Origin: Flavobacteriales bacterium
GTDB taxonomy: Bacteria > Bacteroidota > Bacteroidia > Flavobacteriales_F > PHOS-HE28
Direction of reading: 5' to 3'
Length of the DNA: 64,000 nucleotides
NCBI GenBank assembly: GCA_016703005.1
Contig: JADJCX010000033.1
Location: 297,767-361,766, forward strand
Positions 1 through 64,000 of the stretch are shown here, in pieces (position 1 is the first letter of the stretch; the number at the start of each line of letters is the position of its first letter). The notes beneath the pieces are model-generated. The model made no database searches and was not told where the DNA came from. It saw only the letters and a program-made list of their open reading frames with translations. The position numbers and the translations under genes were made by a program.

Positions 1-715
1 GGAGCCTGTCCGCCGTTCATGGCCATCACGATCGGGCCGTTGAAGTAGAGCGTGTTGCCGGTCATGGCGCTGCCGATCAGGTTGCCGGGGTTCTGCATCA
101 TCGTGAGCGGGCCGTCCTGTTGATCGCTGAGGAAGCGATCGAAGATCCCCGGGAGCGTGTCGAGCTCGGGCCATGGGAAGCTGGTGGTGAGGGGAAAGAA
201 ATCCGCCATCTCCAATAGCCCGAACGAACCTTGGTTGCCGACCTTTTACTCAGGCCAACGAATCCGAGACCATGCCCCAGTTCATGCAGCGCAACGGAAA
301 CGAAATCGTGCTGGCCGGCACCGGGTGTGCCGCTGGTATCGGTGTACCAGTTGGCGCCGTTGCTGAAGAAGATATCGATGTCGTTCTCGCCGGGGTTCAG
401 GTCCACCCCCGCGATGCTGTTAGCGAGTGATGAAGCGTACCAAGTATCAGCGTAGGGCGCACCCGGAAAGTCGCGACGACCGTTGGGGAATGTGATGCCG
501 AGCGCGTTGGCGCCGAGCGGATAGAAACTCACGTTCACCTTGATCGGCACGGATGACATGAGCAGCTGCGACCAGATATCGGCCGCATGGTCGAAAGCGG
601 TGACCAACGCAGGCGGCACACTGTTGTAGGTGATGTTGAACTGAGCGGTCTGCGCGCCACCAGCAAGAAGCGAAAAGGAGAAAGCGAGAGTGATGAAGAA
701 ACGTTGGCTTCGCAT
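1..715 (-). CDS. Secreted zinc metallopeptidase (HEXXH, metzincin-like), N-terminal part. A frameshift lies near 245-248 and the 3' end runs past the window start.
   Basis: Signal peptide MRSQRFFITLAFSFSLLAG, then the HELGHGLGF zinc-binding motif. After ...GLSK the reading frame turns to low-complexity junk. The +2 frame continues with plausible protein (VGNQGSFGLLEMADFFPLTTSFPWPELD...) to position 1, and one extra A in the A4 run restores the frame. Confidence 0.5.
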
Positions 716-725
716 GCCAGCGAAC

Positions 726-1709
726 TTACACCGCCAACATTTGCACCAACCGGAAGAGGTCGGGCTCGATGGACTTCTTCTGCGTTATCGCATCGGCATG
801 CGGCGTGAACGTGATCTCGCCCTTGACGATGCCGACCACGCAGTTGTGCTTGTTGTCCTTCAAGCCCTCAACGGCAGCGGAGCCGAGTCGCGCCGCTAGC
901 AAACGATCGGCCATGGTGGGGTTACCACCGCGTTGCAAGTGACCGAGCACGCTGACGCGGATGTCGAATTGCGAGCAACGCTTTTTGACCTGCTCGGCGA
1001 GTTTGAATGCACCGCCCTCTTGATCGCCCTCAGCGACCACCACGATGCAACTGCCTTTCTCCTTCGAGCGGTTCTCCAGCACGCGCACCAGTTCCTCCAC
1101 GTTCTCCTTGCGTTCGGGAACCATCACGTACTCCGCACCCGCTGCAATGCCCGTGTGCATGGCGATGAAGCCGGTATCGCGTCCCATGACTTCCACGAAG
1201 AAGATGCGACCATAGCTCGACGCCGTGTCGCGCAAGCGGTCCATGGCTTCCAGCGCCGTGTTGCACGCCGTGTCGAATCCGATGGTGCGATCACTACCGC
1301 CCAGATCGTTGTCGATGGTGCTCGCGATGCCGATCACGCGCACGTCCTGTTCCTGTGCGAGTTGATGTGCACCGGTCTGTGTGCCGCCGCCGCCAATGCA
1401 GATCAGCGCATCAATGCCCGCATCACGCAGATTCGTTGCAGCCTGCGCACGGCCCTCCGGCTTCATGAACGCTTCGCTCCGCGCGCTGCGCAGGATGGTG
1501 CCGCCGCGCTGCACGATGTTCTTCACATCGCGCGGGCCGAGGTCGATGAAGTTCTTCTTCACCAGCCCATCATAGCCGTCCAGAATACCGGTGGTCTTGA
1601 TACCGTGGAAGTGGGCGGTGCGGACCACTGCCCGGATGGCGGCATTCATGCCGGGAGCATCACCGCCGGAGGTGAGAAGGGCGATGTGTTCGATGGGCAT
1701 GTTCAGCAT
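726..1709 (-). CDS. pfkA: ATP-dependent 6-phosphofructokinase
   Basis: 327 aa with the canonical PFK motifs LTSGGDAPGMNAAIRAVV, GDGS-like IGGGGT and MGR. Confidence 0.93.
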   Translation of the reverse strand: MLNMPIEHIALLTSGGDAPGMNAAIRAVVRTAHFHGIKTTGILDGYDGLVKKNFIDLGPRDVKNIVQRGGTILRSARSEAFMKPEGRAQAATNLRDAGIDALICIGGGGTQTGAHQLAQEQDVRVIGIASTIDNDLGGSDRTIGFDTACNTALEAMDRLRDTASSYGRIFFVEVMGRDTGFIAMHTGIAAGAEYVMVPERKENVEELVRVLENRSKEKGSCIVVVAEGDQEGGAFKLAEQVKKRCSQFDIRVSVLGHLQRGGNPTMADRLLAARLGSAAVEGLKDNKHNCVVGIVKGEITFTPHADAITQKKSIEPDLFRLVQMLAV

Positions 1710-1772
1710 TCGGGTGCCGGGCGGTTGTTCACTTTCACGACCTGCTACGGAACGGATCGTAGTGCAGCCTTG

Positions 1773-3476
1773 TCAGCCTCCTTCGCCGAAATGTACCAGT
1801 TGCGATCCACCAGAGGAATTGTTCCCGCAGGAGTGCTGCTGTACAAATGGATCCAGTCGGTCCCGACCGACCCTTTTCCCGGTCTCTCCATTAATGGCAA
1901 GGTTCACCGGCATGGTGAACCCGGGGATGCAGTTGGTCCATCGCACCCATAGACGCTTCTTCTTGATCGTGTACTCCAGCACTGGTATTTGTACGGTCCG
2001 CAAGTACTGATCGAAGATGCTCTTGTTGAGCAGCGTCTTGGTTCGCTCGCTGAAGTTGATCATGAATTCCTCGATCTCGGTGCTCGTTACGGTCTTGTGG
2101 AAGAACCGCCGGTTCATTTCCAGCAACATCGCCTTGAAGGTGCTGTCTCCGACGATGTGGCGGACCATGTGGATGAGGTTCGCGCCCTTGTTGTACATGT
2201 CGCCGCTGCCTTCCTGATTCACCCCGTAAGGGCCGATCAACGGCTTGTCGTTCGAGATGTCAGCGCGCAAACCGACCACATACTCTTCGGCGGCCTGTTT
2301 CCCGCTTTGGCATTCGGTGTAGATCGTTTCCGTGTAGTCGGTGAAGCCCTCGTGGATCCACATGTCCGCGATATCAGCCGTTGTGATGCTATTGCCGAAC
2401 CACTCGTGACCGCTTTCGTGGATGATGATGTAATCCCACTTCAGGCCGTGACCCGACTTGCTGCGATCCGTGCCGAGGTATCCGTTCATGAACTTGTTGC
2501 CATAGGCAACAGCACTCTGGTGTTCCATGCCCAAGTGGGGTGATTCCACCAGCTTGTAGCCATCCTTGTAAAACGGATATGGCCCCAGCCATTCTTCGAA
2601 GCAGTTCAACATCAACGGCACTTGCATGAAGTGCTCTCGGGCTTTCGTTTCGTTGTAGGCAAGCACCCAATAGTCGAGATCGAGTTTGCCCTGCACACCG
2701 GCGTACACTTCGCCGAAGTGCGCGTACTTCCCGATGTACGGAACGAGGTTGTACGAATTGATCGGGTTGCTCACCGCCCAGTTCCAAGTTGTGGTGCCGT
2801 TGTTATTGTGCGACTTCCCACGCAAGCGCCCATTGCCGATAGCCTCTAAGCTGTCGGGGACGGTGATATGCAATGCGGCGCTGTCGGGTTCATCGCTTTG
2901 GTGGTCTTTGCACGGGTACCACACGCTAGCGCCAAGGCCTTGGCAGGCAACGCTCATCCAAGGGTTGCCCTGCTCATCGGTCCTCCAGATCCAGCCGCCA
3001 TCCCACGGTGGGTTCTTCGCGGCGCGCGGTGTCCCGTGGTAGTAAACCGTGATGGAAGAAACTTCGCCCGCGATCATGGGGGTTGGAAGTTCAACCCACA
3101 GCACGTTGCCGTTGCGCGTGCTTTGGATCGCTTGCTCCGTGATGAGGAAATCACCGTCTCGGAAAGTCGCGACGCTGGTGGTGATGCTGTCCATCACAAG
3201 CGGTTCTTGGAGATCCACCTGCATGCGCTTGCCCTCAAGGTTCGCTGAGAACGAGATCGTCGTGATGCCAACGATCGACTTGCTCTGGAAGTCCGGGGTC
3301 ACGCTGACATCGTAGTGCGTCACATCCCACCACGCCCGGTATGGGCCAATGCTCCCGCGCAGCGAATCAGTCCGCGTGAAGTGTTGCTGGCCATCGCCCA
3401 ATTGAGCACAGGCAAGAATTGGGCAACTGAGCAGTGCGAAAGAGAGCGTACGCAGCAAGGGTGCTTGACGGGTCAT
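1773..3476 (-). CDS. Secreted M1-family metallopeptidase (aminopeptidase N-like)
   Basis: Signal peptide, a GMEHQ (GAMEN-like) exopeptidase motif and HESGHEWFGN (HEXXH) with the downstream Glu spacing typical of M1. Confidence 0.75.
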   Translation of the reverse strand: MTRQAPLLRTLSFALLSCPILACAQLGDGQQHFTRTDSLRGSIGPYRAWWDVTHYDVSVTPDFQSKSIVGITTISFSANLEGKRMQVDLQEPLVMDSITTSVATFRDGDFLITEQAIQSTRNGNVLWVELPTPMIAGEVSSITVYYHGTPRAAKNPPWDGGWIWRTDEQGNPWMSVACQGLGASVWYPCKDHQSDEPDSAALHITVPDSLEAIGNGRLRGKSHNNNGTTTWNWAVSNPINSYNLVPYIGKYAHFGEVYAGVQGKLDLDYWVLAYNETKAREHFMQVPLMLNCFEEWLGPYPFYKDGYKLVESPHLGMEHQSAVAYGNKFMNGYLGTDRSKSGHGLKWDYIIIHESGHEWFGNSITTADIADMWIHEGFTDYTETIYTECQSGKQAAEEYVVGLRADISNDKPLIGPYGVNQEGSGDMYNKGANLIHMVRHIVGDSTFKAMLLEMNRRFFHKTVTSTEIEEFMINFSERTKTLLNKSIFDQYLRTVQIPVLEYTIKKKRLWVRWTNCIPGFTMPVNLAINGETGKRVGRDRLDPFVQQHSCGNNSSGGSQLVHFGEGG

Positions 3477-3530
3477 GCCGAAATGTAGGAGGGCGGTCTG
3501 AGAGCGGTACCCGAAGCGGCGGTCAATGGT

Positions 3531-3941
3531 TCAAGGCTTGGTGGCCGGTATCGGAGCTGGTGCATCCGGGCTCTTCACCTCCGGCACGGAGTGGCCCGCT
3601 GGCGGCCATTGGTCCACGACCTTCCCATCGGTAGAGGTCACCTTCACGGCCAGCTTTCGCTGCGCGTACTTGTTCAGCAGCACCTTTTGGTTGTTCAGTG
3701 CCTCTTCGCGTTCCGTGAAGAGCAGCAGATCGGTATCGGTGATGTCCTTGAAGGATGCGTACTCAGCTTTCACTCGCGCCATGATCTGTTCGGTGGTGAA
3801 CTGTTCGGTGGTCTCGAACACTTCGGTCATCTGAACCGTTGGCCCGTTGCGCCAGTTGCCGATAGCGTATGCATAGATCGTTTTCTGCGCGAGCAAGGCT
3901 TGGGAGCTAAGGAGCAGGAGAGAGGCGATGAGGGTTCTCAT
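3531..3941 (-). CDS. Hypothetical secreted protein
   Basis: 136 aa with an N-terminal signal peptide (MRTLIASLLLLSSQALLAQ). No recognisable domain. Confidence 0.35.
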   Translation of the reverse strand: MRTLIASLLLLSSQALLAQKTIYAYAIGNWRNGPTVQMTEVFETTEQFTTEQIMARVKAEYASFKDITDTDLLLFTEREEALNNQKVLLNKYAQRKLAVKVTSTDGKVVDQWPPAGHSVPEVKSPDAPAPIPATKP

Positions 3942-3963
3942 TATCCGTCAAAGTTGTGCGCTG

Positions 3964-6255
3964 TCAGTGGATGTCGATCTCGTCAAGGAACAACCATGCC
4001 GGACTACCGGCACCGGCTAGGCCATCAGGGATCCGCGCAACGTTCTTCACAACGAACCGCACGTAGCGTGCGCCAACGGCCTGGTCGATCGCGAACTGCG
4101 TGTTCCCGCTCGCGTCGGGTGCGGGTAATACAGCGCCGAGCACTTCATACTTCACGCCATCGGTGCTGGTGCTCATCGTCACTTTCTCGGGCAAGTGGAT
4201 CCACGACGTGTTCTCCTCCAAGGCCCCGATGCCGATGTGGTTGAGGTCCTGCGCGCTACCCAGATCCACTGTTATCGTTACATCCGTTCGCCAGCCCAGC
4301 CACTCATAATTCACGCGGCGTTCACCTGCCTTGATACCATCCACCAAGGTGAAGGGGCCGCCTTCCTTGTAGCGGTCGTTCGGCAACGGGTCACAGGTGA
4401 TCTTCCGGGCAGTGGCTTTGTTGAACACGAACCGGCGTGTTGCGATGGGGCCGGTCTTGTCTTCATTCATGAACCATCCGCGCACTTCCCGGTCGCTGTT
4501 GATCAGTAGTGGCTCGTTATACCGACTGAGTTGGCCCGTTGACGGATCAAAGGGCGGTTTCAGTTCCGTGTAGGACAAGCCAAGCCCAAGCCCCGACTTC
4601 AGTTCCACCAGCACCTCGCCTGGCTTAGGACCACGCAGGGGTGTTATGGTGACTTGGTACAAACTCCGGCTCGCATTCACATGCAACGAATCCAATCGTG
4701 GGAACTCGGCTTCCAAGCGCTTGATGAAATCCTTCTCGTCGCGCTTCTCCTTCGGGCTCCACAGCACCTCCGCCAGCGCCAGCATGCGCGGCGCGGCCAT
4801 GTATTCCACATGCTCCGGAGTATGGATGTACTCCGTCCACATGTTGCCTTGCGCACCGAGGATGTACTTGCCTTCTTCCGCGGTCAATTCCGCAGGGATC
4901 GGCTCGAAGCCGTAGACCTTTTGCAAGCTGGTGAAACCCCCAATGGCCAACGGCTCTTGCGCGGGATCGCCTTGGTAGTGATCGAAGTAGCAGTGCGTGC
5001 CGGGGCTCATCACCACGTTGTGATTCTGCTTCGCTGCTGCAATGCCGCCTTCAGTGCCGCGCCAGCTCATCACGGCCGCGTTGGGCGCCAAGCCGCCTTC
5101 CAGGATCTCGTCCCACCCGATGATCTTGCGGCCTTTGCTGTTCACGAACTTCTCGATGCGCTGAATGAAATAGCTCTGCAACTCGTGTTCGTCCTTGAGG
5201 CCTTCGGTCTTTATGCGGGCTTGGCATTTGGCGCACACTTTCCAACGGTCCTTAGGGGATTCATCGCCACCGATGTGGATGTACTCGCTCGGAAAAAGCG
5301 CCATCACTTCGGTAAGAACATTCTCCAAAAACGCGAACGTGCTGTCGGTGGGGCAGAAGACATCCTCAAATACGCCCCAGCCTCGCTCCACCGCGAAGGG
5401 ACCGCCCGTGCAACTGAGCTCCGGATAGGCTGCCAACGCCGCCATCGCATGTCCGGGCATTTCGATCTCGGGCACAACGGTGATGTGCCGCGCAGCAGCA
5501 TACTTTACGATCTCGCGCACTTCGTCCTGCGTGTAAAAGCCGCCGTAGCGCAGGCTGTCGTACTGCCGCTCGCGGTAGTGGCCCACCATACTGCCGTTGC
5601 GCCAGCCGCCTACTTCGGTCAGTTTGGGGTAGCGCTCGATCGCGATCCGCCAGCCTTGGTCGTCGGTCAGGTGCCAGTGGAAGGTGTTCATCTTGTACCG
5701 AGCAAGCAGGTCGATGTACTTCTTGATGAAGCTGGCCGGCATGAAATGCCTGCTCACATCCAGGTGCATACCCCGCCACGCGAACCGCGGTTGGTCGCTG
5801 ATCATTACACATGGGATGGTCGGGACCTCTGTGCCGGGCTCAGGCAGCAATTGCAGGAACGTTTGTATGCCCCTGAACACACCGGCTTCATCCGTGCCGT
5901 AGATCGAGGCGCCTTCGGGCAGTACTGTCAACTCGTAGCCTTCCGCCTTCAACCCTTTGTTCGGCGCCAAGCCCACCGCGATCACCAAGCCCATTCCCCG
6001 GTGCACGGGTTGAATGGTGGTTTCCACACCAATGGCCTTCAACCCTGCTTGAAGGAATCGGGCCTTGTCGCCCAGTTCATTCTTATAGAGGGCAATGCTC
6101 ATCCCGTTCACCAAGCCGAAGCGCCCCTCGGTCCATTGAATGCGCTCTGGCTGCGGGATCAACGGGGGATGGATGGAGTCCTGACCGGAAACCGTTCCTG
6201 AGATCAATATGGCACCGATCAGGGCCGCGCACGTGCTTGTTCCCATACCCATCAT
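3964..6255 (-). CDS. Beta-N-acetylhexosaminidase (GH20) with a C-terminal F5/8 type C (discoidin)-like domain
   Basis: 763 aa, signal peptide, GH20 catalytic region (HIGGDE, WHLTDDQGWR), discoidin-like C-terminus. Confidence 0.88.
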   Translation of the reverse strand: MMGMGTSTCAALIGAILISGTVSGQDSIHPPLIPQPERIQWTEGRFGLVNGMSIALYKNELGDKARFLQAGLKAIGVETTIQPVHRGMGLVIAVGLAPNKGLKAEGYELTVLPEGASIYGTDEAGVFRGIQTFLQLLPEPGTEVPTIPCVMISDQPRFAWRGMHLDVSRHFMPASFIKKYIDLLARYKMNTFHWHLTDDQGWRIAIERYPKLTEVGGWRNGSMVGHYRERQYDSLRYGGFYTQDEVREIVKYAAARHITVVPEIEMPGHAMAALAAYPELSCTGGPFAVERGWGVFEDVFCPTDSTFAFLENVLTEVMALFPSEYIHIGGDESPKDRWKVCAKCQARIKTEGLKDEHELQSYFIQRIEKFVNSKGRKIIGWDEILEGGLAPNAAVMSWRGTEGGIAAAKQNHNVVMSPGTHCYFDHYQGDPAQEPLAIGGFTSLQKVYGFEPIPAELTAEEGKYILGAQGNMWTEYIHTPEHVEYMAAPRMLALAEVLWSPKEKRDEKDFIKRLEAEFPRLDSLHVNASRSLYQVTITPLRGPKPGEVLVELKSGLGLGLSYTELKPPFDPSTGQLSRYNEPLLINSDREVRGWFMNEDKTGPIATRRFVFNKATARKITCDPLPNDRYKEGGPFTLVDGIKAGERRVNYEWLGWRTDVTITVDLGSAQDLNHIGIGALEENTSWIHLPEKVTMSTSTDGVKYEVLGAVLPAPDASGNTQFAIDQAVGARYVRFVVKNVARIPDGLAGAGSPAWLFLDEIDIH

Positions 6256-6393
6256 GCCGCAATACTACCCGCTACCACCGCGACTTTCTCACCCTTGTCA
6301 TCTTTCAGGTCATTCCAGCACATTTCCCCGTACGGGTCATCCGGTTACATTCGCAGCCCCTTAACAAAGAGGGGACCTAAAACACAACGCGAC

Positions 6394-6972
6394 ATGCCAA
6401 CTCGCATCCGCCTTCAGAGGAAAGGCAAGAAAGGCCGGCCATACTACCACATCGTGGTGGCCGATCAGCGCGCTCCGCGCGACGGTAAGTACATCGAGCA
6501 GATCGGTGCTTACGACCCGAACCAGAACCCTGCGTTCGTGGAGATCAACAGCGAAAAAGCACTGGATTGGATGCAGAAAGGCGCACAGCCTTCTGACACC
6601 TGCCGTGCCATCCTGAGCTACAAAGGCTTGGTGTTCAAGAACCACCTGCTCAATGGTGTGAAGAAGAACGCGTTCACACAGGAAGAAGCCGATCGTCGCT
6701 TCGATATCTGGATGAACGAGAAGAACGCGAAGGTGGAAGCCAAGCGTAGCAAGCTGGGCCAGGCTGCCGATACTGAACTGCGTACGCGTATTGCCGACGA
6801 AACGAAGAAGGCAAAGGACATGGCTGCCAAGCTCAGCGCGAAACTGGCTGAAGCCAGCGCCGCTGCGGCTGCTGCCGCTGCCCCTGTTGTTGAGGCTGCT
6901 GCTGAAGTCACGCCCGAGGCGCCTGCTGAAGCCGCCGCTGAAGCTGCTCCGGAAGCACCAGCTGCCGAGTAA
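6394..6972 (+). CDS. rpsP: 30S ribosomal protein S16 with an Ala/Glu-rich C-terminal extension
   Basis: MPTRIRLQRKGKKGRPYYHIVVADQRAPRDGKYIEQIGAYDP is canonical S16. The annotated start is moved to the ATG at 6394 from the track's upstream ORF start. The long charged tail is common in Bacteroidota. Confidence 0.93.
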   Translation: MPTRIRLQRKGKKGRPYYHIVVADQRAPRDGKYIEQIGAYDPNQNPAFVEINSEKALDWMQKGAQPSDTCRAILSYKGLVFKNHLLNGVKKNAFTQEEADRRFDIWMNEKNAKVEAKRSKLGQAADTELRTRIADETKKAKDMAAKLSAKLAEASAAAAAAAAPVVEAAAEVTPEAPAEAAAEAAPEAPAAE

Positions 6973-6995
6973 GACAAACACACCATCGATAGCGA

Positions 6996-7035
6996 GGCCT
7001 CCGATCATTCGGGGGCCTCGTTCGTTTTGTTGGAC
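6996..7035 (+). terminator. Putative rho-independent terminator or attenuator between rpsP and rimM
   Basis: GC-rich hairpin CGAGGCCTCCG...CGGGGGCCTCG followed by TTCGTTTTGTT. Confidence 0.4.
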
Positions 7036-7093
7036 CATTTTCGCACGAGGAGCCACAGGAGCGGCGTCGCCGACGCCCCACTACATTCACGCC

Positions 7094-7654
7094 ATGGACC
7101 GCGACAGCCTGCACCGCCTCGGCCGCCTTGGGAAACCTTGGGGGCACCAAGGCGATCTGTGCGTGCACTTGGAGACCGTGGAGCCCGAGGAGATCCAGCA
7201 TGCAGGTTCCTTGTTCGTGGACATTGAAGGCCAGTTGGTGCCGTTCTTCTTCACCAAACTGCGCGACAAGGGGCGGGAACTCCTGATCAAGTTCGACGAG
7301 ATCGAAGACCCGCAAGCGGCAAGCGTTCTGGTGGGTAGGGACATTTATGCGCCACCTGGCCACTTGGCCGATGGAAGCGACGAAAGCTGGGACCCGGAAG
7401 AGTTCATTGGTTGCATCGTAATGGACGATGAACACGGGGAACTAGGAGAGGTGACCGGCCTGGAAGGAACCGACGAAAACCCGGTGCTGGTGGTGCTGCA
7501 TGGCGAGAAGGAAGTGCTTATACCGGTCACGGACGATATCATCATAGGTCTCGACCCGGAGCAGAACATCATTCAGGTGCGCACACCAGCCGGGCTTGGT
7601 GGATTTCTATCGGGGGCAGAAGTAGCGCCGCACTGTATCCGTTCGACAGCCTGA
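7094..7654 (+). CDS. rimM: 16S rRNA processing protein RimM
   Basis: RimM N-terminal and PRC-barrel pattern (LGRLGKPWGHQGDL...) immediately downstream of rpsP. Start trimmed to MDRDSL. Confidence 0.8.
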   Translation: MDRDSLHRLGRLGKPWGHQGDLCVHLETVEPEEIQHAGSLFVDIEGQLVPFFFTKLRDKGRELLIKFDEIEDPQAASVLVGRDIYAPPGHLADGSDESWDPEEFIGCIVMDDEHGELGEVTGLEGTDENPVLVVLHGEKEVLIPVTDDIIIGLDPEQNIIQVRTPAGLGGFLSGAEVAPHCIRSTA

Positions 7655-7674
7655 GCTAGGATCACACCAGCGAC

Positions 7675-8376
7675 ATGGAGCCTTTCCACTTCAAGCAATT
7701 CAGTGTGCGCCACGATCGCAGTGCGATCAAGGTGGGCACCGATTCCGTGTTGTTGGGTGCGTGGACGAACTACAACAAAGCGGAACGCATCCTCGATATC
7801 GGCACCGGTTGCGGAGTGTTGGCGTTGATCGCTGCACAGCGCAATGGAACGGCTCGCATAGACGGCATCGAGATCGATACCGCATCTGCCGAGGAAGCTA
7901 GGGCGAACGCGGCGGTAAGCCCATGGAATGATCGCCTGCGGATCCACAATATGGATGCGCGTAAGCTCGTGTCCAGTGACCGCTATGATCTCATCATCAG
8001 CAATCCACCGTTCTATGCCGGTGAGGAAGCTTCTCCGGACTCGCGCAGAAGCGTAGCCAAGCACAGTGGCGAATTGACGTTCAACGAATTGCTCTGTGCT
8101 GCGGATAAGTTGCTGGCTGCGGATGGGCGCATCAGCGTGGTGTTGCCCCTGAACAGGGAAAAAGACTTCCTGACTGACGCCGCGTTATTCGGATTGAAGC
8201 CGAACCGGCGATGCGTCGTGCGCTATCTGGGAAGCCGGCCGCCCAAACGCGTGATGCTGGAACTGGGCCGAAGAGCAGAGGAATTGGAACAGGAGGAGAT
8301 CACCGTGGAGAGCACACAGGGCGAGTTCTCAGCCGGGTACCGAACGCTGCTCAGCGATCTGCTGATGAAGTTCTGA
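7675..8376 (+). CDS. tRNA1(Val) (adenine37-N6)-methyltransferase-like small-domain methyltransferase (YfiC/TrmN6 family)
   Basis: SAM-binding DIGTGCGVLALI and the N6-adenine MTase motif NPPF. Confidence 0.65.
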   Translation: MEPFHFKQFSVRHDRSAIKVGTDSVLLGAWTNYNKAERILDIGTGCGVLALIAAQRNGTARIDGIEIDTASAEEARANAAVSPWNDRLRIHNMDARKLVSSDRYDLIISNPPFYAGEEASPDSRRSVAKHSGELTFNELLCAADKLLAADGRISVVLPLNREKDFLTDAALFGLKPNRRCVVRYLGSRPPKRVMLELGRRAEELEQEEITVESTQGEFSAGYRTLLSDLLMKF

Positions 8377-8386
8377 GCAGGAAGGT

Positions 8387-9724
8387 CTATCGGGCTGCTG
8401 TTTCAGAGAACACGATTCCGTGTTGCTCCAATTCATCGAGAATAGGGTCGTAGATCTCTGCATCAAGCGGCATCAGCACACCGCGCTTCGTGATCCGGCC
8501 GTTCAGCACCAGCTTGGCGGCGATGGCGACAGGCAGGCCAACGGTTTTGGCCATCGCGGTGTAGGTTTGGTCCTGCCCGATCGCAGTGAGCGAGGCATGG
8601 AGCTCATGCTGCTTTCCCGCGTTCGTGTACACGAAGCGATGCCACATCACCACTAGGTCCTTGTCGGTGGGCATCAACTTCCACCGCTGCTCCAACAAGT
8701 GTTGCAGCAAGCCTGCTGGCGAAAGCCCCGATCGGCCGATCGGCTCCTCGCCGAACAGGCCCAACTCATCCAACTTTTGCATGATGCCACCTTGCGGATC
8801 GAGGTTGAGGTAGTAAGCCAGGTTGAGCCTTGTACTACGGCCGGCATCCGGTGGCAAGAACGCGTTGACGTAATCCGCCCAAGTAGCGGTAGCGCCCAGT
8901 TCCATGATGAAACTGTCGTCGGTGCACCCGAGCTGTACGAAAGTGTCCCATGCGATGCAGAAGCCCGCCTTGCGTAGCGTGCCCCGTTTCAATGTCGGAA
9001 TACCGTCCAAACCGTAATGTGAGCGGTACTTCAGCGAATCCCTGTTGGCGTAACCGTCAAAGGCACCGAAGCCGGGCACGGAGACGTTCACCGTGCGTTG
9101 GAAAAGCTTGTTGTAGGGGATGTACCGCGTAATGCCTTGGTCGATGTACTTCGCCGAACCGCCTTGGCCGGCAAGGATCACGTTGCGTGGGTTCCAACTG
9201 AACTTATACCCCCAAGAGTTCGTGTCGCTTTCGGGCGCGACAAGTCCACCGCAGTAGCTCTCGAATGCATCGAAGGAGCCACCGTCCTTTTTGATCCGAT
9301 CGATGATGCGCATGGCGCTCATGTGATCGATGCCGGGGTCCAGACCGAGTTCATTCAGCAGCACAAGGCCGGCGGCCTTAGCTTCGGCATCCAGCGGCCA
9401 CATGGCATCGGGTACGTAGCTCGGCGTCAGCACGTGCTTCTTCAACCGGATGCAGTCCTTCACAACGTCCATGTGCATGAAGGCCGGCAGCATGCTGATC
9501 ACCAGATCATGCTTGGCGATCTCCGCGCTCCGCGCTTCAGCGTTCGTGGCGTCGAGGGCCATGGCCTTTGCTACGTCACTAGCCCCTTTCAAGAGTGAAG
9601 CTGCGTGTTGCACTTCGCGATCGGCCACAACGATGGTCCATTGCTCGTGTTGAGCGTGATCGACCAAATACTTGATGAGGGAAGAGGCGGAACGGCCAGC
9701 CCCGAGGATGAGTATGGAACGCAT
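8387..9724 (-). CDS. Saccharopine dehydrogenase family protein (NADP-binding)
   Basis: Rossmann-fold N-terminus MRSILILGAGRSASSLIKYL. Length about 445 aa after moving the start to MRSIL. Confidence 0.75.
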   Translation of the reverse strand: MRSILILGAGRSASSLIKYLVDHAQHEQWTIVVADREVQHAASLLKGASDVAKAMALDATNAEARSAEIAKHDLVISMLPAFMHMDVVKDCIRLKKHVLTPSYVPDAMWPLDAEAKAAGLVLLNELGLDPGIDHMSAMRIIDRIKKDGGSFDAFESYCGGLVAPESDTNSWGYKFSWNPRNVILAGQGGSAKYIDQGITRYIPYNKLFQRTVNVSVPGFGAFDGYANRDSLKYRSHYGLDGIPTLKRGTLRKAGFCIAWDTFVQLGCTDDSFIMELGATATWADYVNAFLPPDAGRSTRLNLAYYLNLDPQGGIMQKLDELGLFGEEPIGRSGLSPAGLLQHLLEQRWKLMPTDKDLVVMWHRFVYTNAGKQHELHASLTAIGQDQTYTAMAKTVGLPVAIAAKLVLNGRITKRGVLMPLDAEIYDPILDELEQHGIVFSETAAR

Positions 9725-9830
9725 TGCGCGAATGTGGAGATGAGGGCGATGTGGAAATCTGAACGGGCGCAAAGATGCCGCTGGGAGCACACTCGTCCGG
9801 CGCGCTTCGCGATCTCCTTTCTTAGCGCAC

Positions 9831-11081
9831 ATGGAGAGAAAGGTGTGGCTGCTCGTGATCGTGGCATCGCTGGGCTACTTCGTGGACATCTACGACCTGG
9901 TGCTGTTCAACGTTGTGAAGAAGGAAAGCCTTGAAGCCATTGGTCTTTCCGGTGCAGCGCTGGTCGACTACGACACGTTCCTCTTCAATTGCCAGATGGG
10001 CGGTATGTTGTTGGGCGGGCTGCTATGGGGCATTCTCGGCGATAAGCGGGGGCGGGTGCAGGTGCTGTTCGGTTCCATCCTGTTGTACTCACTGGCGAAC
10101 GTGGCCAATGCGTTCGTGGTGGACACGTTCTGGTATTCGGTGTGCCGCATTGTAGCCGGTATCGGTTTAGCTGGTGAACTCGGCGCGGGCATCACCTTGG
10201 TGGTGGAGAGCATGCCTCGAACAAAGCGGGGATGGGGTACGATGATCATTGTGACGTTCGGCGCATTGGGTGCCGTCGTGGCCAGTTTGGTTGGAGGTAA
10301 GGGTGCGGCCATCGCGGCTGCGCTGGGTTTGGATGTGATGGGTTGGCAGATGGCCTATATCGTTGGCGGGGTGCTGGGCTTGGTGCTGCTGGCGCTCAGG
10401 GCTGGAGCCTTCGAAAGCGGCATGTTCAAACACGCCCAAGAGCTCACGGATATTCAGAAGGGCAACTTCTTCGCTTTGTTCCGCAGTCGGGCGAGTGCCC
10501 TGAAGTATGTGGCCTCCATCGCCATCGGCTTGCCGGTGTGGTATGTGATCGGTGTGTTGGTCAACAAAAGCAACTTGCTCGCGCCGGCGCTCGGTGTTCA
10601 GGGCGAGGTGAAGGTGGGAGAGAGCGTCATGTGGAGCTACATCGGGCTGAGCATCGGTGACCTCTTGAGCGGTGTGCTCAGTCAACTGTTGCGTAGCCGT
10701 AAAAAAGTGATCCTGCTCTATTTGGTTTTCCTGTCCGTTGCCGTTGTCGCATTTCTCTTCGACCGCGACATGTCGCTGCCATGGTTCTACATCATGTGCT
10801 TGATACTGGGTACCACCACCGGCTTTTGGGCGCTGTTCGTCACGGTCGCATCGGAACAGTTCGGAACGAACCTCCGCAGCACCGTCACCAATACGGCGCC
10901 CAACTTCGTTCGTGGGGCTGTGATCCCGATCACCTTGTCGTTCATGGCGTTGCGCGAAGGGCTCGGTGATGTGCCTGCCGCGTTGATCGTCGGGGCGGTT
11001 TGCATCGGCCTGTCGCTCTGGGCAACGCTGCATGTGGAAGAGACCTTCCACAAGGACCTGGACCACGTGGAGCCGCATTGA
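9831..11081 (+). CDS. MFS transporter
   Basis: 416 aa with about 12 predicted TM helices and an MFS-like GDKRGR motif between TM2 and TM3. Confidence 0.75.
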   Translation: MERKVWLLVIVASLGYFVDIYDLVLFNVVKKESLEAIGLSGAALVDYDTFLFNCQMGGMLLGGLLWGILGDKRGRVQVLFGSILLYSLANVANAFVVDTFWYSVCRIVAGIGLAGELGAGITLVVESMPRTKRGWGTMIIVTFGALGAVVASLVGGKGAAIAAALGLDVMGWQMAYIVGGVLGLVLLALRAGAFESGMFKHAQELTDIQKGNFFALFRSRASALKYVASIAIGLPVWYVIGVLVNKSNLLAPALGVQGEVKVGESVMWSYIGLSIGDLLSGVLSQLLRSRKKVILLYLVFLSVAVVAFLFDRDMSLPWFYIMCLILGTTTGFWALFVTVASEQFGTNLRSTVTNTAPNFVRGAVIPITLSFMALREGLGDVPAALIVGAVCIGLSLWATLHVEETFHKDLDHVEPH

Positions 11082-11176
11082 TGGTTCCCACCACTGGGCG
11101 TGGAAAGTCTGGCCGTGGCACAGCCCTTGCCTTCCGGGGGCCATCCTACTTTCGCCACCCTCAAAGTACCCCCCAC

Positions 11177-12193
11177 ATGAAACGTCTGTCCTCCTTGGTG
11201 ATCGCCCTTGCCATTCCTGCTTTCGGGCTTTTCGCGCAGACCTCCGATCTGGTCTTCTTCAGTGATGACGGTGCCGAGTTCACGTTGATCATAGACGGCG
11301 ACCGCAAGAACATGGAACCGGCCAGCCGCGTGGTGGCCACGGGCATCCGCACCGAATCACCGGTCGTGGTCATCAGCTTCGAGGACGGCAACATCCCGGA
11401 GTTGCGCAAGCCCGGCTACTTCCCGCTGGGAAAGGAGTACACCATCATGATCACCACCAACAAGAAGGGCCAGAAGGTTCTGCGCCCCACGGGAGAAGCA
11501 GTTTTGGGTACGGCCGTGAAGACCGAGCCAGCGAAGATCAAGCCCGTCGATTTCGTTGATGACAGTGTGAAGCCGGCCTCTACGGTCGGTACCACCACGA
11601 CCAGCGGTGGCGTGCAGACCACGCAAACCACCACCATCCAGCAAACCGATGCCAGTGGCGACAATGTGAACATGAACGTGGGCATCGACGTGAACGCGGT
11701 CGGTTTTGACATGAATGTGAACGTGACCGAGGGCAACGGCTCTGGCACCACTACAACCACCACCACAACTTCCACTACGACCACCGCCGTGCCGACCACA
11801 ACGGCTGTGCAGCAGCCTCGCCCGGATAAGCCGGTGCCAGTAGCTGTGCCGGTGCCTGAGCCCGTGTACTCAATGCCGGGCTACACTGGTGCTGTTGGAT
11901 GCCCTTGGCCGATGAACGACTCGGAGTACGCGAGCATGAAAGGCTCCATTGAGAGCAAGACGTTCGAAGAGAGCAAGATGACCTTGGCCAAGCAGATGCT
12001 GAAGGACCGGTGCATGACCGTTGCGCAAGTGAAGGGCTTCATGGGTCTGTTCACGTTCGAGGACAGCAAGCTCGATCTTGCCAAGTACGCCTACGACCGT
12101 ACCTACGACATCGGCAACTACTACCAGGTCAACGACATGTTCACCTTCGAGGCCAGCATCGACGAACTGAACCAGTACTTGGAGAGCAAGTAA
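11177..12193 (+). CDS. Secreted DUF4476-domain protein with a Thr-rich linker
   Basis: Signal peptide MKRLSSLVIALAIPAFGLFAQ and a poly-Thr linker. The C-terminal block (MTLAKQMLKDRCMTVAQVKGFMGLF...YQVNDMFTFEASIDEL) matches the Bacteroidota DUF4476 pattern. Confidence 0.55.
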   Translation: MKRLSSLVIALAIPAFGLFAQTSDLVFFSDDGAEFTLIIDGDRKNMEPASRVVATGIRTESPVVVISFEDGNIPELRKPGYFPLGKEYTIMITTNKKGQKVLRPTGEAVLGTAVKTEPAKIKPVDFVDDSVKPASTVGTTTTSGGVQTTQTTTIQQTDASGDNVNMNVGIDVNAVGFDMNVNVTEGNGSGTTTTTTTTSTTTTAVPTTTAVQQPRPDKPVPVAVPVPEPVYSMPGYTGAVGCPWPMNDSEYASMKGSIESKTFEESKMTLAKQMLKDRCMTVAQVKGFMGLFTFEDSKLDLAKYAYDRTYDIGNYYQVNDMFTFEASIDELNQYLESK

Positions 12194-12217
12194 GGGCCTT
12201 GATGAACTCATAGGAAC

Positions 12218-13603
12218 ATGCGCTCCATTCTGCATATCACCTTCGCTGCAGCCTGCGGAACACTGCTGCTGGTTGCCTGCAACGGCTCGAAGAGCTTGGC
12301 CAAGAAAGCGGCGCAACTCGAAGCCGGCGGCATGTACGCCGAAGCCGCTGACATGTACCTGCAATCGGTGCAACGCAGCAACACGAACGTCGATGCCAAG
12401 ATCGGCTTGAAGAAGAACGGCCAGCAGTTGTTGAACGACAAGTTGAGCACGTTCTGGAAATCAGTGAATGCCGGTGGGCAGAAGGGGGAGGCTGTTGATG
12501 CCTACCTCGCCGCCAAAGCCTATTCGGACAAAGTGGGTCGCCTTGGGGTACAGTTGGAGATCCCCGAGAATTACACCACGGATTTCAATAAGGTGAAAAG
12601 CGAGTACGTCTTGGAACTGTACGAAAAGGGGCAGGTGATGCTCGAGAACAAAGACTACGCGAACGCCGAGAAGGTCTTTGCCCGCATAGGTGAATTGGAG
12701 CCAGGTTACAAAGACACCGGAAGCCTGCAAGCAGTAGCCTATTTGGAGCCGCTATATCGGAGTGGCAAAGATGCTCTTGCGGCTGGGCAATACCGCAAAG
12801 CATACGGCGATCTCGGAAAGGTCACAGCCAAGGATGCCACGTACAAGGATGCGGCTGCATTGCGCAAAGAGTCGGTGGAGAAGGGCCGATACACCATAGC
12901 CGTTTTGCCGTTCACAGGCAATGCGAAGCAGAAGGCATTGAATGACAAGCTGCTCGCCTACGCCACCACGGCTCTTACGGAAGTCAACGATCCCTTCCTG
13001 AAGGTCGTCGACCGCGAGAACCTGCAGCGCATCCTCGACGAGCAGCGCCTCGGTTTGAGCGGAGTGGTGGATGAACAGACCGCGGTGAACGTGGGTAACC
13101 TGATGGGTGCGAAGGCCGTGTTGATGGGTACGCTGATCGACTATCGCGAAGAGACGGGTACGTTGAAGACAAGTACCAAGAGCGGGTTCGAGAGCTACCG
13201 CGTGCGCCAGTTGAACAAGGAAACCAACACTTACGAGACGATCGTGAAGTACCGCCCGGTGAAGTACACCGAGAACTTGCAGGAGAACAAGGTCGTCTTA
13301 TCGTTCAGCTACAAGATAGTCTCGTTGGAAACGGGTGAGGTACTCTTCAGCAAAGTGGTTGACGCCACTAAAGACGATCACATGTACTACGCCAGTTACG
13401 ATGGCGACAAGAACAGCTTATTGCCGGCCGGCCAGAACGGTACCGTCGACCCGAACGACGCAGCGCGGCGCAACCTGGTGCAACTGTTGAACGCGCCACG
13501 CGAGATCAAGCCCACGGCCACGCTCGGCAGCGATGCGTTGCGCGAAGGCGCGAATAACATGGCCGCAACTATCCAAGCGCAAGTGGCCAGTATCCAACAG
13601 TGA
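12218..13603 (+). CDS. CsgG/LpoB-like lipoprotein with an N-terminal TPR-like region
   Basis: Lipobox LLVACNG. The C-terminal region (LPFTGNAKQKALNDKLLAYATTALTEVNDPFLKVVDRENLQRILDEQRLGLSGVVDEQTAVNVGNLMGAKAVLMGTLIDY) resembles the CsgG/LpoB fold. Confidence 0.55.
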   Translation: MRSILHITFAAACGTLLLVACNGSKSLAKKAAQLEAGGMYAEAADMYLQSVQRSNTNVDAKIGLKKNGQQLLNDKLSTFWKSVNAGGQKGEAVDAYLAAKAYSDKVGRLGVQLEIPENYTTDFNKVKSEYVLELYEKGQVMLENKDYANAEKVFARIGELEPGYKDTGSLQAVAYLEPLYRSGKDALAAGQYRKAYGDLGKVTAKDATYKDAAALRKESVEKGRYTIAVLPFTGNAKQKALNDKLLAYATTALTEVNDPFLKVVDRENLQRILDEQRLGLSGVVDEQTAVNVGNLMGAKAVLMGTLIDYREETGTLKTSTKSGFESYRVRQLNKETNTYETIVKYRPVKYTENLQENKVVLSFSYKIVSLETGEVLFSKVVDATKDDHMYYASYDGDKNSLLPAGQNGTVDPNDAARRNLVQLLNAPREIKPTATLGSDALREGANNMAATIQAQVASIQQ

Positions 13604-15000
13604 CCGGCACGAAGCACATAGCGTGGGCAGTGATCCTGTCGGCTTCGGTGTTGCCCGGCTGTAAGAACCGGCAGAGCACGGGCACAACTGAAACCCCTGT
13701 CGAACAAGGTGCGCGTCCTGCTTGGGTGCAACAGCGTCCGTCCGGAGGCTTCGACTATATCGGTATCGGCACGGCGAACAAGAGCAGGCCTGACTGGCAG
13801 GAAGCAGCGAAGAAGAACGCGCTGAACGATCTGGCCAGCGAGATAAGCGTGAACATTGAAGGGAACTCCTTGCTCTACACCTTGGATCGGAAGTCCTCAT
13901 TCGATGAAACGTACACCAGCACGATCCAAGCGACTACGCGTGAGCAGTTGGAGGGCTACGAATTGGTAGAGACCTGGGAGAACGGTACCGAGTATTGGAC
14001 CTACTACCGGTTGGACAAGTCGAAACACGCTGCCATCAAAGCGGAGAAGAAGCGCCAAGCGTTGGCCCAAGCCTCCGACTACCACACGCGGTCGCTGGCG
14101 AGCCAAGCAGCAGGCGACCTGAAGACGGCATTCGATCTTGACATCAGGGGTTTGTTGGCGATGCATGAGTATTGGGGTGAAAGCGATATGGCCGACGTGC
14201 AGGGTAAACCAGTACCATTGGCCAATACCATCTTCGGGGACTTGCAGCAGATCACGAGCAATGTCCGCTTTCAGATACTGCCGGAGCGATGCGAGCTCAC
14301 CTTCGATAAGGATTTCCGCCGCGAAATGCTGATCAGCGCGGCACTGGTGCGGAACGGCGGGAGCACGGAACTGGCGCAGTTGCCTTTGAGTATCGTCTAT
14401 CCTGGTTCCACAGGCAAGGTGACCGAAAAGAAGAGTACCGATACGGAAGGGCGGACGCAAACCACCGTTCAGCGTGTTCAGCTGGATGCAACAGCCCCCG
14501 AACTCTTGGTGACCTTGGACATGGACGCACTGGTGAGCAAGGATCTTGATCCCGCATTCGTACGCCCGTTGCTCGCAAGCCTCACCGTACCCGAGAAACG
14601 CGCTGTTATTGAATTGCGGATGCCACGCGTGTACTTGCAAGCCGGCGAGAAGAATTTCGGCGTGGCGATGGCTGACGGCGGTTCGGCTCTGGTGTTGAAA
14701 GAAGAACTGACCAAGCGTGGATTCAGATTCGTGGAAAAGGAAAGCGAGAGCGATATGGTCCTTCGGTTGACAGGGAACACGCGCGAGGGTGGTGAGGCCA
14801 ATGGCTTCCATACCGCGTACTTGGACCTGTCCATCGCATTCAGCGAACGCCGTTCAGGTGACGTCGTTTATGAGGGTGGAAAGCAGAGCATCAAAGGTGT
14901 TCAGCTCGACTACCAGCGTGCCGGGATGGACGCATACAAGAAAGCCGGGCAGGACCTACGGAAGGAGATCATACCCGCGCTGCTTGATGCGCTGCTCTAG
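13600..15000 (+). CDS. LPP20-like domain lipoprotein (large)
   Basis: Lipobox VLPGCKN and an LPP20-like N-terminal region (WVQQRPSGGFDYIGIG...KKNALNDLASEISVNIEG). The stop overlaps the preceding gene. Confidence 0.5.
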   Translation: MTGTKHIAWAVILSASVLPGCKNRQSTGTTETPVEQGARPAWVQQRPSGGFDYIGIGTANKSRPDWQEAAKKNALNDLASEISVNIEGNSLLYTLDRKSSFDETYTSTIQATTREQLEGYELVETWENGTEYWTYYRLDKSKHAAIKAEKKRQALAQASDYHTRSLASQAAGDLKTAFDLDIRGLLAMHEYWGESDMADVQGKPVPLANTIFGDLQQITSNVRFQILPERCELTFDKDFRREMLISAALVRNGGSTELAQLPLSIVYPGSTGKVTEKKSTDTEGRTQTTVQRVQLDATAPELLVTLDMDALVSKDLDPAFVRPLLASLTVPEKRAVIELRMPRVYLQAGEKNFGVAMADGGSALVLKEELTKRGFRFVEKESESDMVLRLTGNTREGGEANGFHTAYLDLSIAFSERRSGDVVYEGGKQSIKGVQLDYQRAGMDAYKKAGQDLRKEIIPALLDALL

Positions 15001-15075
15001 CTGTTCAATGACGCAACCGACTTTGGCACACCTTTGGAAAGCCCAACACAGACGAAACACACAAACGTCCTACAC

Positions 15076-15675
15076 ATGAGAACTCCCTCCACCTTCCGCA
15101 CCGTAACGGTACTCTTCTCTGCCCTGTTGCTGTCCGGCGCGATGACCTCTTGCAAGAGCAAGAAGAAAGCCGCCGAAGCAGAAGCCAAGAACCCACCCAG
15201 CGGCGAGACCGAGGTGAAGGTGATGTGCAGCGGCCCGGAGTTCTTCACGAACAACGAATTCTTCCGTGCGAACGCAGTGGGCGAAAGCATGGACCAAATG
15301 ACATCGAAAAGCAAGGCCATTACTGCGGCCAAAGGCCAGCTCGCGAGCGACATCAACAGCAACATCAAGCGGGTGATCGACCAGTACGTTAACAGCCGCG
15401 AACTGAACAACCGCGAGGAAGTTTCCGAGCGGTTCGAGGGCCTTACCCGCGAAGTGGTGGATCAGAAGCTGAGTGGTGTGCGCACCATCTGCGAGAAGCA
15501 GGTAACGGTGAACGCCAACGGCAACTTCAAGACCTACATCGCCATCGAGTTGAGCGCCCAGGAACTGCTCGCTGCATACAACGAGCGCTTGAGCAACGAC
15601 GAGCGTCTGCGTGTGGACTACGACTATGAGAAGTTCAAGGAGACCTTCGAGAAGGAGATGGAGAAGATGAAGTAA
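15076..15675 (+). CDS. LPP20 family lipoprotein
   Basis: Lipobox MTSCKS and an LPP20 signature (EFFRANAVGES...SKAITAAKGQLASDINSNIKRVID). Confidence 0.55.
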   Translation: MRTPSTFRTVTVLFSALLLSGAMTSCKSKKKAAEAEAKNPPSGETEVKVMCSGPEFFTNNEFFRANAVGESMDQMTSKSKAITAAKGQLASDINSNIKRVIDQYVNSRELNNREEVSERFEGLTREVVDQKLSGVRTICEKQVTVNANGNFKTYIAIELSAQELLAAYNERLSNDERLRVDYDYEKFKETFEKEMEKMK

Positions 15676-15697
15676 GGGCGCCCAGAGCAAGAGGAAG

Positions 15698-15732
15698 AAG
15701 CCCCACCGGATCCCGGTGGGGCTTCTTTTTTC
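15698..15732 (+). terminator. Rho-independent terminator
   Basis: Hairpin AAGCCCCACCGG-atc-CCGGTGGGGCTT followed by TCTTTTTT. Confidence 0.75.
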
Positions 15733-15841
15733 GTTCCCGGCGCGCCATTCAATGCGCGTGTGGATAAGCAGCGCTTCGATGCGGATCCGGTCAGTGTCAA
15801 AGCCGGGGCATACAGCATCTTCGCAGCGCGATCCTAACTCG

Positions 15842-16234
15842 ATGAACAAGCGCACTCTGGCATTCGCTTCTTTGGTCCTCCTATTGGCTGTTGTCATGGG
15901 TGCTTTCGGGGCACACGGCCTCAAGAGCAGGATAGCCCCCGAAGCGCTGGCGAACTGGAAGACCGCCGTTGAGTACCAGTTCTACCATGGAATTGCCCTG
16001 CTTTGGCTGGCGGGCATCGACGCGCGGCTCACGACGAGGGTTGTCACGCTGTGTCGGACCCTGTTCCTTGGTGGGATCATCTTATTCTGTGGTTCGCTCG
16101 CGCTCTTGGCTACACGGGAGGTGTTGGGAACCTATGGCCTGACCCCGGTCCTAGGTCCGATCACCCCGCTCGGCGGCTTGTTTTTCATCGGCGGCTGGGG
16201 CGTGCTGTTGGTCGCGGCCTTGCGCAAGGGGTGA
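15842..16234 (+). CDS. DUF423 (YgdD-like) small membrane protein
   Basis: 130 aa with four TM helices and the GAFGAHGL motif. Confidence 0.65.
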   Translation: MNKRTLAFASLVLLLAVVMGAFGAHGLKSRIAPEALANWKTAVEYQFYHGIALLWLAGIDARLTTRVVTLCRTLFLGGIILFCGSLALLATREVLGTYGLTPVLGPITPLGGLFFIGGWGVLLVAALRKG

Positions 16235-16267
16235 CTTTGCGCATGGACGTCCGTTCGGTACCCGATT

Positions 16268-16276
16268 ACATTTGCC
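16268..16276 (+). promoter_or_regulatory. Bacteroidota-type -7 box (TACATTTG, TAnnTTTG consensus) upstream of pckA
   Basis: Motif about 55 nt upstream of the pckA ATG, followed by a short hairpin CGGGACGAACGTTCCCG in the leader. Confidence 0.3.
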
Positions 16277-16330
16277 GCCCGCTTTCGGGACGAACGTTCC
16301 CGGGCATACGAAGAACCAATCCACCACATC

Positions 16331-17944
16331 ATGAACGAGTTCGGTAACAAACCGAAGAACGCGGACCTGGCCAGCTTAGGACTGGGGCGTGTAGGCGAGA
16401 TCTACTGGAATCTTGAACCAGCTGAGCTGATCGAGGAGTCTATTTCCACCGGTCAGGGCATGTTCGCCGACAGCGGGGCTTTGGCGATCGATACCGGTGA
16501 ATTCACCGGCCGCAGCCCCAAGGACAAGTTCTGCGTGAGGGACACCAATACGGAGAACAGTGTGTGGTGGGGAGACGTCAACATCCCTTTCGATACTGCG
16601 AAGTTCGACTTGCTCCAGAGCAAGCTTTGCGCGTATTTCCAGGGTCGTCCGGTGTACGTGAAGGATGCCTATGCATGCGCTGATCCAAGTTTCAAACTCA
16701 ATATCCGGGTGATCGCTGAACAACCCGCCAGTGCACTATTCGCCAGCAACATGTTCCTGCGTCCGAAACGCGAAGAGATCGACAGCTTCGCCCCGGACTG
16801 GAACATCATCTGCGCGCCCGGATTCTGCGCGGATCCGGCCGTTGATGGTACGCGCCAGCACAATTTCGCGATTCTCAACTTCAGCAAGAAGACCATCCTG
16901 ATCGGGGGTACGGGTTACACCGGGGAGATCAAGAAAGGCATCTTCACCGTGCTCAACTATGTGTTGCCTCACGAGAAAGGGGTGCTAAGCATGCACTGTT
17001 CGGCCAACATCGGAAAGAGTGGTGATACTGCTGTGTTCTTCGGTTTGAGCGGCACCGGAAAGACAACATTGAGCGCCGACCCGGAACGTCACCTCATCGG
17101 CGACGATGAGCACGGTTGGAGCGCACATGGCGTATTCAACTTCGAAGGTGGTTGCTATGCGAAGTGCATCGACTTGAGCCGCGAGAAGGAACCCCAGATC
17201 TGGGATGCCATCAAATTCGGCGCATTGTTGGAGAACGTTGTGTTCAAAGAAGGAACCACCGAAGTGGACTTCGCCGATGGATCGAAGACGGAGAACACCC
17301 GTGTCAGCTACCCTATCGAGCACATCAGCAATATCGCGGTGCCCAGCAGCGGTGGGCATCCGAAGAACATTTTCTTCTTGACCTGCGATGCCAGCGGCGT
17401 TCTGCCGCCGATCAGTAAGCTCAGCGCGGGACAGGCCATGTACCACTTCATCAGTGGCTATACGGCGAAGGTTGCTGGCACCGAAGCCGGTATCACGGAG
17501 CCGAAGACAGTGTTCAGCGCCTGCTTCGGCGCACCCTTCTTGCCATTGCACCCGGGTAAGTACGCCGAGATGCTGGGTAAGAAGATGAAGGAGCACGATG
17601 TGCACATCTGGTTGGTGAACACAGGGTGGAGCGGCGGAGCCTATGGCACCGGCGAACGCATGAAGCTGAAGTTCACACGGGCGATGATCACATCGGCATT
17701 GAACGGTGAACTGGACAAGGTGGAGTACAAGCAGCACCCCGTATTCGGTGTCAGCGTCCCGACCTCATGTCCCAACGTGCCCGTTGAAGTGCTGGACCCG
17801 CGCAACACGTGGAAGAACAAGGAGGCCTACGATCAAGCAGCCGACAAGCTGGCCAAGGCGTTCAACGACAACTTCAAGAAGTACGCTGACGGTGTTAGCG
17901 CGGAGATCCTTGGCGCCGCCCCGAAGAGTGCTGTGAAGGCGTGA
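16331..17944 (+). CDS. pckA: Phosphoenolpyruvate carboxykinase (ATP)
   Basis: 537 aa with the P-loop GLSGTGKTTLS and kinase-1a region characteristic of PEPCK-ATP. Confidence 0.93.
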   Translation: MNEFGNKPKNADLASLGLGRVGEIYWNLEPAELIEESISTGQGMFADSGALAIDTGEFTGRSPKDKFCVRDTNTENSVWWGDVNIPFDTAKFDLLQSKLCAYFQGRPVYVKDAYACADPSFKLNIRVIAEQPASALFASNMFLRPKREEIDSFAPDWNIICAPGFCADPAVDGTRQHNFAILNFSKKTILIGGTGYTGEIKKGIFTVLNYVLPHEKGVLSMHCSANIGKSGDTAVFFGLSGTGKTTLSADPERHLIGDDEHGWSAHGVFNFEGGCYAKCIDLSREKEPQIWDAIKFGALLENVVFKEGTTEVDFADGSKTENTRVSYPIEHISNIAVPSSGGHPKNIFFLTCDASGVLPPISKLSAGQAMYHFISGYTAKVAGTEAGITEPKTVFSACFGAPFLPLHPGKYAEMLGKKMKEHDVHIWLVNTGWSGGAYGTGERMKLKFTRAMITSALNGELDKVEYKQHPVFGVSVPTSCPNVPVEVLDPRNTWKNKEAYDQAADKLAKAFNDNFKKYADGVSAEILGAAPKSAVKA

Positions 17945-17963
17945 TCATATGCGACCGATCGAA

Positions 17964-17996
17964 AGCCCCTGCCCGACCGGCGGGGGCTTTTTTGTG
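17964..17996 (+). terminator. Rho-independent terminator after pckA
   Basis: AAAGCCCCTGCCCGACCGGCGGGGGCTTTTTTG. Confidence 0.65.
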
Positions 17997-18088
17997 CGTT
18001 GCCATATCCAAGTCGGCGCTTCACACGACGCCCTCGGGGGTATGACAACAATGCGGTTCTCCACCGACTAACTTTCGCCGACCCACCA

Positions 18089-19546
18089 ATGCTTGATCCG
18101 CTCCGCTGGTTGATCCTTGTTGCTGCGTTCGCGGCTGTATCCGGAGCGTGTGTCGGTCAAGGCGTTGGCGACCGCACGTACTATCCGGAGGAACTGCGCG
18201 AGATCTTGAGCTGTTGCGGACCACGCATCCACGAGGCACATGCCGATCCGTACCGGTACGTGAGCCGCGCGGAGCTCGATAGGCTTTTCGATCGGTTGCG
18301 TGATGGGTTGGGTACGACGCTTTCGGTCAGTTCGTTCATCGATTCGGTTGAAGTGGTACTGCGTGCGATCGGCGATGGACACACATCGTGCGAACTGCCT
18401 CTGGAGGATGCCGCGAGACTGGAAAGGCGGATCCCGATCATGCCGATGGAACTGTCGGTTATCGATGGTGGACTATATGTTCGCCGGGATAAGATGGACT
18501 TCCGGAGCATCGCACCGGGTTCCAGGGTGCTATCGATCGATGGTATTGCTGCCGAAGAGATCATCCGGACCTTGATGGACGAAGCGATCTGCGATGGTCG
18601 ATCAAGGAACGGCGCATTGCGCTTGGTCGAGAACGACTTTGCGATCCTTCACGGAATGCGCTTCGGGTTCCGCACGGAACACAAGCTCGTTTGTGAGAAT
18701 GTACATGGCGTTCTGGAACAAGTGGTCGTGCATTCGTTGACAGGTGAAGAGATGGCCGCCACGAGGCCATCGCAAGAAGAACTGCTGCCTTGGCGTGTTA
18801 CTTTCCATGAGGACCGCTCGCTCGCTTGGGTGGAAATGACCACGCTCGATGCGATGGCGCTTGCCGATGCCGATCAGCGACCCGAGAAATTCTTGGGCGA
18901 GCTCTTGCGGGAACTGGAAAAGAAGGAAGTCGGAATACTCGTGCTCGACTTGCGTGGCGCCGCGGGCGTAGACCTTGGGATGGCCGAACAGGTGTTCGCC
19001 TTGGTTGCCCAGAAACCATTCCGTGTAGTGCAGAGCATGGCCGTGCGATCGATCACGGTGCCCACTTGGTACCGCCGCGCCGTACCGCTGGATGACTTCT
19101 ATGCTTCAGCTGGTGGCCGGTTCGCACTGGAGGAGGCGGGTCTCTATGTATTGCATCCGAACGACGAGCGCTTGAAGGACCTTCCTGCGAGCTATCGCCG
19201 GTTCGAAGGCGGGGTGTATGTGCTACAGGATGGGCTCACACGGGAAGCCGCTGCTGCCGTTGGGATCCTGGCGAAGCGCAGCGGACGTGGCAAGCTGCTG
19301 GGTGAAGAGGCTGGCACGAATTCTTTCTCGTACTGCGGAGGAAGGGAATTGCTTATAACGGCACCCAATACGGGAGTGCGGTTCACGGTGCCATTGATCC
19401 GATATGTCTTCGACGGTGCAGCATCGGGCCCCAATGAACTGGGTGAATTGCCGGACATCACGCTCCAACCCGATGCCGGTAGTCTTGTTACCGGGGAAGA
19501 TGGTATCCGCAAAGCCGCGTTGACGGTCATCGAAGGACTACGATGA
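18089..19546 (+). CDS. Secreted S41-family (C-terminal processing/tricorn-like) peptidase homolog
   Basis: Signal peptide, a PDZ-like segment (VLSIDGIAAEEII) and an S41-like core. Domain recall only. Confidence 0.45.
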   Translation: MLDPLRWLILVAAFAAVSGACVGQGVGDRTYYPEELREILSCCGPRIHEAHADPYRYVSRAELDRLFDRLRDGLGTTLSVSSFIDSVEVVLRAIGDGHTSCELPLEDAARLERRIPIMPMELSVIDGGLYVRRDKMDFRSIAPGSRVLSIDGIAAEEIIRTLMDEAICDGRSRNGALRLVENDFAILHGMRFGFRTEHKLVCENVHGVLEQVVVHSLTGEEMAATRPSQEELLPWRVTFHEDRSLAWVEMTTLDAMALADADQRPEKFLGELLRELEKKEVGILVLDLRGAAGVDLGMAEQVFALVAQKPFRVVQSMAVRSITVPTWYRRAVPLDDFYASAGGRFALEEAGLYVLHPNDERLKDLPASYRRFEGGVYVLQDGLTREAAAAVGILAKRSGRGKLLGEEAGTNSFSYCGGRELLITAPNTGVRFTVPLIRYVFDGAASGPNELGELPDITLQPDAGSLVTGEDGIRKAALTVIEGLR

Positions 19547-20659
19547 GGGATCGATTTTGGTGGGGCGCACTTGCGCTGATCAGCTGCGGTACGCCGGAAC
19601 CCGATCGTGCGTTGACGGGGGAATGGATCGAGCATCGTCCTGAGGTAGCGCAACATTTCACGGTGCTCCTGAGCGGAGCACAACGTCGATTGTTGGTGTT
19701 CGCCGATCCGCAACGTGGCGATACCATCTGATCTTGTCGTTGGGGGCAAGATCCGGGAGGGTGGTCGCTTTGCCGTTCTCAGTACTACTTACTTGCCGTA
19801 CATCACTGCACTTGGGCGTACCGGTCAAGTGTCTGGTGCAGCGCATCTGGACAAAGTGCGGGATACAGCTGCGATGCGGCTCCGCGACCTTGGAAGGATC
19901 ACCGACTTGCGTACAGCCGACGGCGTTGACCGCGAAGCGATCATGGCGATTGCTCCCGACCTGGTACTTGGCTACCCCTTCGGTCGAGAGGATGGTGTCG
20001 GGACTATCGCAGGTGTCCCGTATGTAATGGTCGCAGAGTACTTGGAGGCACATCCTTTGGGCCGAGCTGAGTGGTTGAAGTTCTTCGGGGCTTTGTTGGG
20101 GAAGGAGCGGGATGCCGATAGTCTATACGCCGGGATCGCAGAGCGCTATGCCGTTGCGAAGGCCCTGCCTGGTGGCGCGGATCGCCCCAAGGTTCTTTTC
20201 GGAAGTCAATGGAACGGACAGTGGTGGGTTCCGCCGAGCAACAGCTACATGGCGCAGTTGATCACCGATGCAGGTGGCGACTACGTCTTCGCCGACATGC
20301 AAGGAAAAGAGAACATCGCGGTGGATATGGAGACCATCCTCGCACGCGCCAGTGATGCTGATGCATGGGGTATGATCGCGGAATTGCCCCGGCATCCCAG
20401 GGTTGCTGACTTCACCGGGGGTGATGAACGCCTTCTGGTGTTGAAAGCAGTGCACGAGAACAAGCTGTTCCTTGGGAACACTTCGCGATCCGACCTTTTC
20501 GGGCAGGCGATCATTGAGCCTGATATCGTGTTGGCCGAGCTGCGGGAGATCATGCAGCCGTTTCCAGGGATCACGGATCCCAGCGGGCGGAGGCCCAAGT
20601 ACTTTGAATGGCTCAGCGGTCACATTCCCCCACCTCCCGAACAGGAGCAGGGTCAGTAA
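19543..20659 (+). pseudogene. Periplasmic binding protein of an iron-siderophore/B12-type ABC transporter (BtuF/FecB-like), frameshifted
   Basis: The lipoprotein signal peptide (MRDRFWWGALALISCG) is in frame 1 (19543-19731). The binding domain (RFAVLSTTYLPYITALG...) is in frame 2 starting at GTG 19715, with a stop in that frame at 19670. Confidence 0.55.
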
Positions 20660-21120
20660 GGAATACCCAAGCGCTTGTACACCTTCACCAGAAGCCACGC
20701 TGGTCCAACCAAGAGAAAGGCCAAGTCCTTCAAGAAACTGGGCTTCTTGCCTTCAACCTTGTGGCCATAGAACTGGCCCACCCAAGCAACAGAGAAGATC
20801 ACAAGGCATATGGCCCACAGCGGCCATGGGGCATACTCATCCAGCCAGCGCACGGCCACTATGCACAGGTAGCTGACGAGGGCCATGCCGATCATGATGC
20901 TGATCGAGAGCCTCACGTAGAACAGGAGAAGGGCAAATGCGATCACCAGTTTGGCCCACGGCACTTGCCCAAGCCATGGAAATTCGGCAGGAGGGATGCT
21001 CCCCAACAAGCCGATAACACTGAAGAAGATCGCGGGCACGCACACCCAATGGATGGCGATGTTGGTTGCGTTGCCGTGGTTCTCGCTGTATTCGCCGAAC
21101 CAGCTTTCTGCGCTGCGCAT
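20653..21120 (-). CDS. DUF962 (Mpo1-like) membrane protein
   Basis: 155 aa with four TM helices and a conserved HxxxGxxxH-like pattern. Confidence 0.55.
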   Translation of the reverse strand: MRSAESWFGEYSENHGNATNIAIHWVCVPAIFFSVIGLLGSIPPAEFPWLGQVPWAKLVIAFALLLFYVRLSISIMIGMALVSYLCIVAVRWLDEYAPWPLWAICLVIFSVAWVGQFYGHKVEGKKPSFLKDLAFLLVGPAWLLVKVYKRLGIPY

Positions 21121-21124
21121 AACG

Positions 21125-21640
21125 CTACAGGTATCGTTCGCGGATAACCCCGGCGTGGTGCACCGCGTGCCCTGCGATGATCCAGCCCAAAGCGCGCACG
21201 CTCACGTTCTGACCGTTCGCCGTGCCCTGACGCAGCAACATGTCCGGACTGAAGCTCTCGAAGAGCTTCTCGGTCGAACTGCGGACGATGTCATGTTCCT
21301 CCAACAGATCCGCCACGCTGCGACGCTCCGTGCTGCTGCTTGCCACGTATTCGTTCTCGTCGAACCCGGGAAGCTCCGTGCCGTCCTGTCGGGCGAAGCG
21401 CATGGCACGGTATGCGAACACGCGCTCGCTATCGATCAGATGTTGCAGGATATCCTTGATCGTCCACTTTCCTTCGGCGTAGCGGTATTCGGCCTTATCG
21501 GCCCTTACACCCTCCACGGTTTTGTGCAGGAGCGCGGATGCATGGCCGAGGGCATGGTGTATGCTCACCCCATCGGCACGCTGGATGTAGTTCAAATAGT
21601 ACGACGCGGCTTCGTCCGGGCCGGGTTTGCTGCTGGGCAT
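21125..21640 (-). CDS. DinB-family (DinB_2) metal-dependent hydrolase-like protein
   Basis: 171 aa with the conserved His triad pattern of DinB/YfiT-like proteins. Confidence 0.7.
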   Translation of the reverse strand: MPSSKPGPDEAASYYLNYIQRADGVSIHHALGHASALLHKTVEGVRADKAEYRYAEGKWTIKDILQHLIDSERVFAYRAMRFARQDGTELPGFDENEYVASSSTERRSVADLLEEHDIVRSSTEKLFESFSPDMLLRQGTANGQNVSVRALGWIIAGHAVHHAGVIRERYL

Positions 21641-21681
21641 GGTCTTCGGTTAAGGCGCACCAAGGTGCGGTCCCGCCGGGA

Positions 21682-22950
21682 TCATTCCAAAATGATCCGC
21701 AAGGCAGTCGCGCTGTTCACCGGAACAAGTCGCGCAACGAACGCCCCGTGAAGATCTTCAGGAAGCGGGATCGTCGTAGTGGCCGACGAATGCTTCAAGG
21801 CGTGCTGAAATACAACGCGTCCGCTCACGTCCAAAAGTGTCAACACCGCAGGGCTGGGGCAATGCGAGATCCGCACACCCCGACCGGTCTGCGTGATCGA
21901 AATGGCGACCGGCGCTGCGGATACCTGTGGAGGAACCCCGAGTACCGCGCTAGTTGCAAGCCTCATGGTTATGGGCAGGTGATCGCTCATGTAGTAAAGC
22001 TTTCGCAGGATGTGATACGGCGTTTGGAGGGTACTGCACCCGGTAATGTTCCCGTTCCAGCAGGTTCCGCTATTTCCCAACGGTCGGTATGATCCGGGCA
22101 CCATTTGCAGGCTGGCCCCGCCATTCACCATGTCGTCGCTGATCAGCAGCATGTCGAACCGATCGTCCAATCCTCCGCCCGCACCATCGCCGAAAAGGGT
22201 GTTCACCCGCGTGCTTTGGGTATGGATATCGGCGAACCCCGATCCACTCCAGTTGGATCCCTCAAGGTCGAGCGGATCAGCGATCTGGATATCGCCGGCA
22301 GGCGCCAGTAGTGTGGTAAATGCCGGTTCAGTGCCGGTGTAAATGTTGAAGTCGCCTCCGATGATCACTTGCCGACCGGCCGGTAGTGTTGCCAAGTGGT
22401 CCCAAAGTGTTTGGGCCATGTCCGTGCGATCGTCGATGTCCGGCTGGCTGTTGCTCGCTTTCAAATGCAGCGCGCATAAAGTGAGGAAGGTGGTGTCGCC
22501 TTGGAAGATCCCGTTATCGCGCAGATACAAGGTGTACACATTGATGTCCCTGACGTCCGTGTACAACAACATCTGGTCCCGAAGGCCCAGTTTGTTGTGG
22601 TCATAGAAAATGGTTTGCGCCAACTTGATGGTCGCCCAAGGTGCACTTTGCTGCGGCACGAAAGCGGCCATGCTGAACCGATCGACCCCGCTCGTGTTCA
22701 GCGCTTCATCCAGAACCAATTGAGCAGCGGCAGCGGTATGGATCTCTTCGGCAATGAGCAGGTCCACCGGATGCCATGCAAGTATTCCGGCCAGCGTATC
22801 AACCTTGCCGAACGGGTTCGGATCAGGGAAGTTGAGCAGGTTGTAGCTCATCACCCGAAGCGTATCCTGAGCGCGCGCTACACTGGTAATGGCGAAGGCG
22901 AGGACAGTGATGTAGCGGAGCACGATATTGTTCGGTGGGCGGGGCAGCAA
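21682..22950 (-). CDS. Secreted endonuclease/exonuclease/phosphatase (EEP) family protein with a T9SS C-terminal sorting domain
   Basis: Signal peptide, an EEP fold (VMSYNLLNF...) and a Por-secretion tail (...GAFVARLVPVNSATALRIIL). Confidence 0.7.
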   Translation of the reverse strand: MLPRPPNNIVLRYITVLAFAITSVARAQDTLRVMSYNLLNFPDPNPFGKVDTLAGILAWHPVDLLIAEEIHTAAAAQLVLDEALNTSGVDRFSMAAFVPQQSAPWATIKLAQTIFYDHNKLGLRDQMLLYTDVRDINVYTLYLRDNGIFQGDTTFLTLCALHLKASNSQPDIDDRTDMAQTLWDHLATLPAGRQVIIGGDFNIYTGTEPAFTTLLAPAGDIQIADPLDLEGSNWSGSGFADIHTQSTRVNTLFGDGAGGGLDDRFDMLLISDDMVNGGASLQMVPGSYRPLGNSGTCWNGNITGCSTLQTPYHILRKLYYMSDHLPITMRLATSAVLGVPPQVSAAPVAISITQTGRGVRISHCPSPAVLTLLDVSGRVVFQHALKHSSATTTIPLPEDLHGAFVARLVPVNSATALRIILE

Positions 22951-22951
22951 G

Positions 22952-23884
22952 TTACCGGACCACTTCCACCGCCCGGGCTTCTTGGCTCCCGGCGATCTCC
23001 TTCAGCATCAGGTACCAACCTTTCTTCGACTTCCACCAACCGCTCTCCGGGCATTCCGGGTCGGGTATGGAGATCACACCGACGGAGACATCGTCCCCCA
23101 GTGCTTCCTTGTATAGCGCACGTGATCTGCGAGCATGCACTCCGAGGGTAACAACATCGAGCGCCGTGATCCCCTTTCCGTTCAAGTGGAACGCCAATGT
23201 TGATGCATTGGCCCATGATCGACTGATGGGGTCGCCACCGGCAGGCACCGGTGTGATAGCCGTGCCCGAGATGCCGGTCCCTTCAAGGATATGCGCACTA
23301 TGTTCAGCATAGGTCAGATCACCATCGCGTGAGGAACTGTCGGGCGAAACGATGCGGATACGTATGCCGAGTTCATGAGCGCTGATCCCATCGAACCGCA
23401 GTGAGTGGATGAACACGGAAGGTGGCCCTGGTTGGGGATATTGCGGGTCGGCGATGATGCGAAGGTCAGTAAGAGCAACGCTGTGATCGACCCCATGGGT
23501 CGTGATCCGATCGGTCATGGGTACATGGAGCAGCGTATCCTCACCGGACTTCACCACGGCGCTGCAACCCGGCAACCCGGCCAAACCGATCTCGAAGCCT
23601 TTCGCCGTGTTCGGCAGACCGGAAACATCAAGTCGATCGCCGGGTGCCAGGTAGTAGGCGAAGGGTCGGGTGGTTCCAGTTGTGTAAATGCGCTCATAGC
23701 CGCCGGTCGTAAAGAGCCTTGCAGCTTGCTCAATGGCGTCATCGTCCATCCAGCCTTCCACCACCAGCACTTTGCCTCCGCTGCGTTCGGTGATCGCGAG
23801 CCATGGATGTGCGAAGAACAGCAGCACCAAGCCAACAACACTCACCACTACCAGCGTGAACAATATCCTTCTCATCCACTTCAT
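22952..23884 (-). CDS. DUF218 (ElyC/SanA/YdcF-like) membrane-anchored protein
   Basis: N-terminal TM helix and a C-terminal region with the GVHARRSRALYKEAL motif resembling DUF218. Confidence 0.45.
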   Translation of the reverse strand: MKWMRRILFTLVVVSVVGLVLLFFAHPWLAITERSGGKVLVVEGWMDDDAIEQAARLFTTGGYERIYTTGTTRPFAYYLAPGDRLDVSGLPNTAKGFEIGLAGLPGCSAVVKSGEDTLLHVPMTDRITTHGVDHSVALTDLRIIADPQYPQPGPPSVFIHSLRFDGISAHELGIRIRIVSPDSSSRDGDLTYAEHSAHILEGTGISGTAITPVPAGGDPISRSWANASTLAFHLNGKGITALDVVTLGVHARRSRALYKEALGDDVSVGVISIPDPECPESGWWKSKKGWYLMLKEIAGSQEARAVEVVR

Positions 23885-24117
23885 TCGAACGCCTCCATCA
23901 AGGTGTTGCGCAACTCGTTCAACTCTCCGCGCGCTTTTCGATCAGCGTTCACCAAGCATTGCAGCATGCCCGCTTCACAAGCCGCAACAGCTTCCATCGT
24001 TCGCCCAACATCTGCAAGCTAAACGCTTGTGTTCAAGGGCTATAGCGTATCGCAGGAACACATCGTGAGGTTCTTCGGCAAGCATGGCTTGCAACTGCGT
24101 CATCCGGTCGGTGCTCA
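23880..24117 (-). CDS. Small TPR-like protein, apparently frameshifted near 24017
   Basis: MSTDRMTQLQAMLAEEPHDVFLRYAIALEHKRL (frame A) continues plausibly only in frame B (...ADVGRTMEAVAACEAGMLQCLVNADRKARGELNELRNTLMEAFE*). The stop overlaps the downstream ATG as ATGA, indicating translational coupling. Not in the ORF track because the fragments are under 60 aa. Confidence 0.35.
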
Positions 24118-24125
24118 TTGAGTGA

Positions 24126-24809
24126 TCAATGAAGAACAGGAGAGGCACCCTGTTGAAGCACCGAACCGTTGCTCATTTCCACGATGCGATCGGCAATGTG
24201 CGCGGCGTCCTGCGCATCGTGACTAACGATCACTGCCGTCATGCCCAGCCGCTTCAATAGGTGTTTCACTTCGCTGCGTACGGTTGATCGCGTGGCGCTG
24301 TCGAGATCGCTGAACGGCTCGTCCATCAGCAGCAGTTTGGGCTTTCGTGCCAGCGACCGGGCAATGGCCACGCGCTGTTGTTGGCCGCCGCTGAGCTGAT
24401 GCGGATAGCGGTCCCCGAGTTCTTCCAGCCCGAGCAGTTCAAGGTGTTCCTCTACCACTTTGTTCCTTTCGGACTTGTCGAGATGCCGGAGCCCGAAGGC
24501 GATATTCCGCTGGACCGTTAGGTGCGGGAACAAAGCATGGCCTTGGAACACGTATCCCACAGGACGGTCTTCGGTGGGCACCATACGACCCGGGCTACTG
24601 AGGACAGCGCCATCAAGCAGAATGGTTCCGGCAGTGGGTACCTCCAGGCCCGCGATCAACCGCAGCAATGTGCTTTTACCGCAACCGCTGGGACCGGTCA
24701 GAACAAGGATCTCGTGCGCATCGACGCCGATGCCAGCAGATCGAAGCACAGGCTTTCCGTTCGGGTACGAGAAAGAAAGCCCTGTGATCCGAAGTAATGC
24801 GTTGCTCAT
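24126..24809 (-). CDS. ABC transporter ATP-binding protein (FbpC/CysA-like, no TOBE domain)
   Basis: Walker [13 protein letters not shown] signature [13 protein letters not shown] and Walker B LLLMDEP. Confidence 0.85.
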
Positions 24810-26374
24810 TGGCGGGGCCGTCCATGAAGGCGGTCGAGCGCCAACACGGGAACCAGTGCGCAAAGTACGATCGCTAAGGCTGGTAGGGCAGCCTCACGTA
24901 CCTGCTCGATCCGTGTGTAGCGATGTACCGACGTGCTCAGCGTATCGAAGTCGAACGGTCGCATGATCAGCGTGAGCGGGAGTTCCTTCATCACCTCAAG
25001 CACGACCAACAGGACCGCGGCGATGAGCGCTGGGCGGAGCAGGGCAGGTTCACGCTGAAGAACGGCGCATGGGAGGCCCCCAAGGAGCGTGCGGACTCAT
25101 CTAGTGCTATGGATTGTTGTGCAAGGCCAGCATTGATGGGTTGGGCGGCGACCGCGAGGAACCGCACGCTGAACGCATATACAAGCAGGGGCAGGGTGCC
25201 GATCATCATCAGCCTGCTGCTTATGCCCATGGTCGCGAGTTGTGTATCAAGGCCACCAGCCAAGCCCATTACGCCCACGGCGATAACGGCCCCTGGAACG
25301 ACGTAACCCAGCCGCGCCAACCAAGACAACCAGCCACGTTGCCTTTGCGAAGCGCTCACTCCATGCCAGGACCAACGCGATGAGCAACGTAATAGCCGCG
25401 GCCCATGCGCCCACATGAAGGGTGTTCATGGTCGCAATGCCCAGTTCGGATATGAGGCTCATATTCACCACGTCGACGGCATCACGGATCAACACTCCAA
25501 TGGGCAACGCGCTGCTGAAGAAGAACAACAGGATGCAAGCGGCAATGACCAACCAACGCTGTTTTCCGCACAATGCGGTCCGCTTCATGGGGCGATGGTC
25601 CGCGTTGCGCAAGCCCTTTCGGCGCAACATCCGTTCGGTGATCAACAAGGTGGCCACCAAGACCAGCAATACAGTTGCCAGCCGCATTGCGCTGCCCTGA
25701 TCGTAAAGCCCTCCCCAGCTGCGGAAGATGCCCGTTGTGAGCGTCGCAGCACCGTAGTGTTTCACTGCCCCGTAGTCGTTCAATGATTCCATGCAGACCA
25801 GAACCGCCCCGCCGACGATCGCTGGTCTTGCCAAGGGCAGGGCGATCGCTACAAAGCGCCGGAACGGTGAAGCGCCCAACGTTCTTGACGCTTCGAACGC
25901 ATCCGTAAGACCTCCGCTGAACGCTGCACGTGCGGGCAGATACACGTAAGGGAAGAGCACTACTGCCAACACGATGCATAGGCCGGGCAGGTTCATGATG
26001 TCCATGCGCACTCCGAGGAGATCGTTGAATGCCAAGCTCCACGTGCCCGTCGCACCGAGTACGCCCGCATAGGCCAACGCGCTGATGTAGGTGGGCAGCG
26101 CCAGCGGCAACACGAAGGCCCAACTGAAGAACCGACGGCCCGGAAAATCGAACATCGCAATACACCATGCGCTGCCCACGCCCAGTAACGTGGCCAGCGT
26201 TACAGTGCCCGCCAGCAGTATGAGGGTCCCGGCAAGATGCTGCCAGAGGAAAGCACCGCCGACGTAATCCCATTGAGGAGCAGTGATGTGGAAGGGTGCC
26301 ACCAGAACAACCAGTATAGGAAGGCACAGCAACAATGCTGCAATTGCGGCAATGATGCTGAGCGCGCGCGTCAT
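24806..26374 (-). pseudogene. Fe(3+)-type ABC transporter permease (FbpB-like, two-domain), disrupted by two frameshifts
   Basis: Three consecutive ORF fragments (26374-25247, 25416-24991, 25009-24806) together span a single ~520-aa double permease. The shifts are at about 25305 (GGGTTAC) and about 25042 (G/C run). The last fragment carries the conserved ELPLTLIMRPFDFDTLST C-terminus. Confidence 0.7.
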
Positions 26375-26423
26375 AGTGAATGGAAGGCCGGTTGGCTATG
26401 CATCGGGCCGGGACTGGAACCCA

Positions 26424-27470
26424 TCACTTCCAGCCCGCTTCGCCCATGACTTTCACGGCCTCGGCGTTGAACTCGTCAAGCTTACTCAGCTCAAGACTGT
26501 CCTGCACCAACGTGCCGAAAGCCTACAAGGCGGGTGCAGCAGCCACACCGGATTTCACAGGGAATTCCATGTTGCCTTCGGCGAAAACGCGTTGCGCAAC
26601 ATCGCTGCTCAGGAACTCGATGAGCTTGATCGCGTTCTCCTTGTTATTCGCGTGCCGCGCAACGCCCGCACCGCTAACGTTCACATGTGTTCCAGTGGAT
26701 CCGCCCAGGCCCGGGTATGACACGGCGATCACATCTCTTGCTTTCTGCTTTGCACTTGTGGTGTCCGTCAGCAGCTTGCCGATGTAGTAGCTGTTCACCA
26801 GTGCCACTTCGCCCAAGCCTTCTCCAATAGCCAGCATCTGGTCGGTATCCCCGCCTTTTGGGTCGCGGGCCATATTGGCCACGATGCCTTTGCACCAATC
26901 CAAGGTCTTTTCACGGCCGAAGTGCGCGATCATGGCGGCTACAAGGCTCTGGTTGTACGTGTTCTCGCTGCTGCGCACCAACAACTTGCCCTTGAAGCGC
27001 GGGCCAGTGAGCGCATCGTAGCTCGCTACTTCCGTTGGCTTCACCCTGTTCTTGTCGTAGGCGATCACGCGGGCGCGCATGCTCAGGCCGTACCAATTGT
27101 GTTCAGCGTCGCGCAAGTGCTTTGGAACATTCGCATCCAGCACTTCGCTCCGCACGGGTTGAAGGAAACCAGCTTGTTTGCACAGACCCAAGCGACCGGC
27201 ATCGCTGGTGAGGATCACATCGGCTTGGCTATTGGGGCCTTCAGCCGCAAGCCGGGAGAGCAATTGGTCATCGTCGGCGTCGATCACGCGCACCGCGATC
27301 CCTGTGGCCTCCTCGAAATCGGCGAAGAGCTGTTTGTCCACATCATAGTGGCGATGGCTGTACACGTTCACAACCTGAGGTTCAGGCACGTTACCGACCG
27401 GTTCGGGTTGTGTTCCGCATGCAGCGATGAGGGCGGCGAGCGCAACGGGGAAGTGGAAGTTCTTGAACAA
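26424..27470 (-). pseudogene. Fe(3+) ABC transporter substrate-binding lipoprotein (FbpA/AfuA-like) with an in-frame TAG
   Basis: Lipobox LIAACG. The ORF stops at TAG (26521-26523), but the same frame continues with the expected FbpA C-terminus AFGTLVQDSLELSKLDEFNAEAVKVMGEAGWK* for 32 more codons. The TAG sits where a Lys (AAG) would be expected. Confidence 0.65.
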
Positions 27471-27642
27471 GATCTGTTGTTATATGGGGCGAAACTATCC
27501 CCGGCGATGGTGGTATGGAATACTGCGATCATGGTATTCTGGCCCGGTACGGGAACAACGTCTGCTGGGCCGGGAGCAGATCCGCGTTGACTTGTCCACG
27601 GACCATGCGAACCCGACGGGGGGGCGTGCGTATCAAGCCCGT

Positions 27643-28662
27643 ATGAAGTCGCTTACCCAACCCTTCACCAAACTGGCTTGTATCTTGGCAGCTACGGCCA
27701 CTGCCTTTGCGTTCGTTGAGCAATCTGCGGTTGTTCCGGTGCTGCTCTGCATGGCCTATGGAGCCCTGTGCATCGAATTCAGGACCCATACCGGCTACGT
27801 CCAGTTCATTCTGATGGTATTGGTGGGTGCAGCGATCGGTCTTTCGTTGGACATGCGGTACGGTTCGGCCCCCCTGACCACAACGGCAACCGTGCTCAGT
27901 GCCTTGGCCACGGTGTTGCGTCAGGCGTTCATGCAGCGGTTCACGTACGTACGCTATCTCTTGTTCGAGCCGGTGCTGATGATCTTGGCGATCGGCTGTC
28001 AGGTGGCAGCCATGGTCTCAACGGCCTTCACTTGGGATCTGTGGTTGCTCCCGTTCCTGCCCATAGTCTCCGCCGGTGTGCTCGTGGCGAACTATGCCTA
28101 CGACGGCATGGTGATGAAGCGCCGAACACAATTCGGCTACCGCATCCAGGTCGGCCAGCCGGCCCCGGCCATTGAACTCCCCGATCAGGACGGCACCCTT
28201 GTGCAACTTGCTGCTTATCGCGATCTGCACCCTGTGCTCTTGATCTTTGTGCGGGGTGATTGGTGCCCCGGTTGCCATATGATGTTGCGCACCTACGAAC
28301 GCAACCGCGAGGTGTTCCTCCGCAAGGGTGTGCATGTGCTGGCCATCGGGCCCGATAGCATAGATGTGAACAAGGACATGGTCGAGCGCCTCGGGGTAGG
28401 GTACAAGTTGCTCAGTGATCATGAGCAGCGCGTAAGCCGCCAGTTCGGTGTGGTATACAACAATCCGCTACTCGAACATGGCCTCGACTATGCTCAGGGC
28501 ATTCCGTTGCCGGCGTCCTTCCTCGTGGACAAGAAGGGAGTTATCCGCTACGTAAGCCGTCCTGATCGTGTGGGCGAATTCCTGAACCCCGAACTCATTT
28601 TCGGTGTGCTGGAAAGCATGCCCGACACAGCCAGCGAAGCATGGGTGCAGAAACGGGCCTGA
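27643..28662 (+). CDS. Membrane-anchored thioredoxin-fold redoxin (CxxC)
   Basis: About 5 TM helices N-terminally, and a C-terminal redoxin/AhpC-TSA-like domain with the WCPGC motif. Confidence 0.6.
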   Translation: MKSLTQPFTKLACILAATATAFAFVEQSAVVPVLLCMAYGALCIEFRTHTGYVQFILMVLVGAAIGLSLDMRYGSAPLTTTATVLSALATVLRQAFMQRFTYVRYLLFEPVLMILAIGCQVAAMVSTAFTWDLWLLPFLPIVSAGVLVANYAYDGMVMKRRTQFGYRIQVGQPAPAIELPDQDGTLVQLAAYRDLHPVLLIFVRGDWCPGCHMMLRTYERNREVFLRKGVHVLAIGPDSIDVNKDMVERLGVGYKLLSDHEQRVSRQFGVVYNNPLLEHGLDYAQGIPLPASFLVDKKGVIRYVSRPDRVGEFLNPELIFGVLESMPDTASEAWVQKRA

Positions 28663-29927
28663 TCTGGATCGTCCTGTCGGTTGTCCTGTTGCTCTCAACC
28701 GTGGGACTGGGTTTCGCCTATCGCCGTGCGCAAGAGACCACGGCAACCTTGACGAACGACTTGAGCGCTTACGCGCAGGTCATCGAGGGCAGCAACGATG
28801 CAGTGCTGGTGATCGATTTCGTTGATGGAAGGATCCTGCGGACGAATACCAGGGCCGCTGGTTTGCTCGGTCACACCAAGGAACGGCTGTTGGCCCTTAC
28901 CGTATTCGATCTGCACGCGCCGGAGCATTTGGCACAAAGCGCTATGCGTATTGCCGATGCATGGGAGAAGAAGGGGACCGTGTATTCGGACATTCCGTTC
29001 CGTTCCGCAACAGGCGACACCATTGCCGTTGAGTGCAGTACCACCGTTACCTATCATGGAGAGCGACCGGCCGTGGTGCTCTTCGCACGCGACATACGGG
29101 AGCGGTTGCAGTTGCAGCGCGCGGTGGAGGAGCAACAGCACCTGGTGCGCAGCAAGAGCGACGAGGTGCTCGCGAGCCTCCGGTATGCCAGCACGATCCA
29201 GTATGCCTTGCTTCCCACCGAAAATGCACTGCGCTCCTTGTTCAGCGATGCGTTCGTCCTGTTCAAACCGCGCGACATTGTCAGTGGTGATTTCCACTGG
29301 ACAGCGCGCGTTGGTGACACCGTACTTGTCGCGGTCGCCGACTGCACAGGCCACGGTGTCCCGGGCGCATTCCTCAGCGTGATCGGCAATTCACTGCTGC
29401 GCAGCATCGTGCTCGAACAAGGCATTACCGACCCAGCCTCCGTGCTAGGCCGATTGCGTGAAGGGATCGTTCAGGCTTTGCGCGGACCGGAACAAGGAAC
29501 GCACTTACGCGACGGCATGGACATCGCGTTGGTAGCTGTGGATCTGCGCACGCGTGCGGCCCGTTTCGCCGGTGCCATGAACCCCTTGTATGTGATCCGC
29601 AGGGTAGGGGACGCCCAGGAGCCGATCGAAACCAAAGGCGATCGGCTGCCGATCGGGTTCATCGATGGAATGGCCAAAGCGTTCACCACCCATTCAATGC
29701 AGTTGCTCCCGGGCGACAACCTGTACATGTTCTCCGATGGTTTTGCGGATCAGTTCGGCGGCGCCGAAGGCAAGAAGATCAAACCGGTCGGGTTCAAGCG
29801 CCTGTTGCTGGAAACCAGCAACCACGACATGGCGCAACAGCGGTCGGCCTTGGACAAGGCCTTCAGCGATTGGAAGATCGACCACGACCAAGTGGACGAT
29901 GTTCTGCTGGTAGGATTACAGGTCTGA
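28641..29927 (+). CDS. PAS-domain PP2C-type serine phosphatase (SpoIIE/RsbU family)
   Basis: TM helix, a PAS-like region and a PP2C/SpoIIE core (SGDFHW, DCTGHGV, DGFADQ). Confidence 0.8.
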   Translation: MGAETGLIWIVLSVVLLLSTVGLGFAYRRAQETTATLTNDLSAYAQVIEGSNDAVLVIDFVDGRILRTNTRAAGLLGHTKERLLALTVFDLHAPEHLAQSAMRIADAWEKKGTVYSDIPFRSATGDTIAVECSTTVTYHGERPAVVLFARDIRERLQLQRAVEEQQHLVRSKSDEVLASLRYASTIQYALLPTENALRSLFSDAFVLFKPRDIVSGDFHWTARVGDTVLVAVADCTGHGVPGAFLSVIGNSLLRSIVLEQGITDPASVLGRLREGIVQALRGPEQGTHLRDGMDIALVAVDLRTRAARFAGAMNPLYVIRRVGDAQEPIETKGDRLPIGFIDGMAKAFTTHSMQLLPGDNLYMFSDGFADQFGGAEGKKIKPVGFKRLLLETSNHDMAQQRSALDKAFSDWKIDHDQVDDVLLVGLQV

Positions 29928-30854
29928 GGCCCCCGCGCTATCGCGATCGACCACGGCGATCATGGCGGCGATATCGGTCGGTGCGATCCAGTTCCAATCA
30001 TCATTCCTCCGCATCCAGGTCATTTGGCGCTTCGCGAAGTTGCGGGTGTGCTGCTTGGCCATGGCTATGGCCTCCGCAAGCGTGAGCGCGCCATCGAAGT
30101 GCGCGAACAGCTCTTTGTAGCCAACTGTTTGCAGGGCGTTCAACTCGCGATGCGCCAGCAGACCGCGTGCCTCCTCGACAAGTCCTGCTTCGATCATTGC
30201 GTCGAATCGCGCATCGATGCGGGCGTAAAGTTCTGCTCTCGGTAGTTGCATTGCGATCCGCACGGTGTGCCACGGTCGCTTCTTGGCGTGTCCAATGCGC
30301 TGCGCGCTGAAGGGCCTGCCGCTGGCCAGACAAACCTCCAACGCACGGATGACACGGTGCGGATTGTGGGTGTCGATGCGCTCAATGATCGCCGGATCCA
30401 ATTGTGACAACCGTTCCAGCAACGGATCGAGCCCATGTTTGCGGAACCGGTCCTGGAGCTCAGTGCGGATGCGGTTATCGCCAAGCGGCATCGGATCCAA
30501 CCCGTTCACCACCGCATCGAGGTATAAGCCGCTTCCTCCGACCAGCACTGCGCTACCGTATTTGCTCAGCAGCTCCTCGATCACCGGAACCGACACGCGT
30601 TCATAAGCGCCCGCGCTCATGGAACCCGTAATTGCAAGGTTTCCGATGAAGTGGTGGGGCACCTGCTGCAGCTCATCAGCGCTTGGAAGCGCGGCACCAA
30701 TGCGCAGTGCATGGTAGAACTGCCGTGCATCGGCGCTTACCACTTCGGTCTTGAAGTGCTGTGCCAGTGCAACAGCAGCTGACGTTTTGCCGCTGGCGGT
30801 CGGGCCGCCGATCACGATGAGCGTTCCCAGCAGGCGCTCGTTGGCGGACATCAC
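29916..30854 (-). CDS. miaA: tRNA dimethylallyltransferase
   Basis: P-loop IGGPTASGKTS and MiaA core motifs. Confidence 0.9.
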   Translation of the reverse strand: MMSANERLLGTLIVIGGPTASGKTSAAVALAQHFKTEVVSADARQFYHALRIGAALPSADELQQVPHHFIGNLAITGSMSAGAYERVSVPVIEELLSKYGSAVLVGGSGLYLDAVVNGLDPMPLGDNRIRTELQDRFRKHGLDPLLERLSQLDPAIIERIDTHNPHRVIRALEVCLASGRPFSAQRIGHAKKRPWHTVRIAMQLPRAELYARIDARFDAMIEAGLVEEARGLLAHRELNALQTVGYKELFAHFDGALTLAEAIAMAKQHTRNFAKRQMTWMRRNDDWNWIAPTDIAAMIAVVDRDSAGASDL

Positions 30855-30863
30855 TTGGTGGGG

Positions 30864-31475
30864 TCAGTATTCCTCGGGCAACTGTTCGTGGCCGCTCAAG
30901 CCATCGTCCTCGCCGTGACCGAATTCATCGTGCTCCTCGCCTTCATCGGCACCGTGGCCCATGTCCTCATCGGCATCATAGATCTCCTCGGCTTCCTCCC
31001 GCATGTTCTCGCCTTCATCATCGGTGTCGTTGCCGGGCAGTAGGAGCGGATCCATGCGGCTCATTTCACCGGGGGCTTCGCCTTGGCTTAGGACCACTTG
31101 CGGGTAGCGTTTGCCCTTCACCGGTTCGGCGGCATGCACCAGTTCCACCATGAAGTTCCAGTTGAGCAGGAAGTCGTACACATAGATGTAGCGCTGCTTG
31201 GTGCTGCGCATATGGTCGCTGATCAGCACTTCGTGCATCAGCGCGGGCACAGGGCCGCCATCTTCCCCGAACCCCAGATCGGCCAACGGGATCTCAGTGC
31301 CTCTTCCCCAACCATCATCGCTCACGTAGAAACTGGCCATCTCCTCGCCCTTGAAGCCGAAGGCCTTCTTGATCGCTTTGTGCAGGTCTAGGAACGACTG
31401 CTCGTTGCGGATCTCGATGTCGCGGAAAGCCTCGCTCTTGTCTTCGATCAGAACACGGAACCGGTAGATGCGCAT
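30864..31475 (-). CDS. Plasmid pRiA4b ORF-3-like family protein with an acidic C-terminal tail
   Basis: MRIYRFRVLIEDKSEAFRDIEI...YIYVYDFLLNWNF pattern. Family recall only. Confidence 0.5.
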   Translation of the reverse strand: MRIYRFRVLIEDKSEAFRDIEIRNEQSFLDLHKAIKKAFGFKGEEMASFYVSDDGWGRGTEIPLADLGFGEDGGPVPALMHEVLISDHMRSTKQRYIYVYDFLLNWNFMVELVHAAEPVKGKRYPQVVLSQGEAPGEMSRMDPLLLPGNDTDDEGENMREEAEEIYDADEDMGHGADEGEEHDEFGHGEDDGLSGHEQLPEEY

Positions 31476-31568
31476 AGGTAGTGCGAGTGGCAGTGAACAG
31501 CAGCGTGGAATGGTCGGGGCCGCCGCGAAACTAATCCGGGCAGGCACTGGCGGAAGCACTCTTCGGGT

Positions 31569-33008
31569 TCAGTGGCCCGGGTAGGCACTGGAACCTTGCG
31601 CGAGCGTCAGTCCCAAGCGTCGGCCTTCTTCCACCATCAAGCCCCATGCTTGCGCCCGGTCGTTCTGGATCTTGCCGTCCAGGATCGCGTCCTTGATCAC
31701 CGTCTTAATGTCGCCGATGAACTTGCACGGGGGGATGTTGAAGGCCGCCATGATATCCTGCCCGGTGATCGGTGGTTGGAAGTTGCGCACGCGGTCTTTC
31801 TCCTCCACTTCGGCCAGTTTGCGCATCACCAACTCGTAGTTGCGCAGGTAGCGTTCCTTCTTCTTCTCGTTCTTGCTGGTGATATCGGCTTGGCACAGGA
31901 TCATCAGCGCGTCGATGTCGTCGCCGGCGTCGAAGAGCAATCGGCGTATGGCACTGTCCGTAACGATCTCCTTGGTGAGGGCGATGGGTCGCAGGTGGAG
32001 CGCAACGAGTTTCTGGACGAAGCGCATCTGATCATCGAGCGGAAGCTTCAACCGCCGGAAGATGGTGGGCACCATGCGCGCGCCTTTGTCCTCGTGCCCG
32101 TGGAAAGTCCAGCCGTGCTCCGCATCGAACCGTTTGGTCTTCGGCTTGGCGATATCGTGCAGGATCGCAGCCCAGCGCAACCACAGGTCGTTGCTCTTCG
32201 CGCACACGTTGTCGAGCACCTGCAACGTGTGGTAGAAGTTGTCCTTGTGCCCGATGCCGAACTTCTCCTCGGCGCCTTGCAGCTCAAGGAATTCGGGGAA
32301 GAAGCGCACCAGCAGCCCGCTGTCCCGAAGGAGCAGGAATCCGGTGCTTGGTATGGGGCAGAGAATGATCTTGTTCAGTTCCGTGTGGATGCGTTCGGCG
32401 CTGATGATGTCGAGCCGGTCCGCGTTCCTGATGATCGCCTCGAAACTCTCGCGCTCGATGGTGAAGCCGAGCTGCGTCGCGAAACGCACCGCGCGCATCA
32501 TGCGCAACGGGTCGTCGCTGTAGGTAATGTTCGGGTCGAGCGGTGTGCGTAGGATGCCACGCTCCAGATCGAGTATGCCACCGAAGGGATCCACCAAAGC
32601 GCCGGTGCTGCCAGCGTTGAGCGAGATGGCCAATGCATTGATGGTGAAGTCCCTACGCTCTTGGTCGTCGCGTATGGTGCCCGGCACCACTTCCGGCTTC
32701 CGGCTGTTGCGGCTATAGCTTTCCTTGCGCGCCCCTACGAATTCCACCTGTACTTCGCCGTGCATGAACATCGCCGTTCCGAAGTTCTTGAACACGTGCA
32801 CCGGGCCTGAGGAAAGTCGTGCCGCCACGGCCTCGGCGAAGGCGATGCCGTCCCCTTCAACAACGAAGTCGATGTCCTTGCAGGGGCGGCCGAGGATGAG
32901 GTCGCGCACGTAACCACCGATGGCGAACGCTGGAATGTCTTGGGCTTTGGCTTCGGCCATCACGGCAGCGAACAGCGGTTGCTTCACGACGCCGTCCAGC
33001 CTGGACAT
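31569..33008 (-). CDS. cca: CCA-adding enzyme / tRNA nucleotidyltransferase with an HD domain
   Basis: PolyA-polymerase head (GGYVRDLILGRPCKDIDFVV) and an HD domain (HGHEDKG). Confidence 0.85.
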   Translation of the reverse strand: MSRLDGVVKQPLFAAVMAEAKAQDIPAFAIGGYVRDLILGRPCKDIDFVVEGDGIAFAEAVAARLSSGPVHVFKNFGTAMFMHGEVQVEFVGARKESYSRNSRKPEVVPGTIRDDQERRDFTINALAISLNAGSTGALVDPFGGILDLERGILRTPLDPNITYSDDPLRMMRAVRFATQLGFTIERESFEAIIRNADRLDIISAERIHTELNKIILCPIPSTGFLLLRDSGLLVRFFPEFLELQGAEEKFGIGHKDNFYHTLQVLDNVCAKSNDLWLRWAAILHDIAKPKTKRFDAEHGWTFHGHEDKGARMVPTIFRRLKLPLDDQMRFVQKLVALHLRPIALTKEIVTDSAIRRLLFDAGDDIDALMILCQADITSKNEKKKERYLRNYELVMRKLAEVEEKDRVRNFQPPITGQDIMAAFNIPPCKFIGDIKTVIKDAILDGKIQNDRAQAWGLMVEEGRRLGLTLAQGSSAYPGH

Positions 33009-33117
33009 ATCGAGGATGAAGGAGTGCTGGCGCTGTTCCACGGATCGGGCGGCGAAAGTAGAGGGCGGGGATCGCCGTGCTGCGAACGCTAGATTCGGAT
33101 CCCCAACCGTATTGTTC

Positions 33118-34506
33118 ATGACCGCGCGCAACCTCTTGATCGGTGTATTCTGTTCCGCAGTGACACTGGCCAATGGCCAGCAGATCACCAACGGCGCGTT
33201 CGAGTCGTGGACGGATCTGGTCGCATACCGGGACATCGACGTGTGGCGGGACGGGAACTACCAGATACCGGGCACTTCCACTACGACCCGCGTGAGTGGC
33301 CAGATCGGCCAATACGCCGCGCGCATGGAAACGGTGACCGCTGGCGGCACTACGACATTCGGCTTCATCGTGCATGGGGAGTTCGCTGGTCAGACCGCTA
33401 CGGAAGGTGTACCGTTCACCACTGCCGTTGATGCCATGGAAGGCTGGTACCGGTACAGCTTAACGCCCGATGATTCGGCCATGATCTATTTGCTGTTATG
33501 GAACAATGGGGTGGCCTTGGATACCATCGTTCATTTGATCGGTGGTACCCAATCGCAATGGACGGCATTCAGCCTGCCGGTGAACGGTGGCGTGCCCGTT
33601 ACTCCGGACAGTGTTGTGGTAGCTGTTACCAGCAGCAACCCGTTCGCGCTTACCGGCATGGCGGCTGGTTCGTGGATCGAAGTGGATGATCTGCAACTCA
33701 CCAGTACCACCGTCCTTAACCCTGACCTTCTCCCGAACAACGGCATGGAGGATTGGACGGACATCACCACAGAGGAACCCGATGGGTGGACAACCTTCAA
33801 TCCGCTGCTGGCACAATTGGGCTATACGCCTGTCACCAAAAGCACCATGGCCCACGCGGGGACGTATTCCATCCGCATGGAAACGATCGACCTCGGCGGC
33901 GATACGCTGCCGGGCATCATTACCAATGGCGATCTGTTCGGTGCCGGGCTGTTCTCCGGTATCCCATACAACGACACTCCTTCGTTGATGACCGCGTTCT
34001 ACCGATACGCACCCGTTGGTACGGACACGGCGGGCGTGGCCGCGCTCTTCATCAAGAACGGGTTGCTATTGGAGCAAGCCTACTTGCAGATCACCAGTGC
34101 TGCGGCGGTATGGACCTTCACCGGTGCGCCTATCCTGCTGTTCCAAGAACCCGATACACTGGTGATCCAGATTTACGCGGGATCGAATCCAGGATCGGTG
34201 CTGTACTTGGATGACTTGGCGTTCTCGGGCATCAGCACGGGCATTTCAACCGCCACCATGAGCGCCATACGCGCATGGCCGCAGCCCGCAACGGATGTGT
34301 TGAATGTTTCACTTGGCGATATCGGAACGACCGGCACCACCACACGCGTGCTGGATAGAATGGGTCGCGTGGTGCTTGAGGGCAGTGTTGGCAGTAGAGC
34401 AGCAGGACAGCTTGTTCTGCCCATGCAAGGGCTCACCTCCGGCCACTACATACTTGAGGTGCGCAGCGGTGACCGCGTTGAGCGCTTGCCGTTCGTGAAA
34501 GGCTGA
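33118..34506 (+). CDS. Secreted protein with a T9SS type A C-terminal sorting domain
   Basis: Signal peptide, two internally repeated about 150-aa modules and a Por-secretion tail (HYILEVRSGDRVERLPFVKG). Confidence 0.65.
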   Translation: MTARNLLIGVFCSAVTLANGQQITNGAFESWTDLVAYRDIDVWRDGNYQIPGTSTTTRVSGQIGQYAARMETVTAGGTTTFGFIVHGEFAGQTATEGVPFTTAVDAMEGWYRYSLTPDDSAMIYLLLWNNGVALDTIVHLIGGTQSQWTAFSLPVNGGVPVTPDSVVVAVTSSNPFALTGMAAGSWIEVDDLQLTSTTVLNPDLLPNNGMEDWTDITTEEPDGWTTFNPLLAQLGYTPVTKSTMAHAGTYSIRMETIDLGGDTLPGIITNGDLFGAGLFSGIPYNDTPSLMTAFYRYAPVGTDTAGVAALFIKNGLLLEQAYLQITSAAAVWTFTGAPILLFQEPDTLVIQIYAGSNPGSVLYLDDLAFSGISTGISTATMSAIRAWPQPATDVLNVSLGDIGTTGTTTRVLDRMGRVVLEGSVGSRAAGQLVLPMQGLTSGHYILEVRSGDRVERLPFVKG

Positions 34507-34507
34507 G

Positions 34508-35509
34508 CTAGCTGACCAGCTGCGGCACATCAACGAGGGCACACCTGAAATGCCCCTTTGGACACTTTGGGTGCCCATGCAACCCGCAAGGCCTGCAATC
34601 CAGTTCCTCACTGGTCTCTGCAATGCGCCCGTTCCCGCGTAGCGGCCCGAAACCAAATGCGGGTACTGTGCTACAGAAGATGGCGGTGACCGGTGCATTC
34701 ATGGCCGAAGCGATGTGCAGCGGAGCGCTGTCGTTCACATAGTTCATGTGTGCACCCTGCATGAGGGCCGCGGTGCCGAGGAGGCTGAGCTTCCCGGCCA
34801 GCACTTCACCACGCCCAGCATTTGCGGTGATCGCCTGGCATAGCGGCGTATCGCCGGGCGCACCGATCAGCAAGACGCGAACATCCGCGGGCAATTGTTT
34901 GATCAGTTCCACCCACTTGGCCGCCGGCCACTGCTTGGTGAACCACACGGAGGCCGGAGCGATGCACACGTATTTCGAGGGTCGGTTGCCGGTCAGCGCG
35001 TCGCGGTCGGCGATGTCCTTCGGGGTAGGGTACAATGCCGGCAGCGGCCTCGACCTGTCCGTGATGTGTTCGATCAGCGCGTTCAGGCGATCCACTTCGT
35101 GCAGGCCGTCGGGGCTGCGTTTCTCCAGACCACCGGGGATCACGTGCGCCACAATGCGGGAGAACAGGAAGCTGAGCGGATTCTTATCGTAGCCGACTTT
35201 CTCTTTTGCCCGCGCAAGCGCGGTCATCAACCCGGAGGAGGAGTGCCGGTGGCAGTTGATCACATGATCGTACTGCGACTTCCGCAAGTCGCCGATCAAG
35301 CGGAAGAGGTTGGTGGTCTTGTTGGTCTGTTTATCCCAGACGAACAGCTTCCCCAGGAATGGATGACCCGTGAACAAGCCCTCGTTCCCCTTTCGCACCA
35401 CCATGTCGATGGCCGCAACCGGGAAGAAGGCATGCAACTTCTCCAGCACTGCGGTGGCCAGCACCGCATCGCCCAAGAAGGCGGTCTGTATGACCAGGAA
35501 TCGCTTCAC
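34508..35509 (-). CDS. Glycosyltransferase family 9 (ADP-heptose:LPS heptosyltransferase-like)
   Basis: GT9 pattern (VLATAVLEKL...GDLRKSQYDHVIN...NDSAPLHIASAMNAPVTAIF). Probable GTG start about 35508 overlapping the dapD stop. Confidence 0.8.
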   Translation of the reverse strand: MKRFLVIQTAFLGDAVLATAVLEKLHAFFPVAAIDMVVRKGNEGLFTGHPFLGKLFVWDKQTNKTTNLFRLIGDLRKSQYDHVINCHRHSSSGLMTALARAKEKVGYDKNPLSFLFSRIVAHVIPGGLEKRSPDGLHEVDRLNALIEHITDRSRPLPALYPTPKDIADRDALTGNRPSKYVCIAPASVWFTKQWPAAKWVELIKQLPADVRVLLIGAPGDTPLCQAITANAGRGEVLAGKLSLLGTAALMQGAHMNYVNDSAPLHIASAMNAPVTAIFCSTVPAFGFGPLRGNGRIAETSEELDCRPCGLHGHPKCPKGHFRCALVDVPQLVS

Positions 35510-36321
35510 ACCGCCACGTTGTGCTCGCGCAGGGCGTCGTTGAGCGAGGTCTTCTTGTCCGTGCTCTCTTTGCGCGTGCCGATGATCAGCGCGCACGGTA
35601 CACCGAACTCGCCGGCGGGGAATTTCTTCGGGATGGAACCCGGGATGACGACGGAACGCGGCGGCACATAGCCCTTCGTTTCCTTCGGCTCCGGACCGGT
35701 GACGTCAATGATGCGCGTGCTGCCCGTAAGCACCACGTTGGCACCGAGCACGGCTTCCTTGCCGACGCGGACGCCTTCCACCACTATCGCACGCGATCCG
35801 ATGAAACAGCCGTCCTCGATGATCACCGGCGCGGCCTGCACCGGTTCCAGTACACCACCGATACCGACACCACCGCTCAAGTGAACTCCTTTGCCGATCT
35901 GCGCGCAGCTACCCACAGTGGCCCACGTATCCACCATCGTTCCCTCGTCCACATACGCACCGATGTTGACGTAGCTCGGCATCAGGATCACTCCTCTTGC
36001 GAGGAATGCACCGTAGCGCGCAACGGCATGGGGCACAACGCGCACGCCCAGTTGGGCATAGCCGTGCTTCAACTTCATCTTATCGTGGAACTCGAGCGGC
36101 CCCATTTCCATGGTCTGCATTTGGCGGATGGGGAAGTACATGATCACAGCCTTCTTCACCCAATCGTTCACTTGCCACCCATCACCCGCAGGTTCGGCAA
36201 CACGGATCTCGCCCCGGTCCAGCTTGGCGATCACCGCTTCAATATGGGCCACCACGTCGGCGTCGCGCAGCAGGTTGCGGTCGTTCCACGCCAGTTCGAT
36301 CATTTCATGCATGTGGTACAT
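35506..36321 (-). CDS. dapD: 2,3,4,5-tetrahydropyridine-2,6-dicarboxylate N-succinyltransferase
   Basis: Hexapeptide-repeat left-handed beta-helix and a DapD-specific N-terminal region. Confidence 0.88.
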   Translation of the reverse strand: MYHMHEMIELAWNDRNLLRDADVVAHIEAVIAKLDRGEIRVAEPAGDGWQVNDWVKKAVIMYFPIRQMQTMEMGPLEFHDKMKLKHGYAQLGVRVVPHAVARYGAFLARGVILMPSYVNIGAYVDEGTMVDTWATVGSCAQIGKGVHLSGGVGIGGVLEPVQAAPVIIEDGCFIGSRAIVVEGVRVGKEAVLGANVVLTGSTRIIDVTGPEPKETKGYVPPRSVVIPGSIPKKFPAGEFGVPCALIIGTRKESTDKKTSLNDALREHNVAV

Positions 36322-36401
36322 CCCGGTCTTGTCGGGAGGGCGAAGTTGGTGATCCCGGTCGGCTGACCAGCTTTGTGGCCCCGGAGCATCGGGTTGAAGA
36401 C

Positions 36402-36824
36402 ATGGGCCAAGTGATCGGAGTTGATTTCGGGATGAAGCGCACCGGCTTGGCGGTCACCGACCCGGCGGGCATCATCGCGTCGGCCTTGGATACCGTGCCC
36501 ACGGTGGAGGTCATGGCCTGGTTGGAGCGGTATTGCAGCGCACACACCATCGAAGGGTTCGTAGTAGGCCTACCGCTGAACCTGAACGGAACACCTACGG
36601 ATGTCACGCCGAACGTATTGGCATTCATGGAAGCCCTCAAGAAGAAATTCAGTGGCCAGTGGGTCGTTTCCGTTGACGAGCGCTTCAGCAGTTCCATGGC
36701 CCAACAAACGCTCTTGGCCAGTGGTAAAGGGCGAATGGCACGGCGCGACAAGGGGCAGATCGACCGGATCAGCGCCACCATACTGCTGCAAGGTTGGCTT
36801 GAGCAACGGCAGCGCAACGGCTAG
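36402..36824 (+). CDS. ruvX: Holliday junction resolvase-like protein RuvX (YqgF)
   Basis: VIGVDFGMKRTGLAVTD motif. Start trimmed to MGQVIGVD. Confidence 0.85.
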   Translation: MGQVIGVDFGMKRTGLAVTDPAGIIASALDTVPTVEVMAWLERYCSAHTIEGFVVGLPLNLNGTPTDVTPNVLAFMEALKKKFSGQWVVSVDERFSSSMAQQTLLASGKGRMARRDKGQIDRISATILLQGWLEQRQRNG

Positions 36825-36883
36825 GTCCTCCGTGTATTTTCGCCCGCCGTTCACGGACCGCTTCACCGCTACACTGCTTCACG

Positions 36884-37465
36884 ATGATCCTACCGATCCG
36901 CGCCTTTGGCGATCCCGTCCTCAAGAAAGTGGCCAAGGACATTGAGAAGGGGCATCCCGGCCTTTCGGAACTGATCGCCGATATGTACGAGACGATGTAC
37001 GAGGCGAGCGGTGTGGGCTTGGCCGCGCCGCAGGTCGGCAAGAGCATCCGGTTATTCATCGTGGATGCCTCACCGTTCGCCGAGGACGAGGAATTGGAGC
37101 AGGAAGAGCGCGACTTCCTCAAGACCTTCAAGCGGGTCTTCATCAATCCGTACATCGTGGAAGAGGACGGCGAGCCTTGGCCTTTTGAAGAAGGCTGCCT
37201 GAGCATTCCCGGCATCCGCGAGGAAGTGAAGCGACAGGAGACCATCGTGCTGCAATGGCAGGATGAGAAGTTCAAGGAGCACGAAGAGGAATTCAGCGGG
37301 TTCGCGGCGCGCGTGATCCAGCATGAGCACGACCACCTCGACGGAAAACTGTTCATCGATAAGCTGCCCGTGCTGAGGCGCACCATGCTGAAAGGCAAAC
37401 TGCGGGACATCAGCCAAGGCAAGACGGACGCCAAGTACAAAATGCGATTCACTCCATTGAAATGA
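36884..37465 (+). CDS. def: Peptide deformylase
   Basis: Motifs GVGLAAPQ, EGCLS and QHEHDHLDG. Confidence 0.93.
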   Translation: MILPIRAFGDPVLKKVAKDIEKGHPGLSELIADMYETMYEASGVGLAAPQVGKSIRLFIVDASPFAEDEELEQEERDFLKTFKRVFINPYIVEEDGEPWPFEEGCLSIPGIREEVKRQETIVLQWQDEKFKEHEEEFSGFAARVIQHEHDHLDGKLFIDKLPVLRRTMLKGKLRDISQGKTDAKYKMRFTPLK

Positions 37466-38112
37466 AGAAGCTCATAGCGATCACGATACCCATAGTACTG
37501 CTGTTCTCGGCATGCGGTGGTGGACAGACCGAGGAACCGAAAGCCGCTGACGCCAGCAACGGCGCTCAGTTGATGCAGGCCCGCATCGACAGCATGCGCC
37601 TTTCCATGGAGGACGATACCATCTACAATGCGCGCGGCGCACAGGAATTGTTGGATGTGTACAAGGCGTATGCGAAGGCCTATCCGCTGGACAGTCTTTC
37701 ACCCGAGTTCCTTTTCCGCGCTGCCGGCCTTAGCGATCCGTTGGGCCGTCCGGATGAGAGCGTGGTGCTCTACGATCGCGTGATCAAGAGCTACCCCGCA
37801 TGGCCGCGCTTGGTGGACTGCTACTACTTGAAGGCCTTGACCATTGACAAAATGCAGCGCAAGGGCGAAGCGCGAATGGCCTACGAGGAAGTGATCAACC
37901 GGTTCCCGGATCACCAGTTCGCGGCGGATGCGAAGCAGATGATCGAGAACCTCCAGTACACGGATGAAGAACTGATCGAGAAGTTCCGCATGCAGAACGG
38001 TCTCGAGGCGCAGGCAGCGACCAACGCCTCGCAGGCACCTGCATTGAGCAAGGCGGAACAGTCCGCAGCCGACAAAGCTGCCACTGAAGCGAAGGAGAAG
38101 GCCAAGGGGGGA
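37462..38112 (+). CDS. TPR-like lipoprotein. The track ORF runs on to 38649, probably through a G-homopolymer frameshift.
   Basis: Lipobox LLFSACGG and a TPR-like body. With G5 instead of G6 at 38106-38111 the protein ends ...ATEAKEKAKGE*. As assembled it reads antisense through pyrC. Confidence 0.5.
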
Positions 38113-38183
38113 ATGAACTTTTGGGACCGAGGGGCGGCGCGCCCATACACCGGAACGGGGCAGTGGGCGACAGACTGGGGCGA

Positions 38184-39473
38184 TCACCGCGCCATTTCAA
38201 CGGCCTTTGCCAGTACGGCTTTTCCGTTCGCTACGATACCGAGTGGGCGCCCCACGAAATGCTGGCCGATGAAGGGCGTGTTCTTGGACCGACTGACGAT
38301 ATCCGCAGCGCTGAAGGTCCAGTCGCAATTCGGGTCGAAGAGTGTGAGATCGGCGAGAGTGCCTTCGGTGATGTGTGATGTAGGCAGCCCGAGCACCGCA
38401 CGCGGGCCGTGGCTGAAACGCTCCACGATCCTGCGCAAACTCATATGTCCCTTGAGGGCGGTATTTGCAACAGCGAAGGCCGTCTCCAAGCCGATCATAC
38501 CGAATGCGGCATGTGCGAACTCCAGCTTTTTGTGCTCCACATCCTCCGGACGGTGGTCGCTCACCACGGCATCGATCGTACCGTCCTTCAACCCATCGCG
38601 AAGCGCATCTATGTGCGTGCGGTCGCGTAGGGGCGGCAGCACTTTGTAGTGGGTGTCGAAGCCGCGCAGACAGCCATCGTCCAACAACAGATTGTGCGCG
38701 GCCACAGAGCAGGTCACCTTCATCTTCTTCGCCTTGGCGGCTTTGATGAGGGCAACGCTTTCAGCGGTACTGATGGCGGCCACGTGCATGCGGCCTCCGG
38801 TATACTCGAGCAGTGACAAGTCGCGCTGTAGCGCGATGGTCTCGGCCATGGGTGTCAGTCCGCGCATGCCGAGCCGAACGCTCATGGGGCCCTCGTGCAT
38901 CATGGTACCCACGCCGAGGTCCGCATCGTGCGGGAAAGCGAACACGGTACCATCGAAGTTGCGGCAGTACTGGAGCGCAAGCATCATCAGGCGCGTGTTG
39001 GGCACGGGGCTCTGATCGTCGGTGAAGGCCACGGCACCGGCTTGGTGCAGATCGTAGAGTTCCGCCAACTGTTCGCCTTTCAAACCCTTGGTAAGGGCGC
39101 CGAGCGGCAGCACGCGTACCGCGTGGCCGTTCGCCTTGCTCAACAGGTATTCGATCCCGGCGCGCGCGTCCAGCACCGGTGTTGTGCTCGGCAGCACGGC
39201 CACGGCCGTGAAACCACCAGCGGCGGCGGCATCGAGCCCATTGGTCAGGCCTTCCTTCCATTCTTCGCCGGGGTCGCGGAAATGGACGCGCAGGTCCACC
39301 CAGCCAAGGCTCACGTGCGCGCCGGGGATTTTCCATTCGCGGGCTTCGCCCTTGGGCAAACGCGCACCGATGCGGACGATCTTGTTGCCGCTGATGAGCA
39401 TATCCACCTCCGCCTCGTGATGCTCGCCGCCGGGGTCGATCACCGTGATGTTGCGGAGCAGGAGGTCCTTCAT
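38184..39473 (-). CDS. pyrC: Dihydroorotase (type I, multifunctional-complex-like)
   Basis: Amidohydrolase fold with VDLRVHFRDPG (HxH-like region) and AFTDD. Confidence 0.8.
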   Translation of the reverse strand: MKDLLLRNITVIDPGGEHHEAEVDMLISGNKIVRIGARLPKGEAREWKIPGAHVSLGWVDLRVHFRDPGEEWKEGLTNGLDAAAAGGFTAVAVLPSTTPVLDARAGIEYLLSKANGHAVRVLPLGALTKGLKGEQLAELYDLHQAGAVAFTDDQSPVPNTRLMMLALQYCRNFDGTVFAFPHDADLGVGTMMHEGPMSVRLGMRGLTPMAETIALQRDLSLLEYTGGRMHVAAISTAESVALIKAAKAKKMKVTCSVAAHNLLLDDGCLRGFDTHYKVLPPLRDRTHIDALRDGLKDGTIDAVVSDHRPEDVEHKKLEFAHAAFGMIGLETAFAVANTALKGHMSLRRIVERFSHGPRAVLGLPTSHITEGTLADLTLFDPNCDWTFSAADIVSRSKNTPFIGQHFVGRPLGIVANGKAVLAKAVEMAR

Positions 39474-41509
39474 TTCAGCAGCCGGAGGAATGCGACTTCA
39501 AGCGAGAGGAAGATCAGCGCGAGGACCACGAACCACGTCCAGAGTTTCCGCCCGTGATCCAGCGCGGCCAAACTTACGGAAAGGGCTTCGCCGCCCGGCT
39601 CCAGCACTTCGAAGGCGGTTAGCCCGCGCTGTTCTATGAGGGTGCGTAGTTCGGCAGCGGTGTAGGCCGATGGGTCGCTTTCGGTGCGTGGTGTGTTCAG
39701 GGCGATGTGGCGCACCGTGTCGTTGCCGAGCGTTACGGCGTACGCACCGGCGGGCATCGCTTCATCGTGCATCAACAGGGCGTGGGCATCGGCGGAGCGG
39801 CGCAACTCGGGCACGCGGTCCACGCCATCGGGGCCTATCATGTGCGGTACGCGGTCGCCTTCGATCACCACACCGTCCAAGGGTATGCGGGCGTCGTTGC
39901 CGATGTTGTGGTACAGCGCTCCCATGGGGCGGCTCAACTCGGCCATGCGCAGCAAGCTGGTAACGAACAACGCGTGGCGGGTGAAACTTCCCCCGACATC
40001 GCTGAGCGGTGCCGCGCACACGTTCACCACGCCCTTGCCGCTGTTGGTGCGGGTAAGGAAGGCGTTGCCATCCTGCATGCGCAAGAGCGTTTCCGCCCCG
40101 GCCACGCTGTTCAACCGCAGGCGTTGGCGCACCAGCGGCAGGTCCACGTTCGAGGGCACATCGCTGAACACGTCGCGGTAGAAGGGGAGGCGCAGGTCGA
40201 TGCCAGCGACCTTGATGGACGCGGTATCGAGTTGGCCGTATTGCCCGGCGCCGAGCTGTGCGAGGAAGCCGTTCACGCTGGTCGTTTCCTGCTCCAACGA
40301 CGGGAACACGGCCAAGCTGCCACCACTTTTCACGAAGTTGACCAGCGCTTGCGCGAAACCGCTGGACACTTCGGGCAGCGCGTTGAGGATGAGCAGATCG
40401 GTACTGGTGAGCGATGCAAGGTCGATGTTGCCAGAGGGCGTCACCGTCAATCGGAACGAACTGTCCGCGGCGAAGACACTGGCCACCGCTGCGTCGCTTG
40501 TCTCATCGCCGCCGCTGAGCAACTGCACGCGCAACGCGCTGCTCACTTCCCACGCCACGAAGAGTTTGTCATCGAAGGTGATCGGCCGGTCGCTGATCGA
40601 GATCTCGCCCCAATGCGCGCCCGGCCCGTCGCTAGTGAAGTGCAGCACCGTATCGGTGAACGCCTCGGCTTCCACGGAGAAGGTGGCGAGCGCACGTTGT
40701 TGGCCGTTGATCGCCAAACGCAGCGGCACATCCTTCAACGCCGCCGACCCGAGATTGCGGATGCGCACGTGCAGGGCTTCGGCTTGCCCGGCGCGGCGCA
40801 CCGGCGTGGCGAACCACGCTGAATCGACGGAGAGGTTGGCGGCATCGGCGGGTGCCAATGGCACGATCACTGTGCGCACGGTGGTATCGTTCACCCAGTT
40901 TTCCACGTCGGTGGTGGAGCGCTGTAGATCAGTGAACAGGACCGCCCGTTTGCGCGGCGCGGCGCTGCGGGCCAAGGCTTCCTGCTGCCGGGCCAACACC
41001 AACGAGATCTTGCGGCTGAAAGGACCGGCCTCCACCTGTCCGGCCGCGTCCAGCGCTTCGTCGCGGCCGATCAGCAGTTGCTGCCGACCATCGAGGCGGC
41101 TGGTGAGCACTTGGAACTCGGTGGTGGGTTCGTAGGCCAGTACGGCATCCTGCGCGCTCTTGCGGGCTTGGTCCAGCAGACGGCCTTCGGCATTCTGGGC
41201 ATCCATGCTCCAGCTATCATCCAGAAAGAGGCTAACCGCCTGCTTGCCGGTGGGTGTGGTACCTGCTGAAGCGGGTATGTAGGGCTGCGCGAACGCCAAC
41301 ACCAACGCGGCGATGGCCAAGCAGCGCGCCAGGAGCGTCAGCCAGTGCTGCACCTTCTTGCGTGCGCGGGTCTGCTGGCTGACGGCTTGCAGGAAGCGGA
41401 CGTTGGGGAAATCGATGCGCTTGAAACGGCGCAGCTGGAACAGATGGATGGCGATGGGGATGGCCAGCGCGGTAAGCGCCCATAGAAAGGAAGGGTAGAG
41501 AAAAGCCAT
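39470..41509 (-). CDS. BatA-like protein with an N-terminal double-transmembrane domain (TIGR02226-type)
   Basis: MAFLYPSFLWALTALAIPIAIHLFQLRRFKRIDFPNVRFL is the hallmark N-terminus. A C-terminal TM helix is present. 4-nt overlap (ATGA) with pyrC. Confidence 0.55.
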   Translation of the reverse strand: MAFLYPSFLWALTALAIPIAIHLFQLRRFKRIDFPNVRFLQAVSQQTRARKKVQHWLTLLARCLAIAALVLAFAQPYIPASAGTTPTGKQAVSLFLDDSWSMDAQNAEGRLLDQARKSAQDAVLAYEPTTEFQVLTSRLDGRQQLLIGRDEALDAAGQVEAGPFSRKISLVLARQQEALARSAAPRKRAVLFTDLQRSTTDVENWVNDTTVRTVIVPLAPADAANLSVDSAWFATPVRRAGQAEALHVRIRNLGSAALKDVPLRLAINGQQRALATFSVEAEAFTDTVLHFTSDGPGAHWGEISISDRPITFDDKLFVAWEVSSALRVQLLSGGDETSDAAVASVFAADSSFRLTVTPSGNIDLASLTSTDLLILNALPEVSSGFAQALVNFVKSGGSLAVFPSLEQETTSVNGFLAQLGAGQYGQLDTASIKVAGIDLRLPFYRDVFSDVPSNVDLPLVRQRLRLNSVAGAETLLRMQDGNAFLTRTNSGKGVVNVCAAPLSDVGGSFTRHALFVTSLLRMAELSRPMGALYHNIGNDARIPLDGVVIEGDRVPHMIGPDGVDRVPELRRSADAHALLMHDEAMPAGAYAVTLGNDTVRHIALNTPRTESDPSAYTAAELRTLIEQRGLTAFEVLEPGGEALSVSLAALDHGRKLWTWFVVLALIFLSLEVAFLRLLK

Positions 41510-41674
41510 CGGCGGGCGAAGATGCTGATCGGCAACGGAAACGGCCGCGACTTATGCGTTCGCTGTGGCGTGGGGTTGTGAAAAGATGTGAGGGAGGGCG
41601 CAGGCCCGATACCTGACAAAACCACTTGTTCACTTGCCGCGAACAGCGTTTCTTTCGGTCATCAACCCAGCGCT

Positions 41675-42724
41675 ATGAAACACCTCATCCTTTCCGCAGC
41701 ATTTTGTGCACTTGTTGGCCATGCCAACGCCCAGGCCTTGGTAACACAAGTACGCCAGGCCGGTAACGAGTTCTGGGGCTACATGGACAACACGGGCAAC
41801 ATGGTGATACCGCCCAAGTACAAACACAACTTCCCCTTCGGGCCAAGTGGCTACGCGGCGGTGAAGGACGGTGCCACCGACAAGGCCGGGTTCATCAACA
41901 TCAAGGGCGAAGCGTTGGCCACCGAGGTAGCGGACTTCACCCTTATCAGTGGCATGGTGAAGGATGCACAAGGCTTCAGTTGCGGACTTGCGCCGGTGCG
42001 CATCGGCGAGGTGTGGGGCTTCATGAACACCCAAGGCAAGTTGGCTATTGCCGCCAAGTACGATAAGGTTGAAGCCTTCGAGGAATGTCTTGCTGTGGTA
42101 ATGATCGGCAAGAAGCAGTACATCCTCACTCCAGAAGGAAAGGAGACCGCCGTTGTCGACCCGAACATCGTCGACGTGAAAGGTTTTCAAGGTGGATTGT
42201 CGCCCTTCAAGCAGAAGGACAAGATGCACGGCTTCATGGACGGCAACCAGAACGTGGTGATCCCCGCCACCTTCCTTAGCGTGGGCTACTTCTCCGGCGA
42301 TCTGGCGTGGGCCAAGACCAAGGACGCAAAAGTGGGCTACATCAATAAGAAGGGCGAATGGGTGATCACACCGCAGTTCGATGATGCCAAGGACTTCGAC
42401 CCGACCAGCGGCATGGCACGGGTGAAGCAAGGAGACAACTGGATGTACGTGGCCAAGGACGGTACCATCATGCGCGTGACCGATACCACCGTATGGGGCG
42501 ACTTCTCCGAAGGACTGGCCAAAGGCAAGAAGGGCGAACTCATCGGCTTTTTCGACAAGAGCGGCAAGTGGGTGATCGAACCGCAGTTCAACAACGTGCG
42601 CGAATTCAAGAACGGTTACGCCGCCGCCCGCCAAGGAGAGCTCTGGGGCTTCATCGACAAAACCGGCAAGTGGGTGATCGAACCGAAGTTCGAGGCGGTG
42701 AAGGATATGGAGAAGGTGAAGTGA
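41675..42724 (+). CDS. Secreted WG-repeat (KWG) protein
   Basis: Signal peptide, then about 10 repeats of the form G.KWG(F/Y)I(D/N)..GK..I.P.F. Confidence 0.7.
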   Translation: MKHLILSAAFCALVGHANAQALVTQVRQAGNEFWGYMDNTGNMVIPPKYKHNFPFGPSGYAAVKDGATDKAGFINIKGEALATEVADFTLISGMVKDAQGFSCGLAPVRIGEVWGFMNTQGKLAIAAKYDKVEAFEECLAVVMIGKKQYILTPEGKETAVVDPNIVDVKGFQGGLSPFKQKDKMHGFMDGNQNVVIPATFLSVGYFSGDLAWAKTKDAKVGYINKKGEWVITPQFDDAKDFDPTSGMARVKQGDNWMYVAKDGTIMRVTDTTVWGDFSEGLAKGKKGELIGFFDKSGKWVIEPQFNNVREFKNGYAAARQGELWGFIDKTGKWVIEPKFEAVKDMEKVK

Positions 42725-42736
42725 ATGCCGAATGCG

Positions 42737-43175
42737 GCTGCAGGCTTCAGGCCCCAAGCCACAGGCTTTTCTGAGTGCTATTCCCCGCTTCGCGCTGCCT
42801 GTGGTTGTCATGCGGCGGTTGTTCCGCTGAATTCAGGTCGGCGACCAGCCTGAGGCTTGGGGCCTGAAGCCTGCGGCCCTATGGTTTCAACACCGACATG
42901 AACCCGGATAGCATTTTCTGCTCCCGCTCCAAGGCTTGGATCAGTAATTCGACCTTGTCCTTTGGGCACCACGGGCGGCGTTGCGCCGAATCTCGCGTTC
43001 GTGCATACCTGTGGTTGTCGATCGATGCGGCGGTTGTTCAACGCGCTGAATTCAAGGAGTCGCAGTGACCAGCCTGAGGCCTGAAGCCTGTGGCCTGAGG
43101 CCATCCAATGCGCAGAGTTCAAGCAGTCGCAGTGACCAGCCTGTGGCCTGAGGCCTGTGGCTTGAAGCCTACTTT
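42737..43175. repeat. Intergenic cluster of direct and inverted GC-rich repeats (REP/MITE-like)
   Basis: About 3 copies of a ~70-90 bp unit (CCTGTGGTTGTC..ATGCGGCGGTTGTTC..GCTGAATTCA.G..GCGACCAGCCTGAGGC(C/T)TG..GCCTG). An inverted copy sits at 42737-42767 versus 42847-42877. Short GCCTG(A/T)GGCC sub-repeats. Confidence 0.6.
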
Positions 43176-43181
43176 TGGCCC

Positions 43182-45239
43182 ATGCACAACGTGATGGAAG
43201 ACCGCCAGCTACGGTTCGAGCGCGGCACCCTCAAGGATGACTTCCTGCTGAAGACCTACCGCGCGCTCGTGAAGCCGCGCATCATCGAGGAGAAGATGCT
43301 GAGCCTGCTGCGCCAAGGCAAGATCAGCAAGTGGTTCAGCGGCATCGGGCAGGAGGCGATCAGCGTAGGTGCCACGCTCGCGCTGCGCGACGACGAGTAC
43401 ATCCTGCCGATGCACCGCAACCTCGGTGTGTTCACCACGCGCAACATGCCGTTCAGCAAGTTGTTCGCGCAGTGGCAAGGCAAGGCCACGGGCTACAGCA
43501 AGGGCCGCGAGCGCAGCTTCCACTTCGGCAGCCAGGAGCACAAGGTGGTGGGCATGATCAGCCACCTCGGCCCGCAGATGGGCATCGCCGACGGCATCGC
43601 GCTGGCGCACAAACTGAAGAAGGAGAACCGCTGCACCATCGTCTTCACCGGCGATGGCGCCACCAGCGAAGGCGACTTCCACGAGAGCGTGAACGTGGCC
43701 GCCGTGTGGGACCTGCCCGTGCTCTTCATCATCGAGAACAACGGCTACGGACTCAGCACGCCCAGCAGCGAGCAGTTCCGCATGAAGAACTTCGTTGACA
43801 AGGCCATCGGCTACGGCATCGAAGCGCAGATGATCGCCGGCAACAACATCCTGGAGGTCTACACCAACCTCGCCCGTATTGCGGACAGCATCCGCGAACG
43901 CCCGCGACCTGTCCTGGTGGAGTGCATCACCTTCCGCATGCGCGGACATGAGGAAGCGAGCGGAACGAAGTACGTGCCCAAGGAGCTGTTCGAGGAATGG
44001 GGTAAGAAGGATCCCGTTGCCAACTACGAGAACTGGCTGCTGAAGCAAGGCATCCTCACCGAGCAATTGCGCGACAGCATCCGCGCCGAATTCAAGGACG
44101 AGATCGAAGACGGTTTGGCGGTGGCTTTTGAGGAACCCGAACCGGTGGCTGTGGAAGCCGATGAGGTGCGGGACGTTTATGCACCGTTGGCCACGAGCCA
44201 TGAGCCACGAGCCTTGAGCCAAGAGCTCGAAGCTCGCGGCTCGAAGCTCGGGGCCTCTTCAGAGAAAAGGTTCATCGACGCCATCAGCGACGGCCTTGCG
44301 CAAAGCATGGAGCGCCACCCGAACCTGGTGCTCATGGGGCAGGACATTGCGGAGTACGGCGGTGCGTTCAAGATCACCGAAGGGTTCGTGGAGCGCTTCG
44401 GCAAGGACCGCGTGCGCAACACGCCGCTATGCGAGAGCGCCATCCTCGGCGCGGGGCTCGGGCTCAGCATTAAGGGCATGAAGGCGATGGTGGAAATGCA
44501 GTTCGCCGATTTCGTGAGCGAGGGCATGACGCAGATCTGCAACAACATGGCGAAGGCCCACTGGCGCTGGGGACAGAACGCCGATGTGGTGGTGCGCATG
44601 CCGACCGGCGCGGGCGTGGGGGCGGGTCCCTTCCACAGCCAGAGCAACGAGATGTGGTTCGTGAAGACGCCCGGACTGAAGGTGGTTTACCCCAGCACGC
44701 CCTTCGATGCCAAGGGCCTGCTCATGGCCGCGTTCGACGACCCGAACCCGGTGATGTTCTTCGAGCACAAGAACCTGTACCGCAGCCTCACCGAAGCCAT
44801 CCCCGATGCGCCCTACGCCGTGGAGATCGGCAAGGCGCGCACGGTGCGCGAGGGGAATGCGATGAGCATCATCACCTACGGCATGGGTGTGCATTGGGCG
44901 CTCGAAGCGGTAGAGACCCTTCGCTCCGCTCAGGGTGACAATGCTGTGGATGCAGAGATCATCGATCTGCGCACGCTGGTGCCCATGGACACCGAAGCGA
45001 TCTACAACAGCGTGCGGAAGACCGGTCGCGTGCTGGTGCTGCACGAGGACACGCTGACCGCAGGCCTCGGCGGCGAGATCAGCGCCCTCATCAACGAGCA
45101 TTGCTTCCAACACCTCGACGCGCCCGTGATGCGCCTGGCCAGTTGGGATACGCCCGTGCCCTTCGCCATCCCGCTGGAGCAGGGTTTCCTGCCTAAGGCG
45201 AGGGTGGGAGAGGCGATGAGGAAGGTGATGGGGTATTGA
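43182..45239 (+). CDS. Fused 2-oxoacid (branched-chain/pyruvate) dehydrogenase E1 component, alpha and beta subunits
   Basis: TPP-binding alpha region (GDGATSEGDFHES) and a beta/transketolase-like C-half, joined by a repetitive linker (ATSHEPRALSQELEARGSKLGAS). Confidence 0.88.
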   Translation: MHNVMEDRQLRFERGTLKDDFLLKTYRALVKPRIIEEKMLSLLRQGKISKWFSGIGQEAISVGATLALRDDEYILPMHRNLGVFTTRNMPFSKLFAQWQGKATGYSKGRERSFHFGSQEHKVVGMISHLGPQMGIADGIALAHKLKKENRCTIVFTGDGATSEGDFHESVNVAAVWDLPVLFIIENNGYGLSTPSSEQFRMKNFVDKAIGYGIEAQMIAGNNILEVYTNLARIADSIRERPRPVLVECITFRMRGHEEASGTKYVPKELFEEWGKKDPVANYENWLLKQGILTEQLRDSIRAEFKDEIEDGLAVAFEEPEPVAVEADEVRDVYAPLATSHEPRALSQELEARGSKLGASSEKRFIDAISDGLAQSMERHPNLVLMGQDIAEYGGAFKITEGFVERFGKDRVRNTPLCESAILGAGLGLSIKGMKAMVEMQFADFVSEGMTQICNNMAKAHWRWGQNADVVVRMPTGAGVGAGPFHSQSNEMWFVKTPGLKVVYPSTPFDAKGLLMAAFDDPNPVMFFEHKNLYRSLTEAIPDAPYAVEIGKARTVREGNAMSIITYGMGVHWALEAVETLRSAQGDNAVDAEIIDLRTLVPMDTEAIYNSVRKTGRVLVLHEDTLTAGLGGEISALINEHCFQHLDAPVMRLASWDTPVPFAIPLEQGFLPKARVGEAMRKVMGY

Positions 45240-45304
45240 TGTTCCAAAGGCTTTCGAGGGGAACCAAGGACACTAACCCACACTAGGGTTGAAGAGCCAG
45301 ATGT

Positions 45305-45589
45305 TCAAACCCCAGCAACTTTCGAGGATAAAAGCTCTCGTACTCCCATCGAGGTAAGTTTCTTTTGCCGGTTTGAAACTGCTCCAAGTACTGTTTCTAG
45401 GTCTTTCGGTGAATCAATGCCCAGCAACACTTTGACCCTATCGAAGTACGCCTTCGACACCGATCGAGCAAACACTTCAAATGCTCCACCGTAGTGTCCG
45501 ATGAATATCAGTGTGTCGGGCCACCAGCCCGAATAAGCATCCTTCGTATGCATTTCACTCCTCATGAAGAGGATAAAATCGGCTTGCAT
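45305..45589 (-). CDS. Hypothetical protein, possibly a remnant, in a low-GC segment
   Basis: 94 aa with no recognisable domain. Lies in AT-richer DNA (~48% GC) immediately beside the IS element. Confidence 0.3.
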   Translation of the reverse strand: MQADFILFMRSEMHTKDAYSGWWPDTLIFIGHYGGAFEVFARSVSKAYFDRVKVLLGIDSPKDLETVLGAVSNRQKKLTSMGVRELLSSKVAGV

Positions 45590-45653
45590 CAGGAACTGGA
45601 ATTCTATTCCTGAACTCGCTGCCCGTGTAAGCTTCCCCTAAAGTCGGGCCAGC

Positions 45654-46850
45654 GATAACTGGAGGTCTCAGGAGCATGTGGGTTAGAGTTGGATGGGCAC
45701 TGGCGGCCGGTAACCGAGTGCTTTGTGAGGTCGAAGATGGTTGTAATCGTACATCCATTCGGTGGTGCGCAAGCGAACCTCATCGAGGGTACGGAAGACG
45801 TATGCGCTGAGCACATCACGGCGCAGGGTTCCGTTGAGCCGTTCGATGTAAGCGTTTTGCGTGGGCTTGCCCGGTTGGATGAAGGTGAGGGTGATCTTTT
45901 GGAGCTTGCACCAGTGATCGAGTTTGGCGCTGATGAACTCCGGTCCATTGTCCACGCGGATCATGGTCGGTAGCGGACGATGTTCCTTGATCTGTTCAAG
46001 GGCACGTATCACGCGCTGAGCAGGCAGTGAGGTGTCCACCTCGATGGCCAGTACCTCGCGGTTGTAGTCGTCCAGGATATTGAGCAGTCGGTACGTGCGA
46101 CCGTCCCAGAGGCTGTCGTGCATGAAGTCGATGCTCCACACCTGATCAGGGGCTTGTGGTTGGAACAACGCCTGCTTCACGCGGGCAGGCAGGCGCTTCT
46201 TGGCCCTGCGCCGGATGTTCAGGCCCATGGCCGTGTACACCCGGTACACGCGCTTGAAGTTCCAGCGTTGACCCGTCAAACGCATGCGGTGATGGCTCTG
46301 CCACACGCCGATGGCCGGATGCCGCTGGGTGAGTTCGCCCAAGGCTTGGATGATCGCCGTGTCATCGGGTGGGTGCTTGAGGTACTGCGCGGTACTGCGA
46401 GCAAGGCCCACACAACGGCAAGCCTGCCGCTGTGTAAGTCCGTGTTCATTGCTCATCGCCTGCACGATTTCGCGCTTCTCGTCAGGCGCCCCACTTCTTT
46501 TCCACCACCTGCTTCAATGCATCGTGCATCATGCTCAGCTCGGCATACATGCGTTTGAGGCGTCCGTTCTCCTCCTGCAGTTCCTTCATCTGCTTGAGTT
46601 GGCTGGCGTCCAGACCACCGTACTTGGCCTTCCACTGGTAGAACGTGGCGTTGCTGATGCCGTGCTCGCGACAGATGTCGGCGACCTTGGCTCCAGCGTC
46701 ATGCTGCTTGAGCATCGAGACGATCTGATGCTCGGTGAACTTGCTTTTCCTCATGGCTACTACTTGTGTTGAAAGTAGCCCCTGACCGGTCAACGGGATT
46801 TTTCCCCAGGCCTGATGGGCCGGGAAAAATCCCGTTGACCTCCACTATCA
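45654..46850 (-). mobile_element. IS3-family insertion sequence (about 1.2 kb). orfA runs 46482-46754 and orfB (DDE integrase core) 45683-46465.
   Basis: orfA has an HTH region (MRKSKFTEHQIVSMLKQHDAGAKVADICREHGISNATFYQWKAKYGG). orfB has the rve/DDE core (...DNGPEFIS...[12 protein letters not shown]...). Imperfect terminal IRs about GATA(A)nTGGAGGTC at both ends. orfB overlaps orfA by about 33 nt but in the +1 rather than the usual -1 frame. Confidence 0.8.
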
Positions 46851-46872
46851 CATGGCCGAAGATTGGGGAAGC

Positions 46873-47973
46873 TTACACCGATCCTTTGCATATCTGCCCG
46901 CATAGAAAGTCGCTTGGCCTGGAGTCTTTGATTTCGATGCCGAAGGACTGCATCCTTCGATAAATGGTTTCGAAACCCACCATCGAAGGTTTGCCGTATT
47001 CAGCATTCACAGGTATATAGAATGGCTTGGTGAGAACATCGGCGGCTTCGCTGAAACGCTCATGCTTTATAAGGACCGCCAAGGAGAAAAGAAACAACTC
47101 ATGAATGAGAAATCTGTAGTTGTCAAACTCCCAGTCCTGCCAAGAATTCAAATTGGGTGACTTGTCCATATACGGAATGATGTCTTCAAAGAACCGATGA
47201 AGGCGATTAATGATTGCCTCACTCGGGTGATACTGGGCGATAGCCACGAAGAGATGAAGCATCTCGTTTCGTTGCGGAAGAAAGTCTCCAATGCTCGCTA
47301 CTACTGCCTCACCGAATTCTCCAGCCGGGTTCACTAATCTGATTCGCTCAAGGTTCTTGGCAAACGTTGTGCAGTACTCATCAAAGGCACCTTCAGCGTA
47401 GCTTTTATGGTCCCTTAGACCTTCCAGGCACCTTTTGAACAATAGAGAGGTGCCCAATGATGCATGCTCGCCCTCGTTCAAGAACGTGGGCATGGTACCT
47501 ATTTCGGGCTTCACATAAAGGGGTTTGTCAAAAATCCATCGGAGCAGCCGTTCAAGGTTGTCCGAGTACCGGTCCAATTCACTGAGGTCGATGTAGATTC
47601 TGGCCTTGTAGTATGTAGGAAGAAAGGGTTTGTCATTTGCGTCTTTATGGCTCACAACAGCAACGAACTTGTTTTGGTCTTGTCTGTCGTAAACTTCCTT
47701 AGAGATGATTTGCGTTTCAGTTCCAACACCACCCGATCGACCGTCCGCCTTACTCGCGTATTTCTCATCGCAGATAATAACCACCTTCTTAATGTCTGGA
47801 TTGGTGACCATTTGCTCCATGAAGGCCACCGCATCATGCCCTTCCCTCAAATCCCATTTGTCCAGAATCACATCCACTCCAGCCGACCGCAATTGAGTTG
47901 CAAGATCAATGACCCATTGTTCGTGATCCGGGCTGGACCAGCTGTATGAGATGAAGAGTTTTGGGGCGGACAT
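46873..47973 (-). CDS. TIR-domain protein with an uncharacterised ~230-aa C-terminal domain
   Basis: N-terminal TIR-like block KLFISYSWSSPDHEQWVIDLATQLRSAGVDVILDKWDLREGHDAVAFMEQMVTNPDIKKVVIICDEKYASKA. Low-GC (~45%) coding sequence. Start trimmed to MSAPKLF. Confidence 0.6.
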   Translation of the reverse strand: MSAPKLFISYSWSSPDHEQWVIDLATQLRSAGVDVILDKWDLREGHDAVAFMEQMVTNPDIKKVVIICDEKYASKADGRSGGVGTETQIISKEVYDRQDQNKFVAVVSHKDANDKPFLPTYYKARIYIDLSELDRYSDNLERLLRWIFDKPLYVKPEIGTMPTFLNEGEHASLGTSLLFKRCLEGLRDHKSYAEGAFDEYCTTFAKNLERIRLVNPAGEFGEAVVASIGDFLPQRNEMLHLFVAIAQYHPSEAIINRLHRFFEDIIPYMDKSPNLNSWQDWEFDNYRFLIHELFLFSLAVLIKHERFSEAADVLTKPFYIPVNAEYGKPSMVGFETIYRRMQSFGIEIKDSRPSDFLCGQICKGSV

Positions 47974-48142
47974 CCGATTATGAGTATGAGGCAAAGATGG
48001 CTCCCACTTGTCGCGTGATGGGCTGACGCTCGCCTTCGACTCGCTTAATTGCAAGTCAGCATTGCAGCGATTGGCTACATTCGCATCATGCGAGCTATGA
48101 CGCGGCGAATATGGATATGTGGCTAAGCCACTATCTCATTAT

Positions 48143-48216
48143 GGCCCCGTAGCTCAGTCGGTCAGAGCATCTGCCTTATACGCAGCCGGTCGCAGGTTCA
48201 AGTCCTGCCGGGGCTA
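48143..48216 (+). tRNA. tRNA with anticodon UAU (Ile-AUA decoding) on an ileX-like (tRNA-Ile2) backbone
   Basis: Cloverleaf: acceptor GGCCCCG/CGGGGCT, D-arm GCTCAGTCGGTCAGAGC, anticodon stem-loop TCTGC-CTTATAC-GCAGC, T-arm GCAGGTTCAAGTCCTGC, discriminator A, no encoded CCA. Near-identical architecture to E. coli ileX except the anticodon is TAT instead of CAT. Confidence 0.75.
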
Positions 48217-48348
48217 CTGATATTCCATCTCACCTTCATCACATGCACCCGCTCGCGCATTGCAGACGCTCGCCTTCGGCGAGTGTCCGAGCGGTGTACC
48301 AGCATGTGGTAAAGATCGGATACAAGATGAACTCTGGATATTAGAGCC

Positions 48349-48585
48349 ATGAAGACTCAATGGGCATACTATGATTTTAGGACGGAGATTGTCACGGACA
48401 ACGTAGGTGGCTCCGTCGCCGTTCAATTGCATAGGACAGGCACATCGGGAGAAGAAGTGTTGGCAGCGGCGGTAACCTACTGGGACGCGGATGGTCAGTT
48501 CCAGGTTAGTGTTTATGTCAAGCAAGTGCCAGTGACCATTCTTGAAGTAGTCATTGCTGAGGCTCGGGCCGCTGTTCCAACCTAG
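48349..48585 (+). CDS. Hypothetical small protein
   Basis: 78-aa ORF with no recognisable domain. Confidence 0.25.
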   Translation: MKTQWAYYDFRTEIVTDNVGGSVAVQLHRTGTSGEEVLAAAVTYWDADGQFQVSVYVKQVPVTILEVVIAEARAAVPT

Positions 48586-48665
48586 ATGCCGGCTTGCGCC
48601 GTTCGGGTTACTGCGCACCGATCGCGTGAATCGCTGACGTCCCGACAAGTCCGGATGTCCTTCGG

Positions 48666-49058
48666 TCAAGGCCTGTGGCCCGCCTTACCGATCCCCGTCG
48701 GCTGTATCGCGCTGGTCTCCACCATCAACACCACGGTCTTCTTGGGTGCGCGCGGGCGGTGCATTACGCCCTTGGTGATGGTGACACCCTGTTGGGGGTT
48801 CAGTTCGATGGTGCGGTCCTCGAGGTCTATGAGCAGTTGGCCTTCAAGCACCAGGAAGAACTCATCGTCGTTGTCGTGCTTGTGCCAGTGGAACTCGCCC
48901 TCCAGCATGCCCAAGCGCACCACGCTGTCGTTCACCTGGCTCAGGGTGCGGTTGGCCCACTTCTCCTTGGTGGCAGCCACAACAGCGGGAATGTCGATCT
49001 TCTCGAGGTGTGCGAACTGCACACCGAGGTCAATGTCGTAGGTGGTCTTGGGTTCCAT
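48666..49058 (-). CDS. Cupin-domain protein
   Basis: 130 aa. The two-His motif region (GEFHWHKHDNDDEFFLVLEGQLLIDL) and a later H are typical of the cupin_2 fold. Confidence 0.65.
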   Translation of the reverse strand: MEPKTTYDIDLGVQFAHLEKIDIPAVVAATKEKWANRTLSQVNDSVVRLGMLEGEFHWHKHDNDDEFFLVLEGQLLIDLEDRTIELNPQQGVTITKGVMHRPRAPKKTVVLMVETSAIQPTGIGKAGHRP

Positions 49059-49195
49059 TGGGCTTGGGCGTCGATCAAATCTAGCTTGGCGCTGCGTCTA
49101 TAAGTAAGGAACGCGCGCGCGGCTTACGATGGAGAGGTACAAGGGTTTCACCTTTCATTCTCCTTGATCTGCTGGCCACGAGTAGGGATATTTCG

Positions 49196-49448
49196 GAAGC
49201 TGATAGAGACATGTTCAGCGCAGACATGGGCATGTTGAAGTTGAACAGAGACCTGTTGGCCACGAACAGGGACATGATCGCCGCTGAAAGAGACATGTCG
49301 GCGGCCGATAGAGACATGTTAGCCGCTGAAAGAGGCATGATAGCGGCTGACAGAGACATGTTAGCCGCTGAAAGAGGCATGTTAGCGGCCGACAGAGACA
49401 TGTTAGCCGCTGACAAGCATGTTGATCGCTGACATGTACATGTCAGCC
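49196..49448. repeat. Tandem array of about 11-12 21-bp repeats (alternating GCCGCTGAAAGAGGCATGTTA and GCGGCCGACAGAGACATGTTA) ending in a perfect 20-bp palindrome GCTGACATGTACATGTCAGC
   Basis: Direct reading of 49196-49448. The 21-bp period equals two helical turns. Every unit contains an ACATGT-like core. Both strands stay open in several frames, as expected for a period that is a multiple of 3. Confidence 0.85.
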
Positions 49449-49584
49449 GTAAAAAGAGGCGTACGGAAGTCAAGCTTTTACTCTGACGGAGGTGTTTCCT
49501 CGCATCCGATCGCAGGTCAGCAGCCTTCGGTGTGTGTCATTCAGTCAAGGGCCTGTGGCCCGCCGCATGCATTAGCTTGAACCC

Positions 49585-50244
49585 GTGTTCCCTGCCACCC
49601 TAAATATCACTGTCTTCTGCGGCGCATTGCTGGTCGCTTGCGTCGTTGCTGCCCAGCCGCCGAAAGAGCCGGGGTCGTTCAGGCCACCCGACCTGGTGGA
49701 GATCGTGAAGCTGGATAAGACCATCAAGCTCGACATCCGCTACGCCACGAAGAACAATTTCCTGGGGCGACCGGTGTACAAACATGCACGGGCCTTTTTG
49801 CAGCGCCCGGCCGCCGAGGCACTGGTGCGCGTGCACCAAGCGCTGAAGGCGCAGGGCTTCGGGCTGCTGGTCTTCGATGGCTACCGGCCGTGGAGCGTTA
49901 CCAAGGTTTTTTGGGACAGCACACCCAACGACAAGAAGAGCTACGTGGCCGACCCCGCAGTAGGCTCGCGGCACAACCGCGGATGCGCGGTGGACCTCAC
50001 CTTGTTCGACCTCAAGACAGGTCGCGCTGTAACGATGCCCAGCGAATACGACGAGATGACGGAACGGTCGCATGCGGACCATTCCGGTGCAACGCCGGAG
50101 GCCACGCGCCTGCGCGATCTGCTCATCGCGGCCATGCAAGCGCAAGGCTTCACGGTCTTCGCCACCGAGTGGTGGCACTTCGACTACAAGGACTGGAAGG
50201 AGTATGCGATCCTGGATGTTCCGTTCAAGGAGATCGGGAAGTAG
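49585..50244 (+). CDS. ddpX: D-alanyl-D-alanine dipeptidase (M15 family, VanX/DdpX-like), secreted
   Basis: Signal peptide and M15D motifs (...SRHNRGCAVDLTLFD...EWWHFDY). Confidence 0.8.
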   Translation: MFPATLNITVFCGALLVACVVAAQPPKEPGSFRPPDLVEIVKLDKTIKLDIRYATKNNFLGRPVYKHARAFLQRPAAEALVRVHQALKAQGFGLLVFDGYRPWSVTKVFWDSTPNDKKSYVADPAVGSRHNRGCAVDLTLFDLKTGRAVTMPSEYDEMTERSHADHSGATPEATRLRDLLIAAMQAQGFTVFATEWWHFDYKDWKEYAILDVPFKEIGK

Positions 50245-50336
50245 ATGTCATTGGAATGTGAGTCGGAACCGCATAGGCCAAGAGCCGGGAGGCAACGCGC
50301 GTTCCGTCCTGCGTCTACTTTCGGCATTCTACCCCC

Positions 50337-51623
50337 ATGCGTGCACATACCCGTTCCTTCCTGCTATCCTGCGCTCTCGCATTCGCCCCGCTGGCACAGG
50401 CGCAGGACTTCTTCTGGGACTTCGAAGGAGCGAACGGCCTCGATGGATGGCACATGTATGATGGCAGTTCGATGCAGACGGGACCAGGTGCGGCCAGTGC
50501 GACCAGCGTGCGTTTGCAGAGCGGACCGCCCCTTAACAGCGGATCGTTCGATTCGGCCATGTTCTTCTACCATGTTGTGCCGTACGACCCTAACGTCTTT
50601 TACAACATTACAGTTGGGTGCATGACACTCGACCCCGATGTGTACCCGATGGTATACCTCGGTTGGCTCGATACGCTGACCCAGCCCGCATTCCTGAACG
50701 CCGCGAACACCAGCATGACCGTTTCGACGGGCCCCTCCAGCTGGGCCATCGCCGAATTGCTGGATGAGTATCCCATCACCGGAACGGGCGCGTACTGCAT
50801 CATCATTTCGGCTTCATCGTTGATCCCGGGCGAAGCCCTGTTCGACAACATTTCCGTTGAGATGATACCGCAGGGCTCGGCCATGCTCCGCGCGCCAAGG
50901 CTGTTCCTGGGCGGCAACTTCGATAGCGGCATCAACCGGATGGGCCACCATCTCAACGACCTGGGATTAGTGCCGGCCACGGAGCCATACACGGCCATGG
51001 GTTACCAGCAGATCGGCGGTGGTGGGGAGATGTGCACACCCTTTGTGATGGAACCGAGCTTCAACTTCAACGCCGTGGATTGGGTGCGCCTCGAATTGCG
51101 TTCGGCCTTGGACCCGACCGTGGTGGTGGCCACGCGGCAGCTCATGCTCACTTCACTCGGTCTTACGTGCGGCCCCAATGGGCAACTGAACCTGCACTTC
51201 GATCTGCCGGCCGGCAACTATTACGTGGCCGTGCGCCACCGGAACCATCTGGGTGCGATGACCGCCACGCCGGTGGCGCTGCCAAGTCCATTTCCATGGT
51301 GGGCGGTGGATTTCCGCTCGCCTTCGCTTGCCACATGGGGCAGCAATGCGCGCAAGGCGGTGGGGGCGAACATGGTGCTATGGGAAGGCGATGTCACAGG
51401 CGACCACTTGCTCAAGTATGTGGGTATGAACAACGACCGCGACCCCATTCTCGTGGCCATTGGTGCGTTGCCCATCGCTACCCTCACCGGTCAGTACCGC
51501 AAAGAGGATGTGACCATCGATGTCGTCGTGAAGTATGTCGGGGTGAACAACGACCGTGACCCCATCCTTGTGAATATCGGCGGTAATACGCCCAATGCCG
51601 TGCGCGTGGAGCAGGTGCCATAG
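50337..51623 (+). CDS. Secreted protein, paralog A of a novel family, with C-terminal dockerin-like Ca-binding repeats
   Basis: Signal peptide. Shares long blocks with 53834-55138 (FEGANGL.GW, EPYTAMGY.Q.GGGGE, VDWVR.ELRS..DPT..VATRQ, NYY.AVRHRNHLG.MTA.PV). Repeats of the form GD.TGD..LKYVG.NNDRDPILV.IG. Confidence 0.6.
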   Translation: MRAHTRSFLLSCALAFAPLAQAQDFFWDFEGANGLDGWHMYDGSSMQTGPGAASATSVRLQSGPPLNSGSFDSAMFFYHVVPYDPNVFYNITVGCMTLDPDVYPMVYLGWLDTLTQPAFLNAANTSMTVSTGPSSWAIAELLDEYPITGTGAYCIIISASSLIPGEALFDNISVEMIPQGSAMLRAPRLFLGGNFDSGINRMGHHLNDLGLVPATEPYTAMGYQQIGGGGEMCTPFVMEPSFNFNAVDWVRLELRSALDPTVVVATRQLMLTSLGLTCGPNGQLNLHFDLPAGNYYVAVRHRNHLGAMTATPVALPSPFPWWAVDFRSPSLATWGSNARKAVGANMVLWEGDVTGDHLLKYVGMNNDRDPILVAIGALPIATLTGQYRKEDVTIDVVVKYVGVNNDRDPILVNIGGNTPNAVRVEQVP

Positions 51624-51717
51624 GGGGTTACGAACTGGCGCGGGCCTTTCTAAGCGTCCATCGCAGAGTCGCTTGTGCGCGAGTCCTACGCATGAGGCCG
51701 CAGGGGCTCGCAGGCCG

Positions 51718-51820
51718 AGGGCTTCACCGTCTTCGCCACCGAGTGGTGGCACTTCGACCACAAGGACGGGAAGGAGTATGCGATCTTCGATGTGGAGTTC
51801 GGCAGGATCAAGGGTCAGTA
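51718..51820 (+). pseudogene. Fragment (~100 bp) of the ddpX 3' end
   Basis: ...GFTVFATEWWHFDHKDGKEYAIFDVEFGRIKGQ* is about 80% identical in DNA to 50140-50244. Confidence 0.7.
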
Positions 51821-51830
51821 GTTCCCCCGC

Positions 51831-53387
51831 CTATTCCTTCACTATGCGCAGGCAGGTCAAACCTTCATTGGAAGTCACCTGCAGGACGTAGGGTCCTGAA
51901 GGGAGAATACTCAGGTCAACAAGGGAGCCGCCAACGCGAAAGTGCCCAGTTTGCACTGTCGCACCCAAGGTGTTGATGACCACATAGACTGCGTTACTGC
52001 CTATGTCGCCGGTGATCCTGAAGACGCCGTTGCTCGGGTTCGGTGTGGCAGTGAGTCCCGGTGCTGGCAGTGATGGGTCCACCGCTGTGCTGAAATCCTC
52101 CTCACCGAGTTCAACAAGCCATACATCGCGCACGCCTATGAAGTCCTGGACGTCGCCATCATTCGATTGTGCATGCCCGGCCATCATGAAGTGGCCGTTG
52201 GGAAGTGCGACGATCGCCGAGCCGCCGTCAAAGTCGGTGCCGCCCATTGTTTTCTGCCACAGGAGATCCCCGAACGGGTCCAGACGTACAACCCAAGCAT
52301 CGGACCAGCCTTGGTTGCTGGTCACGTCGCCATCGGCAGAGCGTGTGTTACCGGTGAAAATGAACCCACCGTCATAGAGCTGGTCCATGTCGATCGGGGT
52401 GTCGAACAGAGAGCCACCGATACAATGCTGCCACTGCAGGTTGCCCAGTGAGTCCAGCTTCACGATCCAAGCGTCCTCATCGCCGTGGAGGCCGCTCACG
52501 TCGCCATCATTGGACGAGGTTCTCGCGGCGATCACATAGCCACCATCCGAGGTGAGCGCCAGATCGAACGGGTTTTCGGACCACGTGCCGCCAAAGGACT
52601 GCTCCCAGAGGATCGCACCGACGCTGTCCACCTTCACCAACCACACATCGTTGGCGCCGAGGTTCTGGGAAACGTCGCCATCGGAGGACAAAGAACTGGC
52701 CGCGAAGACATAGCCGCCGTCCATGGTCCTGGTGATGGACCAACCCACTTCGGCCAAGCTGCCGCCGTAGCACCGCTGCCATTCCAACCCGCCAGTGCTG
52801 TCGAGCTTCACCACCCATGCGTCGTCCGCACCGTGATTGCCGCTCACGTCGCCGTCGTTCGAGGTGGTGCGCGCTATCAGTATGCAGCCACCGTCCGGCG
52901 TGCCTTCAATGCACGCCACGGTCTCGTTGCTCGATCCACCGAGGTCGATGTTCCACTGTACGTTCCCACCGCTATCGAGCTTTACCACCCCGATGTCCGA
53001 GTAAAGCACCGGATACGGCGTGATGTACCCGGTAAGGAAGTAACCACCGTCAGCGGTTGGTGCGAGACCATGGGCATCATCCCAACTAACACCGCCCAGC
53101 GTTTGCTGCCATAGCAGCGTTCCGGTGCTATCGATCTTGAATACCCACATGTCGTGATCGCCGTTCTGCCCCGAAATGTCGCCATCGACCGAGGTTGTGA
53201 ACCCGGAGACAACGAAGCCGTTGTCAGCCGTGCGCAGGAGGTTGCGCCCCATCTCGTCATGCGATCCTCCATAGGTCTCCTGCCATACAATGGGCGGTGC
53301 TATCTGGCCGATGATGGTGCCGCGCAACACAAGAACCGCAACAGGGATGATCGTCCAACGAAAGAAGCGGGCGACTGAGCTTTGCAT
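51831..53387 (-). CDS. Secreted beta-propeller-repeat protein with a T9SS type A C-terminal sorting domain
   Basis: About 8 repeats of about 50 aa (DGGY...G.T.S.DGDVSGNHG.DDAWVVKLDS.G.L.WQ...GG) and a Por-secretion tail (...GPYVLQVTSNEGLTCLRIVKE). Confidence 0.7.
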   Translation of the reverse strand: MQSSVARFFRWTIIPVAVLVLRGTIIGQIAPPIVWQETYGGSHDEMGRNLLRTADNGFVVSGFTTSVDGDISGQNGDHDMWVFKIDSTGTLLWQQTLGGVSWDDAHGLAPTADGGYFLTGYITPYPVLYSDIGVVKLDSGGNVQWNIDLGGSSNETVACIEGTPDGGCILIARTTSNDGDVSGNHGADDAWVVKLDSTGGLEWQRCYGGSLAEVGWSITRTMDGGYVFAASSLSSDGDVSQNLGANDVWLVKVDSVGAILWEQSFGGTWSENPFDLALTSDGGYVIAARTSSNDGDVSGLHGDEDAWIVKLDSLGNLQWQHCIGGSLFDTPIDMDQLYDGGFIFTGNTRSADGDVTSNQGWSDAWVVRLDPFGDLLWQKTMGGTDFDGGSAIVALPNGHFMMAGHAQSNDGDVQDFIGVRDVWLVELGEEDFSTAVDPSLPAPGLTATPNPSNGVFRITGDIGSNAVYVVINTLGATVQTGHFRVGGSLVDLSILPSGPYVLQVTSNEGLTCLRIVKE

Positions 53388-53439
53388 GATGCAATGTAAA
53401 CCTCCTTCCATAGGCCCAAAGCGCTCGAGGCGGAACAGT

Positions 53440-53722
53440 TGTCCGCGCGGCACAACCGCGGCTGCGCGGTGGATCTCACACTCTTCGACCTCAAGACCGG
53501 TCAGGCCGTGACGATGCCAGCGAACACGATGAGATGAACGAACGGTCCTACCCGACCTATTCAGGTGCTGCTCCGGAAGCCACGCGCATGCGCGATCTGC
53601 TGATCGCGGCGATGCAGGCGGAGGGCTTCACGGTCTTCGCCACCGAGTGGTGGCACTTCGACTATAAGGACTGGAAGGAGTATGCGATCTTGGATCTACC
53701 GTTCAAGGAGATCGGGAAGTAG
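53440..53722 (+). pseudogene. Fragment (~280 bp) of the ddpX 3' half, frameshifted
   Basis: Aligns to ddpX from ...HNRGCAVDLTLFDLKTG to the stop. A 1-nt deletion lies near 53518. The last 62 codons remain open as ORF 53534-53722. Confidence 0.75.
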
Positions 53723-53833
53723 TGGGCCATAGCTGGTGAGGTGGCGGCCTTGGCACGGTAGTCCTGATCCATCGGACCACAAGGCAACACTTCGCCGCAT
53801 ACCCCGTCTATCCGGTACATCATTTCCCTGCGC

Positions 53834-55138
53834 ATGCTATCCCAGTTGGTTCGTTGTGCCTCGGTAGGCATTTTTGTCATCGTCGGGAACACGGCTGCCT
53901 CGCAGACCTACAGCTTCAATTTCGAGGGTGCGAACGGCCTTTCGGGTTGGGTGCAGAACGACGGCCAACCCATTGGCACGGGGGCAGGTGCAAGCGGTAG
54001 CACGGCGTTGTCCATTTCCGTGGACCAGGTCAACTGGGACCGTCGTGTTTACCATCCCATTCCGTTCGACCCGACCAAGGTCTATCGGTACTCGGCCTGG
54101 ACGAAAGTGGGGCAACTCTCGACTACCACATCGGTAAGGCTCGCGTGGGTCGACTTCAGCACCGGACAGCGCATCTACACCGATACCTACTATCTGAACG
54201 GAAATTATGGCGCATGGCGGCCAGGGGGTATCCCGCCTCATCTCATCCCGACGGCCGACTTCTCGTCGAACCCGAACGCACAGTTCTGCATCGTGCTCGA
54301 AGCATTCGATGGTCTTACCGGCATCGCATGGTTCGATGATGTGGTGGTGACGATGAGCGACGTTTCCTCCACTGCGTTCATCAGTGCGCTTGTGATGTTG
54401 GGCGGTACGTACACCAACGGCTACATGCCTGCCAACCTGCGCTTGCAGAACCTGCTGCCTGTGCTGGAACCGTACACCGCGTTGGGCCATGTGCAAGTGG
54501 GTGGTGGCGGTGGCGAAACGGCGCCGGAAGCATGGTGGAACTTCAACAACCTGGACGGGCCGGTGGATTGGGTGCGGGTTGAATTGCGCTCTCCGATCGA
54601 CCCGACCATCATCGTGGCCACGCGGCAAGGGCTGGTGAGCAGCATCGGCTCGATCACCGAGGTGGACGGCGGCAGTGCCCTTGGTTTCAGTGTTGCACCG
54701 GGCAATTATTACCTGGCGGTGCGGCACCGCAACCACCTCGGGTGCATGACCGCCTCGCCGGTTTTCGTGCAAGGTGCCATCACGGTTCCGTGGTCGGCTT
54801 ATGGTTTCGTGGACTTCACTGCGGCCGCTACCCCTGTTTGGGGGACCGATGCGCGGAAGCACGGTGACAACACTTACAACTACAAGGTGCTATGGCCCGG
54901 TGACACCAATGGCGATGGTGTGGTGAAGTACACCGGTGCCAACAATGACCGCGATCCCATTCTGCAAGCGATCGGCGGCGTCCTGCCGACCAATACGTTG
55001 CCCAGCGTTTACAACATACATGACGTGGGCATGGACGGCACGGTGAAATACACCGGGTCCTTCAACGACCGCGATCCGATCCTGCAGACCATCGGAGGTG
55101 TTATTCCCACGTTGACGCGCGCGGCGCAGTTGCCTTGA
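53834..55138 (+). CDS. Secreted protein, paralog C of the novel family, with dockerin-like repeats
   Basis: Signal peptide. Conserved blocks shared with 50337-51623. Repeats DTNGDGVVKYTGANNDRDPILQAIGG and GMDGTVKYTGSFNDRDPILQTIGG. Confidence 0.6.
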   Translation: MLSQLVRCASVGIFVIVGNTAASQTYSFNFEGANGLSGWVQNDGQPIGTGAGASGSTALSISVDQVNWDRRVYHPIPFDPTKVYRYSAWTKVGQLSTTTSVRLAWVDFSTGQRIYTDTYYLNGNYGAWRPGGIPPHLIPTADFSSNPNAQFCIVLEAFDGLTGIAWFDDVVVTMSDVSSTAFISALVMLGGTYTNGYMPANLRLQNLLPVLEPYTALGHVQVGGGGGETAPEAWWNFNNLDGPVDWVRVELRSPIDPTIIVATRQGLVSSIGSITEVDGGSALGFSVAPGNYYLAVRHRNHLGCMTASPVFVQGAITVPWSAYGFVDFTAAATPVWGTDARKHGDNTYNYKVLWPGDTNGDGVVKYTGANNDRDPILQAIGGVLPTNTLPSVYNIHDVGMDGTVKYTGSFNDRDPILQTIGGVIPTLTRAAQLP

Positions 55139-55254
55139 AGTGATCCAGTGGCCCATTGAAGGGGGCCCGTGATGGGCTGACGGTCGCTTCCGGCAAGTGT
55201 CCTTTGGTCCGGGGCCTCATACCCGTCTCCCTATTTTCAGCGCCGTTCCCCATC

Positions 55255-55656
55255 ATGAATACTCCCTTCCTTATCGGCCTCATCATCTTCCTGCTCTGTG
55301 CGTTCGGCGCGCGCTTCATATCCGAGCGTGCCATGCGTTCGTTGCCCGCTGAGCAGAAGTTGAAGCTCATCGATGCGTTTTCCGGGATGCGGATGTACGG
55401 GCTGCTATGGACCATCGGTTTGCTCGGCGCCTACTTTGCTTTGCCCACGCTGCTGCCGAACGCACCAATGCTTTCGTTGTCCATCAGCTTGGGGCTGGCC
55501 GTCATCTTTCTTGTGGTTCGACAAGTCATGGTCCGGAAAAAGTTGAACGCGCTGGATGTCGACGCCGCCTACAAGCGCAAGGTGAAGATGGCCCAACTGC
55601 TCATCGGCTTGGGCTTGGTGGTCTTTATCGGGTGCGTGTTGGCGGGGGTAATGTGA
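55255..55656 (+). CDS. Hypothetical small membrane protein
   Basis: 133 aa with 3-4 TM helices. Start trimmed to MNTPFL. Confidence 0.4.
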   Translation: MNTPFLIGLIIFLLCAFGARFISERAMRSLPAEQKLKLIDAFSGMRMYGLLWTIGLLGAYFALPTLLPNAPMLSLSISLGLAVIFLVVRQVMVRKKLNALDVDAAYKRKVKMAQLLIGLGLVVFIGCVLAGVM

Positions 55657-55743
55657 CATCGCTTCACCTCTTTCCAGCATCGTCCGATCGCATGATGCAC
55701 GACCGTATGGCGATGGTAGTTTTGGTCGCCCAACGCTACCGAC

Positions 55744-57211
55744 ATGAACGCTCGTTACTTACTGCTCTTTCCCATTTGCGCAATGGCCCTCCAAGCCACC
55801 GCCCAAGTGGATCCCTTGGACCCCGGTTTCGGCACCAATGGCATCGTTAGCATCCCCGGCACCTATGCGCAGGTCGGCGAGTTCGTGTTGCCGTACGACG
55901 ACGGCCGTCTGTTGGTGGTAAGCTCGCTGCTGCCATGGATGGCGCCGACACAACGAGTGCAGTGTACACGCTTGTTGCAGGATGGAACGTTGGATGCGGG
56001 TTTCGGCACTGGCGGCACCGTGGAGTTGTACCTGATGGGCGAGAAGTTCACGGCCACTGATGGCGCGTTGCTGCCCAATGGAGCCATCGTATTGTGCGGG
56101 TATTTGGGCGATATCGCGGGCGGCGTTCTGATGAAGCTGTTGCCGGACGGAAGTCCCGACCCGCTGTTCGACTCGGATGGCATTGCGGTGTTTCCCGGTC
56201 TGGATGTGCTCCACTCGGTATTGGTGTTGGCCGACGGCTCCATGATCGCATCTGGAGAAACCATTGAGCCGGTGATCTTGAAGGTGAACGCGTTCGGCGA
56301 ACCTGACGCCGCTTTCGGCAACAGCGGTTTTCTCTACCCCTCCGGTACGGGCGCCATTACCCATCTGGAGCGCACGCCCGGTGGCGATGTGGTGGGCGCA
56401 GGTTACATCAACATCATGTTCGACCTCTTCTTTGTGAAGTTCACCACAACAGGCGACCTCGTTTCGACCTTCGGCACCAATGGCGAAGCAATCGTTCCGC
56501 TGCTGCCATCCAACGACGCTCCGCGCGCGCTGCAGATCCTGGACGATGGCCGCATGATGGTGGCGGTGAACGGTGATGGGGCTGATTCGTACATGGTGCG
56601 GCTCAACGCCGACGGAACCCTGGACCCGAGCTTTGGCGTCGGTGGTGTTGTAGCAGGTGCCTCGTTACCCAACGGCGATTTCCTCTTCACCAGTTCGGTT
56701 ACCACGCCGCAAGGCACCACCATAGCGGGCTACAGGGCGTTGACGCCGGGCATTGCCTACGTGGTGCGCTTGGATGCCAGCGGAAGTCCGGTGCTGGGCT
56801 TCGGCAACAACGGCACGTACACGCTCGACCCTGATACCTCCTACTTGCATGGCGCCTGTGTAACAGCGTTGGGCCAAGTGGTGGTAACAGGGGGTGAAGC
56901 TGTTCGGCCCGAACATGGGCATTCTCGTTGCGCGGTTGTCGGCCAGCCCCGAAGGCATCGAACAACTTGCTCCCGGTGTTGAACCGCTTTCCATCATCCG
57001 CATTGCAGCTGATGCTGTGCGCGTAACCGCGGGCGATCGCGTTCTGGAGTGTTGGGTGTTCGACGCGGCCGGTAGAACGGTGCAGCACCTCAACGGCAAT
57101 GGAACGGCTGTGGTCGATATCGGCACCGGCGGCATCAGCACAGGGGCATACGCGGTAGTGGTGCGCACACAAAGCGCAACCGTGGCAGGGCGCTTCGTGC
57201 AGAGCGAGTAG
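55744..57211 (+). CDS. Delta-60-repeat protein with a T9SS C-terminal sorting domain, interrupted by a frameshift near 56890-56894
   Basis: Signal peptide, then repeats of the form .DGSLD..FG..G (LDAGFGTGG, PDPLFDSDG, PDAAFGNSG, LVSTFGTNG, LDPSFGVGG, PVLGFGNNG). The Por-secretion tail is in ORF 56894-57211. G4 instead of G5 at 56890-56894 joins the two ORFs (...VVTGVKLFGPNMGILVARL...). Confidence 0.6.
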
Positions 57212-57289
57212 CGGCTGAACGATCCAGGCGTAGAGGGCGCTATGGGGTCCGCAACGCCAAGGCCCGAATGAACTGCCTGCATATCGCTA

Positions 57290-58927
57290 TCAGAACTTCA
57301 TGATGCGCCCACTGGCAGTGTGCGCAGCGGCATTTACACGGATCGTGTAAAGTCCCGGCGCAAAGGAGCTCAGATCGACGGCATGATGAAGGGCAGTTTG
57401 GCCATACAGCACCAACCTACCTGAACTGTCGAACGCCTGGTAGGTGAGAGGGCCAGCGATCGCTGCGAAGCCGCTTCCAGTGATCGTCAGTATTCCGTTG
57501 TCCTGGTCCCAAAGCAGTGTGAAAACCGCCTCTGGTTGTGGCGTGCCATCCACCACTGAGATGATCTCGCCGATCCGCGCCATGTAATGATCGGCGCTGG
57601 AGATGGACGTTATCGGCAACGCACCGAACACTGCTTGCTGGTCGTAGCCTCCATTGATGTAGATACCGTCCTGGGTATCGACCGTCACCTTTGCTGCGGG
57701 GTCGTAGTTAAGACCTCCACCAGCCAAAGACCAGAGGCCTGCACCGGTGGTGTCGTAGGCCGCAACGAATACATCCACACCACCTGATGTGCTGAGCAAC
57801 GTACCGCCGAAAGTTCCTGAGCCGCTGAAGTTGCCGGTGACAATTGGTTCGTTCTTAGTGTTCAATGCAATTCCGGTTCCTTGATCCACATCGGTGCCGC
57901 CGGTGGTGATCACCCAGTCGAGGTTCCCCAATGCGTCATAGCGCGCCAGCACAACGTCCTCTAATACTCCGTTCGTGATCAGTGTAGCACCATCGAAGAC
58001 CACGGTATCGCCGTTCACCCAGCCCACCACGTAGCTGTTGCCGAGGGCATCCACTGCTACATCGTTGCCTTGATCGCTGGTGCCGCCGCCGCCATTGCGC
58101 GCCCAGAGGCATGTGCCGCTGGGATCGTACTTCGCGAGGAACATATCCGCGCCTCCGTTCGTCGGTAAGCCGATCGGCCCGAAATACGTCAACCCACTGC
58201 TGCAGAAACCCGTAACGAATGCATTTCCCAATGGGTCGGTGGCGACCGCTAGCGCTTCTTCACCTCCGATGCCACCGGCCTTCGTTGCCCACAGGTAGTT
58301 GCCGTTCGCATCGAGTTTCGCCAGAAAAGCATCCCGGTTGCCCGAGCTGGTCAAACTGAACGCTCCGAATGAGGCGGTGTTGCGGAAATAGCCGCAGACG
58401 AACACATTGCCCGCTGCATCCACGCTCACCGCGCGGCCTTCGTCATCGAGCAGGCCACCTCCGTGCGCAACCCATTGTTGCACGCCGTTGGTGTTGTACT
58501 TCACGATGAACATGTCGGCCATGCCATTGGTTGGAATGGAAGTGCCGCCGAAGTTGGCCACCGAGGTGTAGGAGCCGGTGATGTACGCATTACCATTCAC
58601 GTCAGTGGCAATGCCCTGGCCCACTTCATCGCCTTGTGGGCCACCGTCGATGAAGGACAGCAGGCAGTTTCCGAGGCCGTCCAGCTTGACCACGGAGACG
58701 TCCGCTCCGCCGATGCCGTTCAATGTTGAGCAATCGCTGGTGGACGGCCCGATCACGTAGCCTGTGGACCAGACGTTGCCGCTCCCATCCACTTGGATAT
58801 CCTTGGCTTGATCATAGTCACTACCGCCCAATGATCGCACCCACTGGAAGCTTTGAGCGGTGTTGATGAGTGGACATATCGTGATCAACACGAATGAAAG
58901 TAGGCGTTTTGAGCGACAGAGCTTCAT
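57290..58927 (-). CDS. SBBP (beta-propeller) repeat protein with a T9SS type A C-terminal sorting domain
   Basis: Signal peptide. About 8 SBBP-like repeats (GG.GSDYD.A..I..D..GN.Y.TG.T.S..F). C-terminal tail ...APGLYTIRVNAAAHTASGRIMKF. Confidence 0.7.
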   Translation of the reverse strand: MKLCRSKRLLSFVLITICPLINTAQSFQWVRSLGGSDYDQAKDIQVDGSGNVWSTGYVIGPSTSDCSTLNGIGGADVSVVKLDGLGNCLLSFIDGGPQGDEVGQGIATDVNGNAYITGSYTSVANFGGTSIPTNGMADMFIVKYNTNGVQQWVAHGGGLLDDEGRAVSVDAAGNVFVCGYFRNTASFGAFSLTSSGNRDAFLAKLDANGNYLWATKAGGIGGEEALAVATDPLGNAFVTGFCSSGLTYFGPIGLPTNGGADMFLAKYDPSGTCLWARNGGGGTSDQGNDVAVDALGNSYVVGWVNGDTVVFDGATLITNGVLEDVVLARYDALGNLDWVITTGGTDVDQGTGIALNTKNEPIVTGNFSGSGTFGGTLLSTSGGVDVFVAAYDTTGAGLWSLAGGGLNYDPAAKVTVDTQDGIYINGGYDQQAVFGALPITSISSADHYMARIGEIISVVDGTPQPEAVFTLLWDQDNGILTITGSGFAAIAGPLTYQAFDSSGRLVLYGQTALHHAVDLSSFAPGLYTIRVNAAAHTASGRIMKF

Positions 58928-59044
58928 GGATCAGGCGTTGTGCGCACAGACGCATAGTACTGACCGACCGTGCCGGAAAGGGTGATGGGCTGTTGAACCG
59001 GCAACCGATGGTGCTCATGTGTTGACCGTAGTCGTACGCCACGT

Positions 59045-60414
59045 TCAGCGCACCAGCGCCACATGCCCGAGCAACTCGCGGCGTTGCGTCGGTTCCGCCA
59101 ACAGCTGCGCCTTCACCTGCACCACATAGATGCCACTGGGTACTTCATCGGCACTCCATGATGCACCCGATGTGCCGTTGAAGAGCGCCTGCCCCCAACG
59201 GTCGAAGACCACGAACTCCAAGGACCAAACGCGCGGGTCGTAAACGGGTGCGAAGTTGTCGTTCATGTCGTCGTGGTTCGGGGTGAAGGCGTTGGGCAGG
59301 TAGATGCCGTCCGGACATTCCTCGCTGACGACCAGCACGCTATCGATAGCGCCTCCGCAGGTGTTGCTCACCGTGGCGTAGTACAGCCCGGGCCCGTGGA
59401 TGGTGCGGTCGGTGCCAATAGTACCATCATCCCACACCACCGTGGTTCCGGCATCGGCAAACGCATGCAGCACATCGTTCGTTCCGCTGCACAGTGTACG
59501 GTCAGCACCGAGTTCCAAGTAGGGGAGCGGCACCAGCCCCACCACCACGGTGTCCGTGAATTCACAATCGCCCACGCTCACCTGCACGCTGTACGTGCCC
59601 GGACTTGTCACGGTACGTTGCGCGGTGGTGACGCCGTCGTTCCACAGCGTTGCCGTTGCACCCGGCACGGTAGCATCCAGTATATAGGAGCCGCCGCAAA
59701 GGGCAGTGTCGGGCCCCAAGTCCAGCTCATCGAGCACGGGCACCAGCGACACATCATCCACCAAGAGGTAGGCTTGCTCCGTAACCACACACCGGGGTTG
59801 AACATCGCCCAGGTGGTGTTCGCATCGTTGCGGAAGTTGCCGATGGTAAGGTGTGTTTCGCCGCCACCGGCCGTGTACGTGCCGCTGACTTCCGTCCAGC
59901 CCAGCGTATCGGTTATGAGCACGCCAAGCGGGTGGTCGATCTGTGGTGTCAGCGCCAAGACAAAGGGACTATTGCTGCTCACGGGTCCTACGCTGAAGTG
60001 CGCCCCGATACCATCGCAGGCCAGTTCGAATTCGTTCGGCATGTTCACGTACATGCTGAAGGTGTAACACGAGCCGGCCACGAGGGGTTGCAACAACGGC
60101 ACTTCGATGTACTCGCGCATTTGCGGCACACCCACGCGGAAGGTGTAGATGCCCGCAAAGCCTACACCCGTCCGCGCATACTGAAAACCGCCGCTGTAGT
60201 TGAGCGGCACCCCAGCGAAATCGCCGTTCGGCGCGCAGCCGTGGTAGAGCTCCGGCGTGCCTTGCGTGGGGTTGTACCACGGCGCGGCAAGGTTCAGCAT
60301 GCTTGCGAACGTGGGGCAGCTGGTAACGGTCTCGAAGCTGGGGTTGGGCACCAGATTCTGCGTGCGCGCACCCAGCGCGCAGAACAAGCCTGCCGAAAGA
60401 GCCACGTACCGCAT
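59045..60414 (-). CDS. Secreted protein with a T9SS type B (gliding-motility-associated, CHU_C) C-terminal sorting domain, with a frameshift near 59794-59797
   Basis: The N-terminal ORF (60414-59608) has a signal peptide. The C-terminal ORF (59788-59045) ends in IYLPNAFTPNHDDMNDNF...SGIYVVQVKA. One extra G in the G4 run at 59794-59797 fuses them (...AMFNPRCVVTEQAYLLVDDVSL...). Confidence 0.6.
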
Positions 60415-60471
60415 TCGGCAAGAAGACGCTGCTACTTCCCCGATCGTTGCCGAAGGGTGATGAACTGTTGT

Positions 60472-61236
60472 CTAATGCAGCCCTTTCAGGAATCCACGCA
60501 CAGCATCGTTGAACACCCGAGGCGCTTCCACGTTGCTCAGGTGCGCCACATCGGGGATGACGAGCAGGTTGCTCCCGGGGATGGCCTTGGCCATCGCTTC
60601 GCTTTCGCTGGGCGGTATGGCCGTATCGGCCGTGCCGGTGATGATGAGCGTTGGCACCCTGATGGTCGCCAATTGCGGTGTCCGGTCGGGCCGCGCAGCG
60701 ATGCCGCGCAATGCGGCGACAATACCGGCCGGTGGTTGTCGCGCCATCATGTACTTGGTGGCGGCGGCTATCGCCGGTTGCGTAGTGATGGTCGCAGCGG
60801 TGAGCATCTTCGGTAGCATGGCTTCGGCGAGCGGGGCCGAACCAGCTTTCTCGACGTTCTCCGCAGTGACCGCTCGGCCTGCGCGTGCCTCGTCGTTGTC
60901 CGGGGTTGCGCGGGTATTGCAGAGGATCAAGCCTTTCACCGCATCGGGGTAACGCGCGTGGAAGGCGAGCGCGATATAGCCGCCCATCGACAGGCCGCAG
61001 ACCACCGCTTGCTTGATGTCCAACTTGTCCAGGAGATCCTTCAGGTCCGTGGCATAGTCGTCCATGCTCATGGTGTCCAGCGCCGCGCCCGATGCACCGA
61101 AACCGCTCAGGTCGGGTGCGATCATACGGGCCACATCCGGCAGGCCATCAAGCTGCGGTTGCCACAGCGAGCGGTCGTGCGGGAACCCATGAATGAGGAG
61201 GAGCGGAGTGCCTTGGCCTTGGTCGGTGTATTCCAT
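60472..61236 (-). CDS. Alpha/beta-hydrolase fold protein
   Basis: HGFPHD N-terminus and the nucleophile elbow GLSMGG. Confidence 0.8.
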   Translation of the reverse strand: MEYTDQGQGTPLLLIHGFPHDRSLWQPQLDGLPDVARMIAPDLSGFGASGAALDTMSMDDYATDLKDLLDKLDIKQAVVCGLSMGGYIALAFHARYPDAVKGLILCNTRATPDNDEARAGRAVTAENVEKAGSAPLAEAMLPKMLTAATITTQPAIAAATKYMMARQPPAGIVAALRGIAARPDRTPQLATIRVPTLIITGTADTAIPPSESEAMAKAIPGSNLLVIPDVAHLSNVEAPRVFNDAVRGFLKGLH

Positions 61237-61401
61237 GTTGGTACGTCAATGCTACGCACGGAACCACCAGTTCAGGCCCGTTCATTCGCCGACTGCCGTT
61301 CCCGCATGCCTTGTCAGGCGCTGCGTTGAGCCACCATGGCTCATGGTTCCCCCTGCCTGTCATGCCGAACACGGGGCACCATTGTTGGCCGAACAGGCGC
61401 A

Positions 61402-62517
61402 ATGAACGACCCACGCTATATCACCACGGAGCCTTGGCAGAAGCAATTCGCCAGCACGGTGCGCAAGAATGTCAACACGTACTTCAAGGAGCGCGGTCTG
61501 TCCACGAAAGGGGATGGGCGCTTGGTGGTGAAGACCATTGCCATGCTCGCGATTTACCTCGTGCCGTTCGTGCTGTTGCTCACCTTGCCCATCAGCGGGT
61601 GGTGGGCGCTGCCGTTCGCGGCGCTCATGGGCATCGGCATGGCAGGCATCGGTATGAGCGTGATGCACGATGCCGTGCACGGCTCGGCCAGCAGCCATCA
61701 ATGGATCAACAAGATGATGGGCAGCAGTATGTACCTGCTCGGCAGCAACGTGCTCACTTGGAAGATCCAGCACAATGTGAAACACCACACGCACACCAAC
61801 GTGAGCGAGATGGACCACGACATCGATTCGCGCGGCCCGCTGCGGTTCAGCGAACATGTGAAACTGCGGTGGATACACCGGTTCCAGCATGTGAGCGCAT
61901 TCTTCCTGTACGGCCTGCTTACGTTGGCCAAGTTGGTGAACGACTTCTTCATGCTCGTTCAGTTCGGCAAGGAAGGGCACCTCGCGAAGCAGGGCAAGGA
62001 CACGCGCCGAGAGGTGGTGAAGCTCGCCTTCATGAAGGCCGGTTACCTGGCCATCTTCATCGGCTTGCCGCTCATCTTCTCAGCACTCGCCTGGTGGCAG
62101 GTGTTGCTCGGCTTCCTCATCATGCACATCATTGCCGGTGTCATCCTTGGCGTCGTGTTCCAATTGGCGCACGTGGTGGAAGGCGCCGACCAGCCGGTGC
62201 CTGATGAGAACGATACGATCCACACGGATTGGGCTGTCCACGAAGTGCTCACCACCGCCGACTTCGCGCGCAACAACCGCTTCCTGAACTGGTACGTCGG
62301 TGGTCTCAACTTCCAGATCGAGCACCATCTCTTCCCGCACATCTGCCATGTGCACTACCGAAAGATCGCGCCCATTGTCGAACGTACTGCGCGCGAATTC
62401 GGCTTGACGTACAATCTGAAGCCTACGCTCTTCGCTGCGCTCGCATCGCATGTGCGCCGCTTGAGGACGCTCGGTCGACCGCAGTTGGTCCCGGTGGTCG
62501 TGCCATCAAAGGGCTGA
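61402..62517 (+). CDS. Membrane fatty-acid desaturase family protein
   Basis: His boxes HDAVHG, HNVKHH and QIEHHLFP, with four TM segments. Start trimmed to MNDPRY. Confidence 0.85.
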   Translation: MNDPRYITTEPWQKQFASTVRKNVNTYFKERGLSTKGDGRLVVKTIAMLAIYLVPFVLLLTLPISGWWALPFAALMGIGMAGIGMSVMHDAVHGSASSHQWINKMMGSSMYLLGSNVLTWKIQHNVKHHTHTNVSEMDHDIDSRGPLRFSEHVKLRWIHRFQHVSAFFLYGLLTLAKLVNDFFMLVQFGKEGHLAKQGKDTRREVVKLAFMKAGYLAIFIGLPLIFSALAWWQVLLGFLIMHIIAGVILGVVFQLAHVVEGADQPVPDENDTIHTDWAVHEVLTTADFARNNRFLNWYVGGLNFQIEHHLFPHICHVHYRKIAPIVERTAREFGLTYNLKPTLFAALASHVRRLRTLGRPQLVPVVVPSKG

Positions 62518-62582
62518 TCCTGGCCGAACGCTGACGTCCGCTGTTTGAAGACGTGTTGATCGGCACTTCACATCCGAAGTCG

Positions 62583-62999
62583 TCAACGCCGCGATGCCTC
62601 GAGCCGCGCTTGCAGATCTTGCGCTGCTTCGGGACTTGTCCCGATCTTGATGAAGTCCTCTTGCAGAACCCCGTTCAGGAAGCGCAGTATGAACCCATCG
62701 TGCGTTGGTTCAATGGTTTTCACCTTCGGGAACGGGACATGGAACGATGGACCGAAGTCGAAGCGTAGTGCATTGTACAGCTTGAAACAACCCAAGCCGA
62801 TAAGGCCCACGGTCAACATGAACGAGTACCCGAAATGGCTGCTTTCGTTCAACCCGATCACCAGCCCACCGCCTAGCACCAGTGCCGCTCCGATGGCGAC
62901 GTGGACCCCGTGCAGCGCAGTTTTTCCGGCGGTCCGTTCAGGTGCTTGTTCAGCCTCCTGCCAATTGCCCGAGCGCGTGAAGCAGATGCGGTCGTCCAT
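62583..62999 (-). CDS. Hypothetical membrane protein
   Basis: Track ORF trimmed to MDDRICF. Two TM helices (GVHVAIGAALVLGGGLVIG and FMLTVGLIGLGCF). No recognisable domain. Confidence 0.3.
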   Translation of the reverse strand: MDDRICFTRSGNWQEAEQAPERTAGKTALHGVHVAIGAALVLGGGLVIGLNESSHFGYSFMLTVGLIGLGCFKLYNALRFDFGPSFHVPFPKVKTIEPTHDGFILRFLNGVLQEDFIKIGTSPEAAQDLQARLEASRR

Positions 63000-63064
63000 C
63001 AAGTTGATGAAGCCATGCGCGTGCTTGTGGTAGGAGCGGGGCATGGCCGCAAAGGAAGCCCGGT

Positions 63065-63466
63065 CTACGGTTTCGGTGGCGTCGTCATGGAGCAGCCCGA
63101 CGGCTTGCGGTGCTTCAGGAAGAGTTCCACATCCATGAGTTCCTGCCGCGAGATGAAGGTCTCGTGCAATGGCTTGCGGTGCGAAGGGTAGCGCATGCGC
63201 AGCATGTAGCCGATCAGTTGGTCGCGCGTGAAATCGGGAATGACCTTCTTGCCGTTCACCACTTGGGTATGGCAACCGGAGCAGTTGATCTCATACAGCG
63301 CATGGCCGCGCTGGAACTGCTCATCGAAGGCCGGTCGCATCTCCGCGGTCACCACCTTGGGGTAGGTGAAGGGCACTTCCTTTTTGCCGGCGCATTGCTG
63401 CAACGCGAGCATCACCGTCAGCACGCTGATCGTGCAGATCGCTTTGGTGGTGCGGGTGCGTTGCAT
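63065..63466 (-). CDS. Mono-haem cytochrome c family lipoprotein
   Basis: Lipobox-like MLALQQCAG and the haem-binding motif CSGCH. Confidence 0.5.
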   Translation of the reverse strand: MQRTRTTKAICTISVLTVMLALQQCAGKKEVPFTYPKVVTAEMRPAFDEQFQRGHALYEINCSGCHTQVVNGKKVIPDFTRDQLIGYMLRMRYPSHRKPLHETFISRQELMDVELFLKHRKPSGCSMTTPPKP

Positions 63467-63476
63467 GCTACAAAGG

Positions 63477-64000
63477 TCAGTAGAGGCCACCGGGCTTTCG
63501 TGCGTTCAGCGCCTTGTTCTTCGAGGCGGGCAACGTTGCAGGCACCGTTTCCTTCGGCACAGCTTCGGTAAGGGAGTTCATGAAGATGCGCAGTTGCCGC
63601 TTCTCCAGTGGCGTCAGGTGCAGCGAGTCCGATGAGAGCGTCTGGTTCGGCACATCGAGTCCATGACCGGCACCACCACCGGCGTCGTAGAAGTCGATCA
63701 CTTGGTCCAATGTGCGGAAGGCGCCGTTGTGCATATAGGGCCCGGTGTATTGGTTGTTGCGCAGCGATCCCGTGCGGAAGGCGCGATGCGTTTCGGGTGC
63801 AGGATTGACGCCGAATCGGCCGAGATCGTTGCTCAGTGCCGTTCCGGTGCTGTCGCTCGGTGTCCCCAGCACTTCGAACTCGCTGCCCACGAACGGCGGC
63901 TTCACGCCATTGAACTGCGGTACGAAATGACACGTGGCGCACTGCGCTTTGCTCATGAAGAGGTTAAAGCCCGCGTGCGCATCGGGGCTGATGGTGCCAC
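63477..64000 (-). CDS. Di-haem cytochrome c peroxidase (CCP/MauG family), C-terminal part; the 5' end lies beyond the window
   Basis: Second haem site CATCH and the conserved CCP C-terminal region (...GPYMHNGAFRTLDQVIDFYDAGGG...). The frame remains open to position 64000. Confidence 0.8.
   Translation of the reverse strand, partial: GTISPDAHAGFNLFMSKAQCATCHFVPQFNGVKPPFVGSEFEVLGTPSDSTGTALSNDLGRFGVNPAPETHRAFRTGSLRNNQYTGPYMHNGAFRTLDQVIDFYDAGGGAGHGLDVPNQTLSSDSLHLTPLEKRQLRIFMNSLTEAVPKETVPATLPASKNKALNARKPGGLY

Follow-up and report, generated by a model that had tools for sequence, protein, structure and literature searches.

Do the many broken reading frames in a 64,000-nucleotide stretch of a MAG from the Flavobacteriales belong to the organism, or were they introduced when its genome was assembled? 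The initial annotation of this stretch, hereafter the window, had listed eight single-base frameshifts in seven genes and preferred systematic indel error to an organism that is shedding secreted and transport functions. Comparison with other assemblies of the same species supports this preference: the lesions are, with two exceptions, private to the window, the damaged genes are whole in short-read contigs, and the source assembly was thinly polished. From the aligned sequences we judge, with a probability of about 0.9, that the frameshifts are consensus errors of long-read metagenome assembly and not mutations of the organism, and that they probably arose during consensus building and polishing.

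Materials and Methods

The window is a piece of a 510,943-bp contig of the MAG Aved_18-Q3-R54-62_BATAC.823_sub (JADJCX000000000, locus tag prefix IPG74), assigned within the Flavobacteriales to the family and genus PHOS-HE28; raw reads of sample Aved_18-Q3-R54-62 are held under BioProject PRJNA629478. The pipeline of Singleton et al. 2021 (PMC8012365) took Nanopore R9.4.1 reads through CANU, Racon, two medaka rounds, and a single Illumina Racon round. Supplementary Data 3 of the same paper gives JADJCX a coverage of 11.35x in Nanopore and 5.25x in Illumina reads, a strain heterogeneity of 60, and a polymorphic rate of 0.027; JADJCX and JADJJQ form one dRep species cluster, 291_1 (Singleton et al. 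2021, PMC8012365).

Lesions were called from three-frame translations and from alignment to same-species assemblies, which represent other samples and other strains at 97-99.6% identity. The short-read contigs in this set (MEGAHIT, JGI or Logan) amount to ~55 kb altogether, and GCA_963851765.1 was counted among the long-read MAGs, though a literature search gave no record of its technology. A scan of genome contigs for relatives returned distant ones alone, at no more than 80% identity, and an exact look-up of three window proteins from 47-61 kb found no match. Pfam and NCBIfam scans of the gene fragments backed the splitting in part only, most of them being too short or divergent for more; the same-species assemblies, rather than domain scans, decided the split-gene calls.

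Results

About 16 indel events are scattered across the window and affect 10 of its ~55 genes. All seven genes named at the outset proved to be disrupted, at or near the places where the damage had been located, when three-frame translations were set against the same species; for every one of the eight sites, numbered here 1 to 8 along the window, the gene is whole in at least one short-read contig. The description of the lesions has to change, however. Single-base homopolymer frameshifts account for three sites (1, 4, and 7), and the remaining five comprise a 2-bp TG loss, an 89-bp deletion, two pairs of 1-bp deletions, and the loss of a T at some distance from the run proposed for it. Single-base change mostly in G/C homopolymers describes part of the sites only; site 1 is an A/T run, and most lesions lie outside repeats. 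Both extra and missing bases do occur, but 13 of the ~16 events are deletions, so that to speak of errors in both directions is misleading. Three further lesions lie beyond the eight sites: one alters the C-terminus of an M1 peptidase, one consists of two changes that offset each other in an S41 peptidase, and one falls between genes.

The window opens within a gene for a secreted, NF038122-like metalloprotease with an HELGHGLGF motif (1..715, minus strand), truncated by the window start. Here, at site 1, the anticipated 1-bp frameshift is plain: the window has T4, and five of five other assemblies, the short-read Logan contig L010 among them, have T5. The run occupies 244-247, one base away from the 245-248 given earlier; the lesion is private to the window, and the orthologs in two other assemblies are whole at 382 aa. 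In the M1 aminopeptidase gene (1745..3476, minus strand), an extra G at 1881-1882 shifts the frame of the final ~45 codons, and 567 aa are read instead of 576. Four other assemblies, including L010, conserve the C-terminus GKGSVGTDWIHLY...VPLVDRNWY, and over this tail the alternative frame is preferred by coding score. The same extra G at 1882 is present, on another haplotype, in the long-read assembly GCA_016718415. Compensation has kept the S41 peptidase gene (18089..19546, plus strand, its start inferred from a 485-aa ortholog) in frame: at 18202 one base is lost (GG to G) and at 18226 a C is gained, both changes being private to the window, and eight codons are garbled. The intergenic lesion, a 1-bp deletion (TTT to TT) at 36861, lies upstream of a peptide deformylase gene; two other assemblies, L016 (from GCA_963851765.1) and the Logan contig L017, agree on this.

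The periplasmic binding protein gene (Peripla_BP_2; 19543..20659, plus strand) is disrupted at site 2, as had been seen at 19.70 kb, by a lesion that is neither single-base nor in a homopolymer: a 2-bp deletion at 19729-19730, TGTG to TG in six of six comparisons. It parts the lipoprotein signal peptide from the Peripla_BP_2 domain, and the ortholog runs uninterrupted over 372 aa in all other assemblies. At site 3 (24.02 kb) a small TPR protein gene that adjoins the ABC uptake operon (23881..24118, minus strand) is indeed broken, not by one base but by an 89-bp deletion with its junction at 24017/24018; six assemblies hold the gene whole, at 108 aa. The two-domain ABC permease gene (BPD_transp_1; 24806..26374, minus strand) is split over three frames at a net cost of 6 nt. 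Its fragments are contiguous in the window, and its ortholog is a whole 524-aa protein in L001/L100 and in the short-read contig L104. Site 4 (25.04 kb) bears out the homopolymer description, G4 having become G3 at 25042-25044 against 11 of 11 other assemblies; beside it a T is lost at 25064 and G5 is reduced to G3 at 25068-25070. The frameshift of site 5 (25.30 kb) is real as well but resolves, in eight of eight comparisons, into two 1-bp deletions: one at 25331, accompanied by a substitution, and one at 25343 (T4 to T3, spanning 25343-25345).

At site 6 an ORF for a TPR lipoprotein (37462..38649, plus strand) reads through antisense to a dihydroorotase gene; the true gene encodes 218 aa and stops near 38116. 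The stop has been lost, as proposed, yet the G6 run at 38106-38111 contains no extra G. A T and a G are missing at 38106-38113, and it is this loss that created the run: relatives have AAGGG[C/G]GTGAAGT[G/A]A (..KGVK*), and the proteins of L016 and L017 both end in ..KEKAKGVK*.

The two remaining sites lie in T9SS genes. The gene for a delta-60 repeat protein that ends in a T9SS type A tail (55744..57211, plus strand) carries the expected extra base in a G run, 56889-56894 (site 7), relative to two in-frame assemblies, L099 and the JGI contig L109. The +1 recurs in GCA_963851765, and over four assemblies the run measures G5, G4, G3, and G3, with differences in nearby substitutions too. The T9SS type B (CHU_C) protein gene (59045..60414, minus strand) is frameshifted at site 8, but the G4 run that had been blamed is not the cause: 11 nt away, at 59783/59784, a T is missing (GTATAC to GTAAC). 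Five other assemblies hold this gene whole, and three Nanopore MAGs break it at three differing places (268/188, 314/142, and 260/96 aa). Repair of the indels yields full-length genes with no other defects: the delta-60 protein returns to the 488 aa of its whole ortholog on L109, and the type B protein to the 456 aa of its orthologs. Proteins deposited at NCBI (MBK6777504.1, IPG74_17245; MBK6777503.1; IPG74_17225) are exactly the fragments that the window encodes.

Overlapping same-strand ORFs suggested further frameshifts at 6.8, 11.0, 21.15, 22.97, 35.6, and 63.49 kb, but these are separate genes: in order, rpsP/rimM, MFS/DUF4476, DinB/Mpo1-like, an unnamed membrane protein and a T9SS-tailed protein, dapD/GT9, and cytochrome c peroxidase and its neighbor. 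Differences from L016 at 32058 and 34654 were likewise rejected as window errors; ORF integrity and Pfam coverage favor the window there, and these are therefore errors of GCA_963851765.1. The window also differs from its relatives by real structural changes, an IS3/TIR island and a GIY-YIG insertion. The IS3-family insertion sequence (45625..46878, minus strand) keeps orfA and orfB in separate frames that overlap. It is the sole split in the window for which we expect a natural origin, despite an atypical frame offset; no second copy against which to check the offset was found in the compared loci.

Statistics across assemblies separate the window from short-read contigs and place it with other long-read MAGs. 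For each lesion private to the window, between 2 and 11 other assemblies disagree with it, and the two exceptions, 1882 and 56889, are shared with one long-read MAG each. The ratio of private SNPs to private indels is 675:2 in short-read contigs and 146:11 in the window (Fisher p = 4e-7); both private short-read indels belong to one compensating pair, and frameshifting indels are otherwise absent from these contigs. Private indels number 3.9 and 2.9 per 10 kb in the two sister MAGs of the Singleton set, 2.5 in GCA_963851765, and ~2.0 or more in the window. In three other long-read MAGs, private frameshifts strike the CCA-adding enzyme, miaA, an SBP gene, and the permease at other positions, and a sister MAG from the same pipeline has a private 67-bp deletion in miaA. 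Indels that look natural come in multiples of three, such as 21 nt in an E1 dehydrogenase gene, GGG, and AGA. Runs of four or more hold 16% of the 44 long-read-private indels vs 4% in the background, a 4-fold enrichment, and 68% of these indels lie off runs of three or more. The methylation motifs GATC, CCWGG, CCGG, GCGC, and GGCC showed no enrichment near the indels.

Discussion

How could so many lesions have entered a polished genome? Low coverage in both Nanopore and Illumina reads, combined with high strain heterogeneity, would allow small indels to be kept in the consensus. Such indels would be mainly deletions of 1-2 bp, frequently clustered and enriched in homopolymers without being restricted to them, and a dropout of tens of bases might occur now and then; gene callers would then split or extend the genes that were hit. 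Several lesions of the window are multi-base or clustered, deletions dominate, and most indels lie off runs, a pattern that implicates low coverage and mixed strains as much as homopolymer miscounting. The original emphasis on homopolymers appears overstated, and low-coverage, strain-mixed consensus error fits better than pure homopolymer miscounting.

A bacterium in the course of genuine pseudogenization, in which frameshifts are removing secreted proteins together with an ABC system for uptake of the iron or siderophore type, is a very improbable source of this pattern. The genes hit are mainly secreted, T9SS, or transport genes, but this bias can be the chance outcome of sampling a Bacteroidota region rich in them; neither the 89-bp deletion nor the loss of 2 bp is a classic homopolymer error, but the lesions are, save those at 1882 and 56889, unshared across up to 11 same-species assemblies. 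Related strains were checked for the same disrupted genes, and the genes were found intact. Private frameshifts are just as numerous in other long-read MAGs, where they strike unrelated genes, some of them housekeeping genes, and short-read contigs are without them. Nonsense substitutions and other signs of decay are absent, repair of the indels restores full length, and the compensating pairs and intergenic lesions form a pattern not expected of selection-free decay. The cross-assembly evidence therefore gives no support to the shedding of secreted and transport functions. Regulated frame change, whether by phase-variable homopolymer tracts or by programmed ribosomal frameshifting in surface-protein genes, is barely conceivable. 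It would suit the surface or secreted nature of the proteins hit and the variable length of the G run at 56889 over four assemblies; against it, the tracts measure only 3-6 nt, most lesions are off repeats, and the sequence near 56889 varies by substitutions as well. Orthologs of the broken genes are single uninterrupted ORFs, which leaves no recoding site that is conserved.

Some points do speak against consensus error: 89 bp exceeds the typical size of a Nanopore consensus error, only about a third of the long-read-private indels fall in runs of three or more, and two lesions, 1882 and 56889, are each found again in another long-read assembly and could be real polymorphism. In a mixed origin, most lesions would be errors and a few, with the 89-bp TPR deletion, 1882, and 56889 as candidates, would be real strain-level variants within the Avedore population. 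We regard this as unlikely, though it draws on several observations: the MAG is highly heterogeneous in strains (polymorphic rate 2.7%), the contigs of another assembly break around 24 kb, the 1882 and 56889 lesions were each seen again in a second assembly, and real structural variants (the IS3/TIR island and the GIY-YIG insertion) exist elsewhere in the window. However, the recurrent lesions stand on different haplotype backgrounds and in long-read assemblies only, which context-dependent systematic error fits better than inheritance; the 67-bp miaA deletion in the sister MAG shows that mid-size dropouts come out of the pipeline; and the short-read contigs are all whole at the candidate sites. 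Somewhat more doubtful still is the specific proposal that these few lesions are true Avedore alleles, so that a PHOS-HE28 strain there has disrupted surface-protein or uptake genes, or else that indels recurring at identical positions in independent Nanopore assemblies betray some sequence context or base modification by which basecalling is systematically misled in this lineage.

If the lesions are consensus errors, the value of the finding is that of a data-quality flag rather than of biology. JADJCX is a published "high-quality" species representative, and its fragments are already public as separate hypothetical proteins (MBK6777503.1, MBK6777504.1). With at least ~2 indels in every 10 kb, extrapolation over 4.16 Mb would give several hundred to ~1000 residual indels, and the mis-called genes would run into the hundreds. 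Any metabolic reconstruction, count of pseudogenes, presence/absence call in a pangenome, or protein-family seed that draws on JADJCX and its sister MAGs would need frameshift-aware comparison or re-polishing, and correction of homopolymers alone would miss most errors here. The advice that each pseudogene call in this region be backed by reads agrees with the cross-assembly evidence.

Among known systems, host-restricted or recently specialized bacteria such as Mycobacterium leprae and Shigella carry lesions that are shared by the lineage and confirmed by reads, together with nonsense mutations, deletions, and IS expansion. The window resembles them in the many frameshifted genes per unit length and differs in that its lesions are unshared and its genes otherwise pristine. 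Contingency loci of Neisseria, Haemophilus, and Campylobacter change phase through poly-G/C tracts, typically of 7 nt or more; frame changes in the G runs of surface-protein genes recall them at two window sites (25042 and 56889), but the tracts here are of 3-6 nt, their positions are not conserved, and most lesions are off tracts. The two-frame layout of orfA and orfB is that of IS3-family transposases, which use programmed -1 ribosomal frameshifting. Compared with a related RefSeq IS3, the orfB of the window stands in the +1 frame, not -1, and the element may therefore carry another 1-nt deletion; the other broken genes lack any such mechanism. A further known system is residual indel error in Nanopore R9.4.1 assemblies, by which gene calls are fragmented (Sereika et al. 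2022, PMC9262707; pipeline of Singleton et al. 2021, PMC8012365). The window departs from it in that two thirds of the indels are off runs of three or more, in the clustering of lesions within tens of bases, and in the 89-bp dropout. It resembles such assemblies in its assembly-private, homopolymer-enriched indels, mainly deletions of 1-2 bp, in its split and extended ORFs, and in being a low-coverage bin with thin Illumina polishing whose sister MAGs look much the same.

Lesions in the window and their repair

Three-frame translation of the window (GC ~59%; ~55 genes, from a Bacteroidota organism with a T9SS) shows that, at or near all eight frameshift sites proposed in the initial annotation, the named gene resumes in another frame. 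Fragment profile searches gave only partial confirmation of the gene splits, and the same genes were therefore sought in other assemblies. The comparison DNA, retrieved via exact-protein look-ups, is 96-99.6% identical to the window; the compared assemblies span 58.8 kb of it, 45.2 kb with at least two assemblies. The long-read set comprises three MAGs: GCA_016706435.1 (JADJJQ, Ejby plant), present in the Singleton table; GCA_016718415.1 (JADKDH, locus tag prefix IPO17), whose accession and contig naming match the Singleton series; and GCA_963851765.1, putatively long-read. The short-read set consists of many contigs from ENA MEGAHIT assemblies, JGI and Logan, their short-read status being inferred from naming.

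At the window start, a metalloprotease (HELGHGLGF) is frameshifted at 244-247, where T4 replaces the T5 of 5/5 relatives. An extra G at 1881-1882 throws the last ~45 aa of an M1 aminopeptidase off frame; the alternative frame, kept in four assemblies, scores better as coding. In an S41 peptidase, a compensating pair (-1 at 18202, +1 at 18226) garbles 8 codons. The Peripla_BP_2 binding protein, now in a different frame from its lipoprotein signal peptide, is split at 19729-19730 (TGTG to TG vs 6/6 relatives), and an 89-bp deletion at 24017/24018 interrupts a small TPR gene that is intact, at 108 aa, in six assemblies. The two-domain ABC permease, elsewhere intact at 524 aa, occupies three frames with a net loss of 6 nt: G4 to G3 at 25042-25044, a T lost at 25064, G5 to G3 at 25068-25070, -1 with a substitution at 25331 and T4 to T3 at 25343-25345. 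An intergenic base is missing at 36861. A TPR lipoprotein lacks a T and a G at 38106-38113, so that its ORF overruns into the convergent dihydroorotase gene, antisense to it, for 540 nt, whereas relatives terminate in ..KGVK* at 218 aa. The delta-60 repeat protein, which has a tail of T9SS type A, carries +1 at 56889-56894 relative to two compared sequences, L099 and the JGI contig L109; both encode the in-frame peptide VVVTGSELFGPNMG, and the L109 ORF is intact at 488 aa. Finally, the T9SS type B (CHU_C) protein, whose true peptide is FNPGVWYTEQAYL, has lost a T at 59783/59784 (GTATAC to GTAAC vs 3/3 relatives). Deletions make up 13 of the ~16 indel events, and once the indels are undone the proteins are full length without further defects.

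The initial annotation had thus made a real but imprecise observation. All the genes it named are disrupted, and the metalloprotease, first permease and delta-60 sites are as it described. Its second permease site is two single-base deletions, and the binding-protein, small TPR, lipoprotein and T9SS type B sites were wrong in kind or exact place: the G4 run blamed for the T9SS type B lesion lies 11 nt from the actual T loss, and the lipoprotein change read as G6 for G5 is the combined loss of T and G, the G6 run having arisen through the T loss. The lesions at 1881-1882 and 18202/18226 had been missed.

Assembly error versus strain variation

Apart from two recurrent changes taken up below, the lesions are absent from the other same-species assemblies compared, with an intact gene in at least one short-read contig at each of the eight sites. 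Related strains do not share the disrupted genes, and we therefore put the probability that assembly error accounts for the bulk of the lesions at roughly 0.9, in line with the earlier preference for indel error over pseudogenisation. Private SNPs and indels stand at 675:2 in pooled short-read contigs, where the only private indels form one compensating pair, vs 146:11 in the window and 277:17, 66:9 and 123:11 in the three long-read MAGs (Fisher p 3e-8 to 4e-7, window included). These MAGs carry 3.9, 2.9 and 2.5 private indels per 10 kb at other places, breaking the permease (at positions different from those in the window), the SBP gene, the CCA-adding enzyme, miaA, the delta-60 gene and the T9SS type B gene. 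The last is intact at 456 aa in five assemblies, and three MAGs with locus-tag prefixes from one series (IPG74, IPO17, IPI55) have it split 268/188, 314/142 and 260/96. Natural-looking indels, in turn, are multiples of three, as exemplified by a 21-nt indel in a loop of the E1 dehydrogenase, by GGG at 56579 and by AGA at 58918. These patterns, like the full-length proteins obtained on repair, point to error.

Two sets of changes could instead reflect genuine variation. The 89-bp deletion in the TPR gene is unusually large and lies near a contig break in GCA_963851765.1, and could thus represent genuine variation between strains; a private 67-bp deletion in miaA of GCA_016706435.1 (window 30423-30490), however, shows that the errors of the pipeline include losses of this order. 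The G inserted at 1882 and the base added to the G run at 56889 each recur in a second, independent long-read assembly (GCA_016718415.1 and GCA_963851765.1, respectively), which leaves a small door open to real polymorphism or hypervariable sites; yet they recur on a different haplotype background, which fits context-dependent systematic error.

Assembly error need not mean homopolymer miscounting, as first proposed. Runs of at least 4 are indeed enriched, holding 16% of the 44 long-read-private indels vs 4% of positions, but 68% of these indels fall outside runs of at least 3. Common methylation motifs showed no enrichment near the 44 indels. Indels concentrate at strain-divergent stretches and cluster in the window (18202/18226, 25042-25070, 25331/25343, 38108/38112), as they do in L098, a GCA_963851765.1 sequence with four insertions inside 130 bp. 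We posit that a weak consensus, built from 11x Nanopore and 5x Illumina coverage of a mixed population, would generate such errors, rather than pure homopolymer miscounting.

Source MAG and sister assemblies

A homology search with the repaired T9SS type B protein as query identified deposited NCBI proteins that match exactly the fragments encoded in the window (MBK6777504.1, IPG74_17245, 268 aa; MBK6777503.1, 188 aa; IPG74_17225, 412 aa), all three on one contig of 510,943 bp from a MAG labelled "Flavobacteriales bacterium". The source, Aved_18-Q3-R54-62_BATAC.823_sub (JADJCX000000000; o__Flavobacteriales; f__PHOS-HE28; g__PHOS-HE28), has 35 contigs, belongs to dRep species cluster 291_1 and was sequenced to 5.25x (Illumina) and 11.35x (Nanopore), with CheckM strain heterogeneity of 60 and a polymorphic rate of 0.027 (Supplementary Data 3, Singleton et al. 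2021, PMC8012365). It was assembled with CANU v1.8 from Nanopore R9.4.1 reads and polished with Racon, twice with medaka (model r941_flip213) and once more with Racon using Illumina reads (PMC8012365); bins at low coverage (<40-fold) need Illumina polishing (PMC9262707).

GCA_963851765.1 is likewise no clean reference. Private frameshifts affect its CCA-adding enzyme, GT9 C-terminus, SBP gene, permease and delta-60 gene (in its sequences L016, 4683-6156 and 7723-8625; L101, 3333-4378 and 4428-6004; and L098, 13215-14686), and at window positions 32058 and 34654, where the two sequences differ, the error most plausibly lies in GCA_963851765.1. Its contig break falls at window ~23560-23630 (contig 1 ends at 23627, contig 11 begins near 23560), a few hundred bases from the 89-bp deletion and the permease error cluster. 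It also carries a ~740-bp insertion with a GIY-YIG nuclease gene (L016 11236-12040) between the lipoprotein and dihydroorotase genes, absent from the corresponding stretch of the window (38117-38183), and, in a variable loop (44899-44949) of the E1 dehydrogenase gene (43182-45239), differs in length from the window by 21 nt (7 aa) without a change of frame, in contrast to the frameshifting indels.

The lesions are no biological feature; they matter as a warning for users of the source and sister MAGs and of the protein fragments that these have seeded in public databases; beyond that, their interest is low.

The IS3 element

At 45240-49570, GC falls to 52.7% and the content departs from that of contig 11 of GCA_963851765.1; the stretch, which comprises an IS3 element, small ORFs and a TIR/SEFIR-domain protein (46873-48054), looks like a strain-specific, possibly defence-related island. 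The IS3-family insertion sequence (45625-46878, minus strand; 14-bp terminal inverted repeats) is the only naturally two-frame gene in the window. Its orfB (45683-46513, minus) is offset from orfA (46482-46772, minus) by +1, in contrast to the canonical -1 arrangement of a related RefSeq IS3 (L110); a further 1-nt deletion, perhaps within the A4 run (46498-46501), would account for this offset.

Follow-up and report, generated by a model that had tools for sequence, protein, structure and literature searches.

Private lesions in a predicted FutABC-type ferric-iron importer operon of a Flavobacteriales MAG are probably consensus errors of a low-coverage Nanopore assembly

The stretch of DNA analysed in this study, hereafter the window, comprises 64,000 nucleotides from an uncultured activated-sludge bacterium of the Flavobacteriales, GTDB family PHOS-HE28. 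On its minus strand lies a predicted ferric-iron ABC importer locus of the FutA/FbpA type, with the gene order binding protein, fused permease, short ATPase and conserved small TPR gene. The genes of this locus and the lesions found in them are as follows.

26424..27470, minus strand: futA/fbpA-like gene of a predicted ferric-iron binding lipoprotein, 348 codons and a terminal TGA, with an interruption at codon 316
26523..26525, minus strand: in-frame TAG at codon 316 of the binding-protein gene; CAG (Gln) in all other assemblies of the species
26476, minus strand: private G>A substitution (Gly332Asp) 49 nt past the TAG, at a Gly that L001 and L002 share
24806..26374, minus strand: fused two-module permease gene (futB/fbpB-like), 1569 nt here versus 1575 nt (524 aa) intact
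25332..25347, minus strand: lesion cluster A, the first frame change, net -2
25065..25072, minus strand: lesion cluster B1, C5>C3 (-2) and GCGCACG>GCGCCG (-1), net -3
25042..25045, minus strand: lesion B2, the second frame change, CTGCCCCTG>CTGCCCTG, -C
24126..24809, minus strand: ABC ATPase gene, intact, 227 aa, nucleotide-binding domain alone
23881..24118, minus strand: remnant of a conserved 108-aa TPR-like gene 3' of the ATPase, with a faint TPR_20 match
24019/24020, minus strand: 89-nt deletion breaking the TPR-like gene, with G>A at the junction

The initial annotation had called this locus an Fe(3+)-type ABC importer, and our searches agree. In a phmmer search of the PDB, the binding protein aligns end to end, over residues 23-348, with FutA1 (2pt1, E=7.5e-95), and further matches are IdiA (6g7n, 4.6e-93), FutA2 (2voz, 2.3e-86) and 1q35 (2.3e-71). 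Its Pfam matches are SBP_bac_6/8/1/11, while matches to NCBIfam are solely sub-threshold, to thiamine/2-AEP binding proteins. All five predicted Fe3+ ligands, namely His41 and Tyr42 (RHY), Tyr172 (NTYNQ), and Tyr228 and Tyr229 (NSYY), are kept and align with the same residues in FutA1, IdiA and FutA2. In FutA2/IdiA, Fe3+ is known to be bound by an N-terminal His-Tyr pair and three tyrosines of the C-domain (PMC6254336). When the frame of the permease is corrected, permease models match both halves of the resulting 521-aa protein (TIGR03262 at residues 7-510, TIGR03255 at residues 297-519); the intact 524-aa permease ORFs of conspecific assemblies carry PF00528, and single uninterrupted ORFs of 524-530 aa are found in L013, L014, L001 and L002. 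The ATPase is intact, as had been annotated, and its protein is identical on 11 other contigs. It matches about the first 185-230 positions of profiles 325-380 positions long, resembles ThiQ in length and lacks the C-terminal regulatory domain of the FbpC/FutC-type ATPases (about 350 aa). Judged from its sequence, the shortness of the ATPase is characteristic of the family and no lesion, being the same in all conspecifics. The 108-aa TPR-like gene is whole in nine conspecific assemblies and in L001-L003. By homology, the periplasmic lipoprotein would bind Fe3+ through one His and four Tyr, the fused two-module permease would receive the iron from it, and the short ATPase would supply the power.

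Reading of the lesions against the intact genes of the species changes the earlier description in several respects. The binding-protein gene does contain an in-frame TAG, although at 26525-26523 and not at 26521-26523, and translation confirms that 32 more in-frame codons (AFGTLVQDSLELSKLDEFNAEAVKVMGEAGWK) follow it before the terminal TGA at 26426-26424. The TAG was thought to replace a Lys codon, but all four conspecific assemblies that cover the position (L013, L014, L015 and L027) read CAG, and the residue among Flavobacteriales homologues is Q in 10 of 11 and E in the other one, in the context LQAFG/LQGFG. The permease reads as three ORFs (26374-25247, 25416-24991 and 25009-24806), just as reported. 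These do not result from two 1-nt frameshifts, however, since the permease lacks 6 nt in five small deletions, which lie in three tight clusters. In cluster A, one A is missing at 25347-25344 (A4>A3) and one C is missing together with a C>T change at 25334-25332 (GGCCCGG>GGCTGG), which places the first frame change near 25340 with a net loss of 2 nt, not near 25305, while the second one, at 25042-25045, stands. One other assembly, GCA_963851765, has its own +GC at the position of cluster B1. The three disabling lesions of the initial annotation are present in the sequence, but the lesions are more numerous than that, and the 89-nt deletion at 24019/24020 had been missed.

Comparison with orthologues, which the initial annotation had recommended as a check, reveals that every operon lesion is private to this assembly. 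None is reproduced in the 4-9 independent conspecific assemblies from other samples, in which the genes are intact and 99-100% identical locally. The bases missing from cluster A are present in every one of the 6-7 assemblies covering the site, all the missing permease bases are present in 6-9 assemblies that span both permease alleles (see below), and the 89-nt segment is retained in nine. Outside the lesions, nearly all 60-nt blocks of the operon match allele A at 100%. Private substitutions amount to two in futA (non-synonymous or nonsense), three in the permease (all synonymous) and none in the ATPase, numbers too few for dN/dS.

Private indels are also found in four unrelated genes of the window, encoding a Peripla_BP_2 protein, an S41 peptidase, a TPR_6 protein and a T9SS protein, and three of these genes are disrupted.

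19543..20659, plus strand: gene of a Peripla_BP_2 binding protein (372 aa elsewhere), cut short by a private -TG at 19729, beside GATC
18202..18226, plus strand: S41 peptidase gene with a private -G and a private +C separated by 24 nt; 8 codons rewritten, both changes at GATC sites
59045..60414, minus strand: gene of a T9SS CHU_C-domain protein, divided in two by a 1-nt deletion at 59784; GCA_963851765 has the intact 456-aa form
38108..38113, plus strand: two 1-nt deletions, 5 nt apart, in the 218-aa TPR_6 gene, removing its stop; one close comparator only

The window ORF at 59608-60414, its out-of-frame tail included, is identical to MBK6777504.1 (IPG74_17245). Suspected frameshifts at rpsP/rimM (6.2-7.7 kb), Mpo1/DinB (20.6-21.6 kb), 48.2-49.5 kb, 62.6-64.0 kb and IS3 orfA/orfB (45.7-46.8 kb) were explained by separate, intact genes or by an ordinary programmed frameshift. 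Altogether about 12 indel events fall in about 60 kb of the window, as many as would be usual in a MAG of this kind, and outside the operon there are about 100 private substitutions, which look natural and occur mostly at three-base intervals. The concentration of indels in the operon exceeds chance, as 6 of the 12 window-private events lie in 5.8% of the compared sequence (P=2.6e-5), an enrichment of about 15-fold. The lesions are also clustered, with seven of the eight in the operon having a neighbour within 50 nt (P=6.6e-4) and 11 of 14 window-wide (P<1e-5). Indel events in the operon number about 6 and clean private substitutions about 5, and the small indels there are deletions without exception. 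Most lesions lie outside long homopolymers, in runs of 3-5 nt or in none.

Sequence motifs were considered as a cause of these errors. GATC is 2.2-fold over-represented in the window, and all three lesions at 18-20 kb together with 3 of the 9 private indels of L014 lie at GATC sites (6/22 versus a background of 8-9%, P about 0.005 by hand calculation). Dam-type methylation of GATC was nevertheless rejected for the operon, where the lesions are all >75 nt from any GATC, and the motifs GCGC, AAGCTT and CTTG showed no convincing enrichment near the lesions.

The source of the window is the MAG Aved_18-Q3-R54-62_BATAC.823_sub (JADJCX), a CANU Nanopore assembly from the Avedøre WWTP in 2018 (reads in BioProject PRJNA629478), polished with Racon, two runs of Medaka and one Racon round on Illumina reads. 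Its recorded depths are npcov 11.35 and ilmcov 5.25, with a StrHet of 60 and a polymorphic rate of 2.7%. At a mean depth of 5.25x, our computation gives 10% of positions at a depth of 2 or less, and at half that depth 52%. The MAG represents its species in dRep cluster 291_1, which also contains the MAG of L014. In this sister MAG, produced by the same pipeline, 9 private indels are spread evenly over 20 kb. GCA_963851765 shows 2-3, apart from six that crowd into 133 nt, and short-read contigs of the species show 0-2 in 49 kb. Residual Nanopore indel errors are a known problem that calls for short-read polishing, especially below 40x (PMC9262707), and the authors of the source MAGs acknowledge such errors (PMC8012365).

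Another feature of the locus is that the permease exists in two alleles, A and B, which share 77% identity over 1.1 kb and are both present in one metagenome (L019, L027). Short-read contigs end inside the permease gene. In the window, allele-A-like sequence gives way to allele-B-like sequence at about 25035, about 10 nt past lesion B2. The first 1 kb of the permease lies within this dimorphic segment, yet is error-free, and the TAG and the 89-nt deletion lie outside it. Five of the six deleted bases fall at columns that differ between A and B, and dropout from a mixed pileup was considered for this reason; it was rejected, since the chance of such coincidence is 60-80%, the placement of deletions in runs being arbitrary.

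Because the lesions are private, the source is a low-coverage long-read assembly (11x Nanopore / 5x Illumina), other genes and the sister MAG are hit by similar lesions that short-read contigs nearly lack, and the pattern is clustered and rich in indels, we consider it probable that the TAG, the five deletions in the permease and the loss of 89 nt arose as errors in the consensus of the source assembly and not as mutations of the organism. On the same grounds, the earlier argument that a point nonsense mutation rules out a homopolymer artefact, so that the operon is likely being lost, is unsupported. We infer thin local coverage at the lesion patches; errors would persist where short-read depth was nil. 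The pile-up of errors in the operon would probably come from the two permease alleles splitting a thin coverage and inviting a chimeric consensus, as usable coverage should be thinner in a region where two co-occurring alleles are only 77% identical. Several observations speak against consensus error. Nanopore consensus errors more commonly take other forms than a C>T nonsense change or an 89-nt deletion; the permease is clean over its first 1 kb despite the dimorphism there, while the TAG and the 89-nt deletion are beyond the dimorphic segment; relaxed selection would also predict a concentration of lesions in one co-transcribed unit; small indels that are all deletions also fit the natural deletional bias of bacterial pseudogenes; and the private Gly332Asp after the stop is what decay would give.

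The alternative to which these observations point is a real, recent and strain-specific pseudogenisation, in which one Avedøre strain no longer needs high-affinity Fe3+ uptake, for example in iron-replete sludge, and is decaying the futA-futB-TPR unit, and perhaps Peripla_BP_2, while other strains keep the unit. Disabling lesions are indeed present in the sequence, and they are of three kinds, nonsense, small deletions and an 89-nt deletion; half of the indel events of the window fall in this one unit, a conserved Gly is altered past the stop, a second binding-protein gene is broken too, and the natural-looking private substitutions elsewhere suggest a distinct strain. We nevertheless regard this alternative as unlikely. 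It requires at least 4-7 disabling events in an operon whose 60-nt blocks, with few exceptions, otherwise match allele A at 100%, whereas about 5 private substitutions would be expected to go with about one indel, not six, if the usual bacterial indel-to-substitution ratios apply. A decaying unit should show lesions scattered among accompanying substitutions and reproduced in independent data; the lesions here lie within 50 nt of each other, unlike independent mutations, and do not recur in the other samples of the species. The same kind of lesion affects the unrelated T9SS protein, TPR_6 and S41 peptidase genes, and the MAG comes from an 11x/5x Nanopore source whose sister MAG is riddled with such indels. 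Recombinational import of an old pseudogene was rejected, since the operon is about 100% identical to the intact allele A outside the lesions. Should the lesions be real, which appears doubtful, the strain would have very recently inactivated its only FutABC-type importer and a second periplasmic binding protein by clustered complex events, with co-occurring strains keeping both, and this may be tied to the deep two-allele permease polymorphism and to recombination at its edge.

Two explanations that would leave the proteins functional are weaker still. That the TAG is read through or recoded, by a suppressor tRNA or as Gln as in some recoded phages, so that the binding protein is full length, would agree with the stop sitting exactly at the Gln of relatives and with the conservation of the 32 codons downstream. 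TAG, however, terminates 8 of the 44 confident genes of the window, no suppressor tRNA was found within the window, conspecific assemblies read plain CAG, and the permease frameshifts would be left unexplained; the idea is effectively refuted. Programmed ribosomal frameshifting, or a naturally split permease, is suggested by the three consecutive ORFs that jointly span the entire permease, and is just as improbable. All relatives, 70% to 99.9% identical, have one ORF of 517-541 aa, which refutes a split gene; there is no slippery motif, and the roughly 100 codons read out of frame encode transmembrane segments, where the original frame runs into stops.

If the lesions are consensus errors, as we favour, they serve as a caution to users of the MAG. 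It is very probably the GTDB representative of the species, as it is the species representative of its own study and a scan of GTDB representative genomes gave no conspecific match. Its broken futA, futB, TPR, Peripla_BP_2 and T9SS genes would spread as pseudogenes or missing functions into metabolic reconstructions. A lone nonsense codon is no proof against assembly error in low-coverage long-read bins, and comparison with short-read contigs of the same species settles such questions cheaply. If true, the lesions would be a modest example of strain-level iron-uptake loss in a wastewater bacterium, and would capture, at population level, high-affinity iron uptake in the course of being lost, perhaps in treatment plants dosed with iron.

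Compared with known indel errors of Nanopore R9-era MAGs, the lesions are alike in being private, gene-breaking 1-2-nt indels that long-contig MAGs carry and conspecific short-read contigs do not. They differ in that few lie in long homopolymers, in the presence of a substitution and an 89-nt deletion, and in their unusual concentration in one operon. As to the importer, it shares family and architecture with FbpABC/HitABC/SfuABC of Neisseria, Haemophilus and Serratia (PDB 1d9v, 1o7t and 1xvy at E=1e-20 to 1e-25), and the FbpA proteins of Mannheimia, Campylobacter and Bordetella match the binding protein at 1e-64 to 1e-71. The FbpABC/HitABC/SfuABC systems form a much more distant branch than FutA, and their binding proteins use a synergistic anion and fewer Tyr ligands. 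In contrast to FutC/FbpC-type ATPases, the ATPase here has 227 aa and no C-terminal regulatory domain. Unlike cyanobacterial FutABC, the locus belongs to a Bacteroidota host (PHOS-HE28), its predicted iron-binding protein has a lipoprotein signal (LIAAC), and a conserved 108-aa TPR-like gene follows. It resembles the cyanobacterial FutA1/FutA2/IdiA-FutB-FutC system in the end-to-end alignment of the binding protein, with its His-Tyr pair and three C-domain tyrosines, in the fused two-module permease of about 520 aa, and in the order binding protein-permease-ATPase.

The four closely spaced genes of the ferric-iron importer operon all lie on the minus strand:

27470..26424, minus strand: binding-protein gene (Pfam SBP_bac_6/8/1/11)
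26374..24806, minus strand: permease gene, with two transporter modules once frame-corrected
24809..24126, minus strand: ATPase gene, overlapping the permease stop by 4 nt and encoding a 227-aa bare nucleotide-binding domain
24118..23881, minus strand: remnant of a small TPR-like gene, beginning 8 nt past the ATPase stop

Our analysis indicates that the disruption of this otherwise ordinary FutABC-type importer, which is at least sevenfold and not threefold as the initial annotation had counted, has most probably arisen as a consensus artefact in the assembly of a Nanopore MAG of low coverage. The in-frame TAG in the binding-protein gene is present, but at 26525-26523, two bases from where it had been placed; exactly 32 conserved codons separate it from the TGA, as claimed, and the codon it replaces is CAG (Gln) rather than a Lys codon. 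The permease is indeed split into three ORFs, not by two 1-nt frameshifts but by the loss of 6 nt in five deletions that form three tight groups. The missing permease bases were read from an alignment with L013, an independent contig of the same species that is 99.4% identical:

25347-25344, minus strand: one A lost from an A4 run
25334-25332, minus strand: one C lost from GGCCCGG, with a neighbouring C>T
25072-25065, minus strand: two C lost from a C5 run and one A from GCGCACG
25045-25042, minus strand: one C lost from a C4 run
24019/24020, minus strand: outside the permease, an 89-nt deletion disrupting the TPR-like gene, previously unnoticed

The ATPase was correctly described as intact, the same protein sequence being found on 11 other contigs.

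Conspecific contigs from at least eight other samples were found through exact-protein look-ups and comprise two MAGs from NCBI, three short-read contigs from ENA and two from JGI, and several Logan contigs. CAG is present in each of the four conspecific assemblies that span the TAG site, the missing permease bases are present in all six to nine assemblies spanning those sites, in both permease alleles alike, and the 89-nt segment is present in 9 of 9 assemblies spanning 24019/24020. The operon lesions are absent from every conspecific assembly spanning the sites (4 to 9 per site). They are confined to one assembly; contrary to the earlier inference, therefore, loss of the operon is not under way in the species. 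A scan of species-representative genomes shows that the operon is also intact in L001 and L002, two sister species whose collinearity with the window extends across 16 kb at 70-91% DNA identity. Among more distant Flavobacteriales MAGs, an adjacent intact permease is present in some cases and no adjacent permease in others. Recoding of TAG is ruled out, since 8 of 44 genes use TAG as their normal stop and conspecifics have CAG, and so is programmed frameshifting of the permease, which is a single ORF in all relatives.

Private indels were counted for each assembly only where at least two comparators exist. The window has eight small ones plus the 89-nt deletion; a sister Nanopore MAG (L014) has 9 in 20 kb, evenly distributed; the conspecific long-contig MAG GCA_963851765 has 2-3, plus six clustered within 133 nt of a gene whose window copy is intact; and short-read contigs have 0-2 across 49 kb. 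Four unrelated genes of the window also bear private indels of the same kind, each gene being intact in conspecific assemblies:

19543-20659: Peripla_BP_2 gene, truncated by a private -TG at 19729
18202/18226: S41 peptidase gene, private and compensating -G/+C, eight codons rewritten
38108/38113: TPR_6 gene, two private 1-nt deletions, stop codon lost
59784: T9SS CHU_C protein gene, split by a private -A

The T9SS CHU_C gene shows a clean frame switch at about 59.8 kb, and its conspecific protein is intact at 456 aa. A protein search showed the truncated window ORF, out-of-frame tail included, to be identical to the 268-aa MBK6777504.1 (IPG74_17245, Flavobacteriales bacterium). The source of the window is the MAG Aved_18-Q3-R54-62_BATAC.823_sub (JADJCX000000000; GTDB family PHOS-HE28), the species representative of dRep cluster 291_1, which also holds the MAG of L014, Ejby_18-Q3-R6-50_MAXAC.161 (JADJJQ); it has a coverage of 5.25x Illumina and 11.35x Nanopore, a strain heterogeneity of 60 and a polymorphic rate of 2.7%, and it was assembled from Nanopore reads with CANU, followed by Racon, two rounds of Medaka 0.6.5 and one Illumina Racon round (Singleton et al. 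2021, Supplementary Data 3, PMC8012365). Nanopore bins below about 40x require short-read polishing against frameshifts (Sereika et al., PMC9262707). About a dozen indel events per ~60 kb is the expected content of such a bin; the number in the window matches it, and no biology need be invoked.

Real strain-specific decay of the operon, which we consider unlikely, would account for the deletion bias and for the concentration of lesions in one transcription unit, where they are about 15-fold enriched (P=2.6e-5). This enrichment calls for explanation whether the lesions are artefacts or decay. Decay fits poorly, however, with lesions in unrelated genes, with so many events at negligible divergence and with the clustering: 7 of 8 operon lesions (P=6.6e-4 under uniform placement) and 11 of 14 across the window (P<1e-5) have a neighbour within 50 nt. 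Apart from the lesions, almost every 60-nt block of the operon matches the intact allele at 100% identity, and the clean private substitutions of the operon number about five, compared with about six indel events. Going by usual bacterial mutation spectra, neutral independent decay should scatter lesions and yield substitutions far outnumbering indels. Patches of several errors are the residue of short-read polishing gaps.

Such gaps may relate to a permease dimorphism within the species. Alleles A (L013, L018-L020) and B (L027, L016, L017, L021) share 77% DNA and 86% protein identity over about 1.2 kb (about 26,230-24,980), as distant from each other as each is from the sister species L001, while identity in the flanks is at least 99%. 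The permease ORF is open in both alleles, which occur together in one JGI metagenome, 3300009540 (L019, L027), and the dimorphism looks like allelic replacement via recombination. Short-read contigs from several samples terminate within the permease gene, GCA_963851765 has a contig break adjoining the operon, and the window permease turns from A-like to B-like at about 25,035, with one lesion some 10 nt away. Splitting of the 5x/11x coverage between strains would leave more than half of the region's positions at an Illumina depth of 2 or less. It does not neatly account for the TAG, Gly332Asp and the 89-nt deletion, which lie outside the dimorphic segment. The consensus-artefact reading has its main value as a caution about the JADJCX reference genome.

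Several other features were seen. In GCA_963851765 (L030, about 13990-15180, against window 56394-56527), six 1-nt indels within 133 nt, a cluster similar to that of the window in another long-contig MAG, split into 231 + 133 aa a gene that the window has as one ORF of 412 aa. GATC occurs 514 times in the window, where base composition would predict about 234, and its sites coincide with the private indels at 18202, 18226 and 19729 and with three of the nine in the sister Nanopore MAG, a hint of basecalling errors related to methylation. Opposite window 38122/38183, exactly where the TPR_6 gene loses its stop, GCA_963851765 has an insertion of 800 nt (L028 11241-12041) that contains a GIY-YIG nuclease gene and is absent from the window. 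An IS3-family insertion sequence (45683-46844), with the orfA (HTH_Tnp_1)/orfB (rve) overlap typical of programmed -1 frameshifting, may be strain-specific, because GCA_963851765 has a different gene 3' of the E1 dehydrogenase. Between this element and a tRNA-Ile with the unusual anticodon TAT (48143-48217) lies a SEFIR/TIR-domain protein gene, where the GC content of the window is at its lowest (46873-48217 region, 52.7%); this is a possible small defence island acquired at a tRNA. Dense window-private substitutions at 9250-11500 and 33300-33630, many at multiple-of-three spacing in surroundings at least 99.5% identical, resemble tracts brought in by recombination from a lineage that has not been sampled.

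The TPR-like gene encodes 108 aa with a faint TPR_20 match (window 23881-24118; L013 3203-3529; L001 about 13360-13686). It lies 3' of the ATPase in every relative examined, directly so in the species of the window and in L001-L003, with a 4-nt overlap with the next gene, and may be a conserved accessory of the importer. Judged from sequence, the operon is a FutABC-like ferric-iron importer with a short ATPase. The N-terminus of the binding protein closes with a lipobox-like LIAAC, and its end-to-end matches among solved structures are ferric-iron binding proteins, led by FutA1 (2pt1, E=7.5e-95), Trichodesmium IdiA (6g7n, 4.6e-93) and FutA2 (2voz, 2.3e-86), followed by FbpA of Mannheimia, Campylobacter and Bordetella. 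In FutA2 and IdiA, Fe3+ is bound by an N-domain His-Tyr pair and three C-domain tyrosines (PMC6254336). All of these ligands are kept in the window protein as His41, Tyr42, Tyr172, Tyr228 and Tyr229, in agreement, like the structure matches, with the original assignment to the Fe(3+)-type ABC importers.

Follow-up and report, generated by a model that had tools for sequence, protein, structure and literature searches.

The genome of an uncultured wastewater Flavobacteriales bacterium very probably contains a foreign cassette that lies between two convergent genes, one for a fused 2-oxo-acid dehydrogenase component (E1) and one for a cupin-domain protein. According to this reading the cargo of the cassette is a gene of the bSEFIR antiphage family that is now a relic broken by an IS3-family insertion sequence (IS), and a tRNA-Ile(UAU) gene and a small ORFan (orf78) are passengers. 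The window analysed here is a stretch of 64,000 nucleotides from contig JADJCX010000033.1 (assembly GCA_016703005.1), and its features are listed in Table 1.

Table 1. Features of the locus between the E1 and cupin genes (window coordinates)
Feature	Position	Strand	Remarks
E1, fused alpha/beta 2-oxo-acid dehydrogenase component, 685 aa	43182..45239	+	Native left flank
Island as redrawn	45240..48692		About 3.45 kb, about 2.2 kb without the IS; between the convergent 3' ends of E1 and cupin
bSEFIR C-terminal fragment, codons ~366-478	45283..45625	-	Stop codon TAG at 45283-45285; includes the 94-aa ORF
94-aa ORF	45305-45589	-	Part of the bSEFIR C-terminal fragment
CCG target-site duplication, 3 bp	45623..45625 (left) and 46878-46880 (right)		Read from the IS flanks
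IS3-family insertion sequence, 1252 bp	45626..46877	-	Ends TGTAAGCTTCCCC...GGGGAAGCTTACA
orfB	45683-46465	-	Pfam rve/rve_3 (DDE)
orfA	46482-46754	-	Pfam HTH_Tnp_1
bSEFIR N-terminal fragment, codons 1-365	46878..47973	-	ATG at 47973; SEFIR domain at residues ~4-156
Direct repeat GACGCTCGCCTTCG, 14 nt exact (16/17)	48025..48038 and 48265-48278	+	Brackets the tRNA, outside the tRNA
tRNA-Ile, anticodon UAU (rare)	48143..48217	+	ARAGORN; Rfam tRNA 70.5 bits
orf78, 78-aa ORFan	48349..48585	+	GC1/2/3 = 0.61/0.42/0.53, coding-like yet foreign-like
Cupin-domain gene	48666..49058	-	Native right flank, convergent with E1; Pfam Cupin_2, GC3 0.83

Extent and composition of the inserted segment

The GC content, calculated in 400-nt windows, falls from 0.60-0.65 in E1 (0.627 for the whole gene) to 0.47-0.52 at 45.2-45.8 kb, and it is 0.47-0.50 at 46.8-48.0 kb. 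With a GC of about 0.48, these two blocks deviate in composition more strongly than any other part of the 64-kb window, by GC and by tetranucleotides alike. The 1-kb minimum of GC in the entire 64 kb is found in the window starting at 47001 (0.476, about 4.7 sd under the mean of 0.589, sd 0.024), and the tetranucleotide distance peaks at 46751-48250 (z = 5.2). The difference is also seen in third codon positions, with a GC3 of 0.56 in the TIR gene of the preliminary description against 0.80-0.86 in E1, cupin and M15. That description had reported a fall in GC from flanks of about 62% to about 45-50% across 45.24-48.14 kb and had asked for sliding-window GC and tetranucleotide profiles, which place the largest deviation of both within this segment. 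The dip is real in the two blocks but it is not uniform, because the IS between them is host-like (GC 0.58, orfB GC3 0.74), and a value of 62% holds for the immediate flanks only, while the 64-kb window averages 0.59. The 94-aa and 366-aa open reading frames, the IS3-family element and the tRNA were all present as described.

Comparison with relatives shows that the island is longer than first drawn, starting directly after the stop codon of E1 and ending at the 3' end of the cupin gene. Orthologues of E1 (Pfam E1_dh, Transket_pyr and Transketolase_C), 66-89% identical, were found in 80 loci from Flavobacteriales and Cytophagales. Nucleotide homology to these relatives stops at 45237-45241 and restarts at 48694, within the 3' end of cupin, and the sequence between, 45241-48693, has no nucleotide or protein homology in any of the 80 loci, among which bSEFIR, the IS, the tRNA and orf78 all lack a homologue. 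From 48694 onwards the cupin gene has 81-82% nucleotide identity to L014 and L017, two relatives in which E1 and cupin are also adjacent. The junction has replaced the last codon and the stop codon of cupin, giving the protein a C-terminal extension of 9 amino acids (...QPTG-IGKAGHRP and stop in the window, ...KPTGD and stop in relatives).

The Bacteroidetes-type promoter motif TAnnTTTG is absent from 47900-48420, and matches to sigma-70-like promoters are weak and not interpretable. On the evidence of composition, of absence from relatives and of the missing TAnnTTTG motif, the segment is judged to be foreign low-GC DNA. The view that it was acquired horizontally thus agrees with its atypical composition and with its absence from all 80 loci that carry an orthologous E1.

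It is extremely unlikely that the low-GC segment is foreign to this chromosome and was joined to it as a chimera during metagenome assembly. The relatives and the matching contigs are all metagenomic, so that the source appears to be an uncultured wastewater organism, no independent contig runs across the junction between E1 and the island, and public assemblies have no record of the exact E1 protein, which would all fit a chimera. However, both junctions are located precisely at the stop codons of convergent genes that are neighbours in L014 and L017, and the segment contains a host-like IS with a clean target duplication. The independent contig L121 matches 47780-48702 at 99.7% identity and so reaches the cupin junction, and the exact same site takes up foreign cassettes in relatives. 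Since L121 covers the cupin junction by only 9 nt and the E1 junction is covered by no such contig, the chromosomal linkage rests mainly on the assembly.

The bSEFIR gene and its disruption

The gene described as a TIR-domain gene is, by its HMM and PDB matches, a member of the published bSEFIR family. The PADLOC profile PDLC03957 (bSEFIR) matches the N-terminal piece with E = 6.5e-102 and 340 bits. In Pfam the SEFIR domain scores 66.4 bits and TIR_2 65.7 bits for residues 5-136 counted from the true ATG, a small margin. Members of the family were selected by Millman et al. for an N-terminal SEFIR domain that outscores the TIR match (bioRxiv 10.1101/2022.05.11.491447), and in the window protein SEFIR is likewise, if narrowly, ahead of TIR_2. 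The SEFIR domain of Bacillus cereus (PDB 5Y8E) matches residues 4-156 with E = 1.3e-34 and has the motifs FISYSW, ILD(K/R)W and GGVGTET in common with the window protein. A D40A substitution in the SEFIR protein of Bacillus sp. NIO-1130 abolishes defence, and this aspartate is required for the interaction between SEFIR domains (bioRxiv 10.1101/2022.05.11.491447). The aspartate of ILD(K/R)W is conserved between the window protein and the B. cereus domain and may correspond to D40 of the NIO-1130 protein.

The search for homologues rendered 3739 sequences, of which the best are 478 amino acids long and 58-66% identical, and the closest intact protein in the searched collection has at most 66% identity to the window bSEFIR. 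The highly conserved columns of the SEFIR domain are kept in 79 of 80 cases. The window copy shares with the family a SEFIR domain at the N-terminus and, behind it, a long conserved C-terminal region, which in the family accounts for about two thirds of the protein. The structures 5Y8E and 5Y8F span the SEFIR domain only and not these C-terminal two thirds, which is the part disrupted in the window copy. The host is a high-GC member of Flavobacteriales, whereas the named closest homologues belong to Proteobacteria. The homologues stand singly among other defence and toxin-antitoxin genes.

The system bSEFIR has been described as a single-gene antiphage system (Millman et al. 2022, bioRxiv 10.1101/2022.05.11.491447), and depletion of NAD+ by bSEFIR is described in bioRxiv 10.1101/2024.02.11.579819. 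The island thus contains a gene of defence type, as had been expected, and the PADLOC match identifies it as known bSEFIR and the copy is broken, so the proposal of a candidate new antiphage system was not borne out. The 94-aa open reading frame, formerly regarded as an orphan, was found to be the C-terminal piece of the same gene, both by tblastn and by a PADLOC match to bSEFIR (E = 2.4e-4, profile positions 326-369).

An uninterrupted full-length reading frame (478 amino acids in the closest subfamily) is lacking in the window copy, which differs from the family in being a pseudogene with an IS3 element at codon 366 and up to three frameshifts. On the two sides of the IS the parts of the gene occupy four different frames, as seen by tblastn and in a codon-level view. 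With the homologue P0001 as query, residues 366-455 were found at 45625..45356 and residues 442-475 at 45396..45295 in another frame. The insertion detaches the last 112 codons. The N-terminal fragment has two deletions of 1 nt at about 46945 and 46889 (codons ~343 and ~362), and only 343 residues of the annotated 366 amino acids are authentic. The C-terminal fragment has a +1 frameshift caused by one additional C at 45384 (plus strand, codon ~446). When the IS and one CCG are removed the coding sequence becomes continuous across the insertion point (...AKDR/AASSGIEF...). Excision in silico was also tried as a way to restore a single open reading frame and fails, with three shifts of frame remaining after removal of the IS and CCG.

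The element itself has the properties of the IS3 family: an OrfA with HTH_Tnp_1, an OrfB with a DDE domain, TG...CA ends, a 3-bp duplication, a size of 1.25 kb and multiple copies. Its transposase scores 229.9 bits against the NCBIfam model NF033516 (cutoff 160). The terminal inverted repeats are imperfect (33 nt, 76% complementarity) with TGTAAGCTTCCCC at both ends. Copies with 99.7-100% identity and different flanks were found in 12 metagenome contigs, whose homology to the window breaks off precisely at the ends of the IS, and near-identical copies occupy about eight other insertion sites in wastewater metagenomes. The element differs from the family in one respect. A typical orfB is in the -1 frame of orfA with a slippery site, whereas here it occupies the +1 frame and there is no evident route to an OrfAB fusion. 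In the -1 frame a stop is reached after about 15 codons, and an A-AAA-G motif is present but would lead into this closed frame. Further IS junctions within bSEFIR were found in two other samples, in contig L128 at 45625 and in L133 at 47387. Taken together, these two contigs suggest a variant in which an inverted IS links 45625 to 47387 and 46878-47386 is missing.

It is possible, although we think it unlikely, that the IS is the only lesion. The frameshifts would then be assembly or polishing errors or private mutations, the inactivation would be very recent, and the 5' part of the gene may keep a residual or deregulated NADase activity. This would agree with the position of all three indels in homopolymers of 2-3 nt, with the absence of the extra base at 45384 from the independent contig L128, with the two indels that separate the window from L121 over 923 bp and with the well-kept SEFIR domain and its single deviation in 80 conserved columns. 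On the other hand, about 5 kb of conserved flanks (E1, a WG-repeat protein, M15 and a desaturase) align to relatives free of frameshifts, so that a general tendency of the assembly to indels is not seen. Where the window and other contigs differ by indels, the differences are confined to non-coding or already disrupted sequence, as real neutral changes would be, and the conservation of the two thirds behind the SEFIR domain makes a normally regulated truncated product unlikely. Some or all of the three frameshifts may thus be consensus errors or very recent differences between strains. The 366-aa and 94-aa reading frames are not on record in public assemblies by exact look-up, and as the same is true of E1, the left junction and the first two frameshifts are without confirmation from an independent contig. 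The IS insertion by itself would still split the gene. We infer from this a loss of bSEFIR function in this genome, although the cell could still produce a shortened protein with the SEFIR domain.

The tRNA gene, the direct repeat and orf78

The tRNA-Ile(UAU) gene is located inside the island and not at its edge because homology to relatives resumes only at 48694, and it is not an ancestral target because a scan of 36 relatives showed no tRNA within 10 kb of E1. One unrelated tRNA-His was called in relative L020, at the far end of the locus. The same tRNA-Ile(UAU) is present in the independent contig L121. Together with orf78 it is a passenger of the inserted segment and not the target of integration.

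The preliminary description had seen the tRNA as the insertion point of an island with a candidate new TIR-based antiphage system, and this model now appears very unlikely. It has in its favour that the tRNA adjoins low-GC DNA, that the gene has a TIR-like domain and that a direct repeat brackets the tRNA. The repeat is real, although the second copy is 7 nt away from where it had been placed. Only 12 pairs of exact 14-mers at most 400 nt apart occur in the window, and Markov-2 simulations predict 0.26, which makes a chance origin of the repeat unlikely. The sequence GCATTGCAG is found at 48059 and 48257. At 45 nt downstream of the tRNA there is a hairpin whose 5' half is the right copy of the repeat, and the repeat spans 240 bp and not the whole island. 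The repeat was also considered as a piece of a dispersed element, which was ruled out because a search of the window that allowed up to 3 mismatches gave no further copy.

Against the model, the repeat lies outside the tRNA and has no copy of the tRNA 3' end, and no integrase or recombinase domain was found in the ORFs of the island or in the large ORFs at 33-62 kb. The expected adjacency of E1 and tRNA in relatives was not observed, homology resumes past the tRNA, and the gene belongs to the known bSEFIR family and is broken. None of the three marks of a tRNA-targeting island was thus found, these being an integrase, repeats of the tRNA 3' end at the island ends and the tRNA in relatives that lack the island.

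A rare tRNA-Ile(UAU) as cargo is more unusual than the island itself. We take the acceptor and T arms to resemble those of E. coli tRNA-Ile2. A search of viral contigs for the exact pattern, made in view of a phage origin, gave no match, and the best phage tRNAs in GenBank reach no more than about 80-83% identity and differ in their anticodons. In JGI metagenomes the most similar tRNA-Ile(UAU) genes, with 84% identity, are found on low-GC contigs. The tRNA-Ile of Mycoplasma mobile also has the anticodon UAU and not the usual CAU that is modified to lysidine by TilS (PMC3575796), whereas the present tRNA is found within a horizontally acquired segment in a Bacteroidota genome.

The only database match of orf78 is an identical sequence in contig L121. 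It has no match in Pfam, PADLOC or NCBIfam and no similarity to the small ORFs that adjoin bSEFIR homologues, and it may not be a gene.

A variable site behind E1

The position directly behind E1 is occupied in relatives by HicA-like toxin-antitoxin pairs, a Peptidase_U49 (Lit-like) gene and a HaeII restriction-modification system. In Neisseria, sites between conserved genes that hold variable cassettes are known as minimal mobile elements. The site behind E1 resembles such cassette sites and defence hotspots in that the interval behind a conserved gene holds small cargo of differing kinds with no integrase. It differs in that 8-9 of 78 relatives have a duplicated 3' end of E1 flanking the cargo (9 copies, the last 20-148 bp of E1), as would be left by single-crossover or site-specific integration. 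Neither blastn (word size 7) nor tblastn across the whole window detected a displaced copy of the E1 3' end. The duplicated gene ends that flank the cassettes of relatives are more unusual than the island itself.

A speculative and rather improbable reading is that the site just behind the E1 stop codon is the target of an undescribed cassette mover in Flavobacteriales and Cytophagales, and that the M15 dipeptidase gene of the window is a target likewise. Cassettes without an integrase would carry a sequence that mimics the final 20-148 bp of their target gene, and a single crossover would rebuild the end of the gene and leave the original end as a downstream direct repeat. The segment with bSEFIR and the tRNA would be another cargo of this hotspot that has since lost its distal repeat.

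The reading that we favour, a foreign cassette with a broken bSEFIR gene, suggests the following course. A low-GC cassette would have entered between the 3' ends of E1 and cupin, at a spot that appears to be variable across the clade and rich in defence genes. The literature on the family suggests that the intact bSEFIR of about 478 amino acids would have acted as a single-protein abortive-infection system, in which the rest of the protein would sense the phage and the N-terminal, TIR-like SEFIR domain would then cleave NAD+ to ADP-ribose and nicotinamide. A multicopy resident IS3-family element would then have hit codon 366, duplicated CCG and cut the gene.

The locus is a weak lead for new defence systems because the family of its sole defence gene has already been described and tested and because the copy is judged to be dead. 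It has modest worth as an example of the turnover of defence genes, with acquisition at a recurrent hotspot behind a conserved metabolic gene, knock-out by a resident multicopy IS and additional IS junctions of that gene in other samples. Annotation pipelines would miscall the locus as a "TIR-domain protein" and a "hypothetical protein", and if the two are recognised as parts of a single pseudogene, the locus will not be counted as a functional or novel system.

Identity and state of the bSEFIR gene

The TIR-like ORF of 366 aa on the minus strand, held to be defence-related in the preliminary description, is recognised by the PADLOC model "bSEFIR" with E = 6.5e-102, which bears that claim out. 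At its N-terminus it scores 66.4 bits against Pfam SEFIR and 65.7 bits against TIR_2, and residues 1-156 match the SEFIR crystal domain of Bacillus cereus (PDB 5Y8E; E = 1.3e-34). bSEFIR is a published single-gene antiphage system, tested by experiment (bioRxiv 10.1101/2022.05.11.491447), described as depleting NAD+ via the N-terminal SEFIR domain (bioRxiv 10.1101/2024.02.11.579819). By analogy with the family literature, the conserved C-terminal two thirds of an intact protein would sense infection, whereupon the SEFIR domain would self-associate and hydrolyse NAD+ to ADP-ribose and nicotinamide, and this hydrolysis would abort the infection.

Among 5.8 billion proteins searched, 3739 homologues were identified. 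The best 120 of these are 58-66% identical to the query and 117 of them have a length of 470-486 aa, most of them exactly 478 aa; named sources among the best include Alcaligenes, Burkholderia, Aeromonas and one deltaproteobacterial genome. Where the contexts of the closest homologues were examined, the bSEFIR gene stands alone amid Fic, PIN, HNH and HTH genes. Compared with the homologues, the ORF in the window lacks more than 100 residues. The missing part is the 94-aa ORF previously regarded as an orphan: the bSEFIR model matches it over profile positions 326-369, and on the homologue P0001, our alignment reference, it covers residues 366-455. No intact copy of the window allele is on record in the protein collection, since nothing there is closer than 66% identity. 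The gene has the sequence characteristics of bSEFIR but not its intact ORF, and is a divergent, pseudogenised member of a known family. The suggestion that the island hosts a candidate new antiphage system therefore falls: no island gene qualifies, bSEFIR being known and this copy broken.

The IS3-family element (IS) is inserted at an Arg codon equivalent to residue 366 in the homologues of 478 aa. Its removal in silico does not yield a single ORF. Three frame changes are caused by single-base indels (-1 at about 46945, -1 at about 46889 and +1 at 45384), all in runs of 2-3 nt. Of 153 highly conserved columns, substitutions affect 7; within the SEFIR domain they affect only 1 of 80. In divergent homologues that are intact, 1-8 columns deviate. 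Decay at the substitution level is slight.

The segment is very probably an acquired bSEFIR cassette that has become a pseudogene. It is possible, if doubtful, that the IS is the sole real lesion in it: L128, a metagenome contig from another sample, spans 45328-45625 without the extra base at 45384, but conserved flanking genes, about 5 kb in all, show no frameshift when aligned with relatives, which counts against a generally error-prone assembly. The contig L121 is 99.7% identical to the window over 923 bp (47780-48702), with indels at 48311 and 48617 and a substitution at 48689, all outside ORFs; these are due either to differences between strains or to consensus errors left in the assembly. 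When the differences in L128 and L121 are weighed against the frameshift-free flanks, the IS insertion is the secure lesion and the three frameshifts are probably real. Judging from the sequence, the pseudogene is most likely functionless in this genome, and its predicted product would at best consist of 343 authentic N-terminal residues and a 23-residue out-of-frame tail.

Features of the window and of related loci (L001-L080, loci with an orthologous E1 gene)
Feature	Position	Remarks
IS	45626-46877	1252 bp; ends TGTAAGCTTCCCC..., inverted orientation, 33 nt, 76% complementary
bSEFIR piece, P0001 residues 1-343	47973..46945	minus strand; starts at ATG
bSEFIR piece, P0001 residues 344-362	46945..46889	another frame
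bSEFIR piece, P0001 residues 366-455	45625..45356	
bSEFIR piece, P0001 residues 442-475	45396..45295	yet another frame; stop codon 45283-45285
tRNA-Ile(UAU)	48143-48217	plus strand
14-nt direct repeat	48025-48038; 48265-48278	
M15 3' end and its copies	50039-50244; 51710-51800; 53446-53722	
Integrase-less cassette after E1 stop	L001 12032-13595	
Integrase-less cassette after E1 stop	L004 6959-7311	
Integrase-less cassette after E1 stop	L012 12032-14099	
Integrase-less cassette after E1 stop	L014 12032-12792	
Integrase-less cassette after E1 stop	L018 12026-12857	
Integrase-less cassette after E1 stop	L044 12026-12937	
Integrase-less cassette after E1 stop	L080 8110-10164	
Integrase-less cassette after E1 stop	L023 12137-12880	

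The IS3-family element and its variants

The IS is flanked by a 3-bp duplication, CCG, and encodes OrfA with HTH_Tnp_1 and OrfB with an rve domain; the NCBIfam IS3 transposase model scores 229.9 bits, above its cutoff of 160. It agrees with the IS3 family except in frame, orfB being +1 and not -1 relative to orfA. At 46456-46510 (-), where this shift is seen, the -1 frame is closed. Copies are found on 12 metagenome contigs, mostly from wastewater, with about 8 different flanks, and the similarity of these contigs to the window ends exactly at the IS termini. All are 99.7-100% identical, so the +1 frame is not a local mutation; near-identity, different flanks and exact ends together indicate a multicopy and recently active element. 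The stretch from the orfA-proximal end to the orfA start contains a perfect inverted repeat of 19 bp around a loop of 15 nt (46788-46840); a match to Rfam Plastid-psbJ-5 at this place was sub-threshold and spurious. At several other insertion sites (flanks of the metagenome contigs L122-L133) the DNA has a GC of 0.41-0.53, below the 0.59 average of the host. The IS either prefers accessory DNA of lower GC, or its insertions are tolerated nowhere else.

Two contigs from different samples carry other junctions. In L133 (1253-1382; SRR14769838) the orfB-proximal end abuts window position 47387, which lies in the coding sequence of the SEFIR gene, and in L128 (1-338; SRR31968660) the flank ending at 45625 is joined to the orfA-proximal end, opposite to the window. 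Taken together, they would fit a variant with one inverted IS between 45625 and 47387 and with 46878-47386 lost. A possible route would be a second, inverted IS at 47387 followed by deletion between the 13-nt identical IS termini. Whatever the route, the bSEFIR gene appears to have been struck by the same IS more than once.

Composition, boundaries and tRNA

The 94-aa ORF, the IS, the 366-aa ORF and the tRNA are all present as first described, and the atypical composition was confirmed. GC in 400-nt windows falls from 0.60-0.65 within the E1 gene (2-oxo-acid dehydrogenase) to 0.47-0.52 at 45.2-45.8 kb and 0.47-0.50 at 46.8-48.0 kb. Over 1 kb, the whole window has a mean of 0.589 (sd 0.024) and a minimum of 0.476, starting at 47001. 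Tetranucleotide distance from the window average peaks at 46751-48250 (z = 5.2; next unrelated region z = 1.9), and GC3 is 0.56 in the TIR gene versus 0.80-0.86 in E1, cupin and M15. The dip is discontinuous: the 1.25-kb IS between both blocks has a GC of 0.58, and orfB a GC3 of 0.74, near host values.

With one genome per species, orthologous E1 was found at 80 loci (66-89% identity), all from uncultured Flavobacteriales, Cytophagales or other Bacteroidota. bSEFIR, the IS and orf78, a 78-aa ORF, are absent from all 80, and this absence together with the outlying composition upholds the view of horizontally acquired cargo. Nucleotide homology to relatives ends at the E1 stop codon (45239) and returns at 48694, in the 3'-terminal part of the cupin gene. 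This gene is convergent with E1 and likewise lies downstream of E1 in L014 and L017. The cupin ends ...KPTGD* in relatives and ...QPTG plus nine unrelated codons in the window, which places the right junction at the cupin stop codon. By these breaks the island extends from 45240 to about 48692, with the tRNA and orf78 inside it; the sole database match of orf78 is its own sequence in L121.

A check had been proposed of whether E1 and the tRNA are directly adjacent in related genomes. The segment is absent there, with the cupin following E1 in two loci, and none of the 36 relatives scanned has a tRNA within 10 kb of E1. The bracketing 14-nt repeat is real, its second copy lying 7 nt from where it was first placed. 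The window has 12 such 14-nt direct-repeat pairs, nearly all within obvious repeat structures, against 0.26 expected, and the pair around the tRNA is unlikely to be a chance event. It does not overlap the tRNA. Neither the island nor the large ORFs at 33-62 kb yielded an integrase; these neighbouring ORFs encode housekeeping proteins and secreted proteins with type IX secretion tails (Pfam Por_Secre_tail just under the curated cutoff). The tRNA as an insertion hotspot is therefore unsupported, and the window shows none of the defining features of a tRNA-targeting island that were tested.

The anticodon of the tRNA is UAU (Ile), which is rare in bacteria. AUA is usually decoded by a CAU tRNA modified by TilS, and UAU occurs in Mycoplasma mobile and a few tilS-lacking lineages (PMC3575796). 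AUA is rare in the window's native genes (0-2 codons per gene). The tRNA may serve the host as its decoder of AUA or may be accessory cargo of the island.

Gene-end duplications and the site behind E1

The site behind E1 varies across the clade. Directly after the E1 stop there is a HicA-like toxin with its partner in L001, L004, L012, L014 and L018, a Peptidase_U49 (Lit-like) gene in L012 and unannotated ORFs in L044 and L023; after it in L080 comes a HaeII-type restriction-modification pair (35% GC in a 45% GC genome). In 8-9 of 78 loci (9 copies), among them those of the eight cassettes in the table, a direct copy of E1's last 20-148 bp comes after the cargo. The displaced copies are 74-100% identical to the end of the resident gene and usually keep ...GY*, while the last 15-20 nt of the working gene differ. 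A single crossover with an incoming molecule carrying its own mimic of the gene end leaves such a pattern. E1 in the window ends ...GY*, and no displaced copy of its 3' end was found anywhere in the 64 kb.

Two further copies of the 3' end of the M15 D-Ala-D-Ala dipeptidase gene (86-89% identity) lie downstream, each before or after one of two paralogous genes of 428 and 434 aa (50337-51623, 53834-55138). This is the same pattern of duplicated gene end plus cargo as for E1 in relatives; the longer copy carries a separate frameshift near 53522. That the duplicated ends of E1 and M15 mark an undescribed, integrase-less route of cassette insertion seems quite improbable.

Other repeats were seen in the window. 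Between the cupin and M15 genes (49163-49434), a 21-nt unit (AGAGACATGTTAGCCGCTGA-like) is arrayed in 10 or more imperfect copies, an array that gives rise to repetitive ORFs on either strand. Upstream of E1, the intergenic DNA (42810-43138) has several exact 14-nt direct repeats, 53-224 nt apart. A 540-aa gene on the minus strand (51831-53453) contains a 174-nt repeat in four copies (52278-52874), which are protein-level repeats. Its product is secreted and ends in a type IX secretion tail, for which Por_Secre_tail scores 26.0 bits, slightly under its cutoff of 27.

The bSEFIR segment occupies a site where cargo of the defence and toxin-antitoxin kind recurs. Overall, it is a real island with ordinary biology.

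Follow-up and report, generated by a model that had tools for sequence, protein, structure and literature searches.

An open reading frame of 366 codons on the reverse strand of a Flavobacteriales contig begins with a domain that resembles those of anti-phage effectors, and raises the question of whether it encodes a live defence protein and, if so, whether that protein acts alone. The initial annotation of the 64,000 nt of DNA analysed here, which we refer to as the window, read the N-terminus as a TIR fold, matched the remaining 230 or so residues to nothing, and offered two possibilities: a stand-alone NADase-type effector, or part of a system split by an IS3-family element, with a 94-aa ORF on the far side of the element as the severed partner. 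We find that the family is a known one, bSEFIR, which is a single-gene anti-phage defence, and that the locus holds no new system. With a probability of roughly 0.9, we consider the locus to be a horizontally acquired bSEFIR copy that is now inactivated by the IS and by three 1-nt indels. Coordinates of the features discussed below are collected in Table 1.

Table 1. Features of the bSEFIR locus and its surroundings, with positions counted from the first nucleotide of the window.
Feature	Position	Strand	Basis or remark
bSEFIR pseudogene, whole locus	45283-47973	-	IS-split, multiply frameshifted
366-codon ORF	46873-47973	-	ATG start at 47973, TAA stop 46873-46875
SEFIR domain, putative NADase module, aa 4-156	47506-47964	-	
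Codons 1-344, still in one frame	46942-47973	-	tblastn of homologue P0001
Frameshift 1, 1-nt deletion, family codon 345 (TTC GG- CAT)	46940-46941	-	frame 0 to frame 2 relative to homologues
Family codons 346-361 (HRNQRLQAKRLSMRAD), second frame only	46892-46939	-	homologue motif HRNxRLxLRRLSLRAD
Frameshift 2, 1-nt deletion, codons ~362-363	46887-46891	-	5 nt where homologues carry 6
Codons K-D-R (family 364-366), third frame	46878-46886	-	
Target-site duplication CGG, left copy	46878-46880	-	last family codon (366, Arg) before the IS
IS3-family element, 1252 bp	45626-46877	-	terminal repeats, target-site duplication, Pfam domains
IS orfA	46482-46754	-	HTH_Tnp_1 1e-23
IS orfB	45683-46465	-	rve 1.7e-20, rve_3 2.2e-25
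Target-site duplication CGG, right copy	45623-45625	-	
Family codons 367 to ~445	45380-45622	-	tblastn and PADLOC
94-aa ORF	45305-45589	-	beyond the IS, same orientation as the 366-aa ORF
Frameshift 3, 1-nt insertion, codon ~446	45379	-	
Family codons ~446-478 (FQTGKRNLPRWEYESFYPRKLLGFEHLALQP)	45283-45378	-	homologue alignment
Ancestral stop TAG, family position 479	45283-45285	-	
tRNA-Ile(TAT)	48143-48217	+	170 nt upstream of the pseudogene start

The N-terminal domain belongs to the STIR clan and is specifically a SEFIR domain rather than a canonical TIR domain. Pfam SEFIR (PF08357) matches residues 5-136 above its gathering cut-off (3.8e-18, 66.6 bits), and TIR_2 (PF13676) matches residues 7-144 (6.3e-18, 65.9 bits against a cut-off of 28); the TIR fold first proposed for this region therefore stands at the level of the clan, with SEFIR ahead of TIR_2 by a small margin. 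The TIR_2 model is very broad, and structurally SEFIR is the better match. The sole sequence matches among solved structures are to the Bacillus cereus SEFIR domain (PDB 5Y8E and 5Y8F), with 5Y8E aligning over residues 4-156 in long identical blocks (E=7.6e-35). When a structure model of P0001, a full-length homologue 66% identical to the ORF, was built from a 34-sequence alignment (mean pLDDT 78) and compared with the PDB using Foldseek, the B. cereus domain came first, followed by the SEFIR domain of Act1 and then by TIR-STING and the TIR domain of SPARTA. Millman et al. assign proteins to bSEFIR where an N-terminal SEFIR match scores at least as high as TIR, and this is the order of scores found for the ORF. 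Within the domain, D34, D38 and D47 are invariant in the family and D41 is nearly so (VDVILDKWDL..GHD), in a numbering that is not aligned to D40 of the Bacillus sp. NIO-1130 protein described below. From the family alignment, the invariant acidic residues E53, D69 and E86 are candidates for the position of a catalytic Glu.

The rest of the protein also has an identity. The PADLOC bSEFIR model, PDLC03957, matches the ORF over residues 1-338 (E=5.2e-101), and the region that the initial annotation could match to nothing is the conserved bSEFIR C-terminal domain, shared with thousands of homologues. NCBIfam has no model covering the family. A protein database search returned 3767 homologues at E<=1e-5; 116 of the best 120 of these are 471-485 aa long, mostly 478 aa, with 60-67% identity to the ORF. 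The other four of the 120 are shorter (344-427 aa) and look truncated; a stop codon or a disrupted gene accounts for two of them, and the other two have ends that diverge from the family consensus. The 366-aa product has no exact match on record, and scans seeded with the protein gave no close relative; the best identity was 62-68% in genomes and 66% in metagenomes, where matches reach 77-78% over N-terminal segments only, of 98-188 aa. Fold searches of the PDB with the full-length model gave essentially only matches of the size of the N-terminal domain; the crystals of the B. cereus protein (5Y8E/5Y8F; Yang et al., 2018) consist of the SEFIR domain alone, and no solved structure includes the C-terminal domain. 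That the helical C-terminal domain of bSEFIR is without a solved structural relative is a family-wide matter, and is not particular to the window.

Millman et al. (2022 preprint) introduced bSEFIR as a defence system made up of one gene, with homologues in 460 genomes from more than 20 phyla. The SEFIR protein of Bacillus sp. NIO-1130 guards against phage phi29, and a D40A mutation, which changes a conserved Asp required for SEFIR-SEFIR interaction, abolishes protection (Millman et al.). Later papers attribute to bSEFIR a depletion of NAD+ by the N-terminal SEFIR domain, yielding ADPR and nicotinamide, and describe a phage NARP1 pathway that counteracts this depletion. For the 478-aa clade, the anti-phage NADase function is putative, carried over from the validated Bacillus sp. 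NIO-1130 protein. On this analogy, intact members of about 478 aa would sense phage infection, presumably through the conserved all-helical C-terminal domain, upon which the SEFIR domain, a sister of TIR, would cleave NAD+ to ADP-ribose and nicotinamide, and the loss of NAD+ would lead to abortive infection or growth arrest.

The copy in the window departs from this family architecture in its 3' part. Its ATG is the counterpart, in the alignment, of the family start M[ST]APKLFISYSW. We considered an ORF of 393 aa, extended to a TTG codon, and rejected it as the true start, since every homologue begins at the ATG-equivalent M[ST]APKLF. Residues 1-344 of P0001 align to the locus with 66% identity (E=8e-167, tblastn); homology in the frame of the ORF ends at residue 344, and the final ~21 residues of the 366-aa product are off the family frame. 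The TAA at which the ORF stops forms bases 3-5 of the left terminal repeat of the IS. Therefore, the insertion site of the IS is inside the gene, not 23 nt past its stop codon as had been stated, and the end of the 366-aa ORF is a product of the insertion. The ORF is a truncated remnant with an IS-derived 3' end.

That an IS3-family element follows the ORF was recognised correctly from the outset, and the HTH_Tnp_1 and rve/rve_3 domains of its two genes confirm it. Both ends of the element open with the 13-mer TGTAAGCTTCCCC, which begins at 46877 on the left side and occurs exactly twice in the window, inverted at the two IS ends, against an expectation of 0.08. The terminal inverted repeats are imperfect, extending over 33 nt with 76% complementarity as called by the tool and over ~40 nt by eye, and the 3-bp direct duplication of the target, CGG, is perfect; the insertion point is after family codon 366, directly following CGG (Arg). 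The element shares with the IS3 family its TG...CA ends, ~40-bp imperfect inverted repeats and 3-bp duplication, and an orfA (HTH_Tnp_1) that overlaps an orfB (rve, DDE). Distant blastn matches are labelled 'IS3 family transposase', and the nearest annotated plasmid-borne IS3 elements have just 66-68% nucleotide identity to the IS in the window. The reconstructed IS-free junction, of 24 nt, had no match in metagenome contigs. Within the left end of the IS, directly upstream of orfA, a 19-nt sequence recurs in perfect inversion after a 15-nt loop (GGTCAACGGGATTTTTCCC / GGGAAAAATCCCGTTGACC; 46788-46840), and the pair could fold as a hairpin.

The DNA beyond the IS matches homologue residues 366-455 with 54% identity (E=4e-31, tblastn). 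The 94-aa ORF, which does have the orientation originally noted, matches the PADLOC bSEFIR model at profile positions 326-369; its first 70 residues are in the family frame, and the +1 frameshift at 45379 takes its last 24 out of that frame. Judged by these alignments, the ORF is evidently the cut-off C-terminal part of the interrupted gene and no partner. When the IS and one copy of CGG were deleted in silico, three homologues of 478 aa aligned to the whole reconstruction, residues 1-478, over several frames. At 478 aa, the repaired protein has exactly the family length; it matches PDLC03957 over residues 1-471 (E=1.8e-115; profile positions 35-379 of 412), is 59-64% identical over its full length to 478-aa homologues, and keeps all family-invariant columns, even 3' of the frameshifts. 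The persistence of all family-invariant residues across the repaired 478 aa suggests that inactivation was recent. GC content is ~0.48 across the gene and ~0.59 (0.589) in the window; the two halves of the gene share their GC content (0.478 and 0.476), and that of the IS is host-like (0.58). The shared atypical GC content of both halves counts for a foreign origin of the gene.

We propose that a horizontally acquired bSEFIR gene would have received the 1252-bp IS3-family element after family codon 366, with duplication of CGG, and that 1-nt indels at three other places, codons 345, ~363 and ~446, would also have broken its frame. The IS by itself suffices to make the gene a pseudogene, and what is left is presumably non-functional. 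The idea of a stand-alone NADase-type anti-phage effector was therefore right as to the kind of gene, a member of the known bSEFIR family, and wrong as to this copy, which is a pseudogene and not live. The correct label is a bSEFIR pseudogene split by an IS3-family element, not a live TIR effector followed by a hypothetical 94-aa protein.

It could be argued that only the IS is real and that the three indels are artefacts of sequencing or assembly, such that the gene was inactivated once, and very recently. The invariant residues kept 3' of the frameshifts and the perfect target duplication would both fit such a history. Nonetheless, none of the indel contexts (TTCGGCATC, GATATGCAAAGG and GGAGCAGTTTC) lies in a homopolymer of at least 4 bases, and the remainder of the window is dense in long intact ORFs, with long ORFs spanning 88% of it. 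For these two reasons we consider assembly error unlikely, and three errors in ~0.4 kb of gene would be an odd cluster.

We regard it as very unlikely that the truncated 366-aa product is still a functional effector or regulator, such as a selected short isoform. Codons 1-344 are unbroken and still encode every invariant residue of that region. Moreover, codon 345 is broken in three lineages, apparently by three mechanisms: a -1 frameshift in the window; a nonsense mutation of the GAA/GAT-to-TAA type in P0050, from metagenome contigs (L163/L164); and, in P0116 from Aeromonas veronii (L161/L162), a probable insertion, with homology ending at codon 345 and a weak DDE_3 transposase-like ORF lying beyond it, at the end of the contig. 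Against a functional short form, the ~133 residues that are lost contain more than 30 invariant positions, including R347, R350, R366, D381, F382, R387, W400 and F414-R419, and the four short proteins among the best 120 homologues have the appearance of truncations. A less biased sample is provided by a decay survey of 160 loci (L001-L160), drawn independently from genomes and metagenomes: the gene is intact in a single frame at 128 of them, and ~12-16 (roughly 8-10%) have premature stops or frameshifts not attributable to the end of a contig. Stops in this sample are scattered (codons 12, 20, 37, 88, 127, 141, 200 and others) with no excess at codon 345; one locus (L156) is heavily degraded, and a stop at codon 88, together with a frameshift, is common to two others (L132 and L143). 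Decay is common in the bSEFIR family. The ranking of database hits favours alleles cut at residue 344, because that is where homology to the query ends, and the coincidence at codon 345 may reflect this ranking bias or chance. A slimmer prospect still is that a ~345-aa SEFIR protein without the last ~133 residues is itself a selected product, with codon 345 as a recurrent break point; if this were true, the ~345-aa form might be a detoxified, dominant-negative or decoy version of a costly NADase.

Lastly, a defence system of two genes that the IS has separated, to which the proximity and orientation of the 94-aa ORF had lent some appeal, has a negligible chance of being correct, given that this ORF matches the bSEFIR model itself and aligns within single 478-aa proteins, that homologous loci mostly hold one continuous ORF (128 of the 160 surveyed), and that no neighbouring gene is conserved.

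This last point comes from 80 homologous loci (44-68% identity) in species-representative genomes of Pseudomonadota, Bacteroidota, Acidobacteriota, Nitrospirota, Chloroflexota, Planctomycetota, Patescibacteria and Bacillota and of the archaeon Methanoperedens, for which every ORF up to 6 kb from the gene was clustered all against all. The largest clusters extending across loci include only 10 of the 80, at variable distance and on either side, and there is no conserved neighbour in the 80 loci; therefore, no partner exists. In agreement with the initial annotation, which saw no ThsA-like, CBASS or Pycsar partner next to the ORF, no partner of the ThsA, CD-NTase or cyclase type is adjacent in the window or conserved in the homologous loci. 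At 44 loci, the nearest neighbours are a heterogeneous mix of defence genes (DRT UG5-nitrilase, QatA, GajA, dCTPase, SoFic, PD-T4-6 and three TIR_2), integrases and transposases, and housekeeping genes. In the window, 12 flanking proteins, drawn from ~9 kb of DNA at lower coordinates and 11 kb at higher ones, gave no PADLOC match; the neighbours include a 2-oxoacid dehydrogenase E1, BatA-like, WG-repeat and cupin proteins, an M15 dipeptidase and T9SS cargo proteins. The pseudogene is solitary among housekeeping genes, and the ~10 kb around it give no sign of a defence-island context; for the bSEFIR family, location in such islands is a statistical property.

The flank on the high-coordinate side has several features of its own. 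A TAT anticodon, as in the tRNA-Ile there, is unusual for tRNA-Ile in bacteria, most of which read AUA with a lysidine-modified CAT tRNA. The tRNA gene is flanked by a 17-nt direct repeat, GC(T/A)GACGCTCGCCTTCG, at 48022-48038 and 48262-48278. We considered integration at the 3' end of this tRNA gene, which is unsupported: the bSEFIR gene is on the 5' side of the tRNA gene, and no integrase was found. Further along, at 49199-49434, a 21-nt unit (AGAGACATGTTAGCCGCTGA-like) is repeated in tandem about 10 times, with 74-79% matches, between the cupin gene (48666-49058, reverse strand) and the M15 dipeptidase gene (49585-50244, forward strand). A segmental duplication spans 49585-55138, in which the 3' end of the M15 D-Ala-D-Ala dipeptidase gene is present three times, in the full gene and in fragments at 51710-51800 and 53446-53722, with 86-89% identity. 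Paralogous proteins of ~430 aa (50337-51623 and 53834-55138) follow the full gene and the 53446-53722 fragment; neither has a Pfam or PADLOC match, and the 50337-51623 copy, the only one run against NCBIfam, has none there. A 540-aa protein encoded on the reverse strand at 51831-53453 has four internal repeats of 174 nt, and its C-terminus is a borderline match to Por_Secre_tail (T9SS sorting), at 26.0 bits against a cut-off of 27. Taken together with the BatA-like and WG-repeat neighbours, this protein indicates a Bacteroidota-like host.

The locus is a further case of how quickly costly abortive-infection genes are gained and lost, and matters little beyond its annotation. Among known systems, Thoeris, CBASS and Pycsar have an adjacent signal partner (ThsA, CD-NTase and cyclase, respectively), whereas the bSEFIR locus is without one. 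The SEFIR domains of eukaryotes, in IL-17RA, IL-17RB and Act1/TRAF3IP2, have 12-19% sequence identity and belong to signalling adaptors that act by SEFIR-SEFIR assembly; no NADase activity is reported for them. The TIR NADases AbTIR, SPARTA TIR-APAZ, TIR-STING and TIR-SAVED, together with SARM1, form the same products, ADPR and nicotinamide, according to the literature; they differ from the protein considered here in that SEFIR outscores TIR for it by every structural measure that we used. The closest comparison is with bSEFIR itself (Millman et al.). The copy in the window differs from the described system in being a pseudogene, in standing alone among housekeeping genes with no sign of a defence island around it, and in belonging to a very uniform 478-aa clade, with 59-64% full-length identity to its nearest database relatives. 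It shares with that system a SEFIR domain at the N-terminus ahead of a conserved C-terminal domain, a single-gene organisation with no conserved partner, a patchy spread over many phyla that includes archaea, and an end-to-end match to the family model.
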